Assembly (NCBI GenBank): GCA_037379345.1
Contig: CM074512.1
Coordinates: 33,604,001-33,668,000, forward strand
DNA length: 64,000 nucleotides
Direction: 5' to 3'
Source of the DNA: Perna viridis
Taxonomy: Eukaryota
Shown here: positions 1 through 64,000 of the stretch, one piece after another
Position numbering within the stretch: position 1 is the stretch's first letter
How the letters are laid out: every line of letters begins with the position of its first letter
Notes under the pieces: model-generated
What the model was told of the DNA's origin: nothing
Seen by the model: only the letters and a program-made list of their open reading frames with translations
The model's database searches: none
Position numbers and translations under genes: made by a program

Positions 1-1635
1 AGGAGTTTATCAAAATGTTGTATACTATAAGTAAAGTATATTATAGCAAAAGAAAATGAAAGTTAAAATAAAAGATTTTGAGGTAGTTAAAAACATTCAT
101 TTTTTTCCTTTAGAATAATTCTTTCCGCTATATTAAAGTCAAATTCTTAGAAAATTTGAAATTGTTCCCTTTCTAAAATCATTGTTAATGACTTGCTGAA
201 CTATCTAATGCTGTTGAAGATCAGTAATCTGTTTAATGTTAAATATATTTTGGTTCCACTCCTCAATTTCTCATTTCCATAATATTTTCTGAATACTTTA
301 TGAGTTGCTTAAAATTTATGCTCTGAAGATGTATTTTTAATTTGAGTACGGTATTAATATTAAGCTATGAGCTTTTTTTTTCATTAAAATTTCAATAAAA
401 ATTTATGATTAATAACTTTCTAATTGAGTTTTAGATTATGCTCTCATTTTGCATAATCACACTTCAATATTCATGATTATTAAAGTTCCCATATTGGTCA
501 GGAATAAAAAAAAAATGTAGAGTTGTGGTTTGCTTTCACCAATTCCTTCATACAGACTCTCTCAGGAGTAATTTTGTTCTTTTATATAATCATATTATCA
601 CCACAGTAAGGATTGCCCATTGAAAAGCGTAATAAAAGGATAATAGATATTGAAATTCTGTTGTAATTAGCTTGGTAAATAAGCATTTGTGTTAGTGGGT
701 ACAAGGTTTGGCAAGATTGTAGGTGGCTTTGGTAATGGAGGTTTCTAGAATCACAATATCCAACTGTCTGACATTTGTCATTTTGATGAAATGATATCAT
801 ATTTAGAAATAGCAGTGATTTACAAATTGCATGTTGCAATGTCGCAGTGATGTAAAACCAATATGGTTCTAAATTGTCCATTTTAGATTGTAGCCACGTC
901 ACAAATGTAAGAAGGCAGATAAAACTGTCATTTTTAGAATTTGGACACGTCACTGGTAATATAATTGAACATGTAAATCACGATTTTATTGTTTTTGATT
1001 ATTTTACATAATATGATTTTCTAATCGTATTGAGCATGATTCATAGTCTCAATTGATGATGGCAATTACTGGCTTGAATTTTATATTAGGATAGCTCTGG
1101 GTTTTACAAACACGGGATCATAATCCAATCTACTTTAACTTGTAAATCTAAGTCTTATCACTGCTTGGTTAATTAGTTTATTAAGGGAAAGTGGCATGTA
1201 TTAACATCCCTGATTTTGGTTTGGTTAGGTCAGGGTTTTTATCTTGTCATCTTGTTTGAGCCTTATATAAGGCTTTAGAATAGTCAATTTTGGTGAAAAT
1301 TATAGTCAAACACCAGTAGTCATTAAGTTAGATAGAGAAATTAAGGTTGATAATTGAAGCTTCAATAAATATTCTCATTTGGCAGAGATTAATAGTCTCT
1401 GTAATATGGAATTTTGAAAAATGAAGAAAATTGATACTCTAAAATTGAGGTACCTTCTTTAAGTGTACTGTTGTGAAGAATGTCCTCTTGAAAAAGAATA
1501 TATTATAGAAAAAATAGAGAAAAGAATTCTTATTATCCAATTTAGGGCCATCAAGAGGCATGAACATATATAACCAATTAAAAATTTGACATTAACATTA
1601 ACATCATACACATGTACATATTTAAACCATAAAAA

Positions 1636-1696
1636 ACTTTTCTTTTTTAGGTAAGTGGTGTATTTTTGTTCTTTTGTTGTTCTTGGTTTGGTAAGT
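1636..1696 (+). promoter_or_regulatory. Candidate recursive splice site (ratchet point) with 40-nt cryptic RP-exon
   Basis: cttttcttttttag|gtaagt (AG 1649-1650, GTAAGT 1651-1656), followed by a second donor ttg|gtaagt at 1691-1696. Confidence 0.55.
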
Positions 1697-3191
1697 AACT
1701 GTTTCACTTATGATTATTTCCATTGAAAAAAACTGTGAACTTCTAACGTCCAGTGATAAATAACTGCATTTTCAAATAAATATGTCAGTGCCAAAAAGTA
1801 TTAAACCATGAAAGTTTTGAATCATCTGCCAACTTTACCAACTCTAGTTAAGAACAAATCTTTTTAATGATTTTGATTGATTGATTAGCAATTGGAAGTT
1901 TTGCCCTTAGTTTTGCCTATTTATCAGTTTTTTTGCACTTTATTTCCAAAAGACTACAAAAATATTCCAGCTATTAAGAGTTTATTGTCACTTTGATGGG
2001 TATTGAAGTATTTGTTTGGTTTGTACAAGTTGACAAAAAATTGCATGTAAACAATGTAGACAGGCCTCCAATTGCTCAGATACTTATTTGGTCATCTTTA
2101 TTTATGCATTATAGAATAATATCACCATGGAAAAAACACCATTCCCTGTTTGCATTTATTCCATCAATTATGCTTCTAACAGTAAAATAAATAGTTTAGA
2201 AAGAAGAAATAATTTTACAATCACTACAAATGATAGTCTTGTTATTATGTCGATAAAAAAGACCTCAAGTTAACGGATTCTGTCTGTGCTAAACTTGCTT
2301 AATTGAGTCCTTTCTATTGACAAGGGACAACATTTTGTGATAATTTGCTTTGTCAATGGGTATGGAGGACACAATGTCTTTTGTAACACTTTTTTTTCTA
2401 TACAGTTTGATCATTATTTACCACTAATGAGTAATAACTGTCCATTGGTAAATTGATTTCTTTATACAAGTTTCAGGTCTAAATTCACTTACTAGAGTGA
2501 AAATGCCAGATTTTGGAAATTGCGCTTCTGCAGAATTCTATTGCATGATCAAAGCTACAAATCAAATATTTTGTCAACAGATGTCATTTTCAATTTGGTC
2601 TGCACATTAAATTCTTTCCCCCTTTCTAAAAAATATATTGAGAAATGTAAGACACAAAAATATTTTACACCTTACAATAATGTTTTTAGTGAATCATCAT
2701 TGAAAAAATTGTGTGTAAGTTGAGCAGGTATATAGAGTGACTTAGGGATATAATTTGAGATTTTGGCAGGTGTTCGTTCTAATTAGTAATTATTCAGGTT
2801 TTATTGACAGGAAGGCTTATTATAGCAATATATACCATTTACATTCCAATGGGAAGAACTTGAACATGATGCTTCTACTTTAATCATTTTCTCAATTTGA
2901 TCAAATCTTAAATCACTTGTCTTGAGTTCAGTTGTACTTGTGAAGCGTGACTGCAGTCGTAATGATAGTGTTCATTTACATAGAACTATAATTTAATTGG
3001 TTGTTGAGCAATAGTTTTGTAAAAATTTGCTTTTTCGTTATTATAAGATTTAACTTGTAGACATTTTGAACAACTGTAATGTAGTTACCCAAAACAATAT
3101 TTGAATCTGAATAATAATGAAAATGTTTCTTTGGCATGTATGTATTTGTAAGGATAGAGTAACATTCTGTAGTGAATCCTGGTTTACATAG

Positions 3192-3347
3192 AAGAAGTAT
3201 TTAAGGGAACCAAGATTCTAGCATAAATCAAAAGAATGTAATCCAGGGACAAAGACCCGACATGGAAAACAGACATATGCAACAAAGAACATAAAACAAA
3301 TATAATAATACATACAAAGTAACAAAAGTGAATAAGCAACTCAGACT
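3192..3347 (-). mobile_element. 3'-end fragment of the same Penelope-like family
   Basis: aagggaaccaagattctag...aaagaatgtaatccagggacaaagacc...catggaaaacagacata...catacaaagtaacaaaag matches 30450-30595. Confidence 0.75.
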
Positions 3348-6300
3348 GGAAAAAGTCTGCTAAGGAAAATATTGTCAAAATGAAAACAAAAGCTGAAGGA
3401 GTTCAGAACTATAGGAATAAAGAGATAAAGATAAATTCAAATAATGCTGTAGCACCAATGATTTGTAAAAAGAAAATGCCAGGATGGAGTGTTAAATAAT
3501 TGCTGTAAGAGTTATCCTTCTTGGCTACAATCCAAGGTTAACCTCTGAGTAGGAGTGCAAGGTTATTGCAGTATGTTTTTCATGTTTTTTTATGGAACTG
3601 GCCATGACTTTTTCTGGAAGTTATTAATTAGGATTAGCGTTAACTTCCTGATTTCATCTTAACCTATTTGCCATAAGTTTCTAATACCTGGTATTGTTTC
3701 CTTCTTTTGTTTTCACGATAATGCTTTTAATTATTGCAAGTTCTTTGAAGGTTGAAAAAACACGTGACAATGACCAATCAAATCTTAAAAGCAAAGTTGG
3801 ATAATACAAAATGGTAATGAAATGATTTCTCTGTTCAGTTGGATTTCTAATTTTGTTTTTTAGCTTACACCCAGAATAAAAAAGAATTGTCAAAATATTA
3901 ATTTTTCACTAAATTTGTATTGGGCATGAAGCATTAAAGAATCTCCATAATCATTTCTCATGCAATGGAATATCTTTTCTTTTCTGAGACCATGAAATTC
4001 AAAATCTGAAATAATATATATATTTTTTTTTTTATCAAACCTGACATTCTAGGCAACTGGTGAAAAATCTACATGTATTTTTAATCCTTTTTCCTGTTCT
4101 TATTTTCAACAAAACGTTTTTAACTTTGTGGTGACTAAATCTGAAGCTGTACAGAAAACTTTCTAAGTAGTTTTCTATGAAACGACTATAATAAGATGTC
4201 CATGAGCTAATGTATCAGTTCTCAAAGTTATAATTCAGCCTGAACATTACCTAGGCCTGTTTTTTAAAAGTCAAATCCTGTGAATAACAAGCCAATTACA
4301 GGAAAAGAAAATGTTGAAAACTTTATTTTTGGCTTGTGAGTAAAACAGTTTATCATGGAAAACATGTTTTACTCACTAATTTGTTGTTTATAACCAGATA
4401 AAATAAGGATGTGCTTCTAACATAGTATACTGAGAAGTTAAGGCTAATCTTTAAAAATACTATCAGCATATGATAATAGTACCAAGTAAAATAACAGCTG
4501 GAAATGTTTTTCATTATATTAATTATCATAAGTATGAAGCTATTACTGTAGATATCATCTTATCTTTCACACGAGTATGCATGAATACCGTATACTCTCA
4601 CACCTTTTTGTCAACTTTTGATCATTGTTTTTTTTTTTCTTTAATATTTTAAAATTAGTCAACCTGTTTTATCTGATTATCACTGATCCAGTCATTTTAA
4701 AGAGAGGAAAAAGGGTAGTTTACCAATTTGTCAAATACACTATAAATGAATTGATGGATTGAATTGCACATGAAATTAATAAGTTTTTTTCCCATGTGAA
4801 TTGTTCCATAATTGAAAAAATGAATTGAAAGAAAAAGGTGAATACCCCCTTCTATCTGCTAATATACAGCTCTTTGGTTCCAACAGGTGCCTGATCAGAC
4901 AATTTTCTCACAAGTTATAGATAAGTACACTTTAAAACTGAAATTTTAGTACATTATTAAATTTTTTTCTTAAGTTTCAATAAATGAATGAAACTCCATG
5001 TTGTGTATATCTGATTCTATCTAAATAAAATCCTGGCTTGCCTTGTCTATTCTAAGGCCTATTTTCCATTAGGCTCATATGAATTGAGATGGTTTTGAAG
5101 TACACTAACTTAGACAATAGATTGCTTATATGGCTTATTTATTACATTGACATAATAGGTATATATCTTTAGAAATTTTTATAATGGAAGATAGACATGA
5201 AGAAATGTCCACTTAGGGACTTAGAAACAGATTGTTAGAGTTAAGAGAAAATGCTGTTTGTCTATAAGTAAAGCTCTCTTGTACAGTGATAGATGGCTTG
5301 GAAAGGTCAGCTAGATTGAAAAGGTTTATAGAATTTGGATTGTAGATTTTTCATCAGCTCATGAAGAATGATTTGATCAAATGGCAATTGTCTAATGGCT
5401 CCTTTGTGGTTATTTTAAAGCCACATTATGGGCCAGTTGTAAACAGATGTGTCTAATGCTTTACTTATTCCATGTGGTGGCAATTGGCACATGTTCACAG
5501 ATTTTGCTAAATTAAACTTGACCAAGGTGATAGTTGTAGAGTCCTGTGCAGTTAAAACTCTAGCACCAGGAATAAAGGTTTCAGCTGACCCAGGTGAGAG
5601 TTATAGAGTCTTACATATGCACTTGAAACTTGAGTAAGGGGTTTAGTTGACTCAGATGAGAGTTGTAGAGTCCAGTGCAGTAAACTCTCCAGCACAAGGA
5701 AGGAGGGGCTTCTTGTTTCATTGCTGATATTTAAATGAACTCCTTCAATTTTTTTCAAAGCTGAAGCACAAAGTTGTTGACCTTAAAATACAAATTAATG
5801 TTGATTTAGGTGTATCTTATATAATTACAGTTTTCATTGAAGAGGTTTTGACTTTTTTTTTTCCTTTTCCAAAATGGATGTGTCTTTCAATAATATGCTA
5901 AAGACTTAAATATAATAGAAAATTCTATGGGTATCATCTAAGTATTAAATTGTATTGTTTCTTTGCATGAGTCTATTTTTTTCCCCTGACTTTCTTCTAT
6001 TTCAAGACATTTCCATACATTTAATGCTACTTAATTACAGTTTTGTATAGAAATGTAGTGTGTAAGTGTTAGACAAAATCTAATTCCATTAGTGGGTCTT
6101 TACTGTGAAGAATAGAGATGACTGATCACTTTTATAGTCTTCAGAGTCAACCATGCAAAAAAAAAAAACTGCTGGGACGACATTTCTTGACAAGAATTTC
6201 CCATTGATAGATCTTATACTATATGTCACCAATTGTTAAAAGCACTCCCAAATAATGGAAATATGAAATGGGCATTAATCACATGAAATGATACTCTCCT

Positions 6301-6499
6301 TCATAATTCATTGGCTTGAGAAAAAAATGGAAATCTTAGACGACAAACACAAATTTGCGATTAATACAATGTTCTAAGTACTATAGGGTTAATATCTTCA
6401 TTTTGAAGATGCAATTTATATGGCTGATTCGGAAATGTAGCACAGTCCTGTTAGAAAACTGTCAATGAGACAGTGGCATCAATAGTTTGCAATCTGGTA

Positions 6500-6931
6500 A
6501 TATTAATTACGTAGTGATTTAGTGGCCGTGTTCAGAATTTACCCTGGTCAGTATATTTCATACCCGGCAAGGCACAGCCGAGCCAGGTATGGAATCTACT
6601 GATTAGGGTAAATTCTGTAAACGGCCACTCAATCGCTATGTAATGAATTTATCCCATCGATGACTTTGTTTTTGTTTTTTTTTTTTAAAGAAAAAAAGAT
6701 AATTTATACCCGATATTTATATAGCAATAACTTTTGTTTTGTATGTCATCTGCCGTAAGCGAAGCAAAACGTTTGGTCGCCATTTTGGTTGTAGTAAACT
6801 AAAAAACGATAACTGACCGGGTATTGCTAAAATAGTGACCGTGTATCGGAAATACACTGTCCTCACGTGATCAAAATACAGAGCGCCGATTAGTTGATTT
6901 CAATTGATAATTATCAGAGGTGGGGTAAATA
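6500..6931. mobile_element. CpG-rich non-autonomous element with a 139-bp terminal hairpin (family uncertain)
   Basis: Hairpin 6506-6644 with ~63-bp arms. A second short inverted pair is atttatcccatc (~6647) / gtggggtaaat (~6920). The internal motifs cgccatttt and tcacgtga and the CpG enrichment contrast with the flanks. Confidence 0.6.
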
Positions 6932-9660
6932 CAAAATAACCTGTTAAATTTAGTGAAATTTCTGATACAAATATTCAGGGGAATCATAGGATAATAACTG
7001 ATACCATGGCCTGAAGGTTGCAAAAACCATGCACTAAACCTGCAGGCAAAGAGGGTTCAGTTAGGACAAATTTAATTAGTCTTGTATGGTTACAAAAACC
7101 TTGCTCAAATATGTAGTCAAAAATATGTTCAGTTTCAATGTCAACTTGCATTCTTATAAAACTGAAGTTGATTATTTTACATGAAATTTAGTATTTTTTT
7201 GCTGAAATTCTTATTGCTCAGTCATATAATTGTAGCTATATAAAATTTAAGCTGTGTTTCAAGGTTTGTTGAAAGGTTATTTAAGGAAACCCCAGTTTCT
7301 GCATTCTCTGTTCATACATGCTTGATACATTGCAGAATTTTTATCAATATTTTGGCATATTTCATGTGGTTTTATGATAAGGAAGTGTGGCGTGGAGGAT
7401 ATAGTGCAGTATGCTTTGGAATTTTTATTTTGGTAGATTTATATCCACTGCATACCAGGAAGATGATGAAAAAATATGCATCAAAAGTTTGTATGTGATT
7501 GTTGCTACTGGTTTTATGGTCATAAAGATGTGTAATCTGTTTACTGTTTGTCTTAATTAAGCATTTAAGTTGCAGTAAGACATTGAAAAGCCTTGTCTGT
7601 TAGTGCAACTGTGGAGGGCACTTGTAGTTTTTGGCCGATATTGCTAACCACCATACAATTGTCAATTTGAGGACAAATTCTTGCATAATCTTAAATTTTT
7701 TTATTTGTCTAGTAGTTTCATGGTTTTGTTCATCTATAGAGCTCTTTGATTTTGATATTAGCAACCTTGACATACTATTTCTTTCTGGACTTTTGAAATT
7801 TGATTGCTATTTCTAATGATAGCATACTTTCTTGATTTGTATATAGGGTTATTAGATTGAAACCTGAAGATTAGGAGTATAGCTTTTACTTTAGTTTGGC
7901 TGTGGGACCAATATTTAAATTACTTGGCCATCAACTTTCTATTTGCTAGTGAAGTGAGTCAAATATTTCTATTTAATTTGTCTGTTAGTTGCTAACTTCC
8001 GTGTCATTTTAAACTTAGTTATACATTGAAAATGATACAATTCAATTTCTTGCCAGACATCAAATGTAAAATGAATTTGTCTGAGAAAAAGAAACTGAAC
8101 CAGGTCCTGGATATTTAGTGTTTTGTAAATAAGAAAAAATTTCGGGCTTGAAGCTGATTTACATGCAAGATAAATAAACTTTCGTATGTTCCCTCAGCTA
8201 CATGTTTTAAGTTCACATGCCTCATAGGATTTTATATAAGTGTTTCACAAGTTAATGTCATGTTGAAGGCTAAAGACAATTTGTTGAGGTGACAACCAGC
8301 AAAGTTTATCATGTCCTTTTTACTTGTTTAAGACAACATTTTAGTCATTTTAGGGATGTGTCGTTTTGATTGACATTTGTGAATTAGCTGAAATTGTCCC
8401 TAATGATTGATTTTAAGATATAAGTAATGGCAAATCTCGCATGGAAAATTGTAATATTTTGAACTAAGCATAATGCTTGGATGAATTAAAATATGGTTTA
8501 GAAATATCTTTTTTCATCACAATGGCTTTTTTTTATTTAAAGAGACTTCAGAGCATGATTTTGTTTACTGGCATTGGATTTGGCTTTTGGTTAAAAGAGT
8601 TTGAATTTGTCAGGTTTTTGGTTTAGAAAGAGTTGAAATTTGTCAATTTTTTTTTTTTTTTTGAAACATTCATTTTTTATAGAGTTTTGGTGAAGTAGAT
8701 GTTGGATTTGTTCTGTTTTTGGTTTGGCTTGATCAGTTGCCTATAACTACCACCTGTATGAATTAAGAGTGTGTAGGTTTTCCAACTAGTTTTGAAGGTG
8801 TTTCAGGAGTTGGTATTTGGATTGACATTTCAGGGATGTTCACTGATTTACCAGTTTGTAACCTGCTGTAGGTATTTGCCAGTGTGCTGGCACCTAATTC
8901 TCAATGTACTCTACCTACCATCTTTCCATTCTAATGAGTTCGAGTGCACACCAGGATTCTGATTAACTCAATTTTCATGTTGTTTCTAATACAATCATAA
9001 TGTTTGAATGCACTTTTACCCGCTTTATTCAGTTTCATCAATCAATGTTCTGCATATTTCTATCAGTGTTGTCTTTGGAAGTCTTTTGGGGCACGAATTG
9101 TTCTGTAAATCATGTTAATTTGCTTGTGATTTTAATTTGTATCTGACTATGGCTAAATGCCTTCTGACAGAAATGTGTATCTTTTTTTCTAATTGTGCTG
9201 CATGCAATAAATCTATTATTCTCTCAGTGTTGATTTCTGGGTTCTTTTTAAGTCAATCTTCTCAACTTTTCCAGCATTTAAGATTGCTTCTGAGTTCTGA
9301 TTTGCTGTGTCAGTATTAAATAGTGCTAAAAAACTGACACTGCAATTTGTTAAGTTTATTTTGCAGTGTCAGCATTTTTTGTGTGTGCTGTACTGTTAGA
9401 TTGAAATACAGAAAGTTTAAAATTTACTTAGTGTTTTTAGGCCATGTTGCTACTGTCAATCTAATGGAGTATCAGTGTCTTTGTATTCAAAGGATAATAA
9501 CCTCCATTTGAATTTCTTGATCAAATCATGATATAGTATGTATTAACTTAAATAGGAAGAAATATTTTCATAGAGCTATTTGAACAATAACATTTTCTCA
9601 GCTAATGACATGATTGGGTAGCCTTTTTAGGTGTTCCTCAAATTGATATGTAGGTTAATT

Positions 9661-9693
9661 CTGCTAGAATCTTGGTTCCCTTGATCACTCTTT
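9661..9693 (+). mobile_element. 33-bp extreme 3' tip of the same Penelope-like family (opposite orientation)
   Basis: ctagaatcttggttcccttgatcactct is the reverse complement of 54682-54709. Confidence 0.6.
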
Positions 9694-10709
9694 CAATGAC
9701 CTTCACATTACCTTAACCTTCATATCTTTGTACTTTTATGAATGAAATGGAGATATTTGTTTATATACACTGAAGTTTGCCTCTATCTTTTTTTTTTTGC
9801 CAAGATACTAATCTGTTAAATTAGAGAATGCCTAATTTACTTTAATCAAGTGTGAAAATAATGTGATGTAAATTTGATCAAGTTTCAATGATCAGTAAAG
9901 CTACACTATAATGGCACATTTTAAGTTTTGTTGATTACATCATGTCAGTTATGATAAATGAGTAGTTTAGTTCACACTTTGTGAAATTGCAATTTATGCA
10001 TGTGATTTCTTGAATTTATTGATAATCTAATTCTCCAAATTGTTCACTTTGCCCAATTATTGAATATGGGTTTGATATTTTAGATAAAATTGAATTCCAG
10101 TTTTTTGTTTCTGTTTTTTTTTTAACTTTTCAATATTCAATTTAAGTATTCAATGCAGTTTTAGTCCTAGTTTCATAGAAATGAAGTTTTTTCAATATCA
10201 TGAATGTCTGTCAGACATTAAAAAAAAAGAAGGTAGGTTTATCCTACAGTAAAAACCTAAATTTCTAGATATATTAACCACTACATAGTCCTGTAACTTG
10301 ACATTGCTGATTTGCAGTATTAAAACGGAAAAACTTATTCACATGCTCTCTGAAAAAAGCACTCATCTATATGTTTGTATTCTTATGAAATGAGTTGAGA
10401 TAAACTCTCAGTATAAATCTTCAGCTATTGCTTTTTTGTATCTGGCAATGTTCCTTTGATTTTTGAACTATCATTTTAAGTTATTATTTTATAATGGAAT
10501 TTTTTATTGGAGTTAACTTTATTGTTATAATATCATTGTCAGTCCACACCCAATTGCTAATCAGTGCTTTCAGTACTTTGATTATTTTAAATGGCCCCTT
10601 TATCTTTTAAGACTTTTTGATGGATAAGCTAAATGCTTTAATTCCTGTTTGTATAAATCAAATCAATTTTACAGATGTTTAACTCAGTAAATACAAAACT
10701 TCTGAAATA

Positions 10710-10965
10710 GGTTAAAATTTCAAACCTAGATATACTTATTATAAGATGTTAATGTTCCTTGCCAAGTGTGTGGCAAACAAGAGACAGACTGGTTGGCTTG
10801 GAGTCAAAATTATATGTCAGAGAGAACAGTGGCATGTCCCTTTTGAGCTATGGCTTCTGTAAGCTAGTGTGATAAATTCCAGGCTAGGTCTGTTCAAATG
10901 ATCAAACATTTTGTCCTTAAATGTATTGAATACTTCCCAATGAAAGTAACACTTTAATCGATCAA
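10710..10965 (+). mobile_element. Degenerate SINE resembling mollusc Meta-domain SINEs
   Basis: agactggttggcttggagtcaaaattatatgtc...catgtc...aagctagtgtgataaattcca resembles my recollection of the common bivalve SINE core (agactggttggctcggaatcaggataatgtgtcc...gagctagcactataaaaatcc). Not verified by alignment. Confidence 0.45.
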
Positions 10966-11841
10966 TTAGTCTGATTTTCTAACATGCATAAGGCAAGCAT
11001 ACATGTATGTATTTATACAGTGCTGTGACTTGCATATTTTACTTTAAATCCCCCATATTTGTAAAAGGAGATAATTTGATAAGAGGACAAGAGTTTAAAA
11101 AGTGTTCAATTTTGAAATGCTAGCAATATTGACTGCTGAATAGGTAAAAACAAAATCTTAATAGTGAATTTTGTTGCAGGTCTTAACTTACTCTGGTAGA
11201 GGTCATGACCTCAGCACATTCCCATGTCTTGCAAATATTTTGGAAAGCATGACAAGTAAAGCAGTGCATGTACAATATATTGTTCTGATGCTCATAATGT
11301 AATATGCAGTAGAATGGATTTTAGAACTACATTTAATGATATGATAAACATTGGTAAGAGATCAAAATATAAATGGGATCTTTTCTTTACAGAGTTAGTG
11401 CCCCAATTATTTGAAATCATGTGACATGTGACTGGATCTTTAATTTCATCAGGGACATTTGAAACTTGATATCATTTAATAAATGTTTCAATTGATATTT
11501 TTTATTTTCATACCTGCAAAATATAGATTAATAATTCCAATGTCATTGTTTGAATGACTTGCTGATTGTATAATACTGAAATTATTTGTCTTATTTTGCT
11601 TATAAAATTACCAAAAGTCATTCTTGAAACAAGCAATTTATACTATTTATCAATTATTAATCATGATATGAATAATTACTGTATTCCAAACCCTTGGGAT
11701 GGTTGTTGTTAAGACTCCCTTACACATGAATTCATTTCACCAGTAGAAAAAAAAAAGAGTCATGAGATGTTCCGTAGAACATTTCATGTCAATTTTAGAC
11801 AATGAAAGGAATGTTTTATTTACAACAAAATATGTACCTAC

Positions 11842-12103
11842 CATAGATTTCAACTATCATGCCGAAGGGCATGACTAGTATCGATACTAAGAGATCCGCT
11901 ATGGCAAGAGACATCAGAAAATAATTTGTCATATTTTGTAATCGACGGTCCCATATCACAGCAAGGCACACTAATAAATTTCCGAGTGAAGTACAAAATA
12001 TCAGTGGTATTAGGGATAACATTCCCCATCGTAACTCTCTCTCTTCTCCAAAGTCAGAAGAATTTCCTACACTTTGATTTAGAACAGTAGTATTTTCTAT
12101 CAT
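11842..12103 (-). CDS. HTR2: Second 5-HT2-type receptor paralog (gene B), coding exon 1 (N-terminus, TM1, TM2); the remainder probably lies beyond the left edge
   Basis: ATG 12103 has an in-frame upstream TAG at 12142-12140. The exon encodes sequons NTT/NQS/NSS and [48 protein letters not shown]. The donor TATG|GTAGGT (GT at 11841-11840) falls after 87 codons + 1 nt, the same residue and phase as in gene A. I recognised no TM3-7 exon in 1..11841. The subtype call rests on TM1-2 only. Confidence 0.85.
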
Positions 12104-13187
12104 GATTTGTTCGCACTGTGTTTTATGTTCTCTGCATTTCTATTGCATCTCTGTATAATAAGTTTTCATTAAACTTTATTCCAATCACTTATATTTTCTC
12201 CAAAATGAATTCATCTTTTCTCATATTCCTATTGTTATACAAGTTATGAAAGTTAATCTTAGTTGTTGTACTTAGTGTTTTCTAGATCTTTGATTAATTA
12301 GTAATCATTCAAAAACCTTAAGTGGTTTATTCTTAGCTCTCATGGATATAAGTTAAAACCACAAATTCTTTCGTTTAAAACATAAGGTACAGTGCACTGA
12401 CTCAGTTTTCATTTATGTATTTAAAACATGTGTAAACTGTTTGAAGATGATAATGAAGAGCTCAGGACAACCTTCTGTGATAGCACACCAACCCACTCCC
12501 AATGTTCATCAAATCTTCACAGCTGCCAGAGCATCAATAGTCCAATCAGTGATCAGCATTCTCTGATGATTTGGATCAATAAATTGTTTATATGTGGAAT
12601 TGTTATTTAGTTTTTTAATGAACCGAATAAGATGTTAATTGATTCTCAAATGTTAGGAATTAACACAAGGTAATAGATAATTAGCGTTGGTGGAATTACC
12701 AGATTGTTCTTTCCAGAATGTCTCTGTTTAGACAAAACATCCCAATTACTGAACAAAATATGAGAAAATTATGGTGTAAATTGTTATTAATGATGTATCA
12801 AAATATAAGTATTATGATTAATGAATGTTGTTTTCTACAGTATTGGTATATTTTTCCATATTTAAGACATTTTTCCTTTTTTGTTGTAAGTAGTTTTACA
12901 CTACTGATGACCTGTATAATTAAGATACTTTTCCCAGAATGTACCAGGATGTTAGAACTTGATAAATTACAAGAGAAATGTGTTATAAATCTAGTTCTTA
13001 AATTGTAAGGGTAATCATAATATATTTCTTTTGTGATTTTGAATGTATAAGAAAAATCTTTGTATTATTGTTACTTAGGATCATACCATTCTGTGCAATT
13101 TTTGCAGTTCCATATTTGGTATAAGTAGAAACTCAATTCAGTATGCAGTATTTTTTGTCATCATTAATTATACATAAAAAAAATCCT

Positions 13188-13260
13188 TAGATAAGTCGAA
13201 GTGGACGATAAGTCAAGGCTGAAAAAAAAAATATTGACTTATAGTCCAGAAAATATGGTA
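13188..13260. mobile_element. Terminal remnant of a mariner/pogo-like element
   Basis: Repeated gataagtc and the terminus gacttatagtccagaaaatatggta resemble TA-flanked CCGTA-type mariner ends. Only one end is visible. Confidence 0.4.
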
Positions 13261-13412
13261 ACTGTGTACTACTGACTTTACCATTTTGTCTGTTTTTGTT
13301 GAGATGTCTAATCAATGAATTAAGATATAGTATTGTATAGTTTCGTTCTGTACTAGACAAAAATATTTATTTCATATTCAATTGCATTGATGAACTCAAA
13401 GAAAAACAATTA

Positions 13413-14064
13413 CAGTCGAACTTCACTCGCTCGAACTCAGATGGCTCGAACACCCAGGATTTCTCTAACACATTTCAAAGTACCATAATTTTCTCCTATA
13501 TAATCAATATAAATAACCTTGGATTTCTAGAACTTTGATTTCTCGAACACTCAAACTGACTAGTTGGTCCGTTCAGTAATAAATCTTAGAGAATAACCCT
13601 CACTAACTCGAACTCTTAAGCCATTTTGTTAGTTTGGGTAATAAAAGGTTTGAAAAACTGAAACTATATCATTAATCTGTGTCATTTTCATTAATAAGAG
13701 GTAATATTTATGTCATCACCAAGGTAGTTTTGATCTTAATATAACACTGATTGAAGTTCGAGAATGTTCCAAAGTCGGTATGATGAAGGCATGAAAGAAA
13801 ATTGGATGAAAACAAATTATTGACTAAGGAACTCGAACTCTGAACATTTTTAAAAGTGAACACAGCATTTTTCATGTCCACAAATCAACATAATCTTCTG
13901 AAAGTAAATGAAAAAGATCCACACAACTTCGTAGGAAGTAACCAATTTCTAATGATGAAGTCGAACTCGGACCGGCATCGAAAAAAATGTGGAAATATAC
14001 GAACTTCAATTTCTTGAACACATTTCAATGGTCCCTTGGAGTTCAAGCTACCGAGGTTTGACTG
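13413..14064. mobile_element. Tc1/mariner (pogo/Tigger-like) MITE
   Basis: TA|cagtcgaacttcactcgctcgaactc ... gagttcaagctaccgaggtttgactg|TA: imperfect ~26-bp TIRs starting CAGTC, a TA TSD, and internal subterminal ctcgaac repeats. Confidence 0.75.
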
Positions 14065-15319
14065 TACTTCAATGGCAGTAAAATATGTCTTCTTACCACA
14101 ATACAGTGAATTTAGAAGTATTGAAGATTAATGATTCTTTTCTGCTTTTTGTAAAGTGAATGAATATAAATACAAGGTTCAAAAGGGAATAATCACTAGT
14201 TAAGCTTACAGATGAGTTAACCAATCTGACCTTTGTTGACCTCTAGGTAATAGAGTGGGCCTTTATTATGGTTAGAGTAATCTCCCCTGATTACCTGAAA
14301 CCTGCTGTTTTTCTCTCTTCTGCTTTATCTTTGTTTTATTTCATTATCTGACAAGGTTTCTGCATTCTGCCTAATTTGTGAATTATGATAGCATCTTTGA
14401 TGTTATTTATAGAAAGTAAAAGGCCTTGTCACTTTGGTCAAGGTTGTATATGTAATAATAAAGTAATATTCCAGTCACAGTTTGAGATTGCAGTTTGTTT
14501 ACCAATGTTTAAAAATCATAACATGCTTTTGATGTAAATAGTTCTGGTGTGTTTGTGGCCATTATTTCACATTTAGAATTTGATTTAGTTTTGACTTTTC
14601 AGGAAGGGTTGTAAAATCTAAAATATGGAAGTAATCTTCTGCTAATCACATGGTGTAAATATGGAAAAAGTCTACTCAGGACTTGAGATGTCACCAACTT
14701 ATGATAAGTGATATCTCTGTCAAAAAGCCTCTCTAAATTAATAGTTACACCTGCCTCACATTCAGACGTACAAGATCATTGCCTCTATCTGCCAGTCATT
14801 GCTTGAATTACATTGTATGAATAAATTGAGTCTAGTCAGAAACTTTTGCACTCTTGAAATGGTCACATGGTCATTTTAATTAAAAAAAAAAAGTTGAAAA
14901 TAGAGCCATATATACATACCAAATTGTGACAGGTAAAGAGTAGTTTGGCAATGATTTGGAATAAAGGCATTACAGGTTGGTTGATAAATTATGCTGGCAA
15001 ATAAAATTTGTCTCTGTTGTCAGACATGGAAATAAGCAATAAACTGATGGTTTAATTGTTGAAGCAGCTGAATAATAATGACGAAAAGTCTGAAATCAAT
15101 TCACATATTAAACTGAAGGACTTAGCTATAGGAAACAATTAACTGAGCGGATCACAAAAAGTAGTTTCCAACCAAGGCTATATAGTCCAAGATTTAGTTT
15201 AGAAATAAGCTGTGCATTGAGTTTTTTAGTACTCAGCACATATTAATTTTCATATTTATATTTTTGTTTACATGAAGGATAGTATAAAACATTAAATTTT
15301 TGTGGAAGTTTTAGTTTGT

Positions 15320-15533
15320 GTTATACCACACTTGAAAACCAGCAGTGCATGCTTGTCTGCCTCTGTGTAAGTCTATCCCAAGTTCTAATCTGCAATTTCC
15401 CTCAAAACACTGAATTGAATTTTATAAAACTTTCACCATTGTGCTCATTTTTTTTCTGTCTGAATTATTATTGGGGTTTCTTATATTGTTTCTAGGGAGG
15501 GGATATTACAAAGTGAGCTTTTCTCACAGTTTT
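15320..15533 (+). mobile_element. Degenerate HINE-like element
   Basis: ttataccacacttgaaa...gtctgcctctgt; 3' ggggatatt...gtgagcttttctcacagtttt contains the gtgag..ctcac palindrome. Confidence 0.4.
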
Positions 15534-16244
15534 TCGAAGAAAGTGTCCTTTTGTGAACATTTAAAGCAGTCTTGGGTATTTTCTTTGAAGAATGGTACAA
15601 TTTGAGGAATGGTTTCAAATTTTAAACTGTCTGAAAGAAGAATGATCCCAGAAATCTTTGGAAATACATGTGAAAGATTGCAGCAATAGATTTGGGATTT
15701 GTTATGATTTTTTTGCTGTTTCTTTGTCAAAGGTGTAACATACAGGATGAGTGAAGCTTTGTATGATTGGTTCAACATGCCTTCTTTTTATAGGCAAAAG
15801 TTGTGTTAAGATAAACTCAGATTTAGGCCAACTAAATTTAATAGCTAGATTTTCTTCCAGGGGTCCACAAAAAAGTTGAGTGGTTGGGAGGATTTTATTT
15901 TTTTGTCCTGTAACTTGTCTAGAATTACAAGATGCATATGGAATTGTCATCTTAGACCGTTAAACAATTAAAACATACATAGAGATCTTCTTTCATATAT
16001 ATGTATTAATATTAAACCGTATGTGTTATGATCCTTCTGTATTTAGACCAGCAACAACTTTAAACATAGTATACACCATTTTTATTGCAAGGAAGTGTAA
16101 TAAACACTCTAAAACCTATATCACACCAGATGTAGACATGTAAAAAATCTGGATATGTAAATTTGAAAAAAAAATATACACAAAATTGGGGCAAGGATGA
16201 AAATCTAACAGTTAATTTTGATTGGCCTTATTGTCGCAAAATAT

Positions 16245-16640
16245 GTAAAACGAAGAGGGATTTGGTAAATATAACGAAGAGACAACAATCCCCATCAGGA
16301 TGAATAATGTCAGCTCACGGCCATAATTGGTTCTTCAAAGAAAACCCTCATACCACGTGGCAGGCTGCAGCTACCCCCAAAAACAACATTATACACAGTT
16401 ACAGCCAAATAGTTGCCCTTTATTTAGACTCAAGCAACATAAAAGCAAACTGAAATTGAAAACCAAACAATACATACAGAGGCCAGGAACTCATGACTTT
16501 GGACAGGCACAAAAAATGTGACAGTGTTAAAATACTTTGCCTTGATCACATCCCTCCCCTAATTTGGGAAAAAAATACTACACAATTAAGTACACCTAAA
16601 AACCAGTTCAAAAAGATCTGAGTCACTTGTTAAAACAGAA
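16245..16640. mobile_element. Interspersed repeat (retro-derived family, unclassified); related copy at 53765-53900
   Basis: gaagagacaacaa...ggatga...aatgtcagctca.ggccat...tcttcaa...aaaccctc..accac..ggcaggctgcagct is shared between 16277-16372 and 53795-53900. Confidence 0.6.
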
Positions 16641-16798
16641 ATAAAGAAATGGTCTTCTTCATTGATCATATTTTCTGGTTTTAATTGGAATTCAAGGACA
16701 AAACAATCTGATCAATGAAGAAGACCATTTCTGTTTTAACAAGTGACTCGGACCTTTTTGAACTGGTTTTTAGGTGTATTTAATTGTGTAATATTTTT
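16571..16798. repeat. Long inverted repeat (~100-bp arms, ~35-bp spacer)
   Basis: aaaaatactacacaattaagtacacctaaaaaccagttcaaaa...ggtcttcttcattgatca (16571-16668) pairs with tgatcaatgaagaagacc...tttgaactggtttttaggtgtatttaattgtgtaatattttt (16709-16798). Confidence 0.9.
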
Positions 16799-18280
16799 GT
16801 GAGCCTTCATGTGAAATTCATGTTAACCATGATTCACATCCATTACATGTAAACAATATTTGCCTATGTCACTTATTGTGTAATGTTGTTAATAAAAATA
16901 GACTCCATCTTCTTTAACTCAGTTATTATTATGTTTCACCATAACCATTTCTATTTGTACTTCTGCTTGGTTTTATTGATATCTATCATGTCTTCTCAGA
17001 CTTATAAGTTGACAATCTACTGGTATGTGAGTTTACAGAAGGAACAAGTGTTTTTATTCTTTAAAATTTGCTGGATCCTTTACATATACTGGTAATGTTG
17101 TCATTCTAGTCGCCAGTCCCTGATTTCATATAAAAGAATCTACAAACTCAGATTTACCAATAATTATAGGATGATCAAAATCCATTGTTTTAGTTGTTGC
17201 TTTTGTAGACTTTACTTTCTTTCATTGGTTAAATGCAGTTTTTTTATTCAAATTTGAACAGGTATTTTTCTTGGAATTTAAATGGAAGATAAATAACTTC
17301 CTTGATTTGTGATGTTTAAATAAAACGAATATTTGATAGCATTGGCTTGTACTTGCCTCCTAACAAAATAGTTTCTAGGCCTAAAAGTGAAAAAAAAAAA
17401 AATGATGAATGTGCTTAATAAATGCGATTAATTTGGATCATGCCTGGGGAATTTTTTATTCAGTGATGGATGCATCAATGCATTATCCTTCCTCTCTAGC
17501 CCCGTGGACACCAGTATTTTTATCAAATTAATTACCACTTAAGAATTGTAACCAGTTTTATTTTTAAAGTTTTTAGTTCATTTTTCAATTGTCACTATAT
17601 CCACTGAATGGTTCTTCATCGATTTTCAATTAGGCAATGTGAATTGCCTGTTAAGACTTTTGTACTATTTGTTTAACGATTTTTTTCTGCCTACAGATTT
17701 ATGCTGTCTTAATTGGATGCTATGGCAGTCTCTTTTATCAATGTGTCATACATGTATTTTTCTTCTTTTTATTGCTTAAAAGTGCATTCTTTGCTTCGTG
17801 AAATAGTTTGCACTTTTCTCAACTCAACTTAAGAGAATATCTTTATTGATATGAAAAGTAACTTAAAAGTTCTTGTGTTTTTTCTCCTTGTAATTTTACA
17901 ATTTTGCAATGAAATAATATGTTAAAATCTTTTTTCAAACCGTGTATTTGTTTTCTGTTTTGGAAGATTTACTTCTACAAGTATTTGAAGTGGTATAATA
18001 GAACTAAGGAGTAGATGCTCACATTGTGTCTACCTAAAATTGCTACAGAACTGCTATACATATCAAACAAATCATTTTTAAATGCAAGCGTACAATGTTC
18101 TTGCTTTAGCCTTTTGGGTATGACACCTTCTTTGTAGGGTGGCAGTTTTAAAGGAGTTAATATAATTTGACTGAAAAGTTTTATTTGTGAGTTAGCTCCC
18201 TTTGTAAATAATGTTTTGTGTCATTTTTTTTATAAATGACGTTTTGATTCGGGCTATTCTCCTTTTCTGATAAGCAACTA

Positions 18281-18937
18281 TACTCGGCGTCACATAAATA
18301 ACATACTGTTAAAATTTGAATAAAAATATTTTCTACGACTTTATTGAGACCTACCGTCGTTTAAATTGTCTTAAATGACTTGCTTATTCGTTTAGCCAAA
18401 CGGCTTCTCCCTGAACAAGTCGCTTTTAGCTTAAATCATGCGTAACAAATCCTTACAGGAAAATCCCATACTAATATCCGCCATGTTGGTTTCTACGGGA
18501 CGATTTGTTTACAAACGAAGTTCGTAAGTTCCCGTCGAACTCTGGTGACAATCGTCTGTTTGATTAACTTCTCGGTATTGTACGTTGTTCGCGTAAAATA
18601 AATCCGAGATATCCGAAATGACGCCGAAATGCATTCTGGGTTCTTCGGTTTTTGGACAAACCATTTAAACGTAAACAACATCGACCATTTAAACGTAAAC
18701 AACATCTCCTAGCAACCCGATCACTGTAAACATGGCCGACTTTTTACAATGTAAATATTGGCACCGAGAATTAAAATCTGACTGGAATTTAACGATTCAA
18801 TGTTTAGGGAGAAGCCATTTGGCTAAACGAATGAGCAAGTCATTTAAGACAATTTAAACGACGGTAGGTGTCAAGAAAGTCGTAGAAAATATTTTTATTC
18901 AAATTTTAACAGTATGTTATTTATGTGAGGCCGAGTA
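18281..18937. mobile_element. Long-TIR non-autonomous DNA transposon (TA-flanked, probably Tc1/mariner-type), ~657 bp
   Basis: Near-perfect inverted arms 18279-18417 and 18801-18939 (tatactcggcgtcacataaataacatactg... / ...cagtatgttatttatgtgaggccgagtata). The core is CpG-rich and contains a duplicated accatttaaacgtaaacaacatc. The superfamily call is tentative. Confidence 0.85.
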
Positions 18938-18999
18938 TACACAGTATACATATAATAGCCGAAGTTTCAAAAGCTATTGTGATGTAATAAATTAAGTCT

Positions 19000-19406
19000 T
19001 AATATCCCCGTTTTGAAGGAGAAGGGTTTTCTGTTTTACCCTTGTCTGTCTGTCCCTCTGTCAACCACACTTTTTTCATATCAGTTTTCTCTACAGCAAT
19101 AATCACATTCCTTTGAGATTATTACACATGTGTTTTATTGGTGCCCCATGCCGTAGACTTTGATTATGGACTTGTACTACAATAAGCTCCATGATGATGA
19201 TGGTTTACACTTGATCATATGATATTAATATAAAATTTCCTTTGTAACTACTTGTCACAATCACCTAATATTTTATCACAATCTTCATATAGGTGTGCCA
19301 TACCTGAGATTTGATTTTAGGCTTGTGTACTTAATATTTTAACAATACATTAAAGTTGAGATCCTGGGGTATCACTAATAGGCATTGGGTCTCAGATTTC
19401 TGGTTT
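19000..19406 (+). mobile_element. Degenerate HINE-like element
   Basis: 5' atatcccc..gaaggagaaggg stem, tgtctgtctgtcc microsatellite, and 3' ggggtatcact...ttctggtt end. Confidence 0.5.
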
Positions 19407-21177
19407 ATTCCTTGTTGAATTGTGAATAATGTACTGAGTTGGCATTGCTAAAATTGTTATTTATCTGTCACGATTTATTGTTTTCTTTACATATGTATGT
19501 ATATGCACTGAATGCCTGATTTGATATTGTGCAAATTCATATCAAAACACATTGATATTCATGCAGAAAATCTTTTTATCCATTTTGGTTAATGGCATAT
19601 GAACAATAGTGTTTTGATGCTTTATAATCATGCTTTTAGGCCATTCATCCCATGTGATGTTTAGAGATGAGACAACAATTTCAACTCTCTCTCAGTTCTA
19701 ATTAGTCACTTAGAGCTACAGAGCTAGTATGTTGATTTCTGCTCAAGAGGTACACCAATTAGTCACTTAGAGTTGATGTTTGATTTTGTAGTGTTTAGTG
19801 ATTAGCGATTGAGGGGGTGGATGAGGTTAATATACATCAATCGGTAAAGTCATTTCCTCCTGTATGGTTTATTCATTCATAATACATTTGATCCTTTAAG
19901 TAAGGTTTGATGTGGTAGAATGTCTACATAATTTGTATGTGGATCGTGTCTTATACATTAAATGCTTAGGATGGTACCTGTATGAAGCACCTGTTCTAGT
20001 TAGGGAAAACTTTTTGTGTAAATGATTTGAAATGTGTGGGTACTTGTCTTGTTAGGCCACTCATAAGTTATTACTTGTTTCTCTGACATTTTGAAGAAAA
20101 AAAGTGAGAATAAGTTATACTGTTTTTAGCAAACAATTTCAATTTCAAATGAATTTCAAGAAATTTTTAAAAAGAAGTGACAAGCTTTAATTAAAAAAAA
20201 TGAAATTATCATTTAAGTTTCTGGTGCTAGCTTTTCCTCCAAGACAAGTAAAATAATTATATGGCCTTTGTTTCTCAGAGTATTTGTATTTTGCACCTGC
20301 TCATGGCTCTTTAACTATTTTCAGTTTTTGATTTGCCATACCTACCATGTCTTTTACAAAGCCTCTCCACAGCTGCTATTCCTGTTGTCTTGTGTTTTGA
20401 TTTTCAGTACTTACAAACTTTTTTCCAACGTATTTCCATATGCAGCTGTTACAGTTGTATTGTGTTTTAAGTAGCAGTTCTTATGTGACTTATCTAAGAC
20501 CCTTTCGCTCAAGTTGTTTGTTATTCCATAGTAATATTGATTCTGCTAAGTATAGGCATCTGAAAGCTCATATATGTAGGGCTTTGTATCTCAGCTGTTT
20601 AGTGTACTTATATGTACATGTGTTTTCACATATTGATATTGTTTTTCAAGTTTGAATTGGGCTTGGTAAGAACTTGTTTGATATGTGATGGTCTTTTAAG
20701 AGGTTATGATAGGGTAATCTTTGGGATTGATAATAGGTATAGAATTATGTGGTATATAAATTTGAATTACAGGTCTTTATTAAAATCAGGCAGGTACTTA
20801 AATAACTGATATACATTGAAAATTAATTGTAACATTGTATTTTTTTCACTGCCAAAATACACTCAATACTCCATAGATATGATCTTTATAAGATTAATGT
20901 GCAGATCCACAATGGTGAAGAGGGTTTTAACCATTTGAAAATTGTTCGAAATGTCCAACAAAATTTTCCTACCATTATTTCCTGTATAGCCTCTTCAGAA
21001 TGGTCTCTTTTCTTTAGGGTTAGAGATACCTAGTTCTCACTTTGACTAGTACTTAAGTCCTTGGTTATTGTTAATATTAGACATTTTGATTTGGTTCAAT
21101 TTAGGTATACTTAGATCATGTTTGGATGACTTATATATTGTTTTATTCAAACATACAAAGTTCATAGAGTAAACAGA

Positions 21178-21360
21178 TTTTTTATACCCCAATGAGAAGA
21201 AGGGAATATACTGTTTTATCAAGTGTCTGTCTGTCTGTTGTACACTTTTTTTCATAACAGTTTTCTCTGGAATGAATTGTCACAGCCACTCAATATTTTG
21301 ACACAAGCTTTATTTTACGTGTTCTATATTAAAGGATTTGATTTTTGGTGTGAACAGAAT
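21178..21360 (+). mobile_element. 5' part of a degenerate HINE-like element
   Basis: tttttatacccc...gaagggaatatactgtttt...gtgtctgtctgtctgt followed by cagttttctc, as at 19000. Confidence 0.5.
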
Positions 21361-22878
21361 CTTCCTGGAGTTGGTGTGCAACAGTATTACAGACATAGTT
21401 CTCCCATTTTTAGCAAAAGTACACTTTTTCAGATCCAGATTTTACCTCTACTTTCTTGTTTATGTCTATGTTTACTTCAGATTTCATGAATTTCTGCTTT
21501 TTTTATTGGTTTCCTAGAAAAGAATATTTCACTGTTTATACATATAGAAAACCATGGGTACTATAAAGAGCTGAATGTCTGTTTACATTGAAAAAATCTT
21601 AAACAAAGACCTCTTACTTCTTATAATATGTTATTATTCAGGTGAAAGGTCAACAAATATTTTAAGTATTGTTATGAATTTCTAATACTTTCCCTTTTGT
21701 TTCTACTCCAAAGTAGTTGTCAGGATCAATGCAGGTTCTTTTGGAGGAAAACCATGTGGATAGTGAAATAGCTTTAAGTGCAGAATTCACATTTCTTGTC
21801 TAGTCCTTAGTAATTGGTATAAAATCTCCTTTCTAATGGGATGCAGTGACAGTGTAATGTCACTAAACTCACATTACTTGTCAGAGGTTGCAAGGAATAG
21901 GGTCATTTTGCGGCTAACAAGGAATCATGGGACTTAAGTGGCCTGCATTGATTATAGTAGCTTATAAAGAAGATTACAATGTTTATAATGACAGGATATT
22001 AAATAATGTATAGTCATTTGTTTGTAACAAATGGTCTGTAATTTCTATCCTCTCTGAAAATAATGCATTAGCTGGTATCATGAATTGTGCAATTTATTGA
22101 TGAAATAAATCATATTTTATTGTGGTGGGTTACATAGCAAATATTGGAAAGATTTTTGTCTTTCTTTATTGATAGTGTCATTGAGTACTAAGGTTGATTG
22201 CATGATTATATTATCTCAGTTGGTGCAAAAAGGCTTTCCTATTTAGAGGGAATGTCAACAAGTATCTTAAAATAGAAGTGGCTTGTTTCTGAAATTGCAA
22301 GAAATATTTAGTTACAGAGGAGTAGTACTATATTACAATGTAGCAAATATCATAAGCACTTGATTTTGACAGAGTGGTTTTCAGTGAACAATGTCATAGA
22401 GTATTTATCAGTAGGTAGGTAGATATCAGCAAAAACATGCCAAAGCACGAACAATGGGACAATTCAAATAAGTCAAAGTTCAAAAACATGGCCAGAACGT
22501 GAAAACAGGAAACAGAGACAGTCTACATACACAAAGTAGGTAGTTCTAATGCAACATTTGTTGGAATGTCAGGTCCTCTCAAACTTCTGAACATTGGTAT
22601 TTAGTAGGGCGTGATATGTTACTGTGCATATAACAAGAAAATTTTGATCCCTCCAATTTTGTTGGGAGTTGTGTCCCTATGAAGTAAGTTCCTTGTAATG
22701 CATTTCTGAAACAACTTAAAGTGAAACTCCTCCACAGTCAAAGGTGACCATATTGTTTTTACTTGCAAAGTTTGAAAGTACATAGAAAGCTGTCTGAACA
22801 TAAAAAAAACAACAAAATATTTCATAAACGACTTTGAAATGAAAATAGCCAGTAATATGTGATCTGTAAAGATCTGGG

Positions 22879-22948
22879 TTTTTTCATGTTTTTATTTCTT
22901 TATTTTCAGGTAAGAAAATATTTTTGATAAGACATTAGTGTGGTATGT
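22879..22948 (+). promoter_or_regulatory. Candidate recursive splice site (ratchet point) with 33-nt cryptic RP-exon
   Basis: ttttttcatgtttttatttctttattttcag|gtaaga (CAG 22907-22909, GT 22910-22911), followed by a second donor gtg|gtatgt at 22943-22948. Confidence 0.55.
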
Positions 22949-23048
22949 ACAATTATACTTGAATTAAAGTAAAATCTTAAGAAGCAAAGTTGGTATTAGT
23001 TTATGCATCTGTGTGTATGGTATAGTGATTGAATGCTATAATACTTAA

Positions 23049-23260
23049 GGAGGTAGACCTAGGGTAAGGGACACAACTCTTAAAAATCATTGGAACGTTT
23101 GTATGCAGCATTTTACATCAATCTTATTTAAGCATCTAATTAATTTGGATTCATTTTATTCTGCTTCAAATGAATGCTTGATAGCTTTTGGTGAAATTGA
23201 ATATAATACAAACATATCACTGATTCCATGAGTTATGTCCCTTACCCTAGGTCTACCTCC
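23049..23260. mobile_element. Kolobok-type MITE (212 bp, TTAA TSD)
   Basis: ~31-bp TIRs ggaggtagacctagggtaagggacacaactc / gagttatgtcccttaccctaggtctacctcc, with TTAA on both sides (23045-48, 23261-64). Purine-starting RR..YY termini fit Kolobok better than piggyBac (CC..GG). Confidence 0.8.
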
Positions 23261-23607
23261 TTAAACAAGCAACTTCAGAATTAAACATTTAATACATGAT
23301 TTTTCAAATGTTGATGGTTTTTACTGTAACTAAGGTAAATCTATAGTTATATTAGGGCTTTGTCATCTGTCCACCTTCTATAAACAGGTTGAAAATAGGG
23401 GTCAGGTGTGTGTAGTGACTAAGTTTTTTTTTTATTGTATGTAATCTGTTAATCATTTAATCAGGAAAAGACAGAAAACTTTTGTTTATATAGTCTTAAC
23501 AATACATATCAGAACATGTTTTTATTTGTATAGCTAATTGTGATTTCCTATACTGTCCCCTCTTTTTAATTAGGTAACTATGACAACAATAGAATAGGTC
23601 TATTTTA

Positions 23608-23765
23608 GGTCTCATTAACCACTTCTAACATTTCCATTATTTTGCATGTTAAAAAAAAAAACACTTTCAAAATTTCACTGTGAATTCCCTGGACAAATGA
23701 TGCATACTATAGCAAAGATTGTGAATTAAGCCTTTCAAAATCACTATACTTATGGTATGATAATG
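23608..23765. mobile_element. Truncated second copy (left end) of the Harbinger-type MITE
   Basis: ggtctcattaaccacttctaacatttccatta...actgtgaattccctggacaaatga aligns by eye with 25246-25410 and is preceded by TTA. No right TIR was seen. Confidence 0.75.
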
Positions 23766-24932
23766 GCCCTTCCACCAAGAACTAGTAAGTTAGGCTGATT
23801 ATATCTAAAAAAACTGGGATTAACTTTTCAGCATTGTACTGGAAGCCCATATGAGGATATACATTCTTGTAGTCCTTTATAATATTGAACATAGTATTAC
23901 CAAGATATTTTCAGGCAGATATTACAGACTATGATCCAATTCAGCATATTGAAGAATACAATTGCTTTCAGTTACCTGTACTAAGAACTATAAATATATA
24001 ACATGTTTTTGTACCTGTATCAAATTTTCGGTGAACAAAAAATTGTAAGCGTAAAACTAGTTGCAAGTTTTAACTTCACAACTTGTGACCTATTATACAC
24101 TTTTTTGAAACAGGGCACTGGTGTTTTTCCACAGCTTGACATTGACCTTGACTGAACATTATATATGTTTGTTACATCAATGTTCAAATTTTTTTCAAGT
24201 CTGCCAGTCTAAAGGTTTTACTTTGATAATGGAACTGAATGAGATATGATATAAGTTTTAATTTATTACATTAGTTCTGATAAGCCTTATGCTATTTATA
24301 ACATATATTCAAAATTTGTGTTGTTTCAAGCTAGTAATAGTTGCTATTTAATGACAAGTAGTCTGTAGTGGATCAGCTGAACGGCATGTTGTTTACATAA
24401 AATTGAGCTTGTCATAAATGCTCTTCATTTAGTCATGTTACAGATTAAAACTTGATTACATAATTCTTAGTTTATTTTAAATTCACTTGCACATTATCCT
24501 TAAAATTGAATTGATCATATTTATATTTTGTACATATTGACTGTTGATGTGTTGTCTAATGTAACATTTTGTCATAGTATTGATTTTTGAGATTCTGGCA
24601 GGCATGTGAGGTTGATATTTCAAACAGAGTACTGTTATATTACCCAATATTCATGAACCCTTTTATGGTATAGTGTGACATTCAAAATTTACTATAACTA
24701 AAACATTGAATTTCAAAAATGATCATGTTTCATTTTTGCTTCATACTTGGTTAATTGCATGTCAGCAGTATTTGTATCATCATGCATTGAAAATATTGTT
24801 GTAACGATTTTTTCGTATTATTATTTTCATCAGAATATCATTTTGTCTCTGACAGTTTCACTTTAATGTTCCTCTGTCTTTCAGTCTGTCTGTCGTTACA
24901 CAATATGTGTAATAATTTTCAAAATGTTCCAG

Positions 24933-26611
24933 TTTTTTTAGCTTACCTGGCTGAAGGCCATGTGAGCTATTGCCATCACTTGGTGTCCGTCGTCGTCATA
25001 GTTAACAATTTTTCAAAACTCTCCTCTGAAACTACTTGACCATAGTTCCTGCATAGAACTGGTGTGGGGATTTTTAATCTGTTGAAAAACATGGCTGCTG
25101 TTACTAAAAATAGAACATAGGGGGTCAGACAGTAGTTTTTCACATATATCTCCAAAATGGTTAGGTTTAGCCAAATTGTGACAGGGTAAAAGTGTTCAGC
25201 ATGATGCGATTTATCTGCGGTCAAATTTTCATTTTAATCAATTAAGGTCTCACTAACCACTTCTAACGTTTCCATTACTTTACATGTTAAAAAAGTAATT
25301 TTCAAAGTCTCACTGTGAATTCCCAGGACAAATGACATCTTAAAGTTGCATACCGTTGGGAAGCTTGGAAAGTAAGGCTTCCAAAATTATTATGCTAATG
25401 GTACGATGATAGTAGAAATTTTTCACAAAATTTACTTGAATAAATAATACTGAAAATCCACATTTTTACCTGTTCTGCTAACTGACAGCATGGAGGCAAA
25501 TTACTCACACATGTAAACAATATTCATACACTTTTGTAATTAATTACATATATGATTTTAAAGTACACATTCTTAGCTTTATTTTGACTACTTTTAATCA
25601 TAATACACACAAATAATGCACTTACAATGCATATGTCTAGGTTCAGTGTGTTTTTGGTACTACATAGGGGGGGTGGCCGTTGGACCCGGAAGTGGTTAGT
25701 GAGACCTAAGCCATGTTGGAGTTGTTGCCCTTTTTCGACATTTTTTGCTATTTTTGATGTTATTTCTTTCAAAAATCTTCTTCTCTGACACTACTTGACT
25801 AATAGGAACCAAACTTGGTATGAATGTTCCTTGGGGTATCCTGCATAGAACTGATGTGGGGATTTTTGATCCGTCGAAAAACATGGCCACCGTTTTTAAA
25901 AATAGAACATAGGGATCAGACAGTAGTTTTTCACATATATCTCCAAAACAGTTAGGTTTAGCCCATTCTTAAAGGGGTAAAAGTGTTTAGCATGATGAGA
26001 TCTATATGCAGTTAAATTTTCATTTTAATCTATTAAGCCATGTTGGAGTTGTTGCCCTTTTTCAAAGTTTTTTGCTATTTTTGATGTTATTTCTTTCAAA
26101 AATTTTCTCCTCTGACACTAGTTTGCCAATTGAAACAAAACTCAGTATAAGTGTTTCTTGGGGTATCCTGCATAGAATTGAAGTGGGGTTTTTTGATCCA
26201 TCGAAAAACATGGCCACTGTTACTAAAAATAGAACATAGGGGTCAGACAGTAGTTTTTCGCATATATCTCCAAAACCATTAGGTTTAGCCAAATTCTTTC
26301 AATAGCTGATATGATCCTTATATTTAGGACTACAAAAGTCTTCAGGCATAAAATTTGTCTTTCTTATAAGAGTTATTGCCCTTGACAGGGGAAAATGACA
26401 GTTTTTTTGTTTTTTTTTTTTACAGTTTTCAGCCAATGTCTTGAAAACTATGATAGATTTAGACTTTCATTTACTGAAATGATCCTTATGATAAGTTCTA
26501 TCATAGTTTTCTTGAGTCAAAATTGTTGGGCAACTTCTTGTTTAATTTGTTGCCCTTGTAAGGCAAAATTCAACCAGGTGAGCGATTCAAGCTCCTGGGA
26601 GCCTCTAGTTT
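24933..26611 (+). mobile_element. Helentron-associated non-autonomous element (HINE/DINE-1/pearl-like) with internal ~327-bp tandem repeats
   Basis: It starts in a T-run with the 5' stem-loop agcttacctggctgaaggccatgtgagct and a (GTC)n microsatellite. Internal units are anchored at ctgcatagaa (25049, 25841, 26168). The 3' end has a subterminal IR aggtgagc and palindrome gctcctgggagc before ctagtt and a T-run. This is the HINE architecture described in bivalves. Confidence 0.8.
25246..25706. mobile_element. PIF/Harbinger-type (Tourist-like) MITE, 461 bp, nested in the HINE
   Basis: Perfect 18-bp TIRs ggtctcactaaccacttc (25246-25263) / gaagtggttagtgagacc (25689-25706) and a TAA TSD (25243-45, 25707-09). 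The empty site tattaagccatgttgg is visible in the sister repeat unit at ~26031. Confidence 0.88.
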
Positions 26612-29600
26612 CTTTTTTTTTTCTGTACAAAGTTGTATGAAGTAGGACATTGTTATTAAAATTTTTTCTGTCTGCATTTCCATTCGATTTATACTGTGAA
26701 CCCTGATTGTCTGTGACCAGGGTATTTCTGAATCCTGGTAAAGCTGACATCTCTATGTACGTGTATCAATATAACAAACAATCTGGTGCCTGTGGCTTTT
26801 GGTGGTATTGCAGTAAGAAAGATAACTCTAACTTGATTTCTATACACAATATTAGTATGACAGGTAGGCTTGAATAGTTTCCCTTGCCACATAGTTCAAG
26901 TAAAAACCTGAGCATTACAACTTTTTATTGCTCATTTTCAGGAAAGAAATGATTATTTCAAAATTTCCTTGCTATAGTTAATTTTATGAAGTTATGGAAG
27001 GTATGCACTATTTTAGCTAAATGAACTACGAAAAACAGGCACTATGACCTCTCTTTACTGGATTTAATTTTTGACTTGTTTGAATTGGTAATTTAATGAC
27101 TTCAGTTGGATATAGTCTGTCCTTCAGGAGTGACCTCTGACCTTATTTTTGATCCCTAACTCTGACCCACATCATGCATCTACAAATTTAACCCAAGCCT
27201 CATATTATTAACCTCATTGACTATGACCCAAATCAAGGCATGATATTTCCTATTTCCTAGTGATATGGTTTCATTGAACATCATGCAAGACTTTCTCAGA
27301 CAGCCAATTTACTCTAAGAATGTAGGGGGTTATTTATTTTCCCTGGTTATAATGGAAAATAAACAGACCAATGGTGATAGATTATAGCCTATTGATGAAG
27401 TCTACCAACCACATATTCTTTATAGATTGCAAACAGGTGGAAAAATTGGCCAGATGGAACTAATGTCTACAATTTTGGCAAATACTATTAGATGGAATTG
27501 TTTTATCAAGATGTGAAATTCATTTCAGTATAACCAAAATGTTACTTTTAAATTTTTTTTTCCAAATTTGTATGGCATCTGGCATGTTTGAGATTAACTT
27601 GCATTTTTTATTGTGTTTGAATTGAATTGCTCATTTTATTTATTTCTCCTATATTTTCTGTCTGTCTGTTTTCTGGGTTCCTTTTTTTGCTTGTTTTTTA
27701 GTTCAATGCAGAAGTTTAAGCAACAACAATGAAATTAATATATGTTTACAAGGACAAAATGAAAATAAAACATTTTTTTCCTTATAGAGGGTCTTAGTGA
27801 ATGATATGCCTACATAATTTGACTTTTTCATATACTGTCAAGCTTATGTTTTACCATAATGCAAGGTTAGCTTGAAAAGTAAGGTTACGTAACATGCCCA
27901 CAAATTCCCTCCCAAAATTGATTTTGTAGTGAAATACTGAAAATTTAAATTACCTCAGTGGATATAAAAAAGATCAACTTTTCAGTGCAAATATATTTAA
28001 TTTTGAAAGATATAATCACTAACAAATTTTACAATTGGTGCCATTATATCCCATCTTTATTTATAAACTTATCCTATTGTTATAAGCAGATAAACAACCT
28101 TGGATTTGTAGGTCATTTACCTGCAAAACTGTTTTGAAGGGTTTAGGATGTTCTGTAGTACATTTTTATGATACTAAAGTTCCTGCACAGTCGGGGATCA
28201 TAATATAAATGATAATTTTGGAAATTGAACACATAAGTTGTATCTTATATTGATGGAGGTTAATGTGAAATGCCATTACATAGTTCAAAATATTTTACCT
28301 ATAAAGATAATTTCTCAGTTCCCCCTTCATTGCTAGTTCTATTATCTGAATTGTGTTACTTGGTAAACACTGGTAATTAAATGAAACATGGGATGGAATT
28401 TATCTTATCAATGCTAATCATCTTCAACTCTGGGTCTTTGATCTGAAAATTTCTATTATTTCAGAATTGAAGAGCTCACTTAAGTAAGAGAAAAGTCCTT
28501 GTCAGAAAAAGACATGCATCCCAATAAAAAATTTATTTACTTATTATGAGAACGTTTTATATATTTTCTACCTCTTTCATAAGTACCTAATGGGTGATTA
28601 TATATATTTAGCAAGTTCACAAGGTTAATGTACAATGAAGGACAAGGTCATGATTGGAAAAATAGGGTTCAAAATAACACTTAATAGATTAAGTAATTTC
28701 TCCAGTATTTTGTTGGTTCAAATTTTATTTGGCATAACAAACAGATTAAGATTGTGGTTTAATGTAATAAAATTAGCACTTGGGTATACCTACAGATCCT
28801 AAAAATGATGATACAAAGAAAAAACTTCATATAGAAATCTACTGAATTCCCTGCTCTCAAAAACTTCCTATAGAAATAGATCTACTGAATTCCCTGCTCT
28901 TTGATTTTATGTCACTTTTCTTTTTCATGTTCTTTTTAGTATAAAAAATTGAAGCCAAAAAAAAAAAATAATTTTTTTTTAAATATTGATATATTTATTT
29001 TAGATGGCATGATAAATACAAAAAGAGCTGATGAAAAACTTATTATCATCTATTAAGGTGTTAAAAAACTAATTTTATTACTAAATAGAACCTGCAATTT
29101 TGGCATCACAATTTGAACAAGATATTAGAGAAAAAAAGTGATCAAATAAAAGAAATACTCTAAATTTTGGCATCACCAATTTCTTTATTTCAATGAAAAG
29201 CATAATATCGTGATAAAAAGTATATTTGTTTGATAATAAGTTTCACTGTGTTACATGGATGTTATCTTAATGAGTATCATTATTGAACATTGGAAAATTT
29301 TCTGCTGTAAATATGTCAGAGCTGTATCTAATTTCACAAGTTTCTAATGATTCTTGATTTCCTCTGATGTGTGACTGTCAGCATTGAGATAAAATTATGA
29401 TAAAATTATTTTATTTATTTTATTTTGTGATATTTGTTTTTATTTATTATGATCTATCATAGTGTAGAATGTCTGGTACAAAGTGTTGGGTGGTAGTGAT
29501 TGAATTTGTTGTCAGTCGTTTTGTTCACTTTGTTGGCTACAAAGTTAAACTACTGTAAAGTGTGTATGTATCATTAACATCATATGTTGGCCTTACATGG

Positions 29601-30438
29601 TGGCCATTGTTTATGTAAAGTGATTTTTTTTTTTGGTTTGCTCTAGCTCTAGCACCTTGCCGAACTTACTTCTTTGATTACAAAGTTTCAAGGAAGTGAG
29701 TAGCCTGAATTAGGATTTTTTGAAGGGATCAGGATTTTTTAAAAACACGCAATGATGATGTTAAGGAGATAGTGTTGGTCTTCTCATGTTTAAATAATAA
29801 TCATCTAATGAATTACCTTAGGCAGTTAAGTGGACAAATTCAACTCTTTATAACACATATTGTACCATTTTGTATTGTGTTGACCACTCATGATTAGATA
29901 AAACCACATGTGCAAATAAATGAAGCACCAATATGCAAATGAGGATGGTACATAGAAAATCTATCAGCCATAGATGAAAATATTTGAATGAACATTATGC
30001 AAATGACCGTAAAAGGAAAATCCATCCACCAATGACAATGATGTTGAGACTAACATAGCTTATCAAACAATTGGAATTGAAGGTTGTGACAAAGTTTAAT
30101 CATGCCACTGGCCAGTGTGTACGTTTGACCTGGATGCCAAGACAAAAATTGATTTTATCTAGTAACCACCAAATGATTTCCAAAAAACTTCAAAGAAATG
30201 TAGTTCAATACAAAGATGAATTTATTTACCTATAATATAGATAAGCAAAATTGTACAAAAATATCATCTGCTCCCTTAACCATCTATGATTATTTAGACA
30301 GTCAGTAGATCTGTTGTAGGGATTCAGCTGATGCTTCACCCTCCAACAGAATTTACTGACTGTCTAAATAACCATAGACAGTCACCTGAGAGTATATAAC
30401 TTGTATTTAAATACATGAAAATACCAAATGATTGGTAG

Positions 30439-31182
30439 AAAAGAGTAATCAAGGGAACCAAGGTTATAGTGGTAATCAAAAGAATGTAATCCAGGGACAA
30501 AGACCAGACATGGAAAACAGACATACACAACAGAGAATATAAAGTAACTAAAATCATACATACAAAGTAACAAAAGCAAATGAGCAACTCGGACTCCACT
30601 AAAAACTGGGAGCATGGACCAGGTGCACCGGTAGGGTAAGCGTCCTCTGCTTTTCTAGAAACACCCGCCCAGTTGCTCATAAAAAGTCAAGTCCGAGGTA
30701 GACAAACGAGGAAAGGAAAATGTGACCCATTGAATAAATCAGTTTTCATGGTGCAGATGGAAACACCATAACAATCCATGAGTTCATGATGACGACCGTA
30801 AAAACTTCTGTAGTGATGACTTCAGTCTTGTAGCAACATAACCCTGTTGAAGAAGCCTATTTGTTAGAGTTCTAGTGCGATACAAAAAGTCTGTGTAGTT
30901 TCGGCAAGCTCTGGCATAACGTATGAGTTATGATATGAACACTCCATACGCAAGTGCTGAAGGGATATTGCCACAGATGAAAGGAAAGTTGACAATTCTG
31001 AATGAAAAGTCATGATGTTTATCGTAAAGTTTGGTCAGTAGTTTTCCTTTACCATCAATTTCTTAGTGTAGGTCAAGATATGAGGCTGACTTAACAGTGT
31101 CTGTAGTATCCTTTATTTCAAGTTCTTTTGGGTAGATGTGATGTATCAAATCCCCGAAATTAGGATTGTTTAAAGATAATAC
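30439..31182 (-). mobile_element. 5'-truncated, pseudogenised Penelope-like retroelement (C-terminal RT region + 3' tail)
   Basis: The minus-strand translation from 31182 reads VLSLNNPNFGDLIHHIYPKELEIKDTTDTVKSASYLDLH*EIDGKGKLLTKLYDKHHDFSFRIVNFPFICGNIPSALAYGVFIS*LIRYARACRNYTDF...LLQQGY. YLDL, LYDK.DDF.F.IVNFPF...NIP and YGV.IS..IRY.R.C are typical of the PLE reverse transcriptase C-terminus. There are two stops and a frameshift near 30805. Confidence 0.8.
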
Positions 31183-33232
31183 AAAGGAATATTAAACTTC
31201 CTTCTCATTCATCCAGTTAAATACCTCAGCAAGTTCTTTAATCAAGGGAAGACCAACTGTATTACCTGAACACCATCATTGTTTGCACTGTAAAACAGTT
31301 TTATTTTACTGCTCACATTATACATACTTTTACTAGTATCTTGTTTGATATAATGAATTCATCTTTTAACAACTTGATTTGCATTGATTGATTAATTGAT
31401 TAACTGGTCAATAAAAAATCCACGAAACACTTAAGTATCTTTAATAGCTATTTAAATTTTTTATAGGGATTATTTTGAACAGTTTTATGGTTGAAGAACT
31501 TTCTTATCTGTTTTTTTTTTCCATTAATTTTCTTTTTTGATAAGTTTTTATCAGTTTAAAGTGGTCAGTGCACCACTGTTCTAGGGACTTTCAAGGTAAG
31601 TGTAAAGTTGATAGGAAGAAAATTAACTTGTTTGAAATATGAACATTTGAAATGTTGGAATTATACTTGTAAGAAAATTATATCAAGTTATTGAAACTTC
31701 TGAATAATTTTGTGTTTATAAATAGGTGTTTTATTAATTTATCAATGAAAATTTCAATCATGCATTGGTTTTATCTGCAATTTAGTTACTAATGCTTATT
31801 TTAAAGAAATTTTATGATTTTTGCACCTAAAGAGGCTCAAGTGAAACATAGTTTCCTGTTGCTTTTATGGTCAGTACCAAGGTCACAGTGCAGTGAAACT
31901 AATATTGGATTTTAATGAAAAGAGGGAGGATGGGGATAAGCACATTTTTGTTTGCTTTGTGGGAAACCTTTCAAATAGATAGGAAGAAATCAGAAAGAGT
32001 AAGAAATAAATCTGTCTTTCACTTTTGATTGATATTCTATTTTGTTCATGTTTTTCTGCCATTTAGTGGGTGTTTTCTGAATGAGTTATCTTTGTTTCAT
32101 CTGGCCAGTAGCATAAAAAAATTGCTTTTATCTTAAAGCTTTTCAAAAATTATGATTTGAAGCTAGATATTACCTCAAACACCAAGAAACATATAAGTAA
32201 TAATTGTTATAAATGTTCCATGTCAGACATTAGTTATATTGTGTCATTTTCGATTTCCAATTTGTTTTTTTTTCCCAAAATCTATTCAAATATTAAAAGT
32301 GTGTTATTATACTAGCAGTTACTACATAATCTTTTTGTAATGCACTGTTGGCTTTTAGTAAGGGGTTCCTGCATTAATTAGCATAGTTGGTAATTAATTG
32401 CTATTGGTCTTATTAAATTTTAGTATAGATGCTAAGTTTCATTTTTTTGTCTTCTTGTCACCAAAAACTTACATAGATTTATTCCTATTATTTGTTCCAT
32501 TCAGTCACTGCATGTAGTATCTAGCATCATTCCATTTAATTCTACTTTTTGTTCAGATGAGTATTCTGATCAGCCAATAAGGATTCAGTTTTCATGATTT
32601 TGAACGCATTTTTTTAAGGAAAAAGCATGGATTCAGAAAAGGTAATCGGAACAGTAGAATAGAATGTTGTTAGATCCTACATACAGTGATTGAATGGAAC
32701 AACTTCATTAGATTGAGTTTCTTATTTTGTTTTAAAGCGCTATGAAAAATATTACACAGATTTCTTGTCCTTGGAAGCCAAAGTCATTTTTACTCTAAGG
32801 TCAACTTAAACTCTTATCGTTTTATATTGATTTGACCTTGAAGTTAATCCAGGAGGTATTAATAGGTAAAGTCTCTCAGTTTAAAAAAAAATGGTAATTA
32901 CAGCTCTTCTGAAATTGGATTTATGTAAATTCTTGCATGTTTGAAAATTCGCTTTAGTTGGGTTCAATGGCCATGCTGCATGTATACATTCTTGTTCATT
33001 CCTTTCTCAAATATATAATTCTGCAATTGTCACATGGAGCATATGACACTTACATAATGAGTACATCCGGACATTTTTTTTCTATAGATTGATTTTTAAA
33101 CTACTGCTACTAAAGTTTTGGATGGCTAATAGGAATCATCTTGTTTGTTTTTTACCTTGTAAGTACAAGTCCTCCTAAACGGTACAAGTAATAATATTAT
33201 ATCTTATGTATAGGTTAGGCATCATATGTCGA

Positions 33233-33280
33233 TGTATATGAAGCACCATGGTTATTGTATATGAAGCACCATGGTTATTG
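33233..33280. repeat. 23-bp tandem duplication
   Basis: tgtatatgaagcaccatggttat x2. Confidence 0.9.
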
Positions 33281-33775
33281 CCATGTGGTTTTAAAGGAAA
33301 ATAATCACATTGCGGTACATTATTGCAACTGGTGGGGAAGGGGGGATTACAAGTTCAATCACAACTGGAGGCTACTATGCCAGTGCAACCACAGTTCTAG
33401 CTTCCCTGGTATGCTTTTGAAAGGAAGATACTGGTAATCAAGTTTCGGGTATGTATTGCAAATGGGGGCTACTATGCTAGTGAACCACAGTTCTAGCTCC
33501 CTGGAATGCTTTTGTTCATTTTTTCTATGTAATCTGTTGTTTCTTAAATGTATTTTTGTCTTCTGACTTTAAAGTTTTGTTTCCTGGGTATCTTTGAAGT
33601 TGCTTTGAAAATAAATATTGTGATTTACATGTTACTCCACTGATAATGTTGTTTGTCAGCACCCTATAACCTATCCTCCTCTGCTGTTTATTGATTACTG
33701 AACCAATGATCTCTGACAAACAATTGATGTCAGTGATAATTCTTATCTTTGTCTTTGTCTATTTGTAATGCATGA

Positions 33776-33833
33776 ATCTTGACCACAGCATTAAGGTATC
33801 ATAATCTTGACCACAGCATTAAGGTATCATAAT
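33776..33833. repeat. 28-bp tandem duplication
   Basis: atcttgaccacagcattaaggtatcata x2. Confidence 0.9.
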
Positions 33834-33900
33834 ATTTATTATTTTGTTTGGTTTCCTGAAAAGAAATGTGCTTAATGTCTCAAGGTGGTTGTCTTGAGAT

Positions 33901-34152
33901 GTTTATATCCCTGCTTGAAAGGATTGGGGATAGTGTTTACCCTTGTCTTTCTATCTGTCTTGTCTATTTGTGGGTGTATTTTCTTTGCTATCATTTGATA
34001 TTTTGACACAAGCTGTATATTGCTATAATGTGGGTCTTGTTTTTAGGTGTGGACAACAAAACAAAAACTGGAAGACTTAGTTTATATTTTTATCATGTTC
34101 TTACATTTGATGTTGGGTTATCACTGGTGAAAATTGACTTAAAGATTTCTTG
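33901..34152 (+). mobile_element. Degenerate HINE-like element
   Basis: tttatatccctgcttgaaagg..ggggatagtgtttacccttgtc-(tctg)n, with a 3' gggttatcactggtga...ttcttgt end. Same layout as 19000. Confidence 0.45.
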
Positions 34153-34448
34153 TGTTTTTTTCTCAATATATTTTGTAAGAGATTTTGTTTTGTGAACATT
34201 TTGTCTCCATATAAGGTTTAAAGACTGTACAGATTCTTAGAATATTTGATTGCTACTAAAATAAATGATGAAACTCAGAAAGAAGAATATTTCTTCTTGC
34301 AAATTGTTCTAAAGATCTTCAATAAATCATCTATACTCATCAATGAATGTTGGAAGAACTAAATTGTTGTTGTTTTTATTGTTTTATGACTTTACAGAGC
34401 ATGTAAACATATTCAAAAGTACTGAAAAGAGTATTGTTAACTGCAGAA

Positions 34449-34958
34449 AATCTATAGTCATTATTGTGTTCCAGGCAATATTGTATATGATATCAGTAAA
34501 TCTACAGTCATTATGGTGTTCCAGGCAATATCGTATATGATATCAGTAAATCTACAGTCTTTATTGTGTTCCAGGCAATATTGTATATGATATCAGTAAT
34601 TCAAAGTCATTATTGTGTTCCAGGCAGTATTGTAATATGATGTCAGTAAATCTAAAGTCATTATTGTGTTCCAGGCAGTATTGTAATATGATATCAGTAA
34701 ATCTACAGTCATTATTGTGTTCTAGGCAGTATTGTAATATGATATCAGTAAATCTACAGTCATTATTGTGTTCTAGGCAAAATTGTAGTATGATATCTGT
34801 AAATCTACAGTCATTATTGTGTTCTAGGCAAAATTGTAGTATGACATCTGTAAATCTACAGTCATTATTGTGTTCCAGGCAATTTTGTAATATGATATCA
34901 GTAAATCTACAGTCTTTATTGTGTTCTGGGCAATATTGTTATATGATATCAGTAAATC
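34449..34958. repeat. Minisatellite, 50/51-bp unit, ~10 copies
   Basis: Unit tctacagtcattattgtgttccaggcagtattgtaatatgatatcagtaaa. Confidence 0.95.
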
Positions 34959-37943
34959 AACTGTTCACTAGTGTGATACTAATATCTTGAAGTGTTTCTC
35001 AAGTGTTTCACTTCTTTATGACTTGTATATCATACATCCAACATATATGTAATTTATTTCACTAAGGTTTACTAGTATTCCTGCCACATTTCTCTAGTGA
35101 TTTACCAGTTTTGTTTCATGATGGTTTTTCTCTGTTTCATCATCGCTTATCATTGTTTCACTAATGTTTCACCAGTCATGTCAGCAAAGAATACTATCAA
35201 AGTTGGCACAATTTTAGATTGACCCAATACTCTTCTTCCTTCAATTATAACTTGAAACTGACTACTTTATTGAAGACATGTAGAACTATACAGCCTTCCA
35301 CCATGTTATCATTCTGACATGATATAGTCTGTGATAAACCTTATCATTCATGTTTGCTGCAGTAGGGGGTGTGTAAAACACCTCTGTACAGATGCCACAA
35401 GTATTGATCATCATGTGAAGCAGTAATGTGTGTAGCCAAACTAATTTTTATAAGAAAAAAGTAAAACTCCCCAAGAAAGAAGACCAACTTGAAAATATCA
35501 TGTATAACTCTGTATTGTCATCAAAAAGTAGTGTCAGTATAATTATTTTTTGATTTCAGATCCAAAAATACTTCAATGTACTTTGTGATCACTTTCTTTG
35601 CCATTAGTTCTGACTGGATATCAGAATACACTGTTAGTTCTCATACTTTTGAAGTCAAATTTAATTCAATATAATGCAGTCCCTGACTAAACCATACAAT
35701 TATTGACAGATCAATAACTGATCATAGAACACAACTAAACCCAAAGTTTTTATGCTGTAACTTAGTAACTTTTACCATGACTGAATCACTTAGAATACTC
35801 ATTGCTATCTTCCCAATCAGTTCTGACTAGAAACCAGTAGTGATATGACTTGATCACACTTGTTATCTTCTGTTGGATTCCTATGGTCAGTTGTTGGGTA
35901 TGCTGTCAAGAACTATCATAAAATTGATTGATGACTACAGGATGAAGCTTTTTGTATGCTTTTTGGCTGCCTGGAATTTTTGAATGTACAAATTCAAAAA
36001 TTTTGGTAAACTGCCCAGGTCAAAAACACAATTGGGCATAGGTCAAACTTTCAATGAGGATATATGACTTACAATAAATAGCAATCTCTTACTGGCCTCA
36101 GATACAAATTCTTATTTCACATTTTTTTTTTTTACATAGACTGTTTAGTAGAATTGTCACTTACAAACAGGAAGAATAAATAACAACTGCCCTAGATCCA
36201 TACTTTAGCTAATACAAGTTCAGTGGGACCGATATTTCGGACTCTACTTGGTATTGTGAATTTTAGTCGTAGTTAACTTTGAAATCCTCATACTTAAGGA
36301 AAAACTATAGATAAGTGATCTACTGTTCAAAAGATATTGTGATATGTAGTTATTGTTATGTATTACTTCTTATTGCATTTCATTGTTTATCAAGTGGCAT
36401 TACACCATCTGTTCTTGCCAATAAAACTATTATTCTTACATGCCAAACAAAACTTTTGTCAATTTAGCAACTATCAATATCTCAGGTGTGCTCTGTTCAT
36501 TACTTACAGGTATACATAAACAACAGGTGCAATGTATTTTACACCTGGGGCATGTACAACTTGATTATGTATTATGTAACTTAAAAGCTGTTTTCTGAAT
36601 TTATCAATTTAAATTTAAATGCAATAAAATGTATCAAATGACTCCTCCTATTCAATAACTAATCCTGTTCTTTGCATTAAGGGATTTTTCAAACTTAACA
36701 TGAAAATAATCATATGACCCTCATCCTGACCTCAATCATAACTACATGATAAATTGACAGGTGCTGTACTATTAAACTGCAGGATTATTGTAGAAAAAGA
36801 TGTGCATTTTGAAGTTAATAGACTGTTAGTCTGCTTAACACTGTGTGGTAACATTCTTTAATCTGCCCAAATGCACTGACTACTATTATAAAAAGTTAGT
36901 TAGAAACATTCGTGTGATGAAGAATGGCTTTGATCTTGGTCAGTAAATGATGTTTTGTGGTTTTTGTTGTGCTTTGCAGTAAGGAGGCAGATGTATATCT
37001 GTTGAACACTAGAAGAACCAAATACATTGCTCATCATTGTCCCTGATTATCTTTATTGTGCATATGATAAAATCTGATAAAAAAGACCCATACTGATCTG
37101 TGATTTATGTGTTTTGTTTGTATTGAAAAACTGAGACTTGATATTTTAGTATGCACATTATAATGACTCAGTTCTTGTCTTTTTTATATTGCTCCACATG
37201 GCAGTGACTCAGTTCTTGCGTTTTTGATATTGCTGCACATGGCATTGACTCAATTCAGTCATTCTGATGGTGCCCTATGTCTTATCTTTTTCTTGAAAGC
37301 ATTGACTTCCTGCGTGAAATTACTTCCTGAATTAAGATTGGATTAACTTTCCTTTCTTTGAAAGGCTATTTATACCCTGCTTTTGATTTTTTACATTCAA
37401 ACATGTTTCTAACTAGGCTATGCAATAGTCATGATGGCGTCATTGGAAAATTTTCAGTTTTTGAAAAGCAGGTTATTACTTCTTTTCATTCATAAGCATC
37501 AAGAGCATTTTTATAACAGTTTTATTTGCTTCATAGAACAGGACATGTGGGAATTTCTGCATTGTGCAAGTTCAAATGATTGTAAACTCTTTTATCTGAA
37601 AAAATTGGCATGCATTTCATCACACCTTTCCTAGAAGAATGACGTACATAAAAACTTTCAAATTGTATCAAATTTAACATCATTACATGAAAAGTATCAT
37701 GATCATTTGTTGTGGCGCAGTCAAACATGATTGGCAATATTGACGTAGATACGTTACAATTTTCACATTCCTGTAATGGTAGCAATTGGGATTAAACTGC
37801 CTGTTAATTGTATACTTTAATGTACAATATTGGAAATCCATTCTAAAGACAATTTAAGTCAGCAGTAATCAATCTCTCCTTCAGTTAGGTTTGACATTCC
37901 AACAAGTGGAAATTAGACCATCCAAGAAGATTTATATGTCTTG

Positions 37944-39076
37944 TCAGCATGGGGTCTCCAAACTCACAGTACTAGAACTGGTGGGATAATGGCTCATCCC
38001 ATTGGTCAGAATCCAACGCTGCACTCGTGTCTTACGTTGGAGTGTATCATAGCGACAGAGAATTAGCTTTTTAAAGGTCATTTTGAATGTTTTATTGAAC
38101 ATTGTATAAATGATTGGGTTTATGGTGCTAGAGAGGTACCCTAGCCACACAAATGTTGTAATTAATGTTGGGCTGAAAAAGCAATCCTCGCACAAAGCTG
38201 ATGTAATATTCATAATAAAAAATGGAGCCCAGCAGACAACAAATATTATAAACACTATTCCTATAACTTTAGAAGCTTTCTGTTCTGTGTGAACATCGTC
38301 AGTTTTGATACTTGCAGCTTTAAGCTCAGCTTGGTGCTTTTTGATAAGTCTTGATAATGCTGAAGGACTAGATGGGTTTGATTGTGGCTTTTTTGCCCAT
38401 TTTGTGTTTAAAGACTCCTGTGAGTGATAAACAGAAGAAATACTTTCACTTTCTGGTGATATATCTGGGCTAAGATATGTATTCTTTTGTATTGGAAATG
38501 TTAGACTCGCTCGTAACCTAGGTTTCTTGTTGATCATCGGTGAATATGGATCAGTAACCTCTGCTTGTTCTATTATAGTTCCGTTCGGAGTTGTCAGTTT
38601 TGATTGAAATTTTATATATGGACGGCGGCGGATGGGTTTACGACTCAATGATCTCCGGATCATTGGTCGACCACTGTTTCTAGCTCTTTGACATTTAGTC
38701 GACTGCCGTATGAGTAAATATAGTGTCAAACTATAGGACAAAATCATAATAAGTAACGGAATGAAAAATGCACAGATAGAGCCATAGATCCTAAAATGTT
38801 TATTACTTAGCACACAGTAATTACCGCTAAGAATATTAGCCTCGTCAATAAATCCAAGAATTGTAATTGGACTAGAAATGGTCACTGATATCACCCAAAC
38901 CATCACAATTTTTAGTATCACAACAGTTTTTGATTTGTTCCTATTTGAAAGTGGCGCCTTTATTGCCATAAAGCGTTCCAGAGATATGGTACATAGATGA
39001 AGTATGGAAGATGTACACATGAAGACATCAGCTGTCACAAAGAAGTCACAAAGCACTGGTCCAAATAACCATTTAC
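37944..39076 (-). CDS. HTR2: 5-HT2-type serotonin receptor gene A, coding exon 2 (ECL1 to C-terminus, TM3-TM7)
   Basis: The acceptor ttctatatttgcag| (AG at 39078-39077) joins in phase 1 to give ...NEFT-G-KWLFGPVLCDFF. Motifs: TM3 DVFMCTSSILHLCTISLERF (D3.32), TM5 GSICAFFIPL, TEQKASKVIGIVF, CWAPFFIMN, and FVWLGYLSSTINPIIYTMFNKTF. These closely match human 5-HT2A motifs such as NEQKACKVLGIVF and [22 protein letters not shown]. The joined CDS is 331+1133=1464 nt = 487 aa + stop. Confidence 0.95.
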
Positions 39077-41376
39077 CTGCAAATATAGAAGTAATTGTAT
39101 ATTGCTACATTAAAAGGCTGACAAAAGGAAGGCATGTTAAAATAGTAGGTTTATAGCCATAACTCAACTTACATGTTTGCTAAGGGTTGAGAATTGACAA
39201 ATGCTATGGATACAGTTGCTTAACTTCATACTTTAATTTAATTTTCTGTCCTTTTTTGCCTTTAAGATAATCTTGATAATAATGAATTTTTTAGACAACT
39301 AATGAAAAAAACATTTTTGCTCCAAATTATACTCTTTTACTCTATGCATGCTCTTTAAGATCATTGAACCACAGGAACTAAGTACTTTGGGGGAAAGCTG
39401 ATAGTATCACCTTAGTTGATATTTCCCCCTTTATTGAATGGAAGAGGAGGGTGGAACATGTAATACAGTATTGGTCACTTTGAATTAATCTAAAAACTAA
39501 TATTATTATTATTGTTATTTTGTAATACTTTTGTCTCAGTGGTATTTTTTCCAGAGTGAAATCATATTATGGCTATTTAATGTGAAAATTACTTGATTGC
39601 TCTTTTAGACATGATGCAATCGAGACCAAAATGCCTTCATAAAAAAAGATCAAGAGTTTTAACATCAGTAAAGCAATGAAGAAGGTGCTTCATCAAGATG
39701 ACTCTTACAATTGCTTTGTTTTTCTACAGCGTAATGTCATCAACTAAATGTCAGAAGACTAAGACCCAATTAACCATGGAAAATAATCTGCCATTTTACT
39801 TTTTTGTCAACAAGACATTTACGTGTCCATAACCATTCAAAGTCAAAGATTGCATTGCAAACTTCCTATATTGAAGAAAAATGGGCAACTTATATTGTAA
39901 TAGAAAAATTCATCGATTGTCAACAGATTATTTTTCCTCTCATGTCAACCATTAGAATAGAACATTGACTTTATAAAGATTGTGTACTTCAGTATTCACG
40001 GCAGTTTAAAAACAGATTTTTCATCTTGTCATATGCAGACTCTAAGCTTGGAATACATTGACAGAGGCTTTTGAATATTTTTTTCAACATGCTTTTATGA
40101 TGCATGGGATTTGAATATTTAATCTTTCAGTTTTTCTTTCCATATCCTACTTTGGTTAGATAATTTAAGGTCAGAGTGCTTACATAATAACTTTTACATA
40201 ATATTTTCCTGTTTTGTGTGATTACCAATTTTCTTATTGAATGATCATGGATTTTGTTTCAAATCCAATTTGAGATTGTTTATATTGGAAAGAATCATGC
40301 AGTTTTGTTATTATAAACCTTTCTAACTCCAAAAATAATTTAAGTGCAGTCTCTTTGAAAAACAAAAAAAAAGGAATAAATTTGTATCAGTATCTTAAAC
40401 AAGATATAATTTTCAAGAATTAAAAAAAAAAGGAAAAGGGTTCTTAGTTTTCCAATTACAAGCACTCGTAGAAGTCAATCATGGAAAATTACAGATAGAA
40501 AAGAAAGAACCCTGAATGATTTACAAATTTTGTTGATATAATTTGACAACCAGTTTCTGATAGATTTGATAATTACTCAGTTCTAATAATTGCTATTTTA
40601 TGCAAATAATCCTGACTTAGCAGAAACCTCTAATGTTTGGCAAATAATTATGTCAATAATCACTTTCTTATCATTTTAAACACAATCAGCTGTTTGATAG
40701 TGAGGTGATGGTTCTCTGTGAAGTCTGATGCTCAGCACAGAGCTGTCTTTTTGTATTGGCTGTGTTAAAATGCTCAAAATGGCTTTGAGTCATATCTTTT
40801 TCATGTACAGACATGACAATAAGTTCTAAGGGTTAAAGAATATACAAAGCTTTAGTTTTATCTATCAGCTGTTGCACAGAATGCCTCTATTCTTCAAAAA
40901 AGAGGAATTGCACAACACCATTCTTCAGAGAGGTCTTGCACATCACAAGGAGATCTTTTTGCATTTTTGTGTTTGTATAATACTATGTAAGTAACATAGT
41001 AACATCTTTGTGCTTGAGTTCACAGAAACCACTGTCTTACATTTGTGGAATTCTTTTATTTTCTTCTTTTTTGTGTTGTTAAAAGCTCTCTGATAAAACA
41101 ATACATCAATAGCATTTAACACTTTTAAATGTAAGGGCTCTTAATTTATTTGATTTTTTGCATACATAACACATAAATGTTCCTCTCTTGTGTTTTATTC
41201 TCTGTATTTGATCAACGGTAGTTTTCATCAACCCTTAAATACTTTATTTGAGAACCAATTGACTGTGTTAATTGATGTTTCTAATTACCCAATTTACAAG
41301 AAAATTTGACTTTGACAACTTCAAAGCATGGTTCAGCACATTAAGGTTTAAATTTGAGGTATTGATACACATTTAA

Positions 41377-41589
41377 GGATGTAGACATAGGGGAAGGGGC
41401 ACAACTCCTACAAATCATTAGAATGTTTTATATTCAGCATTTTACATCAATCTCATGTAAGCATCAAAGTAACTTGGATTGATTTCAGTCTGTTTCAAAT
41501 GAAATCTTGATAGGCTTTGGTGAAATTTAATATGATACAAACATATCACTGATATCAAGGGTTATGTCCCTTACCATAAGTCTACCTCC
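41377..41589. mobile_element. Second, more diverged copy of the Kolobok-type MITE
   Basis: ggatgtagacataggggaaggggcacaactc...gggttatgtcccttaccataagtctacctcc. The interior matches 23049-23260 (e.g. tttggtgaaatt, caaacatatcactgat). Flanks are TTAA / TAAA. Confidence 0.8.
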
Positions 41590-44500
41590 TAAAAGATGTG
41601 CTTTCGATTTTGTATGAAAAATCTAACTGCTTTGATTCCCTTTTTGGATGAAAACTATTTTTGTATGAGGAAGTACTGACAGAGACTAAATTGAAAATTC
41701 TTCAGTGAATTAATGTAACTACTACTGCTGTTGAATAATAAGTGTTTGTGCTTCATTTTTTTATGGTTTTCATGGTTAGATCTAAACACAATTATAATTA
41801 TACAAAGAAATGTTATGTTTCCATGGAGAACTATGAACTGATAAAACTTTGAGACTCCATAAAAAATATACCCAGGAATGAAAGTCCTTCACAGTATTTA
41901 AAATTCATTACTTAAACTATTTTTTACAGTGCATTTCAAATTAACATGGAAAGATGCAAAGTATTTTTTTTTTCTTCTTTACACTATAATTAGTCATGTT
42001 TCATAGAAATAAATAGTTCTATAGAGGAAGTTACAGTCATTGCATTTTCCTCTGCACAATGTTAGTGACATATAATAAAGTTACATTTCTCCAGAATTTC
42101 CTAAGGTTTTGATTCACCAGAATGCATTTCAAGCTCAGAAGTACTTAGTGTTTTTTTTAATTCTTTGGTAACTTTTTCTTTCATTTACATGACATTGATG
42201 AAAAACAATAATTATAGAAATGGTACATTTGAATGCCTTTGAACAATATGAAAATTCGCATTTGAAAAACTTTGCTTTTAAGGATAAAGATATAATGTTT
42301 TTAAGCTGAATTTTAATATCAATAAAACAAAATGTATTGAAGATTCATTTATTCTCCTCAGATCCATTTATAAAATGAAATATTGATGTGTTTAATAGAT
42401 ATACTCATTGGTGATGCTTCAAAATCAATTACAATCGAAGAAATGCCAGATTTTCCATGTTTTATGAAAACCTTGCTTATTTTTTGTCTGACTGGCTTGC
42501 TATGGACTGTGGAAAAGCAGCTATGCTGTTTACTGAAATAACAGATAAATAGCTAGCTTTACATCACTTTATTAGCTGTATAAATAAGTTGGGTTTAATT
42601 AGCGTAACATTTCTATTGGTATTGATTGGGGTAAAATTTACGGACCCTTCTTGGCAATAAAGTGTATAGATTTTAAATAAAAACACTTCTGTAATTAGAG
42701 AGATAAGTTGACCAATAAAAAAACACAAATTCTTTGAGAATAAAATCTAATTTGATGTTTTAGAACTGATGACAAGAATACAAAGCATACAAATCACAAG
42801 TTAGATAGACTTGAATACTAATTTAAAAGACAAGATCATTTACAGTTGGTATTCAGATGATAAAGCTATTCATTGAGGATATTGAACTCAGAATTCCCTG
42901 TCATCAATGAATGGTTCCTTTCTAATAACTTTTTACTGAATTCAACATCAGCAAGTTAGTTATTTCAATCTTTTTTGTGCAAATCTATTCTTTTAAATCA
43001 GAAGGTGGAACTGTTATTTGCTTGTCTGTTAACAGATATATGAGAGTCTACTACTGTCTGTCAGTCTTTGAACCTCTTTCCATTCACTCCTTGTATATTA
43101 TATGTTGTAATATTTAAGATTTTGTTGGGGTTTTTTTTGGGGGGGTTACAGTATTTGTCATGGGAGGAAACATTCTTTTGTTTTCTTTTTATTCTTTTTT
43201 TCTATTAAGATGATTGAACATTAAAACACCAAAAAGCGAGTACACAGTCATTAGCACAGCTGTTTCTTTTCATTTCTATTGCTAATGCTTCACCAGTTGT
43301 TTGAATGCAAATAAAAATGGAAAAGGAGAATTTTGCTCCATGTCTCAAAATCTTTAATTATTTCATCTTTGAAATATTGAGAGGTGGATATAATGAAATG
43401 ATTAGTTCTTAACTAAACTTTCTGCACTTAAATATTTACCATTATCATATCTAAGGTCATAAAAATGTGCAGATTTTAATTCATTTTCAATAAGTATAAA
43501 TATTTTATCCATAGACAAATATTTTGTGATTGCCATCATGCTTCAATGAAGATATGAAAAATATACCCCCTTGTAAGGCCATGGTTAAAAGACATAGGTT
43601 TCACCCATGCAATTCAAAGATCATTTTGATGCTTTGAATTTTAATATTCTATTGATTAAGATGTAATAAAAGTTTATGTGGTTGAAATTTGTCATGACAG
43701 TCTGAATAATAATGTCAGTAATTTCCATTTGTAAATTAAGGCAGGACCTCCTAGAGGGAACAGGTTTTTTTAAATAAAATAATAGGTAATTGTGATAGAA
43801 ATGTCTTCATCTTTTTTTATCATTAGTTATTTTTTTTAGAAATTTAAATGAAGTCATTTCATGGAATAGATCTAAATATATAGGACTGCATATTTAGTCT
43901 TTTTCTGACATTCTACTGAAAATAACCCCAAAAATTCTAAATCATGGCCTTAGCATCCAAATATTTTGCCTTGAATTTATGATGAACCATTTCTAATGGG
44001 TTTTCCAGATACTAAAAAATGATATCTGGTATGGTATAGTTAATTGAGAAACCATCTATTGTGTGATCTTCCTGTTATCATTCACCAAATTAATTGACCC
44101 TTAGATGAATTTTTAGTGAACCCTTGGACACATGCCTTATATGATCTCTAAGGAGGATTCTGATCATTTGTGTTATTGATCAGTTAGGGTCAGCTGTAGT
44201 CCCATTCAAACCATTTTTACTGAATGAAAAATAGATCACCCACATAGAAGGCTAAGCCTTTAGAATAGGAAAAAACTGTCAGATATATTATGTACAGAGT
44301 TCAATGTAGCAATTGACCAGTCATATGTAATATTGGTTGCTGGAAAAAGTAAATTATTTCTATAGCTGTAAAACAGAGATGCAAAGAAAATGTCCATGGG
44401 AGCAACAGGTGGACAGACATATCAAGCTATGCTTAAATGCTCTGTTTATTATGTTAAATTAAGCTTATTGACTTTCTTCAGCCAAATGCCATCTGAATAC

Positions 44501-45626
44501 TGGCACAGACAGCCGGACACGTCAGATGTGATTGTAGATTCTCCCCGGACAGTGCCCATTCTGGTAGAGCATTAATCAAGATCTGCACAATTTTTCATTG
44601 CCACTGTTTAGCCTGATAAGATCATGTGCTAATCAAACAGTTTTGATTTATAAAAAGTTAGGGAAAAATCATAAAATCTGAGCATCATTGATTAATGCTG
44701 TTTCTTAGTGATTTTTATCATAGCATAGACACATTTTGTTATATTGTGGGTAACAGTGAGGCCAGTAGCTCAGGGACTACAAGTGTTGCCTTAGTTTAAA
44801 TATATCTATTTGCGTAAAGTACCAATAATTGAATAAAAAGTCATAAACATGCATGTATTGTTCCATCTTGGAATGGTTATTGCACCCCCTTTTTTTCCTT
44901 TCTTTGATATGTGATTAGATATGTTCCTATTGTTGTACAAATTAAGAAATGTATTTCTCATCACTTTTGCTGTCAAAGATTTATTGAGTTAAATTTTTTT
45001 TTCAATTATTTTTGCTTCAAGCAACTATAGGTATACACGCATTAAGAAAGCAATATAAAGAACAAAATAAGACATAAAATCCATGTCAAAATCCTTGCTT
45101 AAAGCTTATTGCTTTCTAAAGCCTCATAATTGCATTAAAAAAGTGTATTATAGAAATTAGGATCTCTGAAATATTCCTGCTAGATTAAAATTGGAATTGG
45201 AATAGCATTAAAGGACAATGACCCGAAGCACAAAAGAACATTAAAATTATGAGTTTGTTAAATTTTCTCTAAGTCTCAAAACCCATTTGTTCATTAATAT
45301 AATTTAGTGATGAAAACTCTTATTCCTTGGTGATGAAGGCTAGGCAAAGAACTTCAGTTTATTGAGTGCTTTTAAGGATAACATTTAGAGGAAAACATAT
45401 TATGAGACTGGTTTCAAGTGTTTGATGGCAAATGAGACTGAATGCTAGATTGTTAATTTACTTGTAAGGCCTAACAAAAAGATTAGATGTATTTGGTATA
45501 TGATACAAGTACCACCATTGCATGTGTTGAATTCAGTTAATTAAATTGTAGTTATAGACTATAATCAAGCTTGACAGATCTCTTTTTTAGACCATGATTT
45601 TGTGTATGTTTTTAACACATAGATAA

Positions 45627-45816
45627 TTGGTTCTACTAGGTATCCATGTTTCCCTATGTACTTGGTTCTACTAGATATCCATGTATCCCTATTTACTTGG
45701 TTCTACTAGATATCCATGTATCCCTATTTAATTGGTTCTACTAGATATCCATGTATCCCTATTTACTTGGTTCTACTAGATATCCATGTATCCCTATTTA
45801 ATTGGTTCTACTAGAT
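45627..45816. repeat. Minisatellite, 35-bp unit, ~5.4 copies
   Basis: ttggttctactagatatccatgtatccctattta(c/a) starting at 45627, 45662, 45697, 45732, 45767, 45802. Confidence 0.95.
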
Positions 45817-47301
45817 TCTAGGTCAAAAGAAATGTGTTGATACTTCACATCTAGAGCCTGCAAATTTTGTCATAGATCCATATTGTTAAAATACCTCAGA
45901 AAATAGGTCTGTAACCTCAAAAACATTCACAAACATTAAATATGTTAATATCCATAGTAAGTGTTAACAAGAGGTGTTATAGTTATAAAATTTACCAAGT
46001 CCAAGGCTTTGGGTTTTGTAAAAAAATCAGTAGAGCCAAAAAAAATGTCTGGGTAGGTGTTGTATTTATAAATGAAGCATAAGTCTCAGGTTTATTTTGC
46101 ATAAAAAAATCAGCTTAGTGGAACTAAAATTTAAATTTGATCACTAATGGTACCAGTCAAATATACTCATATATCAAATATCATCTTAATATCTACACGT
46201 ATTAAAAAACTGTCGTACAATACTAGAATATCAAGTTTGGGTCTTGAATGCTTAAAAAAAAAGATTATTACAGGGGAAAGCTCGTAGAAAAAGAAGTGTG
46301 GCTTTTCGAAATCATTGAAGAAAATGGATGGCTAGAAATTATTTTTTTTTATATCAGGAAGATATTTAGCCTACTAAACTTTATATATTTGGAACATGAA
46401 GTTAACATCTGTTAAAAATCTTTGAAGTGTTTCAACCAAAGATTATATGCATTTAGCATTAGGCTCCAAGCACAATGGCCTCATATACTATGTTATGAAA
46501 TTATTAAACCTATTTTCATCTATATTGCAGTTTAATGCTGCATATCAATCCACATTTCAGACTCCAGGCTCTTTTATTGAGTAAAAATTGTTCATGAATG
46601 TTTATTGGAGAAAAAATACATGTAAAAGGCTGGTTCCTTGGTGGGACTTTACTTTGTTCACTACATGATCAGCAGTAAAATTTCTCTGTTTCTATGCCAG
46701 AACTGCAGTACTGCTCACCATGAATTAATTTTATTCTCACTATGATATAATGTTATTTCAACAGCAATGCACTGTTGCACTTTACGTGCATTTTGTTGTT
46801 GCAAATATTTTGGGCAAACTTTTTTGGAAAGTGTCTCAGATCCCTGGTGAGATACGCTATGTATTATCATCTTTGTTTTACTCGCCAGAAATTTGATGTA
46901 TACTTGACGTAATTCTGTCAGCAATGGCACCAATATTGCTCTGGTTAAGTGAAGGCTTTTATAAACATTTGTATTAGGACCATGAAATGAAAGTCTTTTG
47001 TCCTTTTAGAAGTTGAATAATTGCATGTGTTTGAGTACAGTATAAAAATATGAAAAAATTTTACCAGTTAAACCTTATATAATTAGAAATGATTGGAGAC
47101 TGATATGACTTTTATCTGTAGATTTAATGTAATTATAACTGAGGGGTGATATCATATTCATCAGATGTAGCTGTGCAGTGATATTTGTGTTAATTGTTGC
47201 TGATCTTAGTTTACTTGCACTTACATGGTGTAGACACATTTCTTTTGCATAGAACAACTCTAAGTTATGCCCTATACCAAAATTGCTTGAACCTGGTAAG
47301 C

Positions 47302-47766
47302 TTTTTCCTCACTTTGAAAGCAAGTGCTGTATAGTGATCATAATGTCTGTTTGTCCGTTTGCATTTTTTTCATTATAGTTTTTTTCTGCAACTACTTATC
47401 ACAACCACCTGATATTTTCACAGAAACTTTATATAGATGTCATAGGTGGAGAGTGAAGGGACATCAACTTGTTTATATTTTGACCATATTATAATATGGA
47501 TAGGGAGTGGCAGGTATCCTTTAGTCAGCTTTGTTAACAATTGTTTATATTTTGACTATACTATAATTTGGATAGGGAGTGGCAGGTATCCTTTAGTCAG
47601 CTTTGTTAACAATTGTTTATATTTTGACTATACTATAATATGGATAGGGAGTGGCAGGTATCCTTAAGTCAGCTTTGTTAACAATTGTTTATATTTTGAC
47701 TATACTATAATATGGATAGGGAGTGGCAGGTATCCTTTAGTCAGCTTTGTTAACAATTGTTCTAGT
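47302..47766 (+). mobile_element. Degenerate HINE-like element whose 3' end is amplified as a 72-bp tandem repeat
   Basis: gtctgtttgtccgtt microsatellite at ~47345, then 4 copies of a 72-bp unit (47469-47761) ending ggcaggtatcctttagtcagctttgttaacaattgttctagt. Confidence 0.5.
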
Positions 47767-50309
47767 CGTAACTATTTAGTATTCTGTGCATTTTTAAATG
47801 GTATATAATTTTATGCTTCTTTTTAATGTAAGCTACAATGCCAGTCCATGAGACTATTTACATATCTGGACTTCTATGTTTTCATTTAAATAATATCTTG
47901 ACCTGTCTGTATCTATATGAAATACTTTCCATCTATGTGGTTTTGGTACAATTGTAGTTATTTTTGGAGTAATTTGTTATCTTCTGATCCTTTTTTGATT
48001 GTATGTCTAGGGGAGACAAATTATTCCATTTGCCGTGATCAAGGGGAGACAATTTACTCCATCCACAATGATAAAAGGAAGATAATTTATTCCAAACATA
48101 GTGTCACATCTAAATCAGAAGCTTTATTTTGAGTTTGGAATATAAGCCAGCCACAAGTTTTTAATGTAGTGGTTCTAAGAAGACTGACATATTGTCTTGA
48201 TATTTTGCATTTGGATTACAAACATGGGTTAGTGTAATTCAAGCCATTTATTTGTGTCCTATGGTTTTGGATTGGTCATGTTTTTATTTGTATTATCTTG
48301 ATTGATTGTCTCTAAACGAATTATTGCTGTATTGTTATGTTATTTGCATTTTAGTGATTGTCTTTCAATTTAGCACAGACTTTCATCTGACTTAAACCAG
48401 GAGATTTGGTTTCAAGTAATTGATGTTTCTTAATCCCTCATTCCCTCACTCTGTTTATCCATCTGTCATTTTTGTTTTTTTTTATTTTTCACCTTTACCA
48501 AAACTTAGACATGATTAAGATAGACTTCACTTAAACAATGAACAGTTTTAACTATAAATAGAATAATCCACAGAGGAAAGCAACATCTTGATAAACACAC
48601 CATAAAACACTTATTTAAGGACATTTTTGGCTCAAGAAAAATCTAACTCAGGTTGCTACCTTATTTAGCTGTCTATATACTTTGACAGGTGGATAAGATT
48701 GTAAGATATCACAATTATAGTCTTTTACAAGGAATTTCCTGTTAGTTGATGTCTGGAAAGGTTGGGAAGAGAGAAATGTTACATATGACATCAAGTGACA
48801 CCACCATTATCAAGCAAAAAAAGGACATGACAACCCACTATCAGGCTTTTCTTTCCCTTTTCGGTTGTACTTTTTAATAGGCAAGAATATGGTGTCTTAG
48901 GTGGTCCACAAATTTTTTATAATGTACTGTACAAGCTATTTTCATTGATTGAACCTTTAAGGCTTGCTGTATTCAGCATGAAACAAATTGGTCATAAATT
49001 TTGTAGTAATGGTATGGCTTTTCTGGTCTTTAATACTTAAAATGGTGGCAGGAATATTTTTAGAATAAGTAGTGTCATTGCCTCTGACAACATTACAAGG
49101 GACTTTGATCTCATTATCAGGAATCTTGATTGATGTGGCATTAAATGCAGGCCAAATAACTTCCCTTTTTCTAAGTTTTTGCACAGTTCACCAGGTGTGT
49201 TAAACTTGCTGTGTGGTTGATTTACATCCTCCCGAAATGCTCAGAAGTAATCATGAACTTTATTGATCAGAAATGTCTTATCAATTCAAATATATTCACC
49301 AGTTGCCTAACACTTTAATCTCAATCTATTTCCTTTGTTTTTTATGTACATTTCTTTTGTTGATTAGGGTAAAATTTGTTTGATGATTGTTAGGCATTGA
49401 AAACAATTTAACAAAATTCTGTTCTAGATTAGGTCCTTAGATTTTATTGTGCATTCACAATTGACTAAGCATATAAAATCTTACAGTGCATGTGGCATCG
49501 TAGTAGATCCATATAGTTGAATTGAATTCTTGATTTAAGTTTTGATGTTAAAATAGAAAGGGTATAGATTTACTATAATTCTCTGTGTAATATATGTGTT
49601 GTTTTTTTAAAGTTAAATCAACACTTTCTCCATTGATAAATATTGAATGGCAAATAGTGTAGATATATTCATCTTGTAAAATATTAAAACAGGGAGACTT
49701 GTAGCAAGTTTAGGAAGGGTATTACTATTGTTGCCCAAAATTAACAGGACCTCTGCTATCAATATTTTTTTAAGAGTAAAATGAGTAAGATCAAAATAGT
49801 GTTTGCAAAAGTACAGAAAATACTTGTTTGTGAAATAACAGCATAACATAGTTATAGTTTGTCATTATTAAAGGTAAAAGATCTGAATTGGCATTGAAGT
49901 TGCCTGGGCTTCATGTGTATGAATGATCAACTCCTCCCTTAAATTTACAAGTTTTCTCATCCAGATTATAAAAAAAAATATTTCCCAATTGGTTTCTACT
50001 ATTTGAGTGCTGTAGTAAGACTTGCATTTTGGTCTTAATTGACTCAGTATCTCAGTGCTTTGATTTTTTAAAATTTTTATGTCTTATGGCAATTTAGTTT
50101 TCAGGATTCTCCTCTATTATATGTGACCACTAGGGTTTCTAACCAAATTAGATATTAAGCTATTTCAACAGTGTATAATTAGGCTTTTTTTCAACATCTC
50201 AAATATTATTCAGCATAATGTCATATCAGAAAACAGGAAGGTGAAGATGATTTTTAAAAAAATGGTTGAAGGCAAGGGATATGGTTTGTTTGCAATATGG
50301 TATTTATAA

Positions 50310-50428
50310 TGATTTTTAAGTCCAGGAAAGCGGCAATGAAAAAAACTAAAATGAAATAGCCAAATACTTGATTTTTAAGTCCAGAAAAGAGGCAATAAAA
50401 AAAATAAAATGAAATAGCCAAATACTTA
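50310..50428. repeat. Tandem duplication, ~60-bp unit x2
   Basis: tgatttttaagtccag...ggcaat...aaaatgaaatagccaaatact occurs twice. Confidence 0.85.
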
Positions 50429-53021
50429 AAGACAATAGGAATTAACAACAAGAACTATCAGTTGAGGTTAATGCACTGTTGAATCAATGAAGTGTAGATT
50501 TATCAGCTACTGACTGTGAAGCCCTGCACCTTATATTTCTAAAGACAGATATAGAACAATAAACTCACATAATAGGAAAGTGAATGAGCTCAAATTAATT
50601 AGAAATTTCCAGTTATTGATAGTAAATTGTTCAGGGTGCTAACTAATTTGACACTTTGCTTGCATATAAATCTTGATGATAGCAAAATAATGAATTGAAT
50701 TTGGCTGTGTTTGTTAAATTTCTGCTCAACATATTGAGGAGGGATTTTGCCCTGTTATTTTTCATTCTGTATTTTTCAGTGCATTTGATTGATATATTAT
50801 TTTTTTTAATGGTTCGGAAATGTTTAGAAATGATTTATGAGTCAGGTACTCAATACTTCTGAGCCAGATATTGAAATGTTGAATTAAGTATTGAGTTATA
50901 ACAATATTAACTGTATTTCTGCTTGTTATTTCAAGAAAACAATGCTTCTATTATATTTTTTTACACTGAATAGAAGAATACCTTAACTTGTATTCCTCAT
51001 TCATGAAGCATGCTTTGATAAATTTTGATATGATTTATGTCTAGGCTAGAATGTCACTATTTGGAATTGTTTGCTGAATCGCTGACCTTGGACAGGTCCA
51101 AATCATTGATTCTGATTGAAATCTAAATCTATGTTAATCCCAATTTTTCTATTTCCTACAGCTGATTGATGTTCTTGAAGGTATGGCATTAACTGAGAAA
51201 AATAACTAGCTACTTCTTATTTAACTGAGGACATGTTCGTCTGTAACCTAGTCTCAAGAGCATTTTCTTTCCTTTCTATGTTCTAATGAAAAACTATGAA
51301 TAATTCTCTTTGGAGTTCCTACTGAACTCTGTATTTAAGTTTATGACCATTGGAATACATTGGATGATATGGTAGATTATACCTATTAAAATGTTATATT
51401 ATAACAAAAAAACCCAAAATAGGAATTTAGAACAAAAGCATTTTAGGTTTGACTTGTAAAATTAATTCAAATAGTGGATATTTTCATGTTTTAACCCTTC
51501 CCTTCAAGTAATGAAAAAAGTACTTTTTTTTCCTCATGTCTATCCACCTGTTTATCCATATACACTCTAAGCCTCTCAAATGATGCAGTGAATTTTGATT
51601 AAACTTGGTCATATCATCTCTAGAGATTGTGCATTTGAAAGTTACTGATTTATTCTTAAAAGGGAAATAATTCAATGTATGAGTAAGAGTGGAAATGTGA
51701 GCCTTCATTTATTGTTTGTGGTTTACAGTTGTTCAAATTACCTCATCTTATGCAGTATTGAATAAAGGTTTATTGAGAGTTGCATAAATAGATACAACTT
51801 CACCAATATGGAAATAAATTTCAATAATTGATATCGTGTTATGCCTTGTTTTTAGCTTCTGTGACTCAAGAGATGTTAATGATTTTACAAAGTGTGAATA
51901 TTTATAAATATGAAAATCAAAGGTTTCCATATGTATTTGCATCATACTATCAAACTGATGAGTAGTATAGTAACAGAATTAATTGTTATAATCTTGGGAA
52001 ATGTAAATTTTATATTCAGGGTTTCCATTATAGTGGGTGGATTTCTTTATAGAGCAACCCAAAGATTATTTAACATTTTGCAAAACATATCCTATAATTT
52101 CCAAAGCAATCAACTCTACCTGTTGTTATGGTTGTTTTGAATGGTAGAGAATTTTTTGTTAAGTCTGACAATCTGTACACAAATATGAAAACTTTGAGAA
52201 ATTTGTACTTGCAGAATGAGCTCTTACTAGAAGAAATAGAGTACTTTGACTTAAACTTCAAAGGTCAGTGACCTGAAGTAGATTGTACAAGGTCACTTTG
52301 CCATATAAACTAATGTATCCATTTAGGGTTGGTTTCTATCAATGATTCTAAATTTTCGAATGTGTTTAGACTATTGTGATTGTGTCATGTGAAGCCACTG
52401 AAATGCCGATGGTGGAATCTAAGAAAATCCTCATGTCTTGGACATATAGAATGGAATACTTGTTTGATTTCATGTACTGCAAATTAATCATAAGACTCTC
52501 ATGGCGTCACCATGTCCTATTTTAGTTTATCATCGGCTGAATTAGCATGTGTTGGAATTGACAACTAAAAGGGAAAAAATATCAAGATAGTAAATTAAAT
52601 GCCAGACTCTCTAAGTATAGGGATCAAGTGGTCTATTGAGGTTGAGTATTTTGATGCAAATAAGAATGACTTGCAATGTAACATTCTTGCTCTCCAGACA
52701 TTTTATATATGTATATTTAAGGTTTATGATCCATATTCTCATGTCTTTGTCTTACAGCCATTAATCACTGATTTTATAGTGTTTATGGCCACAAATGTGC
52801 TGTTAAGTACCCAGTATGATTAATATCAATAAGTCATTGCATGTAATAGTCACTAGTTTATGTAGGGATGTGAAAAGTACAGTGATTATCAATAAGATGG
52901 TGCATGTCGTATTGTATGGCATGTCCAATTGAAGGATTGTCATTTTCATAGTCACTTGCTGTCATTGTATTGAGCTTGTCTTGTAAACCATACATTATTA
53001 TGATAAATAGATGCTTGTGTT

Positions 53022-53490
53022 AGTCATGTGGTAAGATGTGGCTGAGTACTGTTGTGTGTGATAGACAGTCATGGTGTGCTGTGGCTGCATGAGTATTGCT
53101 GTGTGTGATGGACATTCATGGTGTGATGTGGCTGCATGAGTATTGTTGTGTGTGATGGACAGTCATGGTGTGATGTGGCTGCATGAGTATTGTTGTGTGT
53201 GATGGACAGTCATGGTGTGATGTGGCTGCATGAGTATTGTTGTGTGTGATGGACAGTCATGGTGTGATGTGGCTGAGTACTGTTGTGTGTGATGGACAGT
53301 CATGGTGTGATGTGGCTGAGTACTGTTGTGTGTGATGGACAGTCATGGTGTGATGTGGCTGAGTACTGTTGTGTGTGATGGACAGTCATGGTGTGATGTG
53401 GCTGAGTACTGTTGTGTGTGATGGACAGTCATGGAGTGATGTGGCTGCATGGTTGTGTGTGACAGACAGACCTGGTGTGATATGGCAGAG
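53022..53490. repeat. TG-rich minisatellite, 43/47-bp units, ~10 copies
   Basis: gtcatggtgtgatgtggctg(catg)agta(c/t)tgttgtgtgtgatggaca. Confidence 0.95.
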
Positions 53491-53764
53491 TACTGTAGTA
53501 TACAGTAGACAGTCATTAGGTAATGCCAATGAATTCTGTAGTATGTGACATGGTGTCATGGAGTAACATGGCTGTAGTAATATGTGACAGAGTCTTGGAG
53601 TTTGTCATGAATTTGTCATTTGTAGTATCTAGACCTAGTTAAAGATATGAGAGTTATTGGTCATTAAATAACCTCTTATATTATTGTCTTACCAAGGATG
53701 TACATTTGTATCAACCAAAAATAGCTCTTTCTTTAAAAAATTTGTGATTTAAAAGAATTTCAAA

Positions 53765-53900
53765 TATAACAAAGATGGAAATGATGAATTTGTCGAAGAG
53801 ACAACAACCCCACCGGGATGACAAATGTCAGCTCAAGGCCATCTATGGGTCTTCAATGATCCACGAGGAAACCCTCGCACCACAGGACAGGCTGCAGCTG
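53765..53900. mobile_element. Second copy of the 16245-16640 interspersed repeat
   Basis: Same motif order as 16277-16372. Confidence 0.6.
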
Positions 53901-54681
53901 AATGTTTTTTAGTCATTCACTAAAAGGTCTTTGTTGACTTTTTGATTATTAGAATTTCCATTTTCATGTGATTTACATGTTGTTGCGTTGCTTTTTTTTT
54001 TGTTTTGTTTAAAGAATGGAGCTCCTATAGCTACAGATCAGGTAATATTCATGAAATGATCTTTAGTGTTATTATATTGTTACTATTCAATCAATCAACA
54101 GCCCACAAAAATTATCTCTACTACATAACTGTCATTACATGTATTAAACACTTAGATACACGAAGTGTCCTAATTGCCCAAACATGTATTTCATAGCCGC
54201 TCTGTGAGGTCTCTTTGTTATTCAAAACCTCAGCCACTACAACTTATACCTGATAATGTTATCAAAACTAAACACTTCATTCATAATTATTTCCCAAAAA
54301 GGCAAATTTGTAGAATTACCTAAGAAGGGGTATTAGGTGAATGAAAGAACTAAAACCATCTTGAAATGTCAAATGGGATTGTTCATTTACATTACGGTAA
54401 TTTTATTTTCGTTGACATTCGGCCTGTAATAACTGTTACAATGTATACCTGCCTATAACAAATCCTTCATTCCCAAAGGAGTTCAGTTTTTACAAGTTAT
54501 ACCTGGATAAGTGATTTTGAATACCATTAAACACTTATCATTTTTCAAAGCCACAAAATACCTTTATTTGGCTAAATGCAAAAAAAAAAAAATAGCAACG
54601 GTAAATAGTTGTGTGTTTACAGTAAGTGAAATCGTTAAAGGATAAAAATTTCTAGTGCTGTAAGTGTTTTAACAGTATGAT

Positions 54682-54780
54682 AGAGTGATCAAGGGAACCA
54701 AGATTCTAGTGGAAATCAAAAGACTGTAATCCAGGAACATCCATAAGACCAGACATGGAAAACAGACAATCACAACAAGT
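54682..54780 (-). mobile_element. 3'-end fragment of the same Penelope-like family
   Basis: agagtgatcaagggaaccaagattctagtggaaatcaaaagactgtaatccagg...agacatggaaaacagac matches 30442-30525. Confidence 0.75.
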
Positions 54781-56071
54781 ATGATAAAATGTGCTGCTGG
54801 CAATGTTCAGAATTTCTTTGAAGAGAGCTTGCCCCATCACCACAAATCTTGAACAATTACGGAAGTCTGAGAATTTGTGCAACTGTTTGTGATGTCATCA
54901 ATATCAAACACTTTGATTGGAGTTACCATGGAAGTTAAGAATATTCTCAAACTTAGGGTTTTTTTTATTTTTTTGATGTTGAATCAAGTACTCAGGAGGA
55001 TTTTTCTCAACAAATTTCTATTTACTTGTAAATGCTAATTAACACCAAATGTGGGTCAACCCTATAATAGTGCCATTTATAAAATCCCTGGTTAATTTAG
55101 GTTTGGATTAATGAATATCCAAGAAATCTATTTAGCACCAGTTGTTTTTGTAAATGAAAATATTGCAAAAAAAGTATGAATGATTTTTATTAATACCACT
55201 TACTGATTCTAACATATATTTGGAAGCTTGGTACAATAACTTTTGTATGAAAATGATCTTACTTGAAACACTGAGGTTTTGAAACATTATAAAATAAAAT
55301 GGGATAACATTTTGTAGTTTACTTAAGATCTTTGCTAATAAAAAAGTTGTTTTAAGTTTTTTTTACAAATTTAATGTTCATAAATTTAATTTATCCTTTT
55401 TAATGTTCTTGGTCCCTTCAAAAAATTAAATGATAAAAAAAATCAATACAAGAAATTTCAAAACGACAATTTTTAAGCATTAACTTTCTTGCAAAAATTT
55501 TATTCCCAATATCATTATTTTGTAACCAGTATTGAAGACAGATTTTATATAAAAGATGGATTAGTAGTTATTCTTGTCAGGAAGCAGTCTTTATTGTAAA
55601 ATCCACTTTGATGAGCTGGTTTTATCCATACATTCTATTTTTACTAATCAAACAATAAAGAAAGCTCTATTAAAATTATTGTAAGTATAGATTTATTGTT
55701 ATTTTACCAAAGATGCAAATTTCTATCTGAACGCCATGTTAAAAGCAAGTAGATATTATTCACCAAGGCACCCAAGTTTATTGATAAGCAATCTGTTGAA
55801 AATATTTGTACTACTTCAGAAAAAGAGTTGATATTATCACAAAAAGGGCTTACTAGAAATGTATAGATATCATGTAAATAATGATATGTTTTCAAAATAA
55901 AACTTTCTATTCAAGAAACTGATGAAACTTTGAATGCTTAACTTCAATTACATGTTAAAATGTATAATTTGAATATTGTTAAGGTCTAAAATTACTGAAT
56001 TGAAGAGAGAAGAAGTAAAAAATAATATATATTATATTTGTTTTTTGGTTTTTTTTTAATGAGTATCTTAC

Positions 56072-56402
56072 CTGTAAATTCATTTATGATGCTAAGAGGC
56101 ATCACAATGACACTAAGCAAAAGATCAGTCACGGCTAGCGAAAGTAAAAAATAGTTGGTCACCGTTTGGAGACGTTTTTCCATGGATATTGCCATGCATA
56201 CTAAAATATTTCCAGCTATCCCAAATATTATAAGTGGTGATAGAAATAAAATCACCCAATTATACTCTGGCTCCAATGCTGTTGAAGAATTTGTCATATT
56301 TTTTAATATTGTGGTTTCATTCAGTAGTATATCCCATTGAACATAATTCAATATTTCTGAAACATTTTCTTCACTAAAATTTTTCTGATCCATTAAAGTC
56401 AT
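56072..56402 (-). CDS. HTR2: 5-HT2-type serotonin receptor gene A, coding exon 1 (N-terminus, TM1, TM2)
   Basis: The ORF from ATG 56402 encodes N-glycosylation sequons (NFS, NVS, NET, NMT, NSS), TM1 with GN (IFGIAGNILVCMAI) and the 5-HT2-like EKRLQTVTNYFLLSLAVTDLLLSVIVMP. The exon ends at a consensus donor, ACAG|GTAAGA (GT at 56071-56070), after 110 codons + 1 nt (phase 1). Confidence 0.93.
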
Positions 56403-56707
56403 AATTCAGCTTCTAAAACTGTTGCAACTCTTTGTAATTCCTTTTGCGTAACTTTTTCAAACTTTTGCAGTTCCTTGACCAACTTGAAACAACCAATTCC
56501 AAAAGTGATAATATATTCCATTTTTGTACTGACGTGTTTGAGTCTGTTTATTTTATCGTGTAAATCATTGTAAAGAATTCATCAGAAAATAACTCTTAAT
56601 ATCATAATTACATCATTTACCTAAGGTAAAAACTATAGTCATTTGTCATTAGTTGCTATCGGTATTTTTACCTGGCTCAGCAGCCATAACATCCCAAAAT
56701 TGATTTT

Positions 56708-56776
56708 CCAATCAGAATCTAAACTTTCTGTGGTAAAGAGGGCTGAAACCACAGGACAAGATAAAGCTCTGATTGG
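56708..56776. promoter_or_regulatory. Inverted pair of CCAAT boxes ~300-370 bp upstream of the gene A start codon
   Basis: ccaatcaga (56708-16) and tctgattgg (56768-76) bracket the inverted pair ctgtggt/accacag. The TSS is unknown. Confidence 0.35.
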
Positions 56777-58334
56777 TCTGTGAGGATAATTAATGTATTG
56801 TTATCACCACTTTATGTCAGGTAAACCCACTTGATCAGAAGAGCTCGCCAATTATCTACAGAATCAATATCTTATAATCAAATACTTCTCCTTGCTTAAT
56901 TTCCGTTCATCTTCATTGTCTCTATTGGCTATTTTGTTGATCTGACCGTCACCAGATTATGTCTGCTCTTGGGTGTCTGAGGAAGATCTCTGCACATTTT
57001 TCATGTGGTCAAATTGTTCCAGTTCTACTTTGTTTTGTCCATAGTAATTAAATTAACTGTAGATTTTATTTTTTTTTTCTAAATTCTGCTGTTGTCCAAT
57101 GCCACTTTATTTTGGTTCACAGCATTTGAAGGAATTAGTAGAATTTCCCACTGGTAAAAAAAAATAATGAAATACTACGTACATGTATATATGTAGTATA
57201 TGTATATGCTATTTCATTGTCCTTTTTTTTCTCCTTGTATAATTCTGAATCATCTTTTAACAATTGGTTCAATTTAAAAAATCACTTTCTTTAGCTTATT
57301 TTAGAATTCCTCTTTGTCTAAGAAAAAAATGTCAATTCAATAACATTTTAATTTAGTAAATCCAATTATATTTTGTGCCATGCAGTGTTGGACATTCTGG
57401 TTGTTTCACAAAGTCTGGAAAAGTACTTAGCCAAATGTCAAGCTGTGTTATACCACTCAGTTCATAAGTTTTTGTGTGTTCCTATATTAACACTTAATTC
57501 ATCAAATTAACCACTGAAGTATCTTGACAGGATTTTTCCATTGGTCAGATCGAAATAAGTCTTATTTCCCTTTTTTGATCAAATTCAGTCTGATAATTAT
57601 CTGATTATTGGGACTTTATCAGCCTAGAAAATCATCAAGTTCTGTCGCTATCATCTTTTTGTAATCTTCTTTGGGTTTATGCTTCTTGTCTTTATTTGCT
57701 ATCGTCAATAGTTTTGTTTTCAGGTCACAGGCAGGCATAGAGGTTTTTAGATTTTCCATGGATTAAGATAGAGAGGGTATTACTCTCATGATACAGAGGT
57801 TGCTACTACTCTTAATATGACAACATGATTATATTTGACTGAATGTGTTCCCTAATTGGGAGAGTGTTATACTTGGAGTATTATGTAGAAAGGGTTGGGG
57901 GGTATTAATTTGCAAGGCATTTGGTCATCCAGATAAACTTGTATTTATGCACCAGTTTTTAAATCTGTTCAATTGTAGACTTGATTTATGAATTTTAGAC
58001 CAGTTACTGATATTATTGTTAAATAAATGTGTGAAACATTACTAATGTAATACTTATAAATACATGTAGAGCAGGTGATATATAACGATAATTTTTCAAG
58101 AGCCTTTCCATTAATGGTTGCAATTAGAATATCTTCTTCCTGCCAATCTTTCTGTAATTCTATATGGTATTATGTATGCCAACAATTCAACTTCACAGTA
58201 ATGTGGGTTAAGTTGGAACAAATTTTACTTTTTGGATGACATATTTTTTCTTTACTTCAAAGTATACTTGACAAACAGACTCAAGGGCAAAGTACTTTTA
58301 TGGTGAAATTTGTCATTTGAAAATGAGTTATTTG

Positions 58335-58775
58335 CCCATTCTCCCTAATTTTGAAATTATCATTCTCCCTAATAATGAAATGACTGTTCTCCCTAATAGT
58401 GAAATGCCCATTCTACTTAATAGTGAATTGTCCATTCTCTCTAATTTTGAAATGATCATTCTCCCTAGTAGTGAAATGACTATTCTCCCTTATTTTGAAA
58501 GGACCATTCTCCCTAATAGTGAAATGACCATCCTCATCAATAGTGAAATGACCATTTCACTATAGTGAAATGGCCATTCTCCTAATTTTGAAATGACCCT
58601 TCTCCCTAATAGTGAAATGACCATTCTCCTTATTTTGAAATGACCATCCTCCCTAAAAGTGAAATGACTGTTCTCCCTAATAGTGAAATGACCATTCTCC
58701 CTAATTGTGAAATGACCATCCTCATTAATAGTGAATTGACCTTTTTCCTTAATAGTAAAATGACCATCCTCCCTA
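58335..58775. repeat. Minisatellite, 24-bp unit, ~18 copies
   Basis: Unit ccattctccctaat(ag/tt)tgaaatga. Confidence 0.95.
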
Positions 58776-59324
58776 TACACCATGTAGTGAAGTGGCAGGT
58801 AATGGTATTTAATATACCAGTACCTACTGTATACATCTGTAGACCTATTAAAATCAGTATTTAGTAAACAGTTACCATGAAAGGCCCAAAGAAAGATAAC
58901 TTTTTCCAAAGTAGCAAACCTGAGATTTTTGATTTACTGGAATTGGTAAAAATCTGCCAGACCATTAATTAATGAAAGTTCTGAAACAACACCATACATT
59001 CACTTTTCTTGGAGGGGCAAATTCCTAGTGCAAATGAGATTCTGACAAATATACTTTCTTAACACTTAAGATAAGAACTACTAAATATACCTTGTGTGCA
59101 AGCCTCTAAATGTACATGGAAAAAATAGTATTTAGTAATTTTTCCATGAATAGCATCTTTCCCCATTTTTTAAGGATAGAAATAAAGGTAAAGTTATTGC
59201 TTTGTTTTGTTTTCAGTACTTAATATTTGCATATGATTTGCATTAATATGTAATTATACGCCACATAATGTTGCAGATCTTCACCATGTTTACTGCCATA
59301 GTGTCATAGGTCTAGCTTCGTATG

Positions 59325-59820
59325 AGATAAAAATGTACCTCTTACGTATCATACATGTGTGGGCTACATTTGTTTCTTGCTTGTGCAAGAACGGGAAATT
59401 TACTTGAAATGATAGGTTAGCTTTGAACATACCCTGTTTCCGATTTAGACACTGAGGCTGGTTACAAGGCTATATTGGTCATATACATTAGCACGCTCTG
59501 ATATTTATGAATATTCATTGCCAGCTACTTAATCTGGTTCCTAAACTGGTTCCCTGGTCATTATCATAAATGACCCAAAGATTGCCAAAATGTACCTTTT
59601 TTAAAACATGTCATATACATGTGCGTGTTTTTGCTTGTATTAGAATAGCAAGTTTGCATTAAAAGATGGTGATCGGTTAGCATTGAATTTATGTAATACT
59701 ACCCACTTCCTGATTCAAACACAGGTGTTCATATCAATTGATTATATAAAGGTCAAATATTTTATTAGGACACCGATATCTATATACAGCCATTATTGCC
59801 AGTTGCTTAATCTTGTACCG
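59325..59820. repeat. Old diverged tandem duplication, ~257-bp period
   Basis: aaatgtacct occurs at 59331 and 59588, each followed in order by atacatgtg, ttgcttgt, ggttagc and attgccag..cttaatct. Confidence 0.65.
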
Positions 59821-60993
59821 GATCACTGAAAATGGTTCATAACGGTTAAGAAAGAGTATGCAATAATATCAAAGGAACTAAGATTTTAGGGAAAGTCACC
59901 TGATTTTAGAGCATATTGCATTTGTACCATTTTGGATGTTGAAAGTAAACCAAAATCAGTGCCGGTGAATATTTGACGACTTTGAAGACTTCAGTCATTG
60001 ATTTTACTAATTAAAGATGTGTTATTTGCATAAAAGGGAAATATACTTTGTGACAGCTTGCATGGGAACAAGCATCTGTGGAAAAAATAAATATAGCTTG
60101 AGGATGGTTCAATATAATGTGTCGTACAGTGTATGTCAGTTTATACTGTATCCCTATACAGCCCTTTCCTGTTTTTTTCAATAAAGTTCAATTATGTTAG
60201 TTGCGTTTTTGTTCTAATTTCTTAAGATTCTGACGGCTTTTGTGTAAGTTTTTGTTAACGTAACGATTTACTGAATCTCAAGATGGCGTAAGCAATTCTT
60301 TAAATATAGGCCTGGGACAGCTGTTGATTCAGAAAGAGATAGGTCTTTACTGTGTGCTTGTACTTCTGTCATTAACTTGTGACATTTGTATTTAACATGG
60401 TATGTGGACTTTTAAAAGCCTCCATTATGAGAAAGATAAAAATATTTGTTAAATCAATATTAATCATGTATGATAAAATTGCTTTCTAGAAATCTCACAC
60501 TTTTTTATGTTCTAATTAATTAATGTACTTTTAGGTGATGGAAGGTTTTCAAAATTATGTTTGATTCATACTTCATGTTTACATGCAAAAATCTTATTAA
60601 AAATATATATTTAGAACAAGGAAGGAAATGGATTGTTTTTTGTTTTTTTTTTAAATTTTTTTTTTAGTTTTGTAGTGCGAGCCCAGGGTCCTTTTCATTG
60701 TCTTTTAAGATTTACAGTTGTTAAGTTTAGGGAGGGGATATTTACTGTTTTTATTGGTATTTGATGGTTTCTTTTGTTGTTATTTTGAGCTTTGGTTTGA
60801 TTTTATTAGTCAATGAAGAGTAAAATGTATGATTTATCCTCCAACCTTTCCCCTTGCCAAACAAACACATTCCTTCAAATACCTTATTCTAATGTATGTA
60901 CAACCATCTATTTTGATTAACAAGATATATTAATTAAATGAATGATCTGTAGGTATATGAATAATTATACACTCACTTATCCATTGGATGTTA

Positions 60994-61102
60994 TTTTGAA
61001 ATCACCTTGTCTCTATTTCATTTTGAAATCACCTTGTCTCTATGTTTTTTTAAATAAACTTGTCTCTATGTCATTTTGGAATCACCTTGTCTCTATGTCA
61101 TT
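60994..61102. repeat. Minisatellite, ~27-bp unit, 4 copies
   Basis: ttttgaaatcaccttgtctctat(g/t)tca. Confidence 0.9.
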
Positions 61103-61144
61103 TCCTCATTTTAGAAATTTGACCCCGAAAATCACAACTTGAAT

Positions 61145-61398
61145 TGATTGCAAATTTGCTATATGGCATGTGTTGTAAATGGTTACAAATTTGTTAAGTG
61201 GCATGTGTTGTAAATGATTACAAATTTGGTATGTGGCATGTATTGTAAATGATTTAAAATTTGGTGTGTGGCATGTGTTGCAACTGATTTCAAATTTGCT
61301 ATGTGGCATGTATTTGTAAATGATTTCAAATTTAGTGCATGGCATGTGTTGCTAATGATTTCAAATTTGCTATGTGGCATGTGTTGTAAATGATTTCA
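61145..61398. repeat. Minisatellite, 35-bp unit, ~7 copies
   Basis: tgatttcaaatttgctatgtggcatgtgttgtaaa. Confidence 0.93.
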
Positions 61399-64000
61399 GT
61401 TGTGTGCAATACCATCTTCCTGTTATTTAAGTGGGGTTTGTATCTAGCATGACAAGGAGTGACACTTCATGTTATAAAGGGACTTTGTATATTGTTAAAA
61501 CATACCATTCAATGTACTGATAGTAGTTCTAACGGTATCTTACTCAATAATAGTAGGAGTCATTGACAAATACTGTTCTGATGTAATTGTTGATTTGAAA
61601 CAGTTGCATAATATGAAATTGTTGCCGGACAAATTCTGCCCACCTTGTCATTTTTATCTTTGATTTGTTGCATAGACTTGATTACTTGACAAATTCTACC
61701 CATCCTATCTTTACATTACTTGCATAGAATACAGAATTTATTACGCTGCTAATAATACCAACTATGCCGGTTTTTATTTTTGATAGAATACAGCATTTCC
61801 TTTTTAAACAAATACTGCCTGTATGTGTTTTGTTGATGAAAAAAACAGAAGGTGGCCGGGCAAGTTTATCCCATTGTATTGTACATGTTGGTTACCTAGA
61901 TAAGATAGAAAAGAGATGCTTAGTGGACTATTAGTGTTGCTTTCTTTGATCTATAGTTTTTGTAATAGCAAAATATATTACAATTCTAATTTCAGAAACA
62001 GTATTGTCTGAAACCTATGTGAGATAATTGATGACATACTGCTTCATCTCTTTGACTCCAAGCTACTCACTGATTTCATGAGTTTATTAGAAATAAACAA
62101 GTGATGACGTTATCTTTTTGTAGAATTTCATAACTGAATTCTTCACAAAAATTTTAATTTTGTTATTGAGTTATCAAAACGCATATATAGGATAAATTAT
62201 TATCAATTTGAAGGATGGTAATTTATTGTTTTGATTTTGCCCACGGATGTGTCCTGGAAAATGTTCTAAAATTATATTACTTTTATATTAGGTTCTATAA
62301 ACATATATTACAGAATGATATTTGTGGAAGCTTTTCTTGAAATGTTACATTGTAATATTATATGATTGTTGTTATTTGTGGTAAACATTGATGCATATAA
62401 ATTGTAGCAGTTGAAACCTCCATCATGAGAGGTGAAGTTGACCAGGTTGTTTTGTCTGTAAGTTATGTTCCACATGTGTCCAAGCAGAATATATCTTTAT
62501 ACATTATACTTGTTTGATGTGAACCTTCAAGATCTTGTTATAAATGGAACTATAGTGTGCTACAGTGTTTTCAAAGAAGCCTATACTTTTGTCAAGCATT
62601 TTCTTAGTTACTCAATAGCAGAAATTGTGGTTCTGTCAAAAAATTCTTAAAGAGATTTTTAATAATGTGTCTAATGTGTGATTATTAACATATAAAATAA
62701 GGCACAGGTTTTATAAACATACTTCAGTCCTGAGATTTATAGCTGTTCTATTTGTTGTCTCTCTTGATCAGTCTTTTATGCTTTCATTTCTCATTAACCT
62801 GAGATGACCAGTGATGAAGTTCTTCATACTACTGTATTAGATACAGTCTTATTACTTTTGGAGTCATTGAATTTGATAGCTCCCAAACCAAAATATAAAA
62901 AAAGACCTCTTTGAACTTGCTTAATTCCTGAAGCCATTATATTCCAAACCTGTAGAAGATGATACTGTAATGTTAGTGCTTTCTTCATTTTTGACATAAT
63001 CTGAGCAAAAAAGATTATTTTAACAGACATTGTTGCTCATAAATAAAAATTCATAGCACTATCTAGACACTTTAATAACTAATTCAAACAGACTATAATC
63101 ATATTCTAGTTGTTATAAGATATTACATCAGATATGTATCATTTTTTGGACATCTATATTACACCCAACTATTAGCAAGCATATACTTTTCTATTATTGA
63201 ATATAAAAGTCTGATTTTTTTTCTTTTAATCAATGTTCAGTGTGATGCAGAATGATATGGAATAGGTTCACTTAATTTCAGGAGACATCTCAGTCAAGAA
63301 TTTTGTTTATTTTCCACTTAGAAAATACTATGGGGTGGAATTGTCTCTAGAAGTTTGTATTTTCCTATAATTGCAGTACTTTTGTTTGCCATCAGTTCAC
63401 TTGATGTATGTGTTATGTACTTAATGAAGATTGTATAAAGAACTCCCTCTTAATAACCATTTCATGAGTGTAAGTATGATTCTATCATTACAGATTAATG
63501 GTTTATGGAAAGGATAGACTTAGATCTCACTGGAGAAAATGCATGAAAAATTACCCTCCCTAGTGCTTTGAATTTTACCAAAAATACATAAAATATCAAA
63601 AAAGTCTATGGTTTATTCTGTTTTAGTCTCCTTGTCGACTGTAGCCGATTTAATAATTCATACAGCCACAATTAGTTCAGTTGTAGAGAACGTTCTTTTT
63701 AAATTTCTCAAAGCTTGGATATTGAATAAAGTATTAGATTTCAGTCTTTAGAGCAGTTTAACTTCCTTACGACATTAAGACATGTCTTCATTTGTGTAAG
63801 ACATGGAGGATGTTTTTCACTTGAAATTTCCCCAAACTCATGATGTGAAATGGAAAATTGAATTGTAGTGATGCTCAGGTCTCCAGTTTCTTATTACTTG
63901 AAGGCATGATTGAGAATAATAAGCCAGAAAGAGTGGCATGCAAAACAATATTGAATGTTTAATAGCGTAATGACATTTTGGTTTCATTATAGATTGTGAA

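Follow-up and report, generated by a model that had tools for sequence, protein, structure and literature searches.

The 64,000 nucleotides of the Perna viridis genome analysed here, referred to as the window (C2:33604001-33668000, forward strand), carry serotonin receptor-like genes on the minus strand and raise the question of what, if anything, the plus strand encodes. The original prediction was that the receptor genes are nested antisense in one giant intron of an unseen plus-strand host gene, possibly PSMD1/Rpn2. The product of PSMD1/Rpn2 is the 26S proteasome non-ATPase regulatory subunit 1. The window is very probably the central part of a 99-kb intron in this gene that contains two antisense 5-HT2 genes, in a nested arrangement of ancient origin.

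Receptor A is a 5-HT2-like protein of 487 aa whose entire gene lies in the window on the minus strand. Exon 1 (56072..56402) encodes the N-terminus to TM2, matches Pfam 7tm_1 and shares 75% identity with the Mytilus californianus 5-HT2C-like protein P0152. It is separated by a single coding intron of about 17 kb (39077..56071), defined by its splice junctions, from exon 2 (37944..39076), which runs from the first extracellular loop to the C-terminus and the stop codon (7tm_1 E = 3.7e-41; 81% identity to P0152). Receptor B, also 5-HT2-like and on the minus strand, is a 705 aa protein with a very long third intracellular loop, and only its exon 1 (11842..12103; 7tm_1, located by tblastn and an open frame) is in the window. 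The 13.6 kb intron of B, likewise defined by splice junctions, fills positions 1..11841, and exon 2 (C2:33600345-33602200, window -3655 to -1800) is found 1.8-3.7 kb before the window start, so that the window contains one and a half receptor genes. The two coding regions are interrupted at the identical position after TM2 (..INEFTG|KWLFGP.. in A and ..VEIYG|KFPFGP.. in B), and this intron is common to the Mytilus, oyster, Patella, octopus, Lineus and Lingula genes. The HTR2B-like gene of the giant panda has an exon boundary near P0152 residue 108, which is the same post-TM2 position. Among solved structures, the 28-29 that score best against A and B are without exception 5-HT2A, 2C or 2B, in the order 5-HT2C, 2A and 2B for A and 5-HT2A, 2C and 2B for B; D2/D4 dopamine and 5-HT1A receptors come next. 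Judged by their sequences, A and B are predicted to be 5-HT2-type serotonin receptors with 5-HT2A/2B/2C as their closest characterised relatives, and as such would bind serotonin and couple to Gq.

The host was identified from the DNA on both sides of the window. Exons of PSMD1/Rpn2 extend along the plus strand from C2:33539010 to 33689828, with RPN2_N, PC-repeat and RPN2_C exons in colinear order. RPN2_N (PF21505) is recovered above the curated cut-off in four plus-strand exons upstream of the window (C2:33542637-33547152), a PC_rep exon represents the PC-repeat core, and RPN2_C (PF18004) is found downstream in plus-strand exons at C2:33685571-33685741 (71 bits) and 33687310-33687465. By tblastn about 28 ordered exons correspond to aa 6-983 of P0438 and to the full length of both P0080 (beetle-type) and P0090 (Nematostella). 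P0438 is a 983 aa protein encoded by an intronless Logan contig of 3.1 kb, assumed to be mRNA, from a close relative, a species other than P. viridis, and in it the exons flanking the window are read joined. All host exons have open frames, and identity to P0438 is 90-100% for most of them. The genome holds one other RPN2-like match, a fragment with three stops, and the gene in P. viridis is apparently the sole intact copy of an essential gene.

Provisional coding exons 20 and 21, of 28 in all, are separated by a plus-strand intron of 99,063 bp in phase 2 (C2:33577794-33676856, window -26206 to 72856), which takes up two thirds of the host gene. The exon that ends at C2:33577793 and the next, which starts at 33676857, encode neighbouring residues (..GFLLFR|TPEQC..), and therefore one intron holds the whole window, positions 1..64000 being wholly interior to it. 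In the tblastn exon maps aa 610-636 are followed by aa 634-674 with zero residues missing, and the consensus splice sites ..TTCAG|GTAAGT and ..TTTTCAG|AACT restore this junction sequence exactly. The complete coding regions of both guests, A (C2:33641944-33660402) and B (C2:33600345-33616103), fall inside this intron. In the window itself three full-length Rpn2 proteins give no tblastn match on the plus strand, and neither of the two plus-strand ORFs of at least 90 aa has a credible Pfam match; one of the pair translates a minisatellite. Contigs from unstranded runs, presumed to be RNA, cover unique parts of 20000-25999 at a sparse depth of 1-8, which is compatible with pre-mRNA and also with DNA carry-over. 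The mapping thus agrees with what had been proposed for the minus-strand position of both receptor genes (albeit with B exon 2 beyond the window), for a plus strand devoid of coding exons across 64 kb, for a single host intron bracketed by consecutive exons and for PSMD1/Rpn2 as the host.

The base composition of the plus strand follows the host. An excess of T over A and of G over C, earlier judged by eye to extend even into the receptor introns, is confirmed on counting: (T-A)/(T+A) is +0.070 (95% bootstrap interval 0.052-0.088) and (G-C)/(G+C) is +0.061 (0.039-0.082) in the window, and the corresponding values for the whole nest intron are +0.073 (0.058-0.087) and +0.054 (0.037-0.072). Plus-strand TA and GC skews are +0.056 and +0.082 in the intron of A (39077..56071) and +0.070 and +0.085 in the part of the B intron at 1..11841. 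The excess is bounded by the transcription unit, as transcription-associated asymmetry predicts, with short flanks on either side. A source other than transcription, namely replication direction, repeat orientation bias or regional composition that overlaps the host by chance, is improbable. The flanks that bound the skewed domain are short, with 8.9 kb upstream and 17.5 kb downstream making up all of the flank examined, a G-rich minisatellite at 53035-53496 raises the GC skew locally, and the Lineus locus is similarly skewed without a called host gene. However, nearly all 5-kb bins from 33.535 to 33.690 Mb are skewed, the skew ends at both ends of the host gene and is about zero outside it, and it persists under crude masking of repeated 14-mers. 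Moreover its sign matches the host strand for both TA and GC in Magallana, Mytilus californianus and Lingula, and for TA in Patella, where the GC interval includes 0, while at the octopus locus with its un-nested receptor the skew is near zero. Transcription of the host thus remains the preferred source of the asymmetry.

The same arrangement is found in other animals. Gene models of Rpn2 in Magallana gigas, Mytilus californianus, Patella vulgata and Lingula anatina each enclose a 5-HT2 gene on the opposite strand, and in oyster, Mytilus and Patella the Rpn2 model that crosses the guest is full-length. The pair is linked in Mollusca (three bivalves including P. viridis, and one limpet), Brachiopoda and Mammalia. 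In the giant panda (L028) a PSMD1 exon ends in ..GFILFR at AG|GT, and 4 kb beyond it begins an antisense 7tm_1 gene of 480 aa; this comparison covers the exon preceding the guest. In oyster the exon after the guest begins (AG)A-TPEQC, which is the mussel intron position. The R codon before TPEQC is split in mussel, oyster, panda and amphioxus, and phase 2 was read in the first three. Amphioxus retains an intron of about 200 bp at this position that is empty of a guest, whereas the Nematostella gene is uninterrupted here and the pair is absent. A-type receptors in Octopus bimaculoides and Lineus lie outside any called host gene. Some PSMD1 models are truncated, that of panda (P0010) with its last exon just before the nest intron and that of Ixodes (P0099) near residue 500, which shows that annotation programs frequently split or shorten this gene.

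These data bear on whether the nesting arose once. Separate entry of 5-HT2-type genes into the PSMD1 intron in molluscs and brachiopods, in vertebrates and perhaps in chelicerates is highly improbable, even though long introns of housekeeping genes offer easy insertion targets and the distribution is patchy, with nesting absent from amphioxus and Nematostella and, as annotated, from octopus and Lineus. Against convergence, guest family, antisense orientation, host intron, split codon and phase are alike in mussel, oyster and panda, Patella and Lingula are nested too, amphioxus has kept the intron itself, and repeated hits by one family on 1 of about 27 introns are very unlikely. That the flanking Rpn2 exons are parts of two distinct or decayed transcription units, with no transcript crossing the window, is scarcely credible, for although the mRNA-like join is known from the close relative's P0438 rather than from P. 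viridis and annotated PSMD1 is cut short in panda and Ixodes, the residues are contiguous across exact consensus splice sites, the open exons closely match a 3.1-kb intronless contig, no second intact Rpn2, an essential gene, turned up in the genome and full-length models cross the guest in three other molluscs. The proposal that the nesting predates the protostome-deuterostome split is accordingly supported by a 5-HT2 gene in the same intron and phase in oyster and panda, and the nesting is probably more than 500 million years old.

The part of the original prediction that did not hold is a lineage-specific tandem duplication of the guest. This fails, as A and B are about 43% identical and B falls outside a clade that unites every A-type receptor from molluscs, brachiopods and nemerteans; the two are anciently diverged paralogs. 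In the horseshoe crab Tachypleus PSMD1 spans 243 kb and encloses two antisense 7tm_1 genes, putatively 5-HT2, that encode proteins of 691 aa and then 479 aa in the direction of the host. The mussel order in the same direction is B (705 aa) and then A (487 aa).

Three candidate ratchet sites lie on the plus strand of the host intron, two of them in the window, where they had been noticed as near-consensus. Motif 1 (1637..1656, junction 1650|1651), 27.9 kb into the intron, consists of a pyrimidine tract followed by TAG|GTAAGT, reading TTTTTTAG|GTAAGT. Motif 2 (22896..22915, junction 22909|22910), a pyrimidine tract with TTTTCAG|GTAAGA, is 49.1 kb into the intron and between the receptor genes, and motif 3 is outside the window at window coordinate -5970. 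Three such motifs on the plus strand compare with none on the minus strand, where Markov shuffles predict 0.13 and the other 29 permutations of GTAAG average 0.24 (maximum 1) as the number expected on the plus strand; juxtaposed acceptor and donor motifs thus occur above chance on the host sense strand. The joints and loose ends listed for the presumed RNA contigs include none at 22909|22910, and assembled contigs drop rare intermediates. A literature search that was not aimed at molluscs returned no report of recursive splicing in a mollusc. A bolder reading, offered tentatively and to be regarded as doubtful, is that the tandem 5-HT2 pair is itself ancient, having been duplicated in the PSMD1 intron before the split of Ecdysozoa and Lophotrochozoa and kept since, and that the 99-kb intron is recursively spliced at the three sites. 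If so, the long-loop type and the short type that follows it would be two protostome 5-HT2 subtypes born inside the PSMD1 intron.

For the favoured reading, an ancient nest in the PSMD1 intron, the following mechanism may be proposed. The host would be transcribed in the germline through both receptor genes, and this transcription would leave the host sense strand with its excess of T over A and of G over C even in the receptor introns. The nesting would have arisen once, before the protostome/deuterostome split, and would later have been lost in some lines, namely amphioxus and probably octopus. Since the receptors of octopus and Lineus are un-nested and amphioxus is without a guest, an ancient origin requires several losses. 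Persistence elsewhere may be due to the host, which is essential and apparently present as a single intact copy and would thereby hold the guests in its intron. A rearrangement with a single breakpoint in the intron would destroy the host, and the guests could leave only via double-break or copy events, which are rare. Regulatory DNA of the receptors spread along the intron would strengthen this lock, and the three AG|GTAAG sites may permit stepwise removal of the intron by the spliceosome.

In standard human annotation HTR2B is nested antisense in an intron of PSMD1 on chromosome 2q37. The mussel locus is a further case of this known nesting, with two diverged guests: host gene, guest family and opposite orientation are all as in human and panda, and in panda, where the preceding exon was read, the host intron also follows the R codon of ..F(I/L)LFR|TPEQC.. 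in phase 2. The mussel intron differs in its 99 kb and in holding two deeply diverged 5-HT2 paralogs instead of one.

The locus is also reminiscent of the conserved ancestral microsyntenic pairs described in connection with genomic regulatory blocks (Irimia et al. 2012; PMC3514665), in a paper whose main text mentions neither PSMD1 nor HTR2. Those pairs likewise link unrelated genes across phyla and combine a housekeeping 'bystander' that has a very long intron with a tissue-specific partner. Unlike them, the mussel partner is a receptor and not a developmental transcription factor, the linkage takes the form of full antisense nesting in one identifiable intron, and no conserved non-coding elements emerged, a single 47-nt block being all that aligns with Mytilus.

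The candidate ratchet sites resemble those of Drosophila-type recursive splicing at intronic ratchet points (PMC8605326) in their pyrimidine tract, their combined acceptor and donor AG|GTAAGT, their location in a very long intron, on its sense strand, and their enrichment over composition controls, and differ in being known from the motif alone in one species. Another opposite nested pair is ceh-10 in polq-1 of Caenorhabditis elegans (PMC12274878), where a neuronal gene is likewise antisense in an intron of a germline or ubiquitously expressed gene. Host-guest interference or cross-induction would be expected in both cases, the mussel pair being known from its sequence. However, the pairing of ceh-10 with polq-1 is, according to that paper, conserved within nematodes only, whereas the 5-HT2/PSMD1 pair spans protostomes and deuterostomes.

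PSMD1/Rpn2 is a housekeeping gene, and its ortholog in Perna viridis is the plus-strand host that the original prediction had placed, unseen, around the window. Whole-genome Pfam searches of the 723-Mb assembly (46 contigs), in which the window occupies G000:C2:33604001-33668000 on the plus strand, identified RPN2_N exons on the upstream side of the window (C2:33542637-33547152, plus strand), a PC-repeat exon at C2:33573544 (plus) and RPN2_C exons on the downstream side (C2:33685571-33687465, plus). For the exon map, 178 kb around the window was examined; full-length Rpn2 proteins were gathered by a profile-free search with one exon and then mapped by tblastn. Exons were searched one by one and splice junctions worked out in scripts. 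The resulting map comprises about 28 colinear host coding exons running from C2:33539010 to 33689828, and consecutive exons bracket the window. The exon before it (C2:33577714-33577793, plus) ends in ..GFLLF followed by AG, and the exon after it, which starts at C2:33676857 (plus), begins with A and continues with TPEQC... They are separated by one phase 2 intron of 99,063 bp, the nest intron (C2:33577794-33676856), with the splice sites TTCAG|GTAAGT and TTTTCAG|AACT. This intron makes up two thirds of the host gene and contains the whole window. tblastn with full-length Rpn2 proteins found no Rpn2 exon inside the window, and the Rpn2 residues are contiguous across the nest intron with none missing between its flanking exons. 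P0438, 983 aa long and encoded by an intronless Logan contig of 3.1 kb from a close relative, reads through the junction uninterrupted; its exons are mostly 90-100% identical to those of the mussel host, and its source contig is taken to be an mRNA.

The host is apparently the sole intact Rpn2 copy in the genome. The Pfam search returned only one other RPN2-like match, an RPN2_C-like fragment with three in-frame stop codons (L004, G000:C2:49524725-49524937) 16 Mb from the real host gene, which may be a decayed copy. Two plus-strand ORFs in the window, 12718-13008 and 34613-34990, were rejected as exons because they lack domains and one of them is a minisatellite. The minisatellites at 34444-34958 (51 nt x 10) and 58336-58775 (24 nt x 18) likewise explain the long ORFs 34613-34990 (plus) and 58490-58909 (minus), which were dismissed as genes.

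Both guests are encoded on the minus strand inside the nest intron. Receptor A is a 487-aa protein with exon 1 at window 56072-56402 and exon 2 at 37944-39076 (both minus). Receptor B is a 705-aa protein of which only exon 1 (11842-12103, minus) falls in the window; exon 2 (C2:33600345-33602200, minus) lies 1.8-3.7 kb before the window, still within the nest intron. Both belong to 7tm_1, and their best relatives of solved structure are 5-HT2A, 2C and 2B. An intron after TM2 is common to A, B, the other invertebrate genes examined and the HTR2B-like gene of the panda. The nearest named protein to receptor A is the Mytilus californianus '5-HT2C-like' protein (81% identity); public records name these receptors variously 5-HT2A-like, 2C-like and even 'D2 dopamine receptor'. 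In receptor A the usual DRY of aminergic receptors is replaced by ERF (encoded within 37944-39076). Receptor B retains DRY, and its third intracellular loop is about 400 aa long (locus L017, 348-2237); a protein atlas search with receptor B returned generic aminergic-receptor clusters only.

A lineage-specific tandem duplication of the guest had been proposed, and this part did not stand. The closest relative of receptor A in its own genome is receptor B, at only about 43% identity. In a 37-sequence tree receptor A falls among its bivalve orthologs, following species order, and receptor B sits on a long branch outside all mollusc, brachiopod and nemertean A-type sequences (receptor-A-like 5-HT2 genes), its exact place being unsure because of that branch. 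A recent duplication is ruled out by the A/B identity together with the tree position of B, which on this sequence comparison argue that the duplication is old.

The skew that had been judged by eye is present when counted. On the plus strand the window has a (T-A)/(T+A) of +0.070 (interval 0.052-0.088) and a (G-C)/(G+C) of +0.061 (0.039-0.082), and the whole nest intron has TA and GC skews of +0.073 and +0.054. The same sign is seen inside the introns of receptor B (TA +0.070, GC +0.085) and receptor A (TA +0.056, GC +0.082); the upstream flank of the host gives TA +0.004 and GC +0.024, and the downstream flank TA -0.019 and GC +0.022. Masking 14-mers repeated within the region altered the skew little. 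A G-rich minisatellite inside the receptor A intron (53035-53496, a 43/47-nt unit in about 10 copies) accounts for a local peak of GC skew in the 50-56 kb bins. In other species, with loci oriented so that the receptor is on the plus and the host on the minus strand, all four of Magallana, Mytilus californianus, Patella and Lingula have a negative TA skew whose interval does not include zero. GC skew behaves likewise in Magallana, Mytilus californianus and Lingula, the Patella interval including zero. The octopus receptor is not nested, and skew at its locus is near zero. Germline transcription leaves a T>A and G>C pattern on the sense strand in other animals, and by analogy the pattern seen here is the one that such transcription of the host strand would leave. 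Strand skew in raw sequence can thus expose an unseen host gene.

Expression was approached through unstranded Logan contigs, whose RNA label is a guess, from four runs of four studies over 20000-25999, the stretch between the two receptor genes. These presumptive RNA contigs pile up on two repeats, 23043-23266 and 24800-25999, at which summed depth is very high and the flanks are many and varied across the four studies, and which are probably abundant short mobile elements. Beyond them the stretch carries sparse low-depth pieces that match exactly or near-exactly, including a 284-nt contig at 21388-21671 and patches at 22000-22199 and 22800-22999 covered in all four runs. These strandless pieces fit, weakly, either intronic pre-mRNA of a well-expressed host or DNA carry-over.

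The two ratchet-type motifs that had been noticed on the plus strand are also borne out. Together with a third they exceed chance, and as sequence motifs they are candidates for recursive splicing. Under a rule of at least 9 of 12 pyrimidines and YAG|GTAAG, applied to both strands of the nest intron, three sites occur on the host strand (window -5970, 1650 and 22909) and none on the opposite strand. The expectation is 0.13 from Markov shuffles, and 29 other permutations of GTAAG gave a mean of 0.24 and a maximum of 1. The site at -5970 (C2:33598030, plus, CCAG|GTAAGC) lies outside the window, 20.2 kb from the intron start. The three candidates would divide the nest intron into 20.2, 7.6, 21.3 and 49.9 kb. 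None of the listed joints of the presumptive RNA contigs from the four runs over 20000-25999 falls at site 22909. The host strand of the oyster locus has one ratchet-like site.

The nesting extends well beyond the mussel. An A-type receptor lies within an antisense full-length Rpn2 gene model in Magallana gigas, Mytilus californianus and Patella vulgata, and within a partial one in Lingula anatina. At the Magallana locus the Rpn2 exon directly after the guest begins (AG)A-TPEQC. In the giant panda an antisense 7tm_1 gene of 480 aa follows a PSMD1 exon; that exon, the last one ahead of the guest, ends ..GFILF-AG|GT, the same codon and phase. Amphioxus has the same intron at about 200 bp, with the guest absent, in a gene of 11 kb, and Nematostella lacks both the intron at this position and the guest. 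Tachypleus tridentatus has a 243-kb PSMD1 with two antisense guests of 691 and 479 aa, classed at the 7tm_1 level only; in host direction the longer precedes the shorter, as do B (705) and A (487) in the mussel. The PSMD1 model of Ixodes stops near residue 500 and is uninformative. In Octopus bimaculoides and Lineus longissimus the A-type receptors lie outside any called host. The Lineus locus (L026, OU343001.1:139839-184019) has an antisense-host-like skew (TA -0.039, GC -0.024) with the host uncalled, and Lineus PSMD1 (P0433) sits on a contig equal in size to that of the receptor; nesting there may have been missed by annotation. The distribution is explained far better by a single origin predating the protostome-deuterostome split, with later losses, than by one family having repeatedly entered one and the same intron in an unchanged orientation. 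The ancient synteny that had been suggested for the pair is thereby supported.

Between the mussel genera intron DNA does not align. Against the Mytilus californianus locus only exons match, at about 75% DNA identity, apart from a single non-exonic stretch of 47 nt (window 28342-28388, 83% identity). It is downstream of the receptor A 3' end in both species and may be a piece of UTR or a conserved element.

Judged by their family, the 5-HT2 guests are tissue-restricted, and the host would be transcribed through both of them. The arrangement has probably lasted because the host would be destroyed by any single break in the nest intron; guest regulatory DNA located there may contribute. The locus is well suited to a clean test of why certain gene neighbourhoods are never broken up, setting an essential-host lock against shared regulatory DNA, and a natural system for housekeeping transcription through neuronal genes on the opposite strand. 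Rpn2 provides a fixed landmark for the nesting, the Arg codon that is split ahead of TPEQC, and the nesting itself is a positional orthology marker for the confusingly named invertebrate 5-HT2 receptors.

Nesting of one gene antisense to another is common, and HTR2B within PSMD1 is ordinary human annotation; to our knowledge, few antisense nestings have been followed to one host intron shared by protostomes and deuterostomes, and the PSMD1/5-HT2 pair is among them. Where a guest lies antisense to its host, interference or cross-induction between the two is predicted, an interplay that has been studied in C. elegans (PMC12274878). In the literature searched, no paper was found that names the PSMD1/5-HT2 pair or the intron involved, or that reports the pair from molluscs, brachiopods or chelicerates; the supplement of PMC3514665 may list the pair. 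Deep microsynteny is a known class (PMC3514665), within which the PSMD1/5-HT2 nesting is filed as a well-anchored new case.

What the first reader, a model, noticed from the sequence alone, without database searches (positions are those of the whole stretch)
1636..1696. Recursive-splicing ratchet point with a 40-nt cryptic exon (plus strand)
Seen: a 12-nt pure pyrimidine run ending in the acceptor TAG is fused directly to a perfect donor GTAAGT (tag|gtaagt, 1650/1651), and a second perfect GTAAGT follows at 1691. Established: in Drosophila and vertebrate long introns, recursive sites are 3'ss-5'ss fusions defined by a short downstream cryptic exon ending at another donor. Inference: this is a functional recursive site in a mollusc, a group where I know of no description of recursive splicing. 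By a rough estimate AGGTAAG alone could occur a few times in 64 kb by chance, but the full tract + fusion + paired-donor layout is much rarer, and it occurs twice on the same strand.
Basis: partly seen in the sequence, partly recalled or inferred. Interest (0 to 1): 0.75.

Follow-up and report, generated by a model that had tools for sequence, protein, structure and literature searches.

The report
Candidate recursive splice site, mussel PSMD1
A perfect "acceptor fused to donor" motif lies on the sense strand of a 99-kb intron of a mussel proteasome gene, so it may let that intron be cut out in steps as in flies, but no RNA evidence shows this yet.

Summary

The window's only coding exons are 5-HT2-like receptor exons on the minus strand. 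But 100 kb of fetched flanks on each side show that the whole window sits inside one 99,063-nt plus-strand intron of PSMD1/Rpn2. The site is therefore on the sense strand of a giant intron, as recursive splicing requires.

That intron's sense strand holds three strong fused motifs (window -5969, 1651, 22910). The expectation is 0.43-0.59, with P(>=3) about 0.01. There are none on its antisense strand or in the other 165 kb fetched, apart from the intron's own donor.

Against it:
- Three RNA-seq runs gave zero reads at the site, so there is no test either way.
- Genome-wide the motif shows no excess (17 against 15 reversed controls; full layout 3 against 2).
- Conservation could not be tested.

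Verdict: a credible but unproven recursive site (about 0.45); chance is about 0.35. This scan has noted similar candidates in other long introns of this genome.

The parts
1..64000 (+). The whole window is interior to one PSMD1/Rpn2 intron on the sense strand. The intron runs from window -26206 to 72856 and is 99,063 nt long.
   Evidence: The flanking plus-strand exons match human PSMD1 residues 534-609 and 625-668. The 65-nt micro-exon found fills the gap. tblastn of P0219 gives contiguous residues 618-644 and 642-680. Boundaries are ...TTCAG|GTAAGT and ...TTTTCAG|AACTCC. Plus-strand skew across the PSMD1 span is GC +0.056 and AT -0.068, against about 0 outside it.
1637..1650 (+). Candidate recursive 3' splice site: a 12-nt pure pyrimidine tract followed by AG, with T at -5 and -6.
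1651..1656 (+). Ratchet-point donor GTAAGT. Joined to the upstream exon end ...CAG it would rebuild CAG|GTAAGT, the same 9-mer as the intron's own 5' splice site.
1651..1690 (+). Putative 40-nt cryptic RS-exon. It is not a multiple of 3. Given the phase of the upstream exon (...TTC AG), inclusion would read AGG TAA, an immediate stop.
   Evidence: reading of the sequence; inference.
1691..1696 (+). RS-exon donor TTG|GTAAGT. It matches 7 of 9 positions of the MAG|GTRAGT consensus (recalled), against 9 of 9 for the rebuilt ratchet donor.
   Evidence: P(>=1 strong donor hexamer at +20..+60) is 0.029 in this intron.
1516..1635 (.). Old dispersed-repeat fragment that abuts the site. Any branch point for the site would lie in or just after it.
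   Evidence: 76-77% identity to C2:14385153-269 and C5:45749150-241. The similarity stops before the pyrimidine tract.
22888..22948 (+). Second fused motif, 21,259 nt downstream: gtttttatttctttattttcag|GTAAGA, a 33-nt interval, then GTG|GTATGT.
11842..12103 (-). Exon 1 (coding part) of 5-HT2-like receptor gene B, nested antisense. Its single coding intron runs from 11841 down to window -1798, so it contains the site on the wrong strand for this gene.
   Evidence: Pfam 7tm_1. The Mytilus galloprovincialis protein P0002 aligns residues 1-88 here and 88-719 to L005:6348-8237. Splice signals were read.
37944..39076 (-). Exon 2 of 5-HT2-like receptor gene A (TM3-TM7), nested antisense.
56072..56402 (-). 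Exon 1 (coding part) of receptor gene A.

Best explanation
The site is a candidate recursive splice site (ratchet point) in the 99,063-nt intron of the proteasome gene PSMD1/Rpn2.

Proposed mechanism (inferred, not shown):
1. The 65-nt micro-exon ending ...TTCAG is first spliced to the acceptor at 1650. This removes 27,857 nt, or 20,237 + 7,620 nt if the weaker motif at window -5969 is used first.
2. Recognition of that acceptor is helped by exon definition across the 40-nt cryptic exon 1651-1690 and its donor at 1691.
3. The junction rebuilds CAG|GTAAGT, which outcompetes the weaker TTG|GTAAGT.
4. The rebuilt donor is then spliced onward, probably to the second fused site at 22909|22910 (21,259 nt) and finally to the true acceptor at 72856 (49,947 nt).
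5. No trace is left in the mRNA.

Shown: the motif, the strand, the host intron and its size, and the local excess of such motifs.
Inferred: every splicing step.
For: - Motif is perfect, with T at -5/-6. 99.5% of Drosophila ratchet points have TT there (passages of bioRxiv 10.1101/006163).
- It lies on the sense strand of a 99,063-nt intron. Drosophila recursive introns are 11,341-132,736 bp and the removed segments 2,596-63,580 bp. The segments here are 20.2, 7.6, 21.3 and 49.9 kb.
- A downstream donor sits 40 nt on. Drosophila RS-exons are about 50 nt, with a donor generally weaker than the ratchet donor (passages of PMC8605326). Here the match is 7/9 against 9/9 to the consensus.
- There are 3 strong fused motifs on the intron's sense strand against a simulated mean of 0.43-0.59, P(>=3) 0.010-0.015. 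There are 0 on its antisense strand. In all 264 kb fetched, both strands, the only other hit is the intron's own 5' splice site.
- 2 of the 3 motifs have a strong donor at +33 or +40, where the chance per site is 0.029.
- The three sites are not copies of one repeat.
- From the genome-wide rate, the expected chance number of the strict full layout in this intron is about 1.4e-4.
Against: - No RNA support. Depth is 0 in bins 1201-2000 in all three RNA-seq runs, with no joints or loose ends at 1650/1651/1690. The data had almost no intronic coverage, so this is a non-test rather than a refutation.
- No genome-wide excess: 17 against 15, 63 against 117, and full layout 3 against 2. Fly-like abundance of such sites is excluded, and about 2 chance copies of the full layout are expected somewhere in the genome.
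- With relaxed criteria the intron shows 8 sense against 10 antisense hits.
- My thresholds were set after seeing two of the sites.
- The pyrimidine tract is only 12 nt, is preceded by an A-run, and abuts a repeat fragment.
- The last 50 kb of the intron has no strong motif.
- The motif at -5969 lacks TT at -5/-6 and has no downstream donor.
- Conservation is untested.
Confidence: 0.45

Rival explanations
1. Chance motif with no function. T- and G-rich sense-strand intron DNA threw up a pyrimidine run next to AGGTAAGT, with a second GTAAGT nearby, and the spliceosome ignores it.
For: - Genome-wide counts equal or fall below the reversed controls: 17 against 15, 63 against 117, full layout 3 against 2.
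- At window level, 11 of 100 shuffles reach the observed 2.
- Relaxed criteria give 8 sense against 10 antisense hits.
- No RNA reads lie on the site.
- The scan looks at very many windows, so rare layouts will be met.
Against: - Its position on the sense strand of a 99-kb intron was not known when the site was picked.
- There are 3 strong motifs in that intron against about 0.5 expected (P about 0.01), and none in the other 429 kb of strand examined.
- Two of the three have a donor at +33 or +40 (0.029 each by chance).
Confidence: 0.35
2. An ordinary cryptic or 'poison' cassette exon (1651-1690), or a decoy exon, that the spliceosome recognises now and then. There is no re-splicing at the rebuilt donor. 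Inclusion gives an immediate stop and the transcript is degraded.
For: The sequence has a good acceptor and a good donor 40 nt apart. Inclusion would read AGG TAA. Absence from poly(A)-type reads fits decay of such transcripts as well as it fits non-use.
Against: The exon would begin with a perfect GTAAGT that, once joined to ...CAG, is a stronger donor than its own 3' end (9/9 against 7/9). The fly work quoted says the stronger donor wins. No read shows inclusion.
Confidence: 0.12
3. The element belongs to the antisense 5-HT2-like receptor gene B, whose intron also contains it. It could be an intronic regulatory element or part of an antisense transcript.
For: The site lies inside gene B's single coding intron, from window 11841 down to -1798 on the minus strand.
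Against: On the minus strand the sequence reads as no splice signal. No Rfam family matches in the window, there is no tandem repeat, and there are no reads.
Confidence: 0.03

Closest known systems
Drosophila intronic ratchet points with cryptic RS-exons (Ubx, kuz, Bx and several hundred others). Sources: passages of bioRxiv 10.1101/006163 and PMC8605326.
   Same: - Pyrimidine tract, then AG|GTAAGT, with TT at -5/-6.
- Sense strand of a very long intron.
- Segment sizes of 7.6-50 kb.
- A short out-of-frame cryptic exon (40 nt against about 50 nt) ending in a donor weaker than the rebuilt one.
- More than one site in the same intron.
   Different: - No junction reads, lariats or saw-tooth profile have been seen.
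- Conservation is unknown.
- This genome shows no excess of the motif, whereas flies have hundreds of sites.
- The host is a housekeeping proteasome gene, not a long developmental or neuronal gene (the latter point is recalled).
Vertebrate recursive sites defined by RS-exons in long genes (Sibley et al. 2015, known to me only as cited in PMC8605326).
   Same: Same logic: exon definition of an RS-exon, then competition between the rebuilt donor and the RS-exon donor.
   Different: Only nine fully suppressed intronic sites were noted in mammals. They lie in long neuronal genes (recalled). This one has no experimental support.
Pseudo-exons or decoy splice-site pairs in long introns.
   Same: A good acceptor and donor a short distance apart in a giant intron, absent from mRNA.
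   Different: Here the acceptor is fused directly to a perfect donor. This is the specific mark of a ratchet point and is rare in this genome (63 Y8NY-AGGTAAGT in 1.45 Gb of strand).

Membership tests
Recursive splice site (ratchet point with RS-exon) | 3' splice site fused to a 5' splice site: pyrimidine tract, YAG|GTRAGT | tested here: met
   cttttctttttt-AG|GTAAGT at 1637-1656.
Recursive splice site (ratchet point with RS-exon) | TT at -5/-6 of the acceptor (196 of 197 fly ratchet points) | tested here: met
   Positions 1645-1646 are TT. This is a fly-derived rule, and its relevance to molluscs is unknown.
Recursive splice site (ratchet point with RS-exon) | Lies on the sense strand inside a long intron (11.3-132.7 kb in flies) | tested here: met
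   99,063-nt PSMD1 intron on the plus strand, with the site 27,857 nt from its 5' end. The intron is defined by protein homology and splice signals, not by RNA.
Recursive splice site (ratchet point with RS-exon) | Short cryptic RS-exon ending in a donor that is weaker than the rebuilt ratchet donor | tested here: met
   40 nt. TTG|GTAAGT (7/9) against CAG|GTAAGT (9/9). Judged by consensus match only; no trained splice model was used.
Recursive splice site (ratchet point with RS-exon) | RNA intermediates: upstream exon joined to the ratchet point, lariats, saw-tooth read density | tested here: inconclusive
   Depth is 0 at 1201-2000 in X4-X6 (1.56, 1.94 and 1.94 thousand million letters read), and there are no joints or loose ends at the site. 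Intron coverage was almost nil, so intermediates could not have been seen.
Recursive splice site (ratchet point with RS-exon) | Evolutionary conservation of the AG|GT core against diverged flanks | not testable with these tools
One metagenome contig shares a 29/30-nt island with unrelated flanks, and its origin is unknown.
Recursive splice site (ratchet point with RS-exon) | Genome-wide excess of the motif, as in flies | tested here: not met
   17 against 15, 63 against 117, full layout 3 against 2. This is a property of the fly system as a whole, not a requirement for a single site.

The most novel reading that the evidence does not exclude
The giant PSMD1 intron of this mussel, which houses two antisense 5-HT2-like receptor genes much as human PSMD1 houses HTR2B, is removed in three or four recursive steps at window -5969, 1651 and 22910. 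That would make recursive splicing a working mechanism in Lophotrochozoa, and so probably ancestral to bilaterians. Here it would serve a housekeeping gene whose intron was kept long by its nested genes.
Probability: 0.3. Interest if true: 0.7.

Novelty: new member of a known kind. Interest (0 to 1): 0.5.

Why it matters
Recursive splicing is established in flies and vertebrates. My library searches found no report for molluscs: 0 papers for 'recursive splicing' with mollusc, bivalve or octopus, and 2 incidental mentions with mollusk.

A proven site here would extend the mechanism to a third major animal branch. It would also give a simple test case: one highly expressed gene, one 99-kb intron and two or three candidate sites.

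It would further bear on how a housekeeping gene copes with an intron kept long by nested receptor genes. As it stands this is a well-placed candidate, not a demonstration.

Tried and rejected
**First reading, rejected.** After I held that the site was a chance motif lying antisense in the intron of a minus-strand 5-HT2-like receptor gene, with no plus-strand host. Scanning 100 kb on each side overturned this by showing PSMD1 exons on the plus strand either side of the window.

**Repeat origin, rejected.**
- Only window 1516-1635 matches other loci, at 76-77%.
- The three fused sites do not align with each other.
- There is no tandem repeat in 1-6000.
- The 18-mer core with up to 1 mismatch occurs 6 times in the genome against 2 for the control, and only ours is exact.

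**Known RNA family.** None reaches the gathering score in the window.

**Conservation.**
- A metagenome scan with a 24-nt core gave one contig, L024. It shares 29 of 30 nt, has unalignable flanks, has no other match in this genome and has no downstream donor. I cannot say whether this is chance or homology.

**Test planned but not done.** I wanted to compare the strand skew around the 17 strict sites and the 15 reversed-control sites.

**Trained splice-site scoring.** Not done, because it would have needed exact exon joins. Consensus matches were used instead.

**Papers.**
- I saw only passages of 10.1101/006163 and PMC8605326.
- I saw one table row of PMC5562334.
- For the rest I saw search listings only.
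- Supplements were not opened, and the Drosophila site tables in them could refine the comparison.

**Earlier notes of this scan.** Searches were used as leads only.

Full report
**The observation.**
- cttttctttttt occupies 1637-1648.
- AG is at 1649-1650 and GTAAGT at 1651-1656.
- A second GTAAGT is at 1691-1696, leaving a 40-nt interval, 1651-1690.
- The acceptor has T at -5 and -6.
- The 'second occurrence' is at 22909|22910...ctttattttcag|GTAAGA, followed by GTATGT at 22943 after 33 nt.

**What the window seemed to hold.**
- Every convincing coding ORF in the window is on the minus strand and is a rhodopsin-type receptor (Pfam 7tm_1): 11842-12103, 37944-39076 and 56072-56402.
- A paralogous 610-aa ORF lies just before the window (L005:6345-8177).
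- Its nearest named relatives are molluscan proteins that their sources-HT2A, dopamine D2-like or octopamine receptors. The best is a 719-aa Mytilus galloprovincialis protein at 77% identity.
- That protein aligns residues 1-88 to the window exon at 11842-12103 and residues 88-719 to the upstream exon. GT and AG signals sit at the seam.
- The site therefore lies inside the single coding intron of a minus-strand receptor gene, on the wrong strand for that gene.
- At that point I took the motif for chance.

**The turn.**
- The plus strand is G>C and T>A along the whole window.
- I fetched 100 kb on each side and listed long open frames.
- Plus-strand frames on both sides of the window match 26S proteasome non-ATPase regulatory subunit 1 (PSMD1/Rpn2).
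- The exon at window -26844..-26623 covers human residues 534-609 (E 3e-38).
- The exon starting at 72857 covers human residues 625-668 (E 2e-22).
- The missing ~15 residues are in a 65-nt micro-exon at window -26271..-26207.
- tblastn of full-length PSMD1 homologues found gives contiguous query residues across the gap: P0219 618-644, then 642-680.
- The boundaries read ...TTCAG|GTAAGT and ...TTTTCAG|AACTCC. The intron runs from window -26206 to 72856 and is 99,063 nt long.
- The other PSMD1 introns seen are about 12 kb or less.
- Strand skew marks the same unit. Across the PSMD1 span it is GC +0.056 and AT -0.068, against +0.011/+0.015 to the left and +0.008/-0.002 to the right.
- The whole window is therefore sense-strand intron of a plus-strand gene, and the two receptor genes are nested antisense in it.
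- The intron is defined by homology and splice signals. I have no RNA read across its junction.

**Is the motif more than chance?**
The answer differs by scale.

| Scale | Observed | Control or expectation |
|---|---|---|
| Window, pattern with up to 1 mismatch | 2 | 0.56; 11 of 100 shuffles reach 2 |
| Genome, Y12-AGGTAAGT | 17 | 15 (reversed pattern) |
| Genome, Y8NY-AGGTAAGT | 63 | 117 (reversed pattern) |
| Genome, full layout with second GTAAGT 20-50 nt on | 3 | 2 (reversed pattern) |
| Host intron, sense strand, strong motifs | 3 | 0.43, 0.50, 0.59 (simulated means) |

- A fly-like abundance of such sites is therefore excluded, and about two chance copies of the full layout are expected somewhere in 723 Mb.
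- Inside the host intron the picture differs. I used the rule YAG|GTRAG with at least 11 of 15 pyrimidines, set after I had seen two of the sites.
- Under that rule the sense strand has 3 hits and the antisense strand 0. The hits are -5969 ccag|GTAAGC, 1651 ttag|GTAAGT and 22910 tcag|GTAAGA.
- Markov simulations of the intron (order 1, 3 and 5; 200 each) give P(>=3) of 0.015, 0.010 and 0.015.
- In all 264 kb, both strands, the only other hit is the intron's own 5' splice site.
- Two of the three sites have a strong donor at +40 or +33. The chance of one at +20..+60 is 0.029 per site.
- With relaxed rules the signal vanishes: 8 sense against 10 antisense.
- The three sites are not copies of one element.
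- A repeat fragment at 1516-1635 ends just before the pyrimidine tract.

**RNA.**
- No listed holder of the stretch was on record as RNA. Three paired-end RNA-seq runs of the same species label were offered as raw reads.
- I laid them and one small run on window 1-6000, with 19-25% of each large run read.
- Depth was 0 in every bin from 1201 to 2000 on both orientations. No joint or loose end was listed at 1650, 1651, 1690 or 1691.
- The only pile (3225-3295) is a short repeat whose reads run on into unlike sequence (97-99%).
- Intron coverage elsewhere was a few single reads.
- Such libraries could not show a recursive intermediate of a nascent transcript, so this neither supports nor refutes the idea. 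It does show that the 40-nt exon is not included in abundant mRNA.

**Comparison with known recursive sites.**
From the passages I read, fly ratchet points have these properties (for 10.1101/006163, for PMC8605326):
- They are juxtaposed acceptor and donor sites with a prominent pyrimidine tract, and 196 of 197 have TT at -5/-6.
- They lie in introns of 11,341-132,736 bp and cut them into segments of 2,596-63,580 bp.
- They are highly conserved.
- They need a cryptic RS-exon of about 50 nt whose donor is generally weaker than the ratchet donor.

Here the segments would be 20.2, 7.6, 21.3 and 49.9 kb. The rebuilt donor CAG|GTAAGT matches the consensus at 9 of 9 positions against 7 of 9 for TTG|GTAAGT. 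Inclusion of the 40 nt would read AGG TAA, an immediate stop. All sequence-level criteria are met. The RNA and conservation criteria are untested, and the genome-wide excess seen in flies is absent.

**Verdict.**
Its unstated premise, a long plus-strand intron, turns out to be true.
- The site is a credible candidate recursive splice site, which I put at about 0.45.
- Chance remains a serious rival at about 0.35. There is no global excess, my thresholds were post hoc, and the scan examines very many windows.
- A non-recursive cryptic or poison exon gets about 0.12.
- If real, it is a new member of a known kind in a phylum where my four searches found no report.
- Other first-stage and follow-up notes of this scan describe similar candidates in other long introns of this genome. 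I did not test those, and they are not counted as support.

Noticed in passing
window 11842-12103, 37944-39076, 56072-56402 (all minus); L005:6345-8201 (minus): Two tandem 5-HT2-like receptor genes lie nested antisense inside the 99-kb PSMD1 intron. Each has one phase-1 intron at the same place between TM2 and TM3. A human SNP table lists one intron variant under both 'HTR2B, PSMD1' (PMC5562334). From recall, human HTR2B sits in a PSMD1 intron, so the nesting may be very old. Notes s1-753412 and s1-763658 of this scan say the same.
   Followed up: partly
window 39071-39080 (minus): The true acceptor of receptor gene A exon 2 reads tttgcag|GTAAAT. An ordinary exon that happens to start with a donor-like hexamer shows that fused motifs also arise at plain acceptors.
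   Followed up: no
L014:3729-3793 (window -26271..-26207), plus strand: The PSMD1 exon before the giant intron is a 65-nt micro-exon. It begins with GTCAGT directly after its acceptor AG and ends in a pyrimidine-rich ...cctcctgttCAG|GTAAGT, so it too scores as a fused motif.
   Followed up: no
L005:4031 (window -5969), plus strand: A third fused motif lies in the same intron, outside the window: tatttttccttctggtgtccag|GTAAGC. It has no TT at -5/-6 and no donor within 120 nt.
   Followed up: partly
L024:586-615 (contig JAAUYA010431474.1, 1352 nt): A metagenome contig shares 29 of 30 nt with window 1639-1668, including the AG|GTAAGT core. Its flanks do not align, and the contig has no other match in this genome. 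It carries a long inverted repeat just downstream. Chance or a conserved island: unexplained.
   Followed up: partly
window 3225-3295: A short stretch has about 50-75x depth on each orientation in all three RNA-seq runs and very high depth in a fourth run. However, 97-99% of reads run on into unlike sequence. It looks like a fragment of an abundant, expressed dispersed repeat.
   Followed up: no
window 4601-4800 and 3940-4194: There is a small cluster of reads in run X6 with the first mate almost only on the minus strand (2.96 against 0.19). A 254-nt contig of run X7 lies at 3940-4194. This may be intronic transcription or repeat-derived RNA on the plus strand.
   Followed up: no
whole genome G000: Y8NY-AGGTAAGT is about half as frequent as its reversed control (63 against 117, binomial p 7e-5). 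Yet the share with a pure 12-nt tract is higher: 17 of 63 against 15 of 117 (Fisher p 0.024). This may reflect selection against decoy sites together with a small class of real ones, but I did not follow it up.
   Followed up: no
window 34550-34990, 47446-47667, 58317-58933: There are long open frames made of tandem peptide-like repeats on both strands. The weak Pfam hits at 34613-34987 have no significant stretch. These are probably satellite-like repeats, not genes.
   Followed up: no

Follow-up and report, generated by a model that had tools for sequence, protein, structure and literature searches.

A candidate recursive-splicing ratchet point with a 33-nt cryptic exon in a 99-kb PSMD1 intron of the mussel Perna viridis that holds two antisense receptor genes

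The window analysed here is a stretch of 64,000 nt of Perna viridis DNA, which was examined with 200 kb of flank on either side; positions upstream of the window are given as negative numbers. The whole window lies within one phase 2 intron of PSMD1/Rpn2 on the + strand, which runs from -26206 to 72856 and is 99,063 nt long. Human PSMD1 residues 607–628 are matched by the exon ending at -26207, residues 534–608 by the exon preceding it, and residues 625–667 by the frame that includes the exon beginning at 72857. In RNA, 39 raw X21 reads join the donor at -26207 to 72857 onward (agreement 1.0), and X1, X2 and X13 contigs also join these two exons. The window therefore lies within a real intron, and the + strand host intron that the original prediction supposed does exist, with both of its ends supported by RNA. 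The RNA examined comprised four of 24 runs over 21600–23038 and six of 24 overall with the host junction, with X18–X20 outside this set, and the host junction ends listed are those with at least three reads. The + strand is T- and G-skewed over a domain of about -60 to +90 kb.

Two GPCR genes of 5-HT2-like type, receptors A and B, lie antisense within the PSMD1 intron. Coding exon 1 of receptor A is at 11842..12139 on the - strand (its upper bound is that of a stop-to-stop frame) and exon 2 begins beyond the window, at -1800; among named homologues the nearest is that of Mytilus galloprovincialis (77%). Receptor B has coding exon 2 at 37944..39076 on the - strand, with its best PDB matches to 5-HT2C/2A, and an open frame at 56072..56405 on the same strand as coding exon 1, again with a stop-to-stop upper bound. 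It is very divergent, having the longest branch in the tree, and could be a paralogue that evolves rapidly or belong to another aminergic subtype. The nesting of both receptors in one PSMD1 intron spans -62000 to 85828 (C2, about 33.54–33.69 Mb).

The window also contains several repeats. Tandem repeats at 34550–34990, 58490–58933 and 53363–53545 give spurious long open frames. A CpG-rich non-autonomous transposon-like element at 18279–18939 has 139-nt terminal inverted repeats and is 92% identical to a copy on C5; as a CpG-rich patch at 18.3–18.9 kb it had been considered as the promoter of receptor A, and was rejected as a repeated element with 139-nt inverted ends. A MITE-like element of about 220 nt with inverted ends has two copies in the window (23041–23265 and 41373–41594) and more in the flank.

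The presence of a 5-HT2-type receptor inside PSMD1 resembles the human PSMD1/HTR2B locus, from which the mussel differs in having two receptor genes. In human we take the host intron to be intron 16, at the same codon (628), with HTR2B antisense to the host. The CpG cg06096336 is annotated both to the body of PSMD1 and to the first exon of HTR2B, which places human HTR2B within PSMD1 (PMC6642153, PMC7579899). A literature search, with most subscription papers outside its reach, found no paper on PSMD1/5-HT2 nesting in molluscs.

The candidate site lies at 22909/22910 and reads as described in the original prediction. The acceptor half (22872..22909, + strand) has an AG-free zone of 36 nt 5' of 22909, a 28-nt U-rich tract at 22879–22906 of which 22 positions are T, and CAG at 22907–22909, the AG being at 22908–22909. 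It has 17 pyrimidines in 20 positions, compared with 16 for the true terminal acceptor of the intron, is among the top 11 by pyrimidine count of the 1,168 YAG candidates in the intron, and is the only one of those 11 that is followed by GT. The predicted donor half, GTAAGA, occupies 22910..22915 (+) and would form CAG/GTAAGA once joined to the upstream PSMD1 exon. A second, weaker predicted donor, GTG/GTATGT at 22942/22943 (22940..22948, +), would start an intron at 22943 and bounds a 33-nt segment at 22910..22942. The tandem acceptor and donor, the short segment and the weaker second donor that make up the anatomy of a ratchet point are thus all present. By a simple match count against the U1 consensus, rather than MaxEnt, the two donors score 8/9 and 6/9; a donor as strong as the second of these is found 25–60 nt downstream of 6.2% of the AGs in the intron. 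The stretch 22780–23000 has a single match in the genome, in a search that skips very common words.

All three frames of the 33-nt segment contain stops, and in the frame of PSMD1 it reads Arg and then at once TAA. Mature PSMD1 mRNA skips it in the 39 X21 reads and the X1, X2 and X13 contigs, which are a shallow sample. Since all frames are closed and no host junction shows the segment, it can be only a skipped or a poison exon, and we describe it as a putative cryptic RS-exon that is a poison exon if included.

The PSMD1 intron contains 5,170 AGs on its sense strand, four of which are followed by GTAAG. Three of these four are acceptor-like, defined as YAG with at least 13 pyrimidines in 20 positions and an AG-free zone of at least 15 nt: the sites at -5970, 1650 and 22909. 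The expected number is 0.27 (hypergeometric p=0.0012), where the thresholds were chosen post hoc and the window had been picked for 1650 and 22909, so that -5970 is the independent site. On the antisense strand of the same intron neither of two AG/GTAAG sites is acceptor-like, and eleven control pentamers have 0–1 sense matches each. In flanking DNA there are four such sites in 1,129,402 strand-nt, which gives 0.35 expected per intron and P(≥3)=0.0055; including two regions selected by the pattern raises the expectation to 0.52 (P=0.016). Look-alike sites do occur in flanking DNA and genes, for example at 209633, just 5' of an ordinary-looking acceptor.

The site at 1650 (1630..1696, +) has TAG/GTAAGT at 1650/1651, a 40-nt predicted cryptic exon and a downstream donor TTG/GTAAGT at 1690/1691; its upstream and downstream donors score 9 and 7 in the simple consensus match count. 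The third candidate, CAG/GTAAGC at -5970 (L002:4030, +), lies outside the window and has a 54-nt AG-free zone, with no good downstream donor within 120 nt. The tract at 22909 is the richest in pyrimidines of the three. The distance from 1650 to 22909 is 21,259 nt, and splitting the intron at all three sites would give pieces of 20.2, 7.6, 21.3 and 49.9 kb. The pieces of about 20 kb that had been predicted with the 1650 site are matched by those of 20.2 and 21.3 kb and not by those of 7.6 and 49.9 kb, the third site lying outside the window. A sense-strand scan of the final 49.9 kb found no strict acceptor-like AG/GTAAG site. Weaker + strand acceptors followed by GT are seen in that segment of about 50 kb at 23573 (GTAACT), 36509 (GTATAC) and 56820 (GTAAAC).

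Exon 2 of receptor A, used as a query, returned eight loci. In a quick tree, which leaves out L125 and L129 as too short, L122 groups with mytilids, L123 and L124 group with clams (Ruditapes, Mya, Dreissena), and L126–L128 lie near annelid sequences. Of the loci in the bivalve clades, just two extend 2.9 kb or more upstream of the exon, L122 (10 kb) and L123 (3.3 kb); L124, L125, L128 and L129 have too little upstream sequence for a comparison with 1650. Both loci that are long enough contain exactly one acceptor-like AG/GTAAG on the strand opposite to the receptor, at L122:6485 and L123:405 (- strand), and the chance of one such site in the lengths searched is 0.027–0.067 and 0.009–0.023, respectively. 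These counterparts are assigned by their position relative to receptor exon 2, from which they are 3,523 nt and 2,914 nt away, the distance for the 1650 site being 3,450 nt. Downstream donors lie at 33 or 37 nt in L122 (6/9) and at 53 nt in L123 (7/9). An alignment of five sites has AG/GTAAG as its only invariant block, together with scattered single columns, and BLAST finds no intronic similarity of L122 or L123 to the mussel locus. Of the annelid-like loci, neither L126, with 5.3 kb of upstream sequence, nor L127, with 2.9 kb, has the site. No PSMD1 exon is found in any returned locus, therefore their host is inferred from receptor identity and, for L122 and L123, also from matching skew. 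From these comparisons the 1650 site appears to be conserved in position in another mussel and a clam-like locus.

Conservation above that of the surrounding intron, by which the original prediction was to be judged, thus holds for the sister site at 1650 (2/2 loci); the region of 22909 was not recovered in any relative. No counterpart of -5970 is present in about 3.4 kb of the clam-like L124. A BLAST match of 22878–22915 to the L123 site (E=0.005) was discarded as motif similarity only, an unrelated locus matching better. It had also been proposed that the site could persist owing to its location between the two receptor genes. This argument is unnecessary, because the conserved sister site lies within the intron of receptor A itself.

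Genome-wide, T6YAG/GTAAG occurs 80 times, compared with 63 for a GTAAC control, which is no clear excess. There is likewise no clear excess when the motif is combined with a donor word at 24–52 nt (36 matches, compared with 24 for the GTAAC control and 44 with the donor at 70–98 nt), and among 30 fetched matches of each kind downstream donor words number 8 and 6, with the local skew alike. True splice sites and repeats confound these tests, which would also miss a small class of sites; the counts argue against a large class of such sites of the size seen in flies. Two of the 36 genome matches to the composite pattern fall on the sense strand of the PSMD1 intron with 21 kb between them, and chance same-strand pairs are estimated at about 0.02 genome-wide for this pattern, which was designed post hoc. 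Same-strand pairs on C5 and C14 were considered and set aside, as they do not resemble giant skewed introns.

Reads or contigs joining the exon at -26207 to 22910, and loose read ends at the site, were absent from four runs, but 22560–22941 has no coverage at all in them and the depth over unique intron is near zero, with none in the raw-read run, which makes this a weak test. Data of poly(A) type have limited power for recursive intermediates (PMC6110457). Among the RNA runs listed none contains the sequence of the site, and small shares of words probably come from the repeats at 23041–23265 and 23604–23764. RNA pieces at 22481–22539 were rejected as partial matches to other transcripts. A single X1 contig, which may come from either strand, is 133 nt long at depth 4.9 and free of mismatches, and stops at 22942, the base just ahead of the predicted donor at 22943; from its length the other end is about 30 nt into the neighbouring repeat. 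The edge at 22942 could be the 5' end of an intron or a random fragment end.

We consider it probable, from the arrangement of the motifs and the comparisons above, that 22909 is a recursive-splicing ratchet point of Drosophila type with a skipped poison exon in the PSMD1 intron. The best support for this reading is indirect, as the recurrence in position is that of the sister site at 1650 and not of 22909. Starting from the observed host gene, intron ends and length, motif, closed frames and skipping in mRNA, we infer the following splicing steps. The upstream PSMD1 exon would be spliced stepwise to -5970, to 1650 and then to the AG at 22909. As in the fly model (PMC8605326), the weak 22943 donor would let the 33-nt piece be defined as an exon. 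Joining the exon to 22909 would recreate CAG/GTAAGA (8/9), and we propose that the 33-nt piece is dropped because this donor is stronger than, and would outcompete, that at 22943 (6/9). From the recreated donor the remainder of the intron would then be spliced out. In the rare transcripts that included the 33 nt, a stop would directly follow Arg628 (human numbering), with decay the likely outcome. The donor hierarchies at 22909 (8 and 6) and at 1650 (9 and 7) fit such competition.

The leading alternative, which we regard as unlikely, is that the motif at 22909 arose by chance, AGGTAAG falling at the end of a U-rich stretch in a T-skewed and AT-rich intron without ever being used; this could hold even if the 1650 site is real. 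Between 0.27 and 0.52 such sites are expected per 99 kb, there is no enrichment genome-wide, and no RNA supports 22909, at near-zero coverage. Against this, the tract at 22909 is the richest of the three and its layout of paired donors is that of the conserved sister, and chance has also to account for two of 36 composite matches in the genome falling 21 kb apart in the same intron and on the same strand.

It is distinctly improbable that 22910–22942 is a regulated poison cassette exon, partly included in PSMD1 transcripts and leading to nonsense-mediated decay. The immediate stop in the host frame is what such an exon would need, and the X1 contig edge agrees with use of the 22943 donor. This donor is however weaker than the recreated one, and the segment is not in the 39 junction reads, though decay would hide it. 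The length (40, 33–37 and 53 nt) and sequence of the sister exons vary and their initial GTAAG is kept, which fits a relay.

Less credible again is that the site starts an alternative terminal exon, or serves to splice a non-coding + strand transcript that is not annotated; we hold this to be very improbable. AG/G TAA gives a clean stop after Arg628, and RNA-like intronic contigs exist in X1 and X17. The G at +5, which is dispensable for the stop codon, is however kept in all five sites compared, and the upstream donor has only its canonical partner among the ends listed (at least three reads). Scarcely any weight falls on a minus-strand signal in the tract, for instance one for polyadenylation of receptor B transcripts (AATAAA): TTTATT is indeed present on the + strand in the tracts of 22909 and -5970, but it occurs at 2.2 per kb across the intron and the conserved 1650 site lacks it, and such a signal would require a 3' UTR of 15 kb and leave GTAAG unexplained. 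The included coding micro-exon that the original prediction allowed for, on the ground that 33 is a multiple of 3, is refuted by the three-frame stops, the TAA in the host frame and its absence from the 39 reads and three contigs, and we give it almost no credence.

The mechanism preferred here, a ratchet point with a skipped cryptic exon, is already known. Drosophila ratchet points with cryptic RS-exons include those of Ubx, kuz and Bx, and more than 500 are reported in the fly (PMC8605326). The mussel candidate resembles them in its tandem acceptor and donor, its long intron and the presence of several sites per intron. The predicted exon is, like Drosophila RS-exons, short and stop-containing, has a weaker downstream donor and is not seen in mRNA, and at the sister site 1650 the motif is kept while the exon content is not, as in the fly. 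It differs in its host, a housekeeping proteasome gene of a mollusc, whereas in the fly developmental genes are over-represented among the hosts (PMC6110457). It differs also in that no large genome-wide class comparable to the more than 500 fly sites (PMC8605326) is detectable here, and in that the junction search over four runs found no intermediate.

In mammals, nine definitive fully suppressed RS sites have been reported in long introns (PMC8605326, citing Sibley 2015). The mussel candidate is like these in being apparently rare in its genome and in its predicted poison RS-exon and donor competition. The mammalian sites are mostly in neural or developmental genes (PMC13149111), unlike PSMD1 with its antisense receptors. 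The species for which a 2026 review lists recursive splicing are Drosophila, mouse and human (PMC13149111). A literature search, with most subscription papers and the supplementary tables of RS sites outside its reach, found no report of recursive splicing in molluscs, bivalves or lophotrochozoans. The mussel case contributes a host intron verified by RNA, in a housekeeping gene, and the apparent conservation in position of a sister site.

A more speculative and, in our view, doubtful extension is that the site is one step of an ancient relay, kept since the divergence of mussels and clams, by which PSMD1, an essential gene, can carry its antisense receptors in a single giant intron, that the 33-nt poison exon is occasionally used and ties the output of a proteasome subunit to the nested locus, and that this may extend to PSMD1/HTR2B in vertebrates.

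If the ratchet point is real, recursive splicing would extend to a housekeeping gene that has other genes nested in it. Such a case in a mollusc, where the gene is identified and highly expressed, is simple to test. Together with a sister site that seems to be retained on both sides of the mussel-clam split, it would help to settle whether bilaterians inherited recursive splicing from their common ancestor or evolved it repeatedly.
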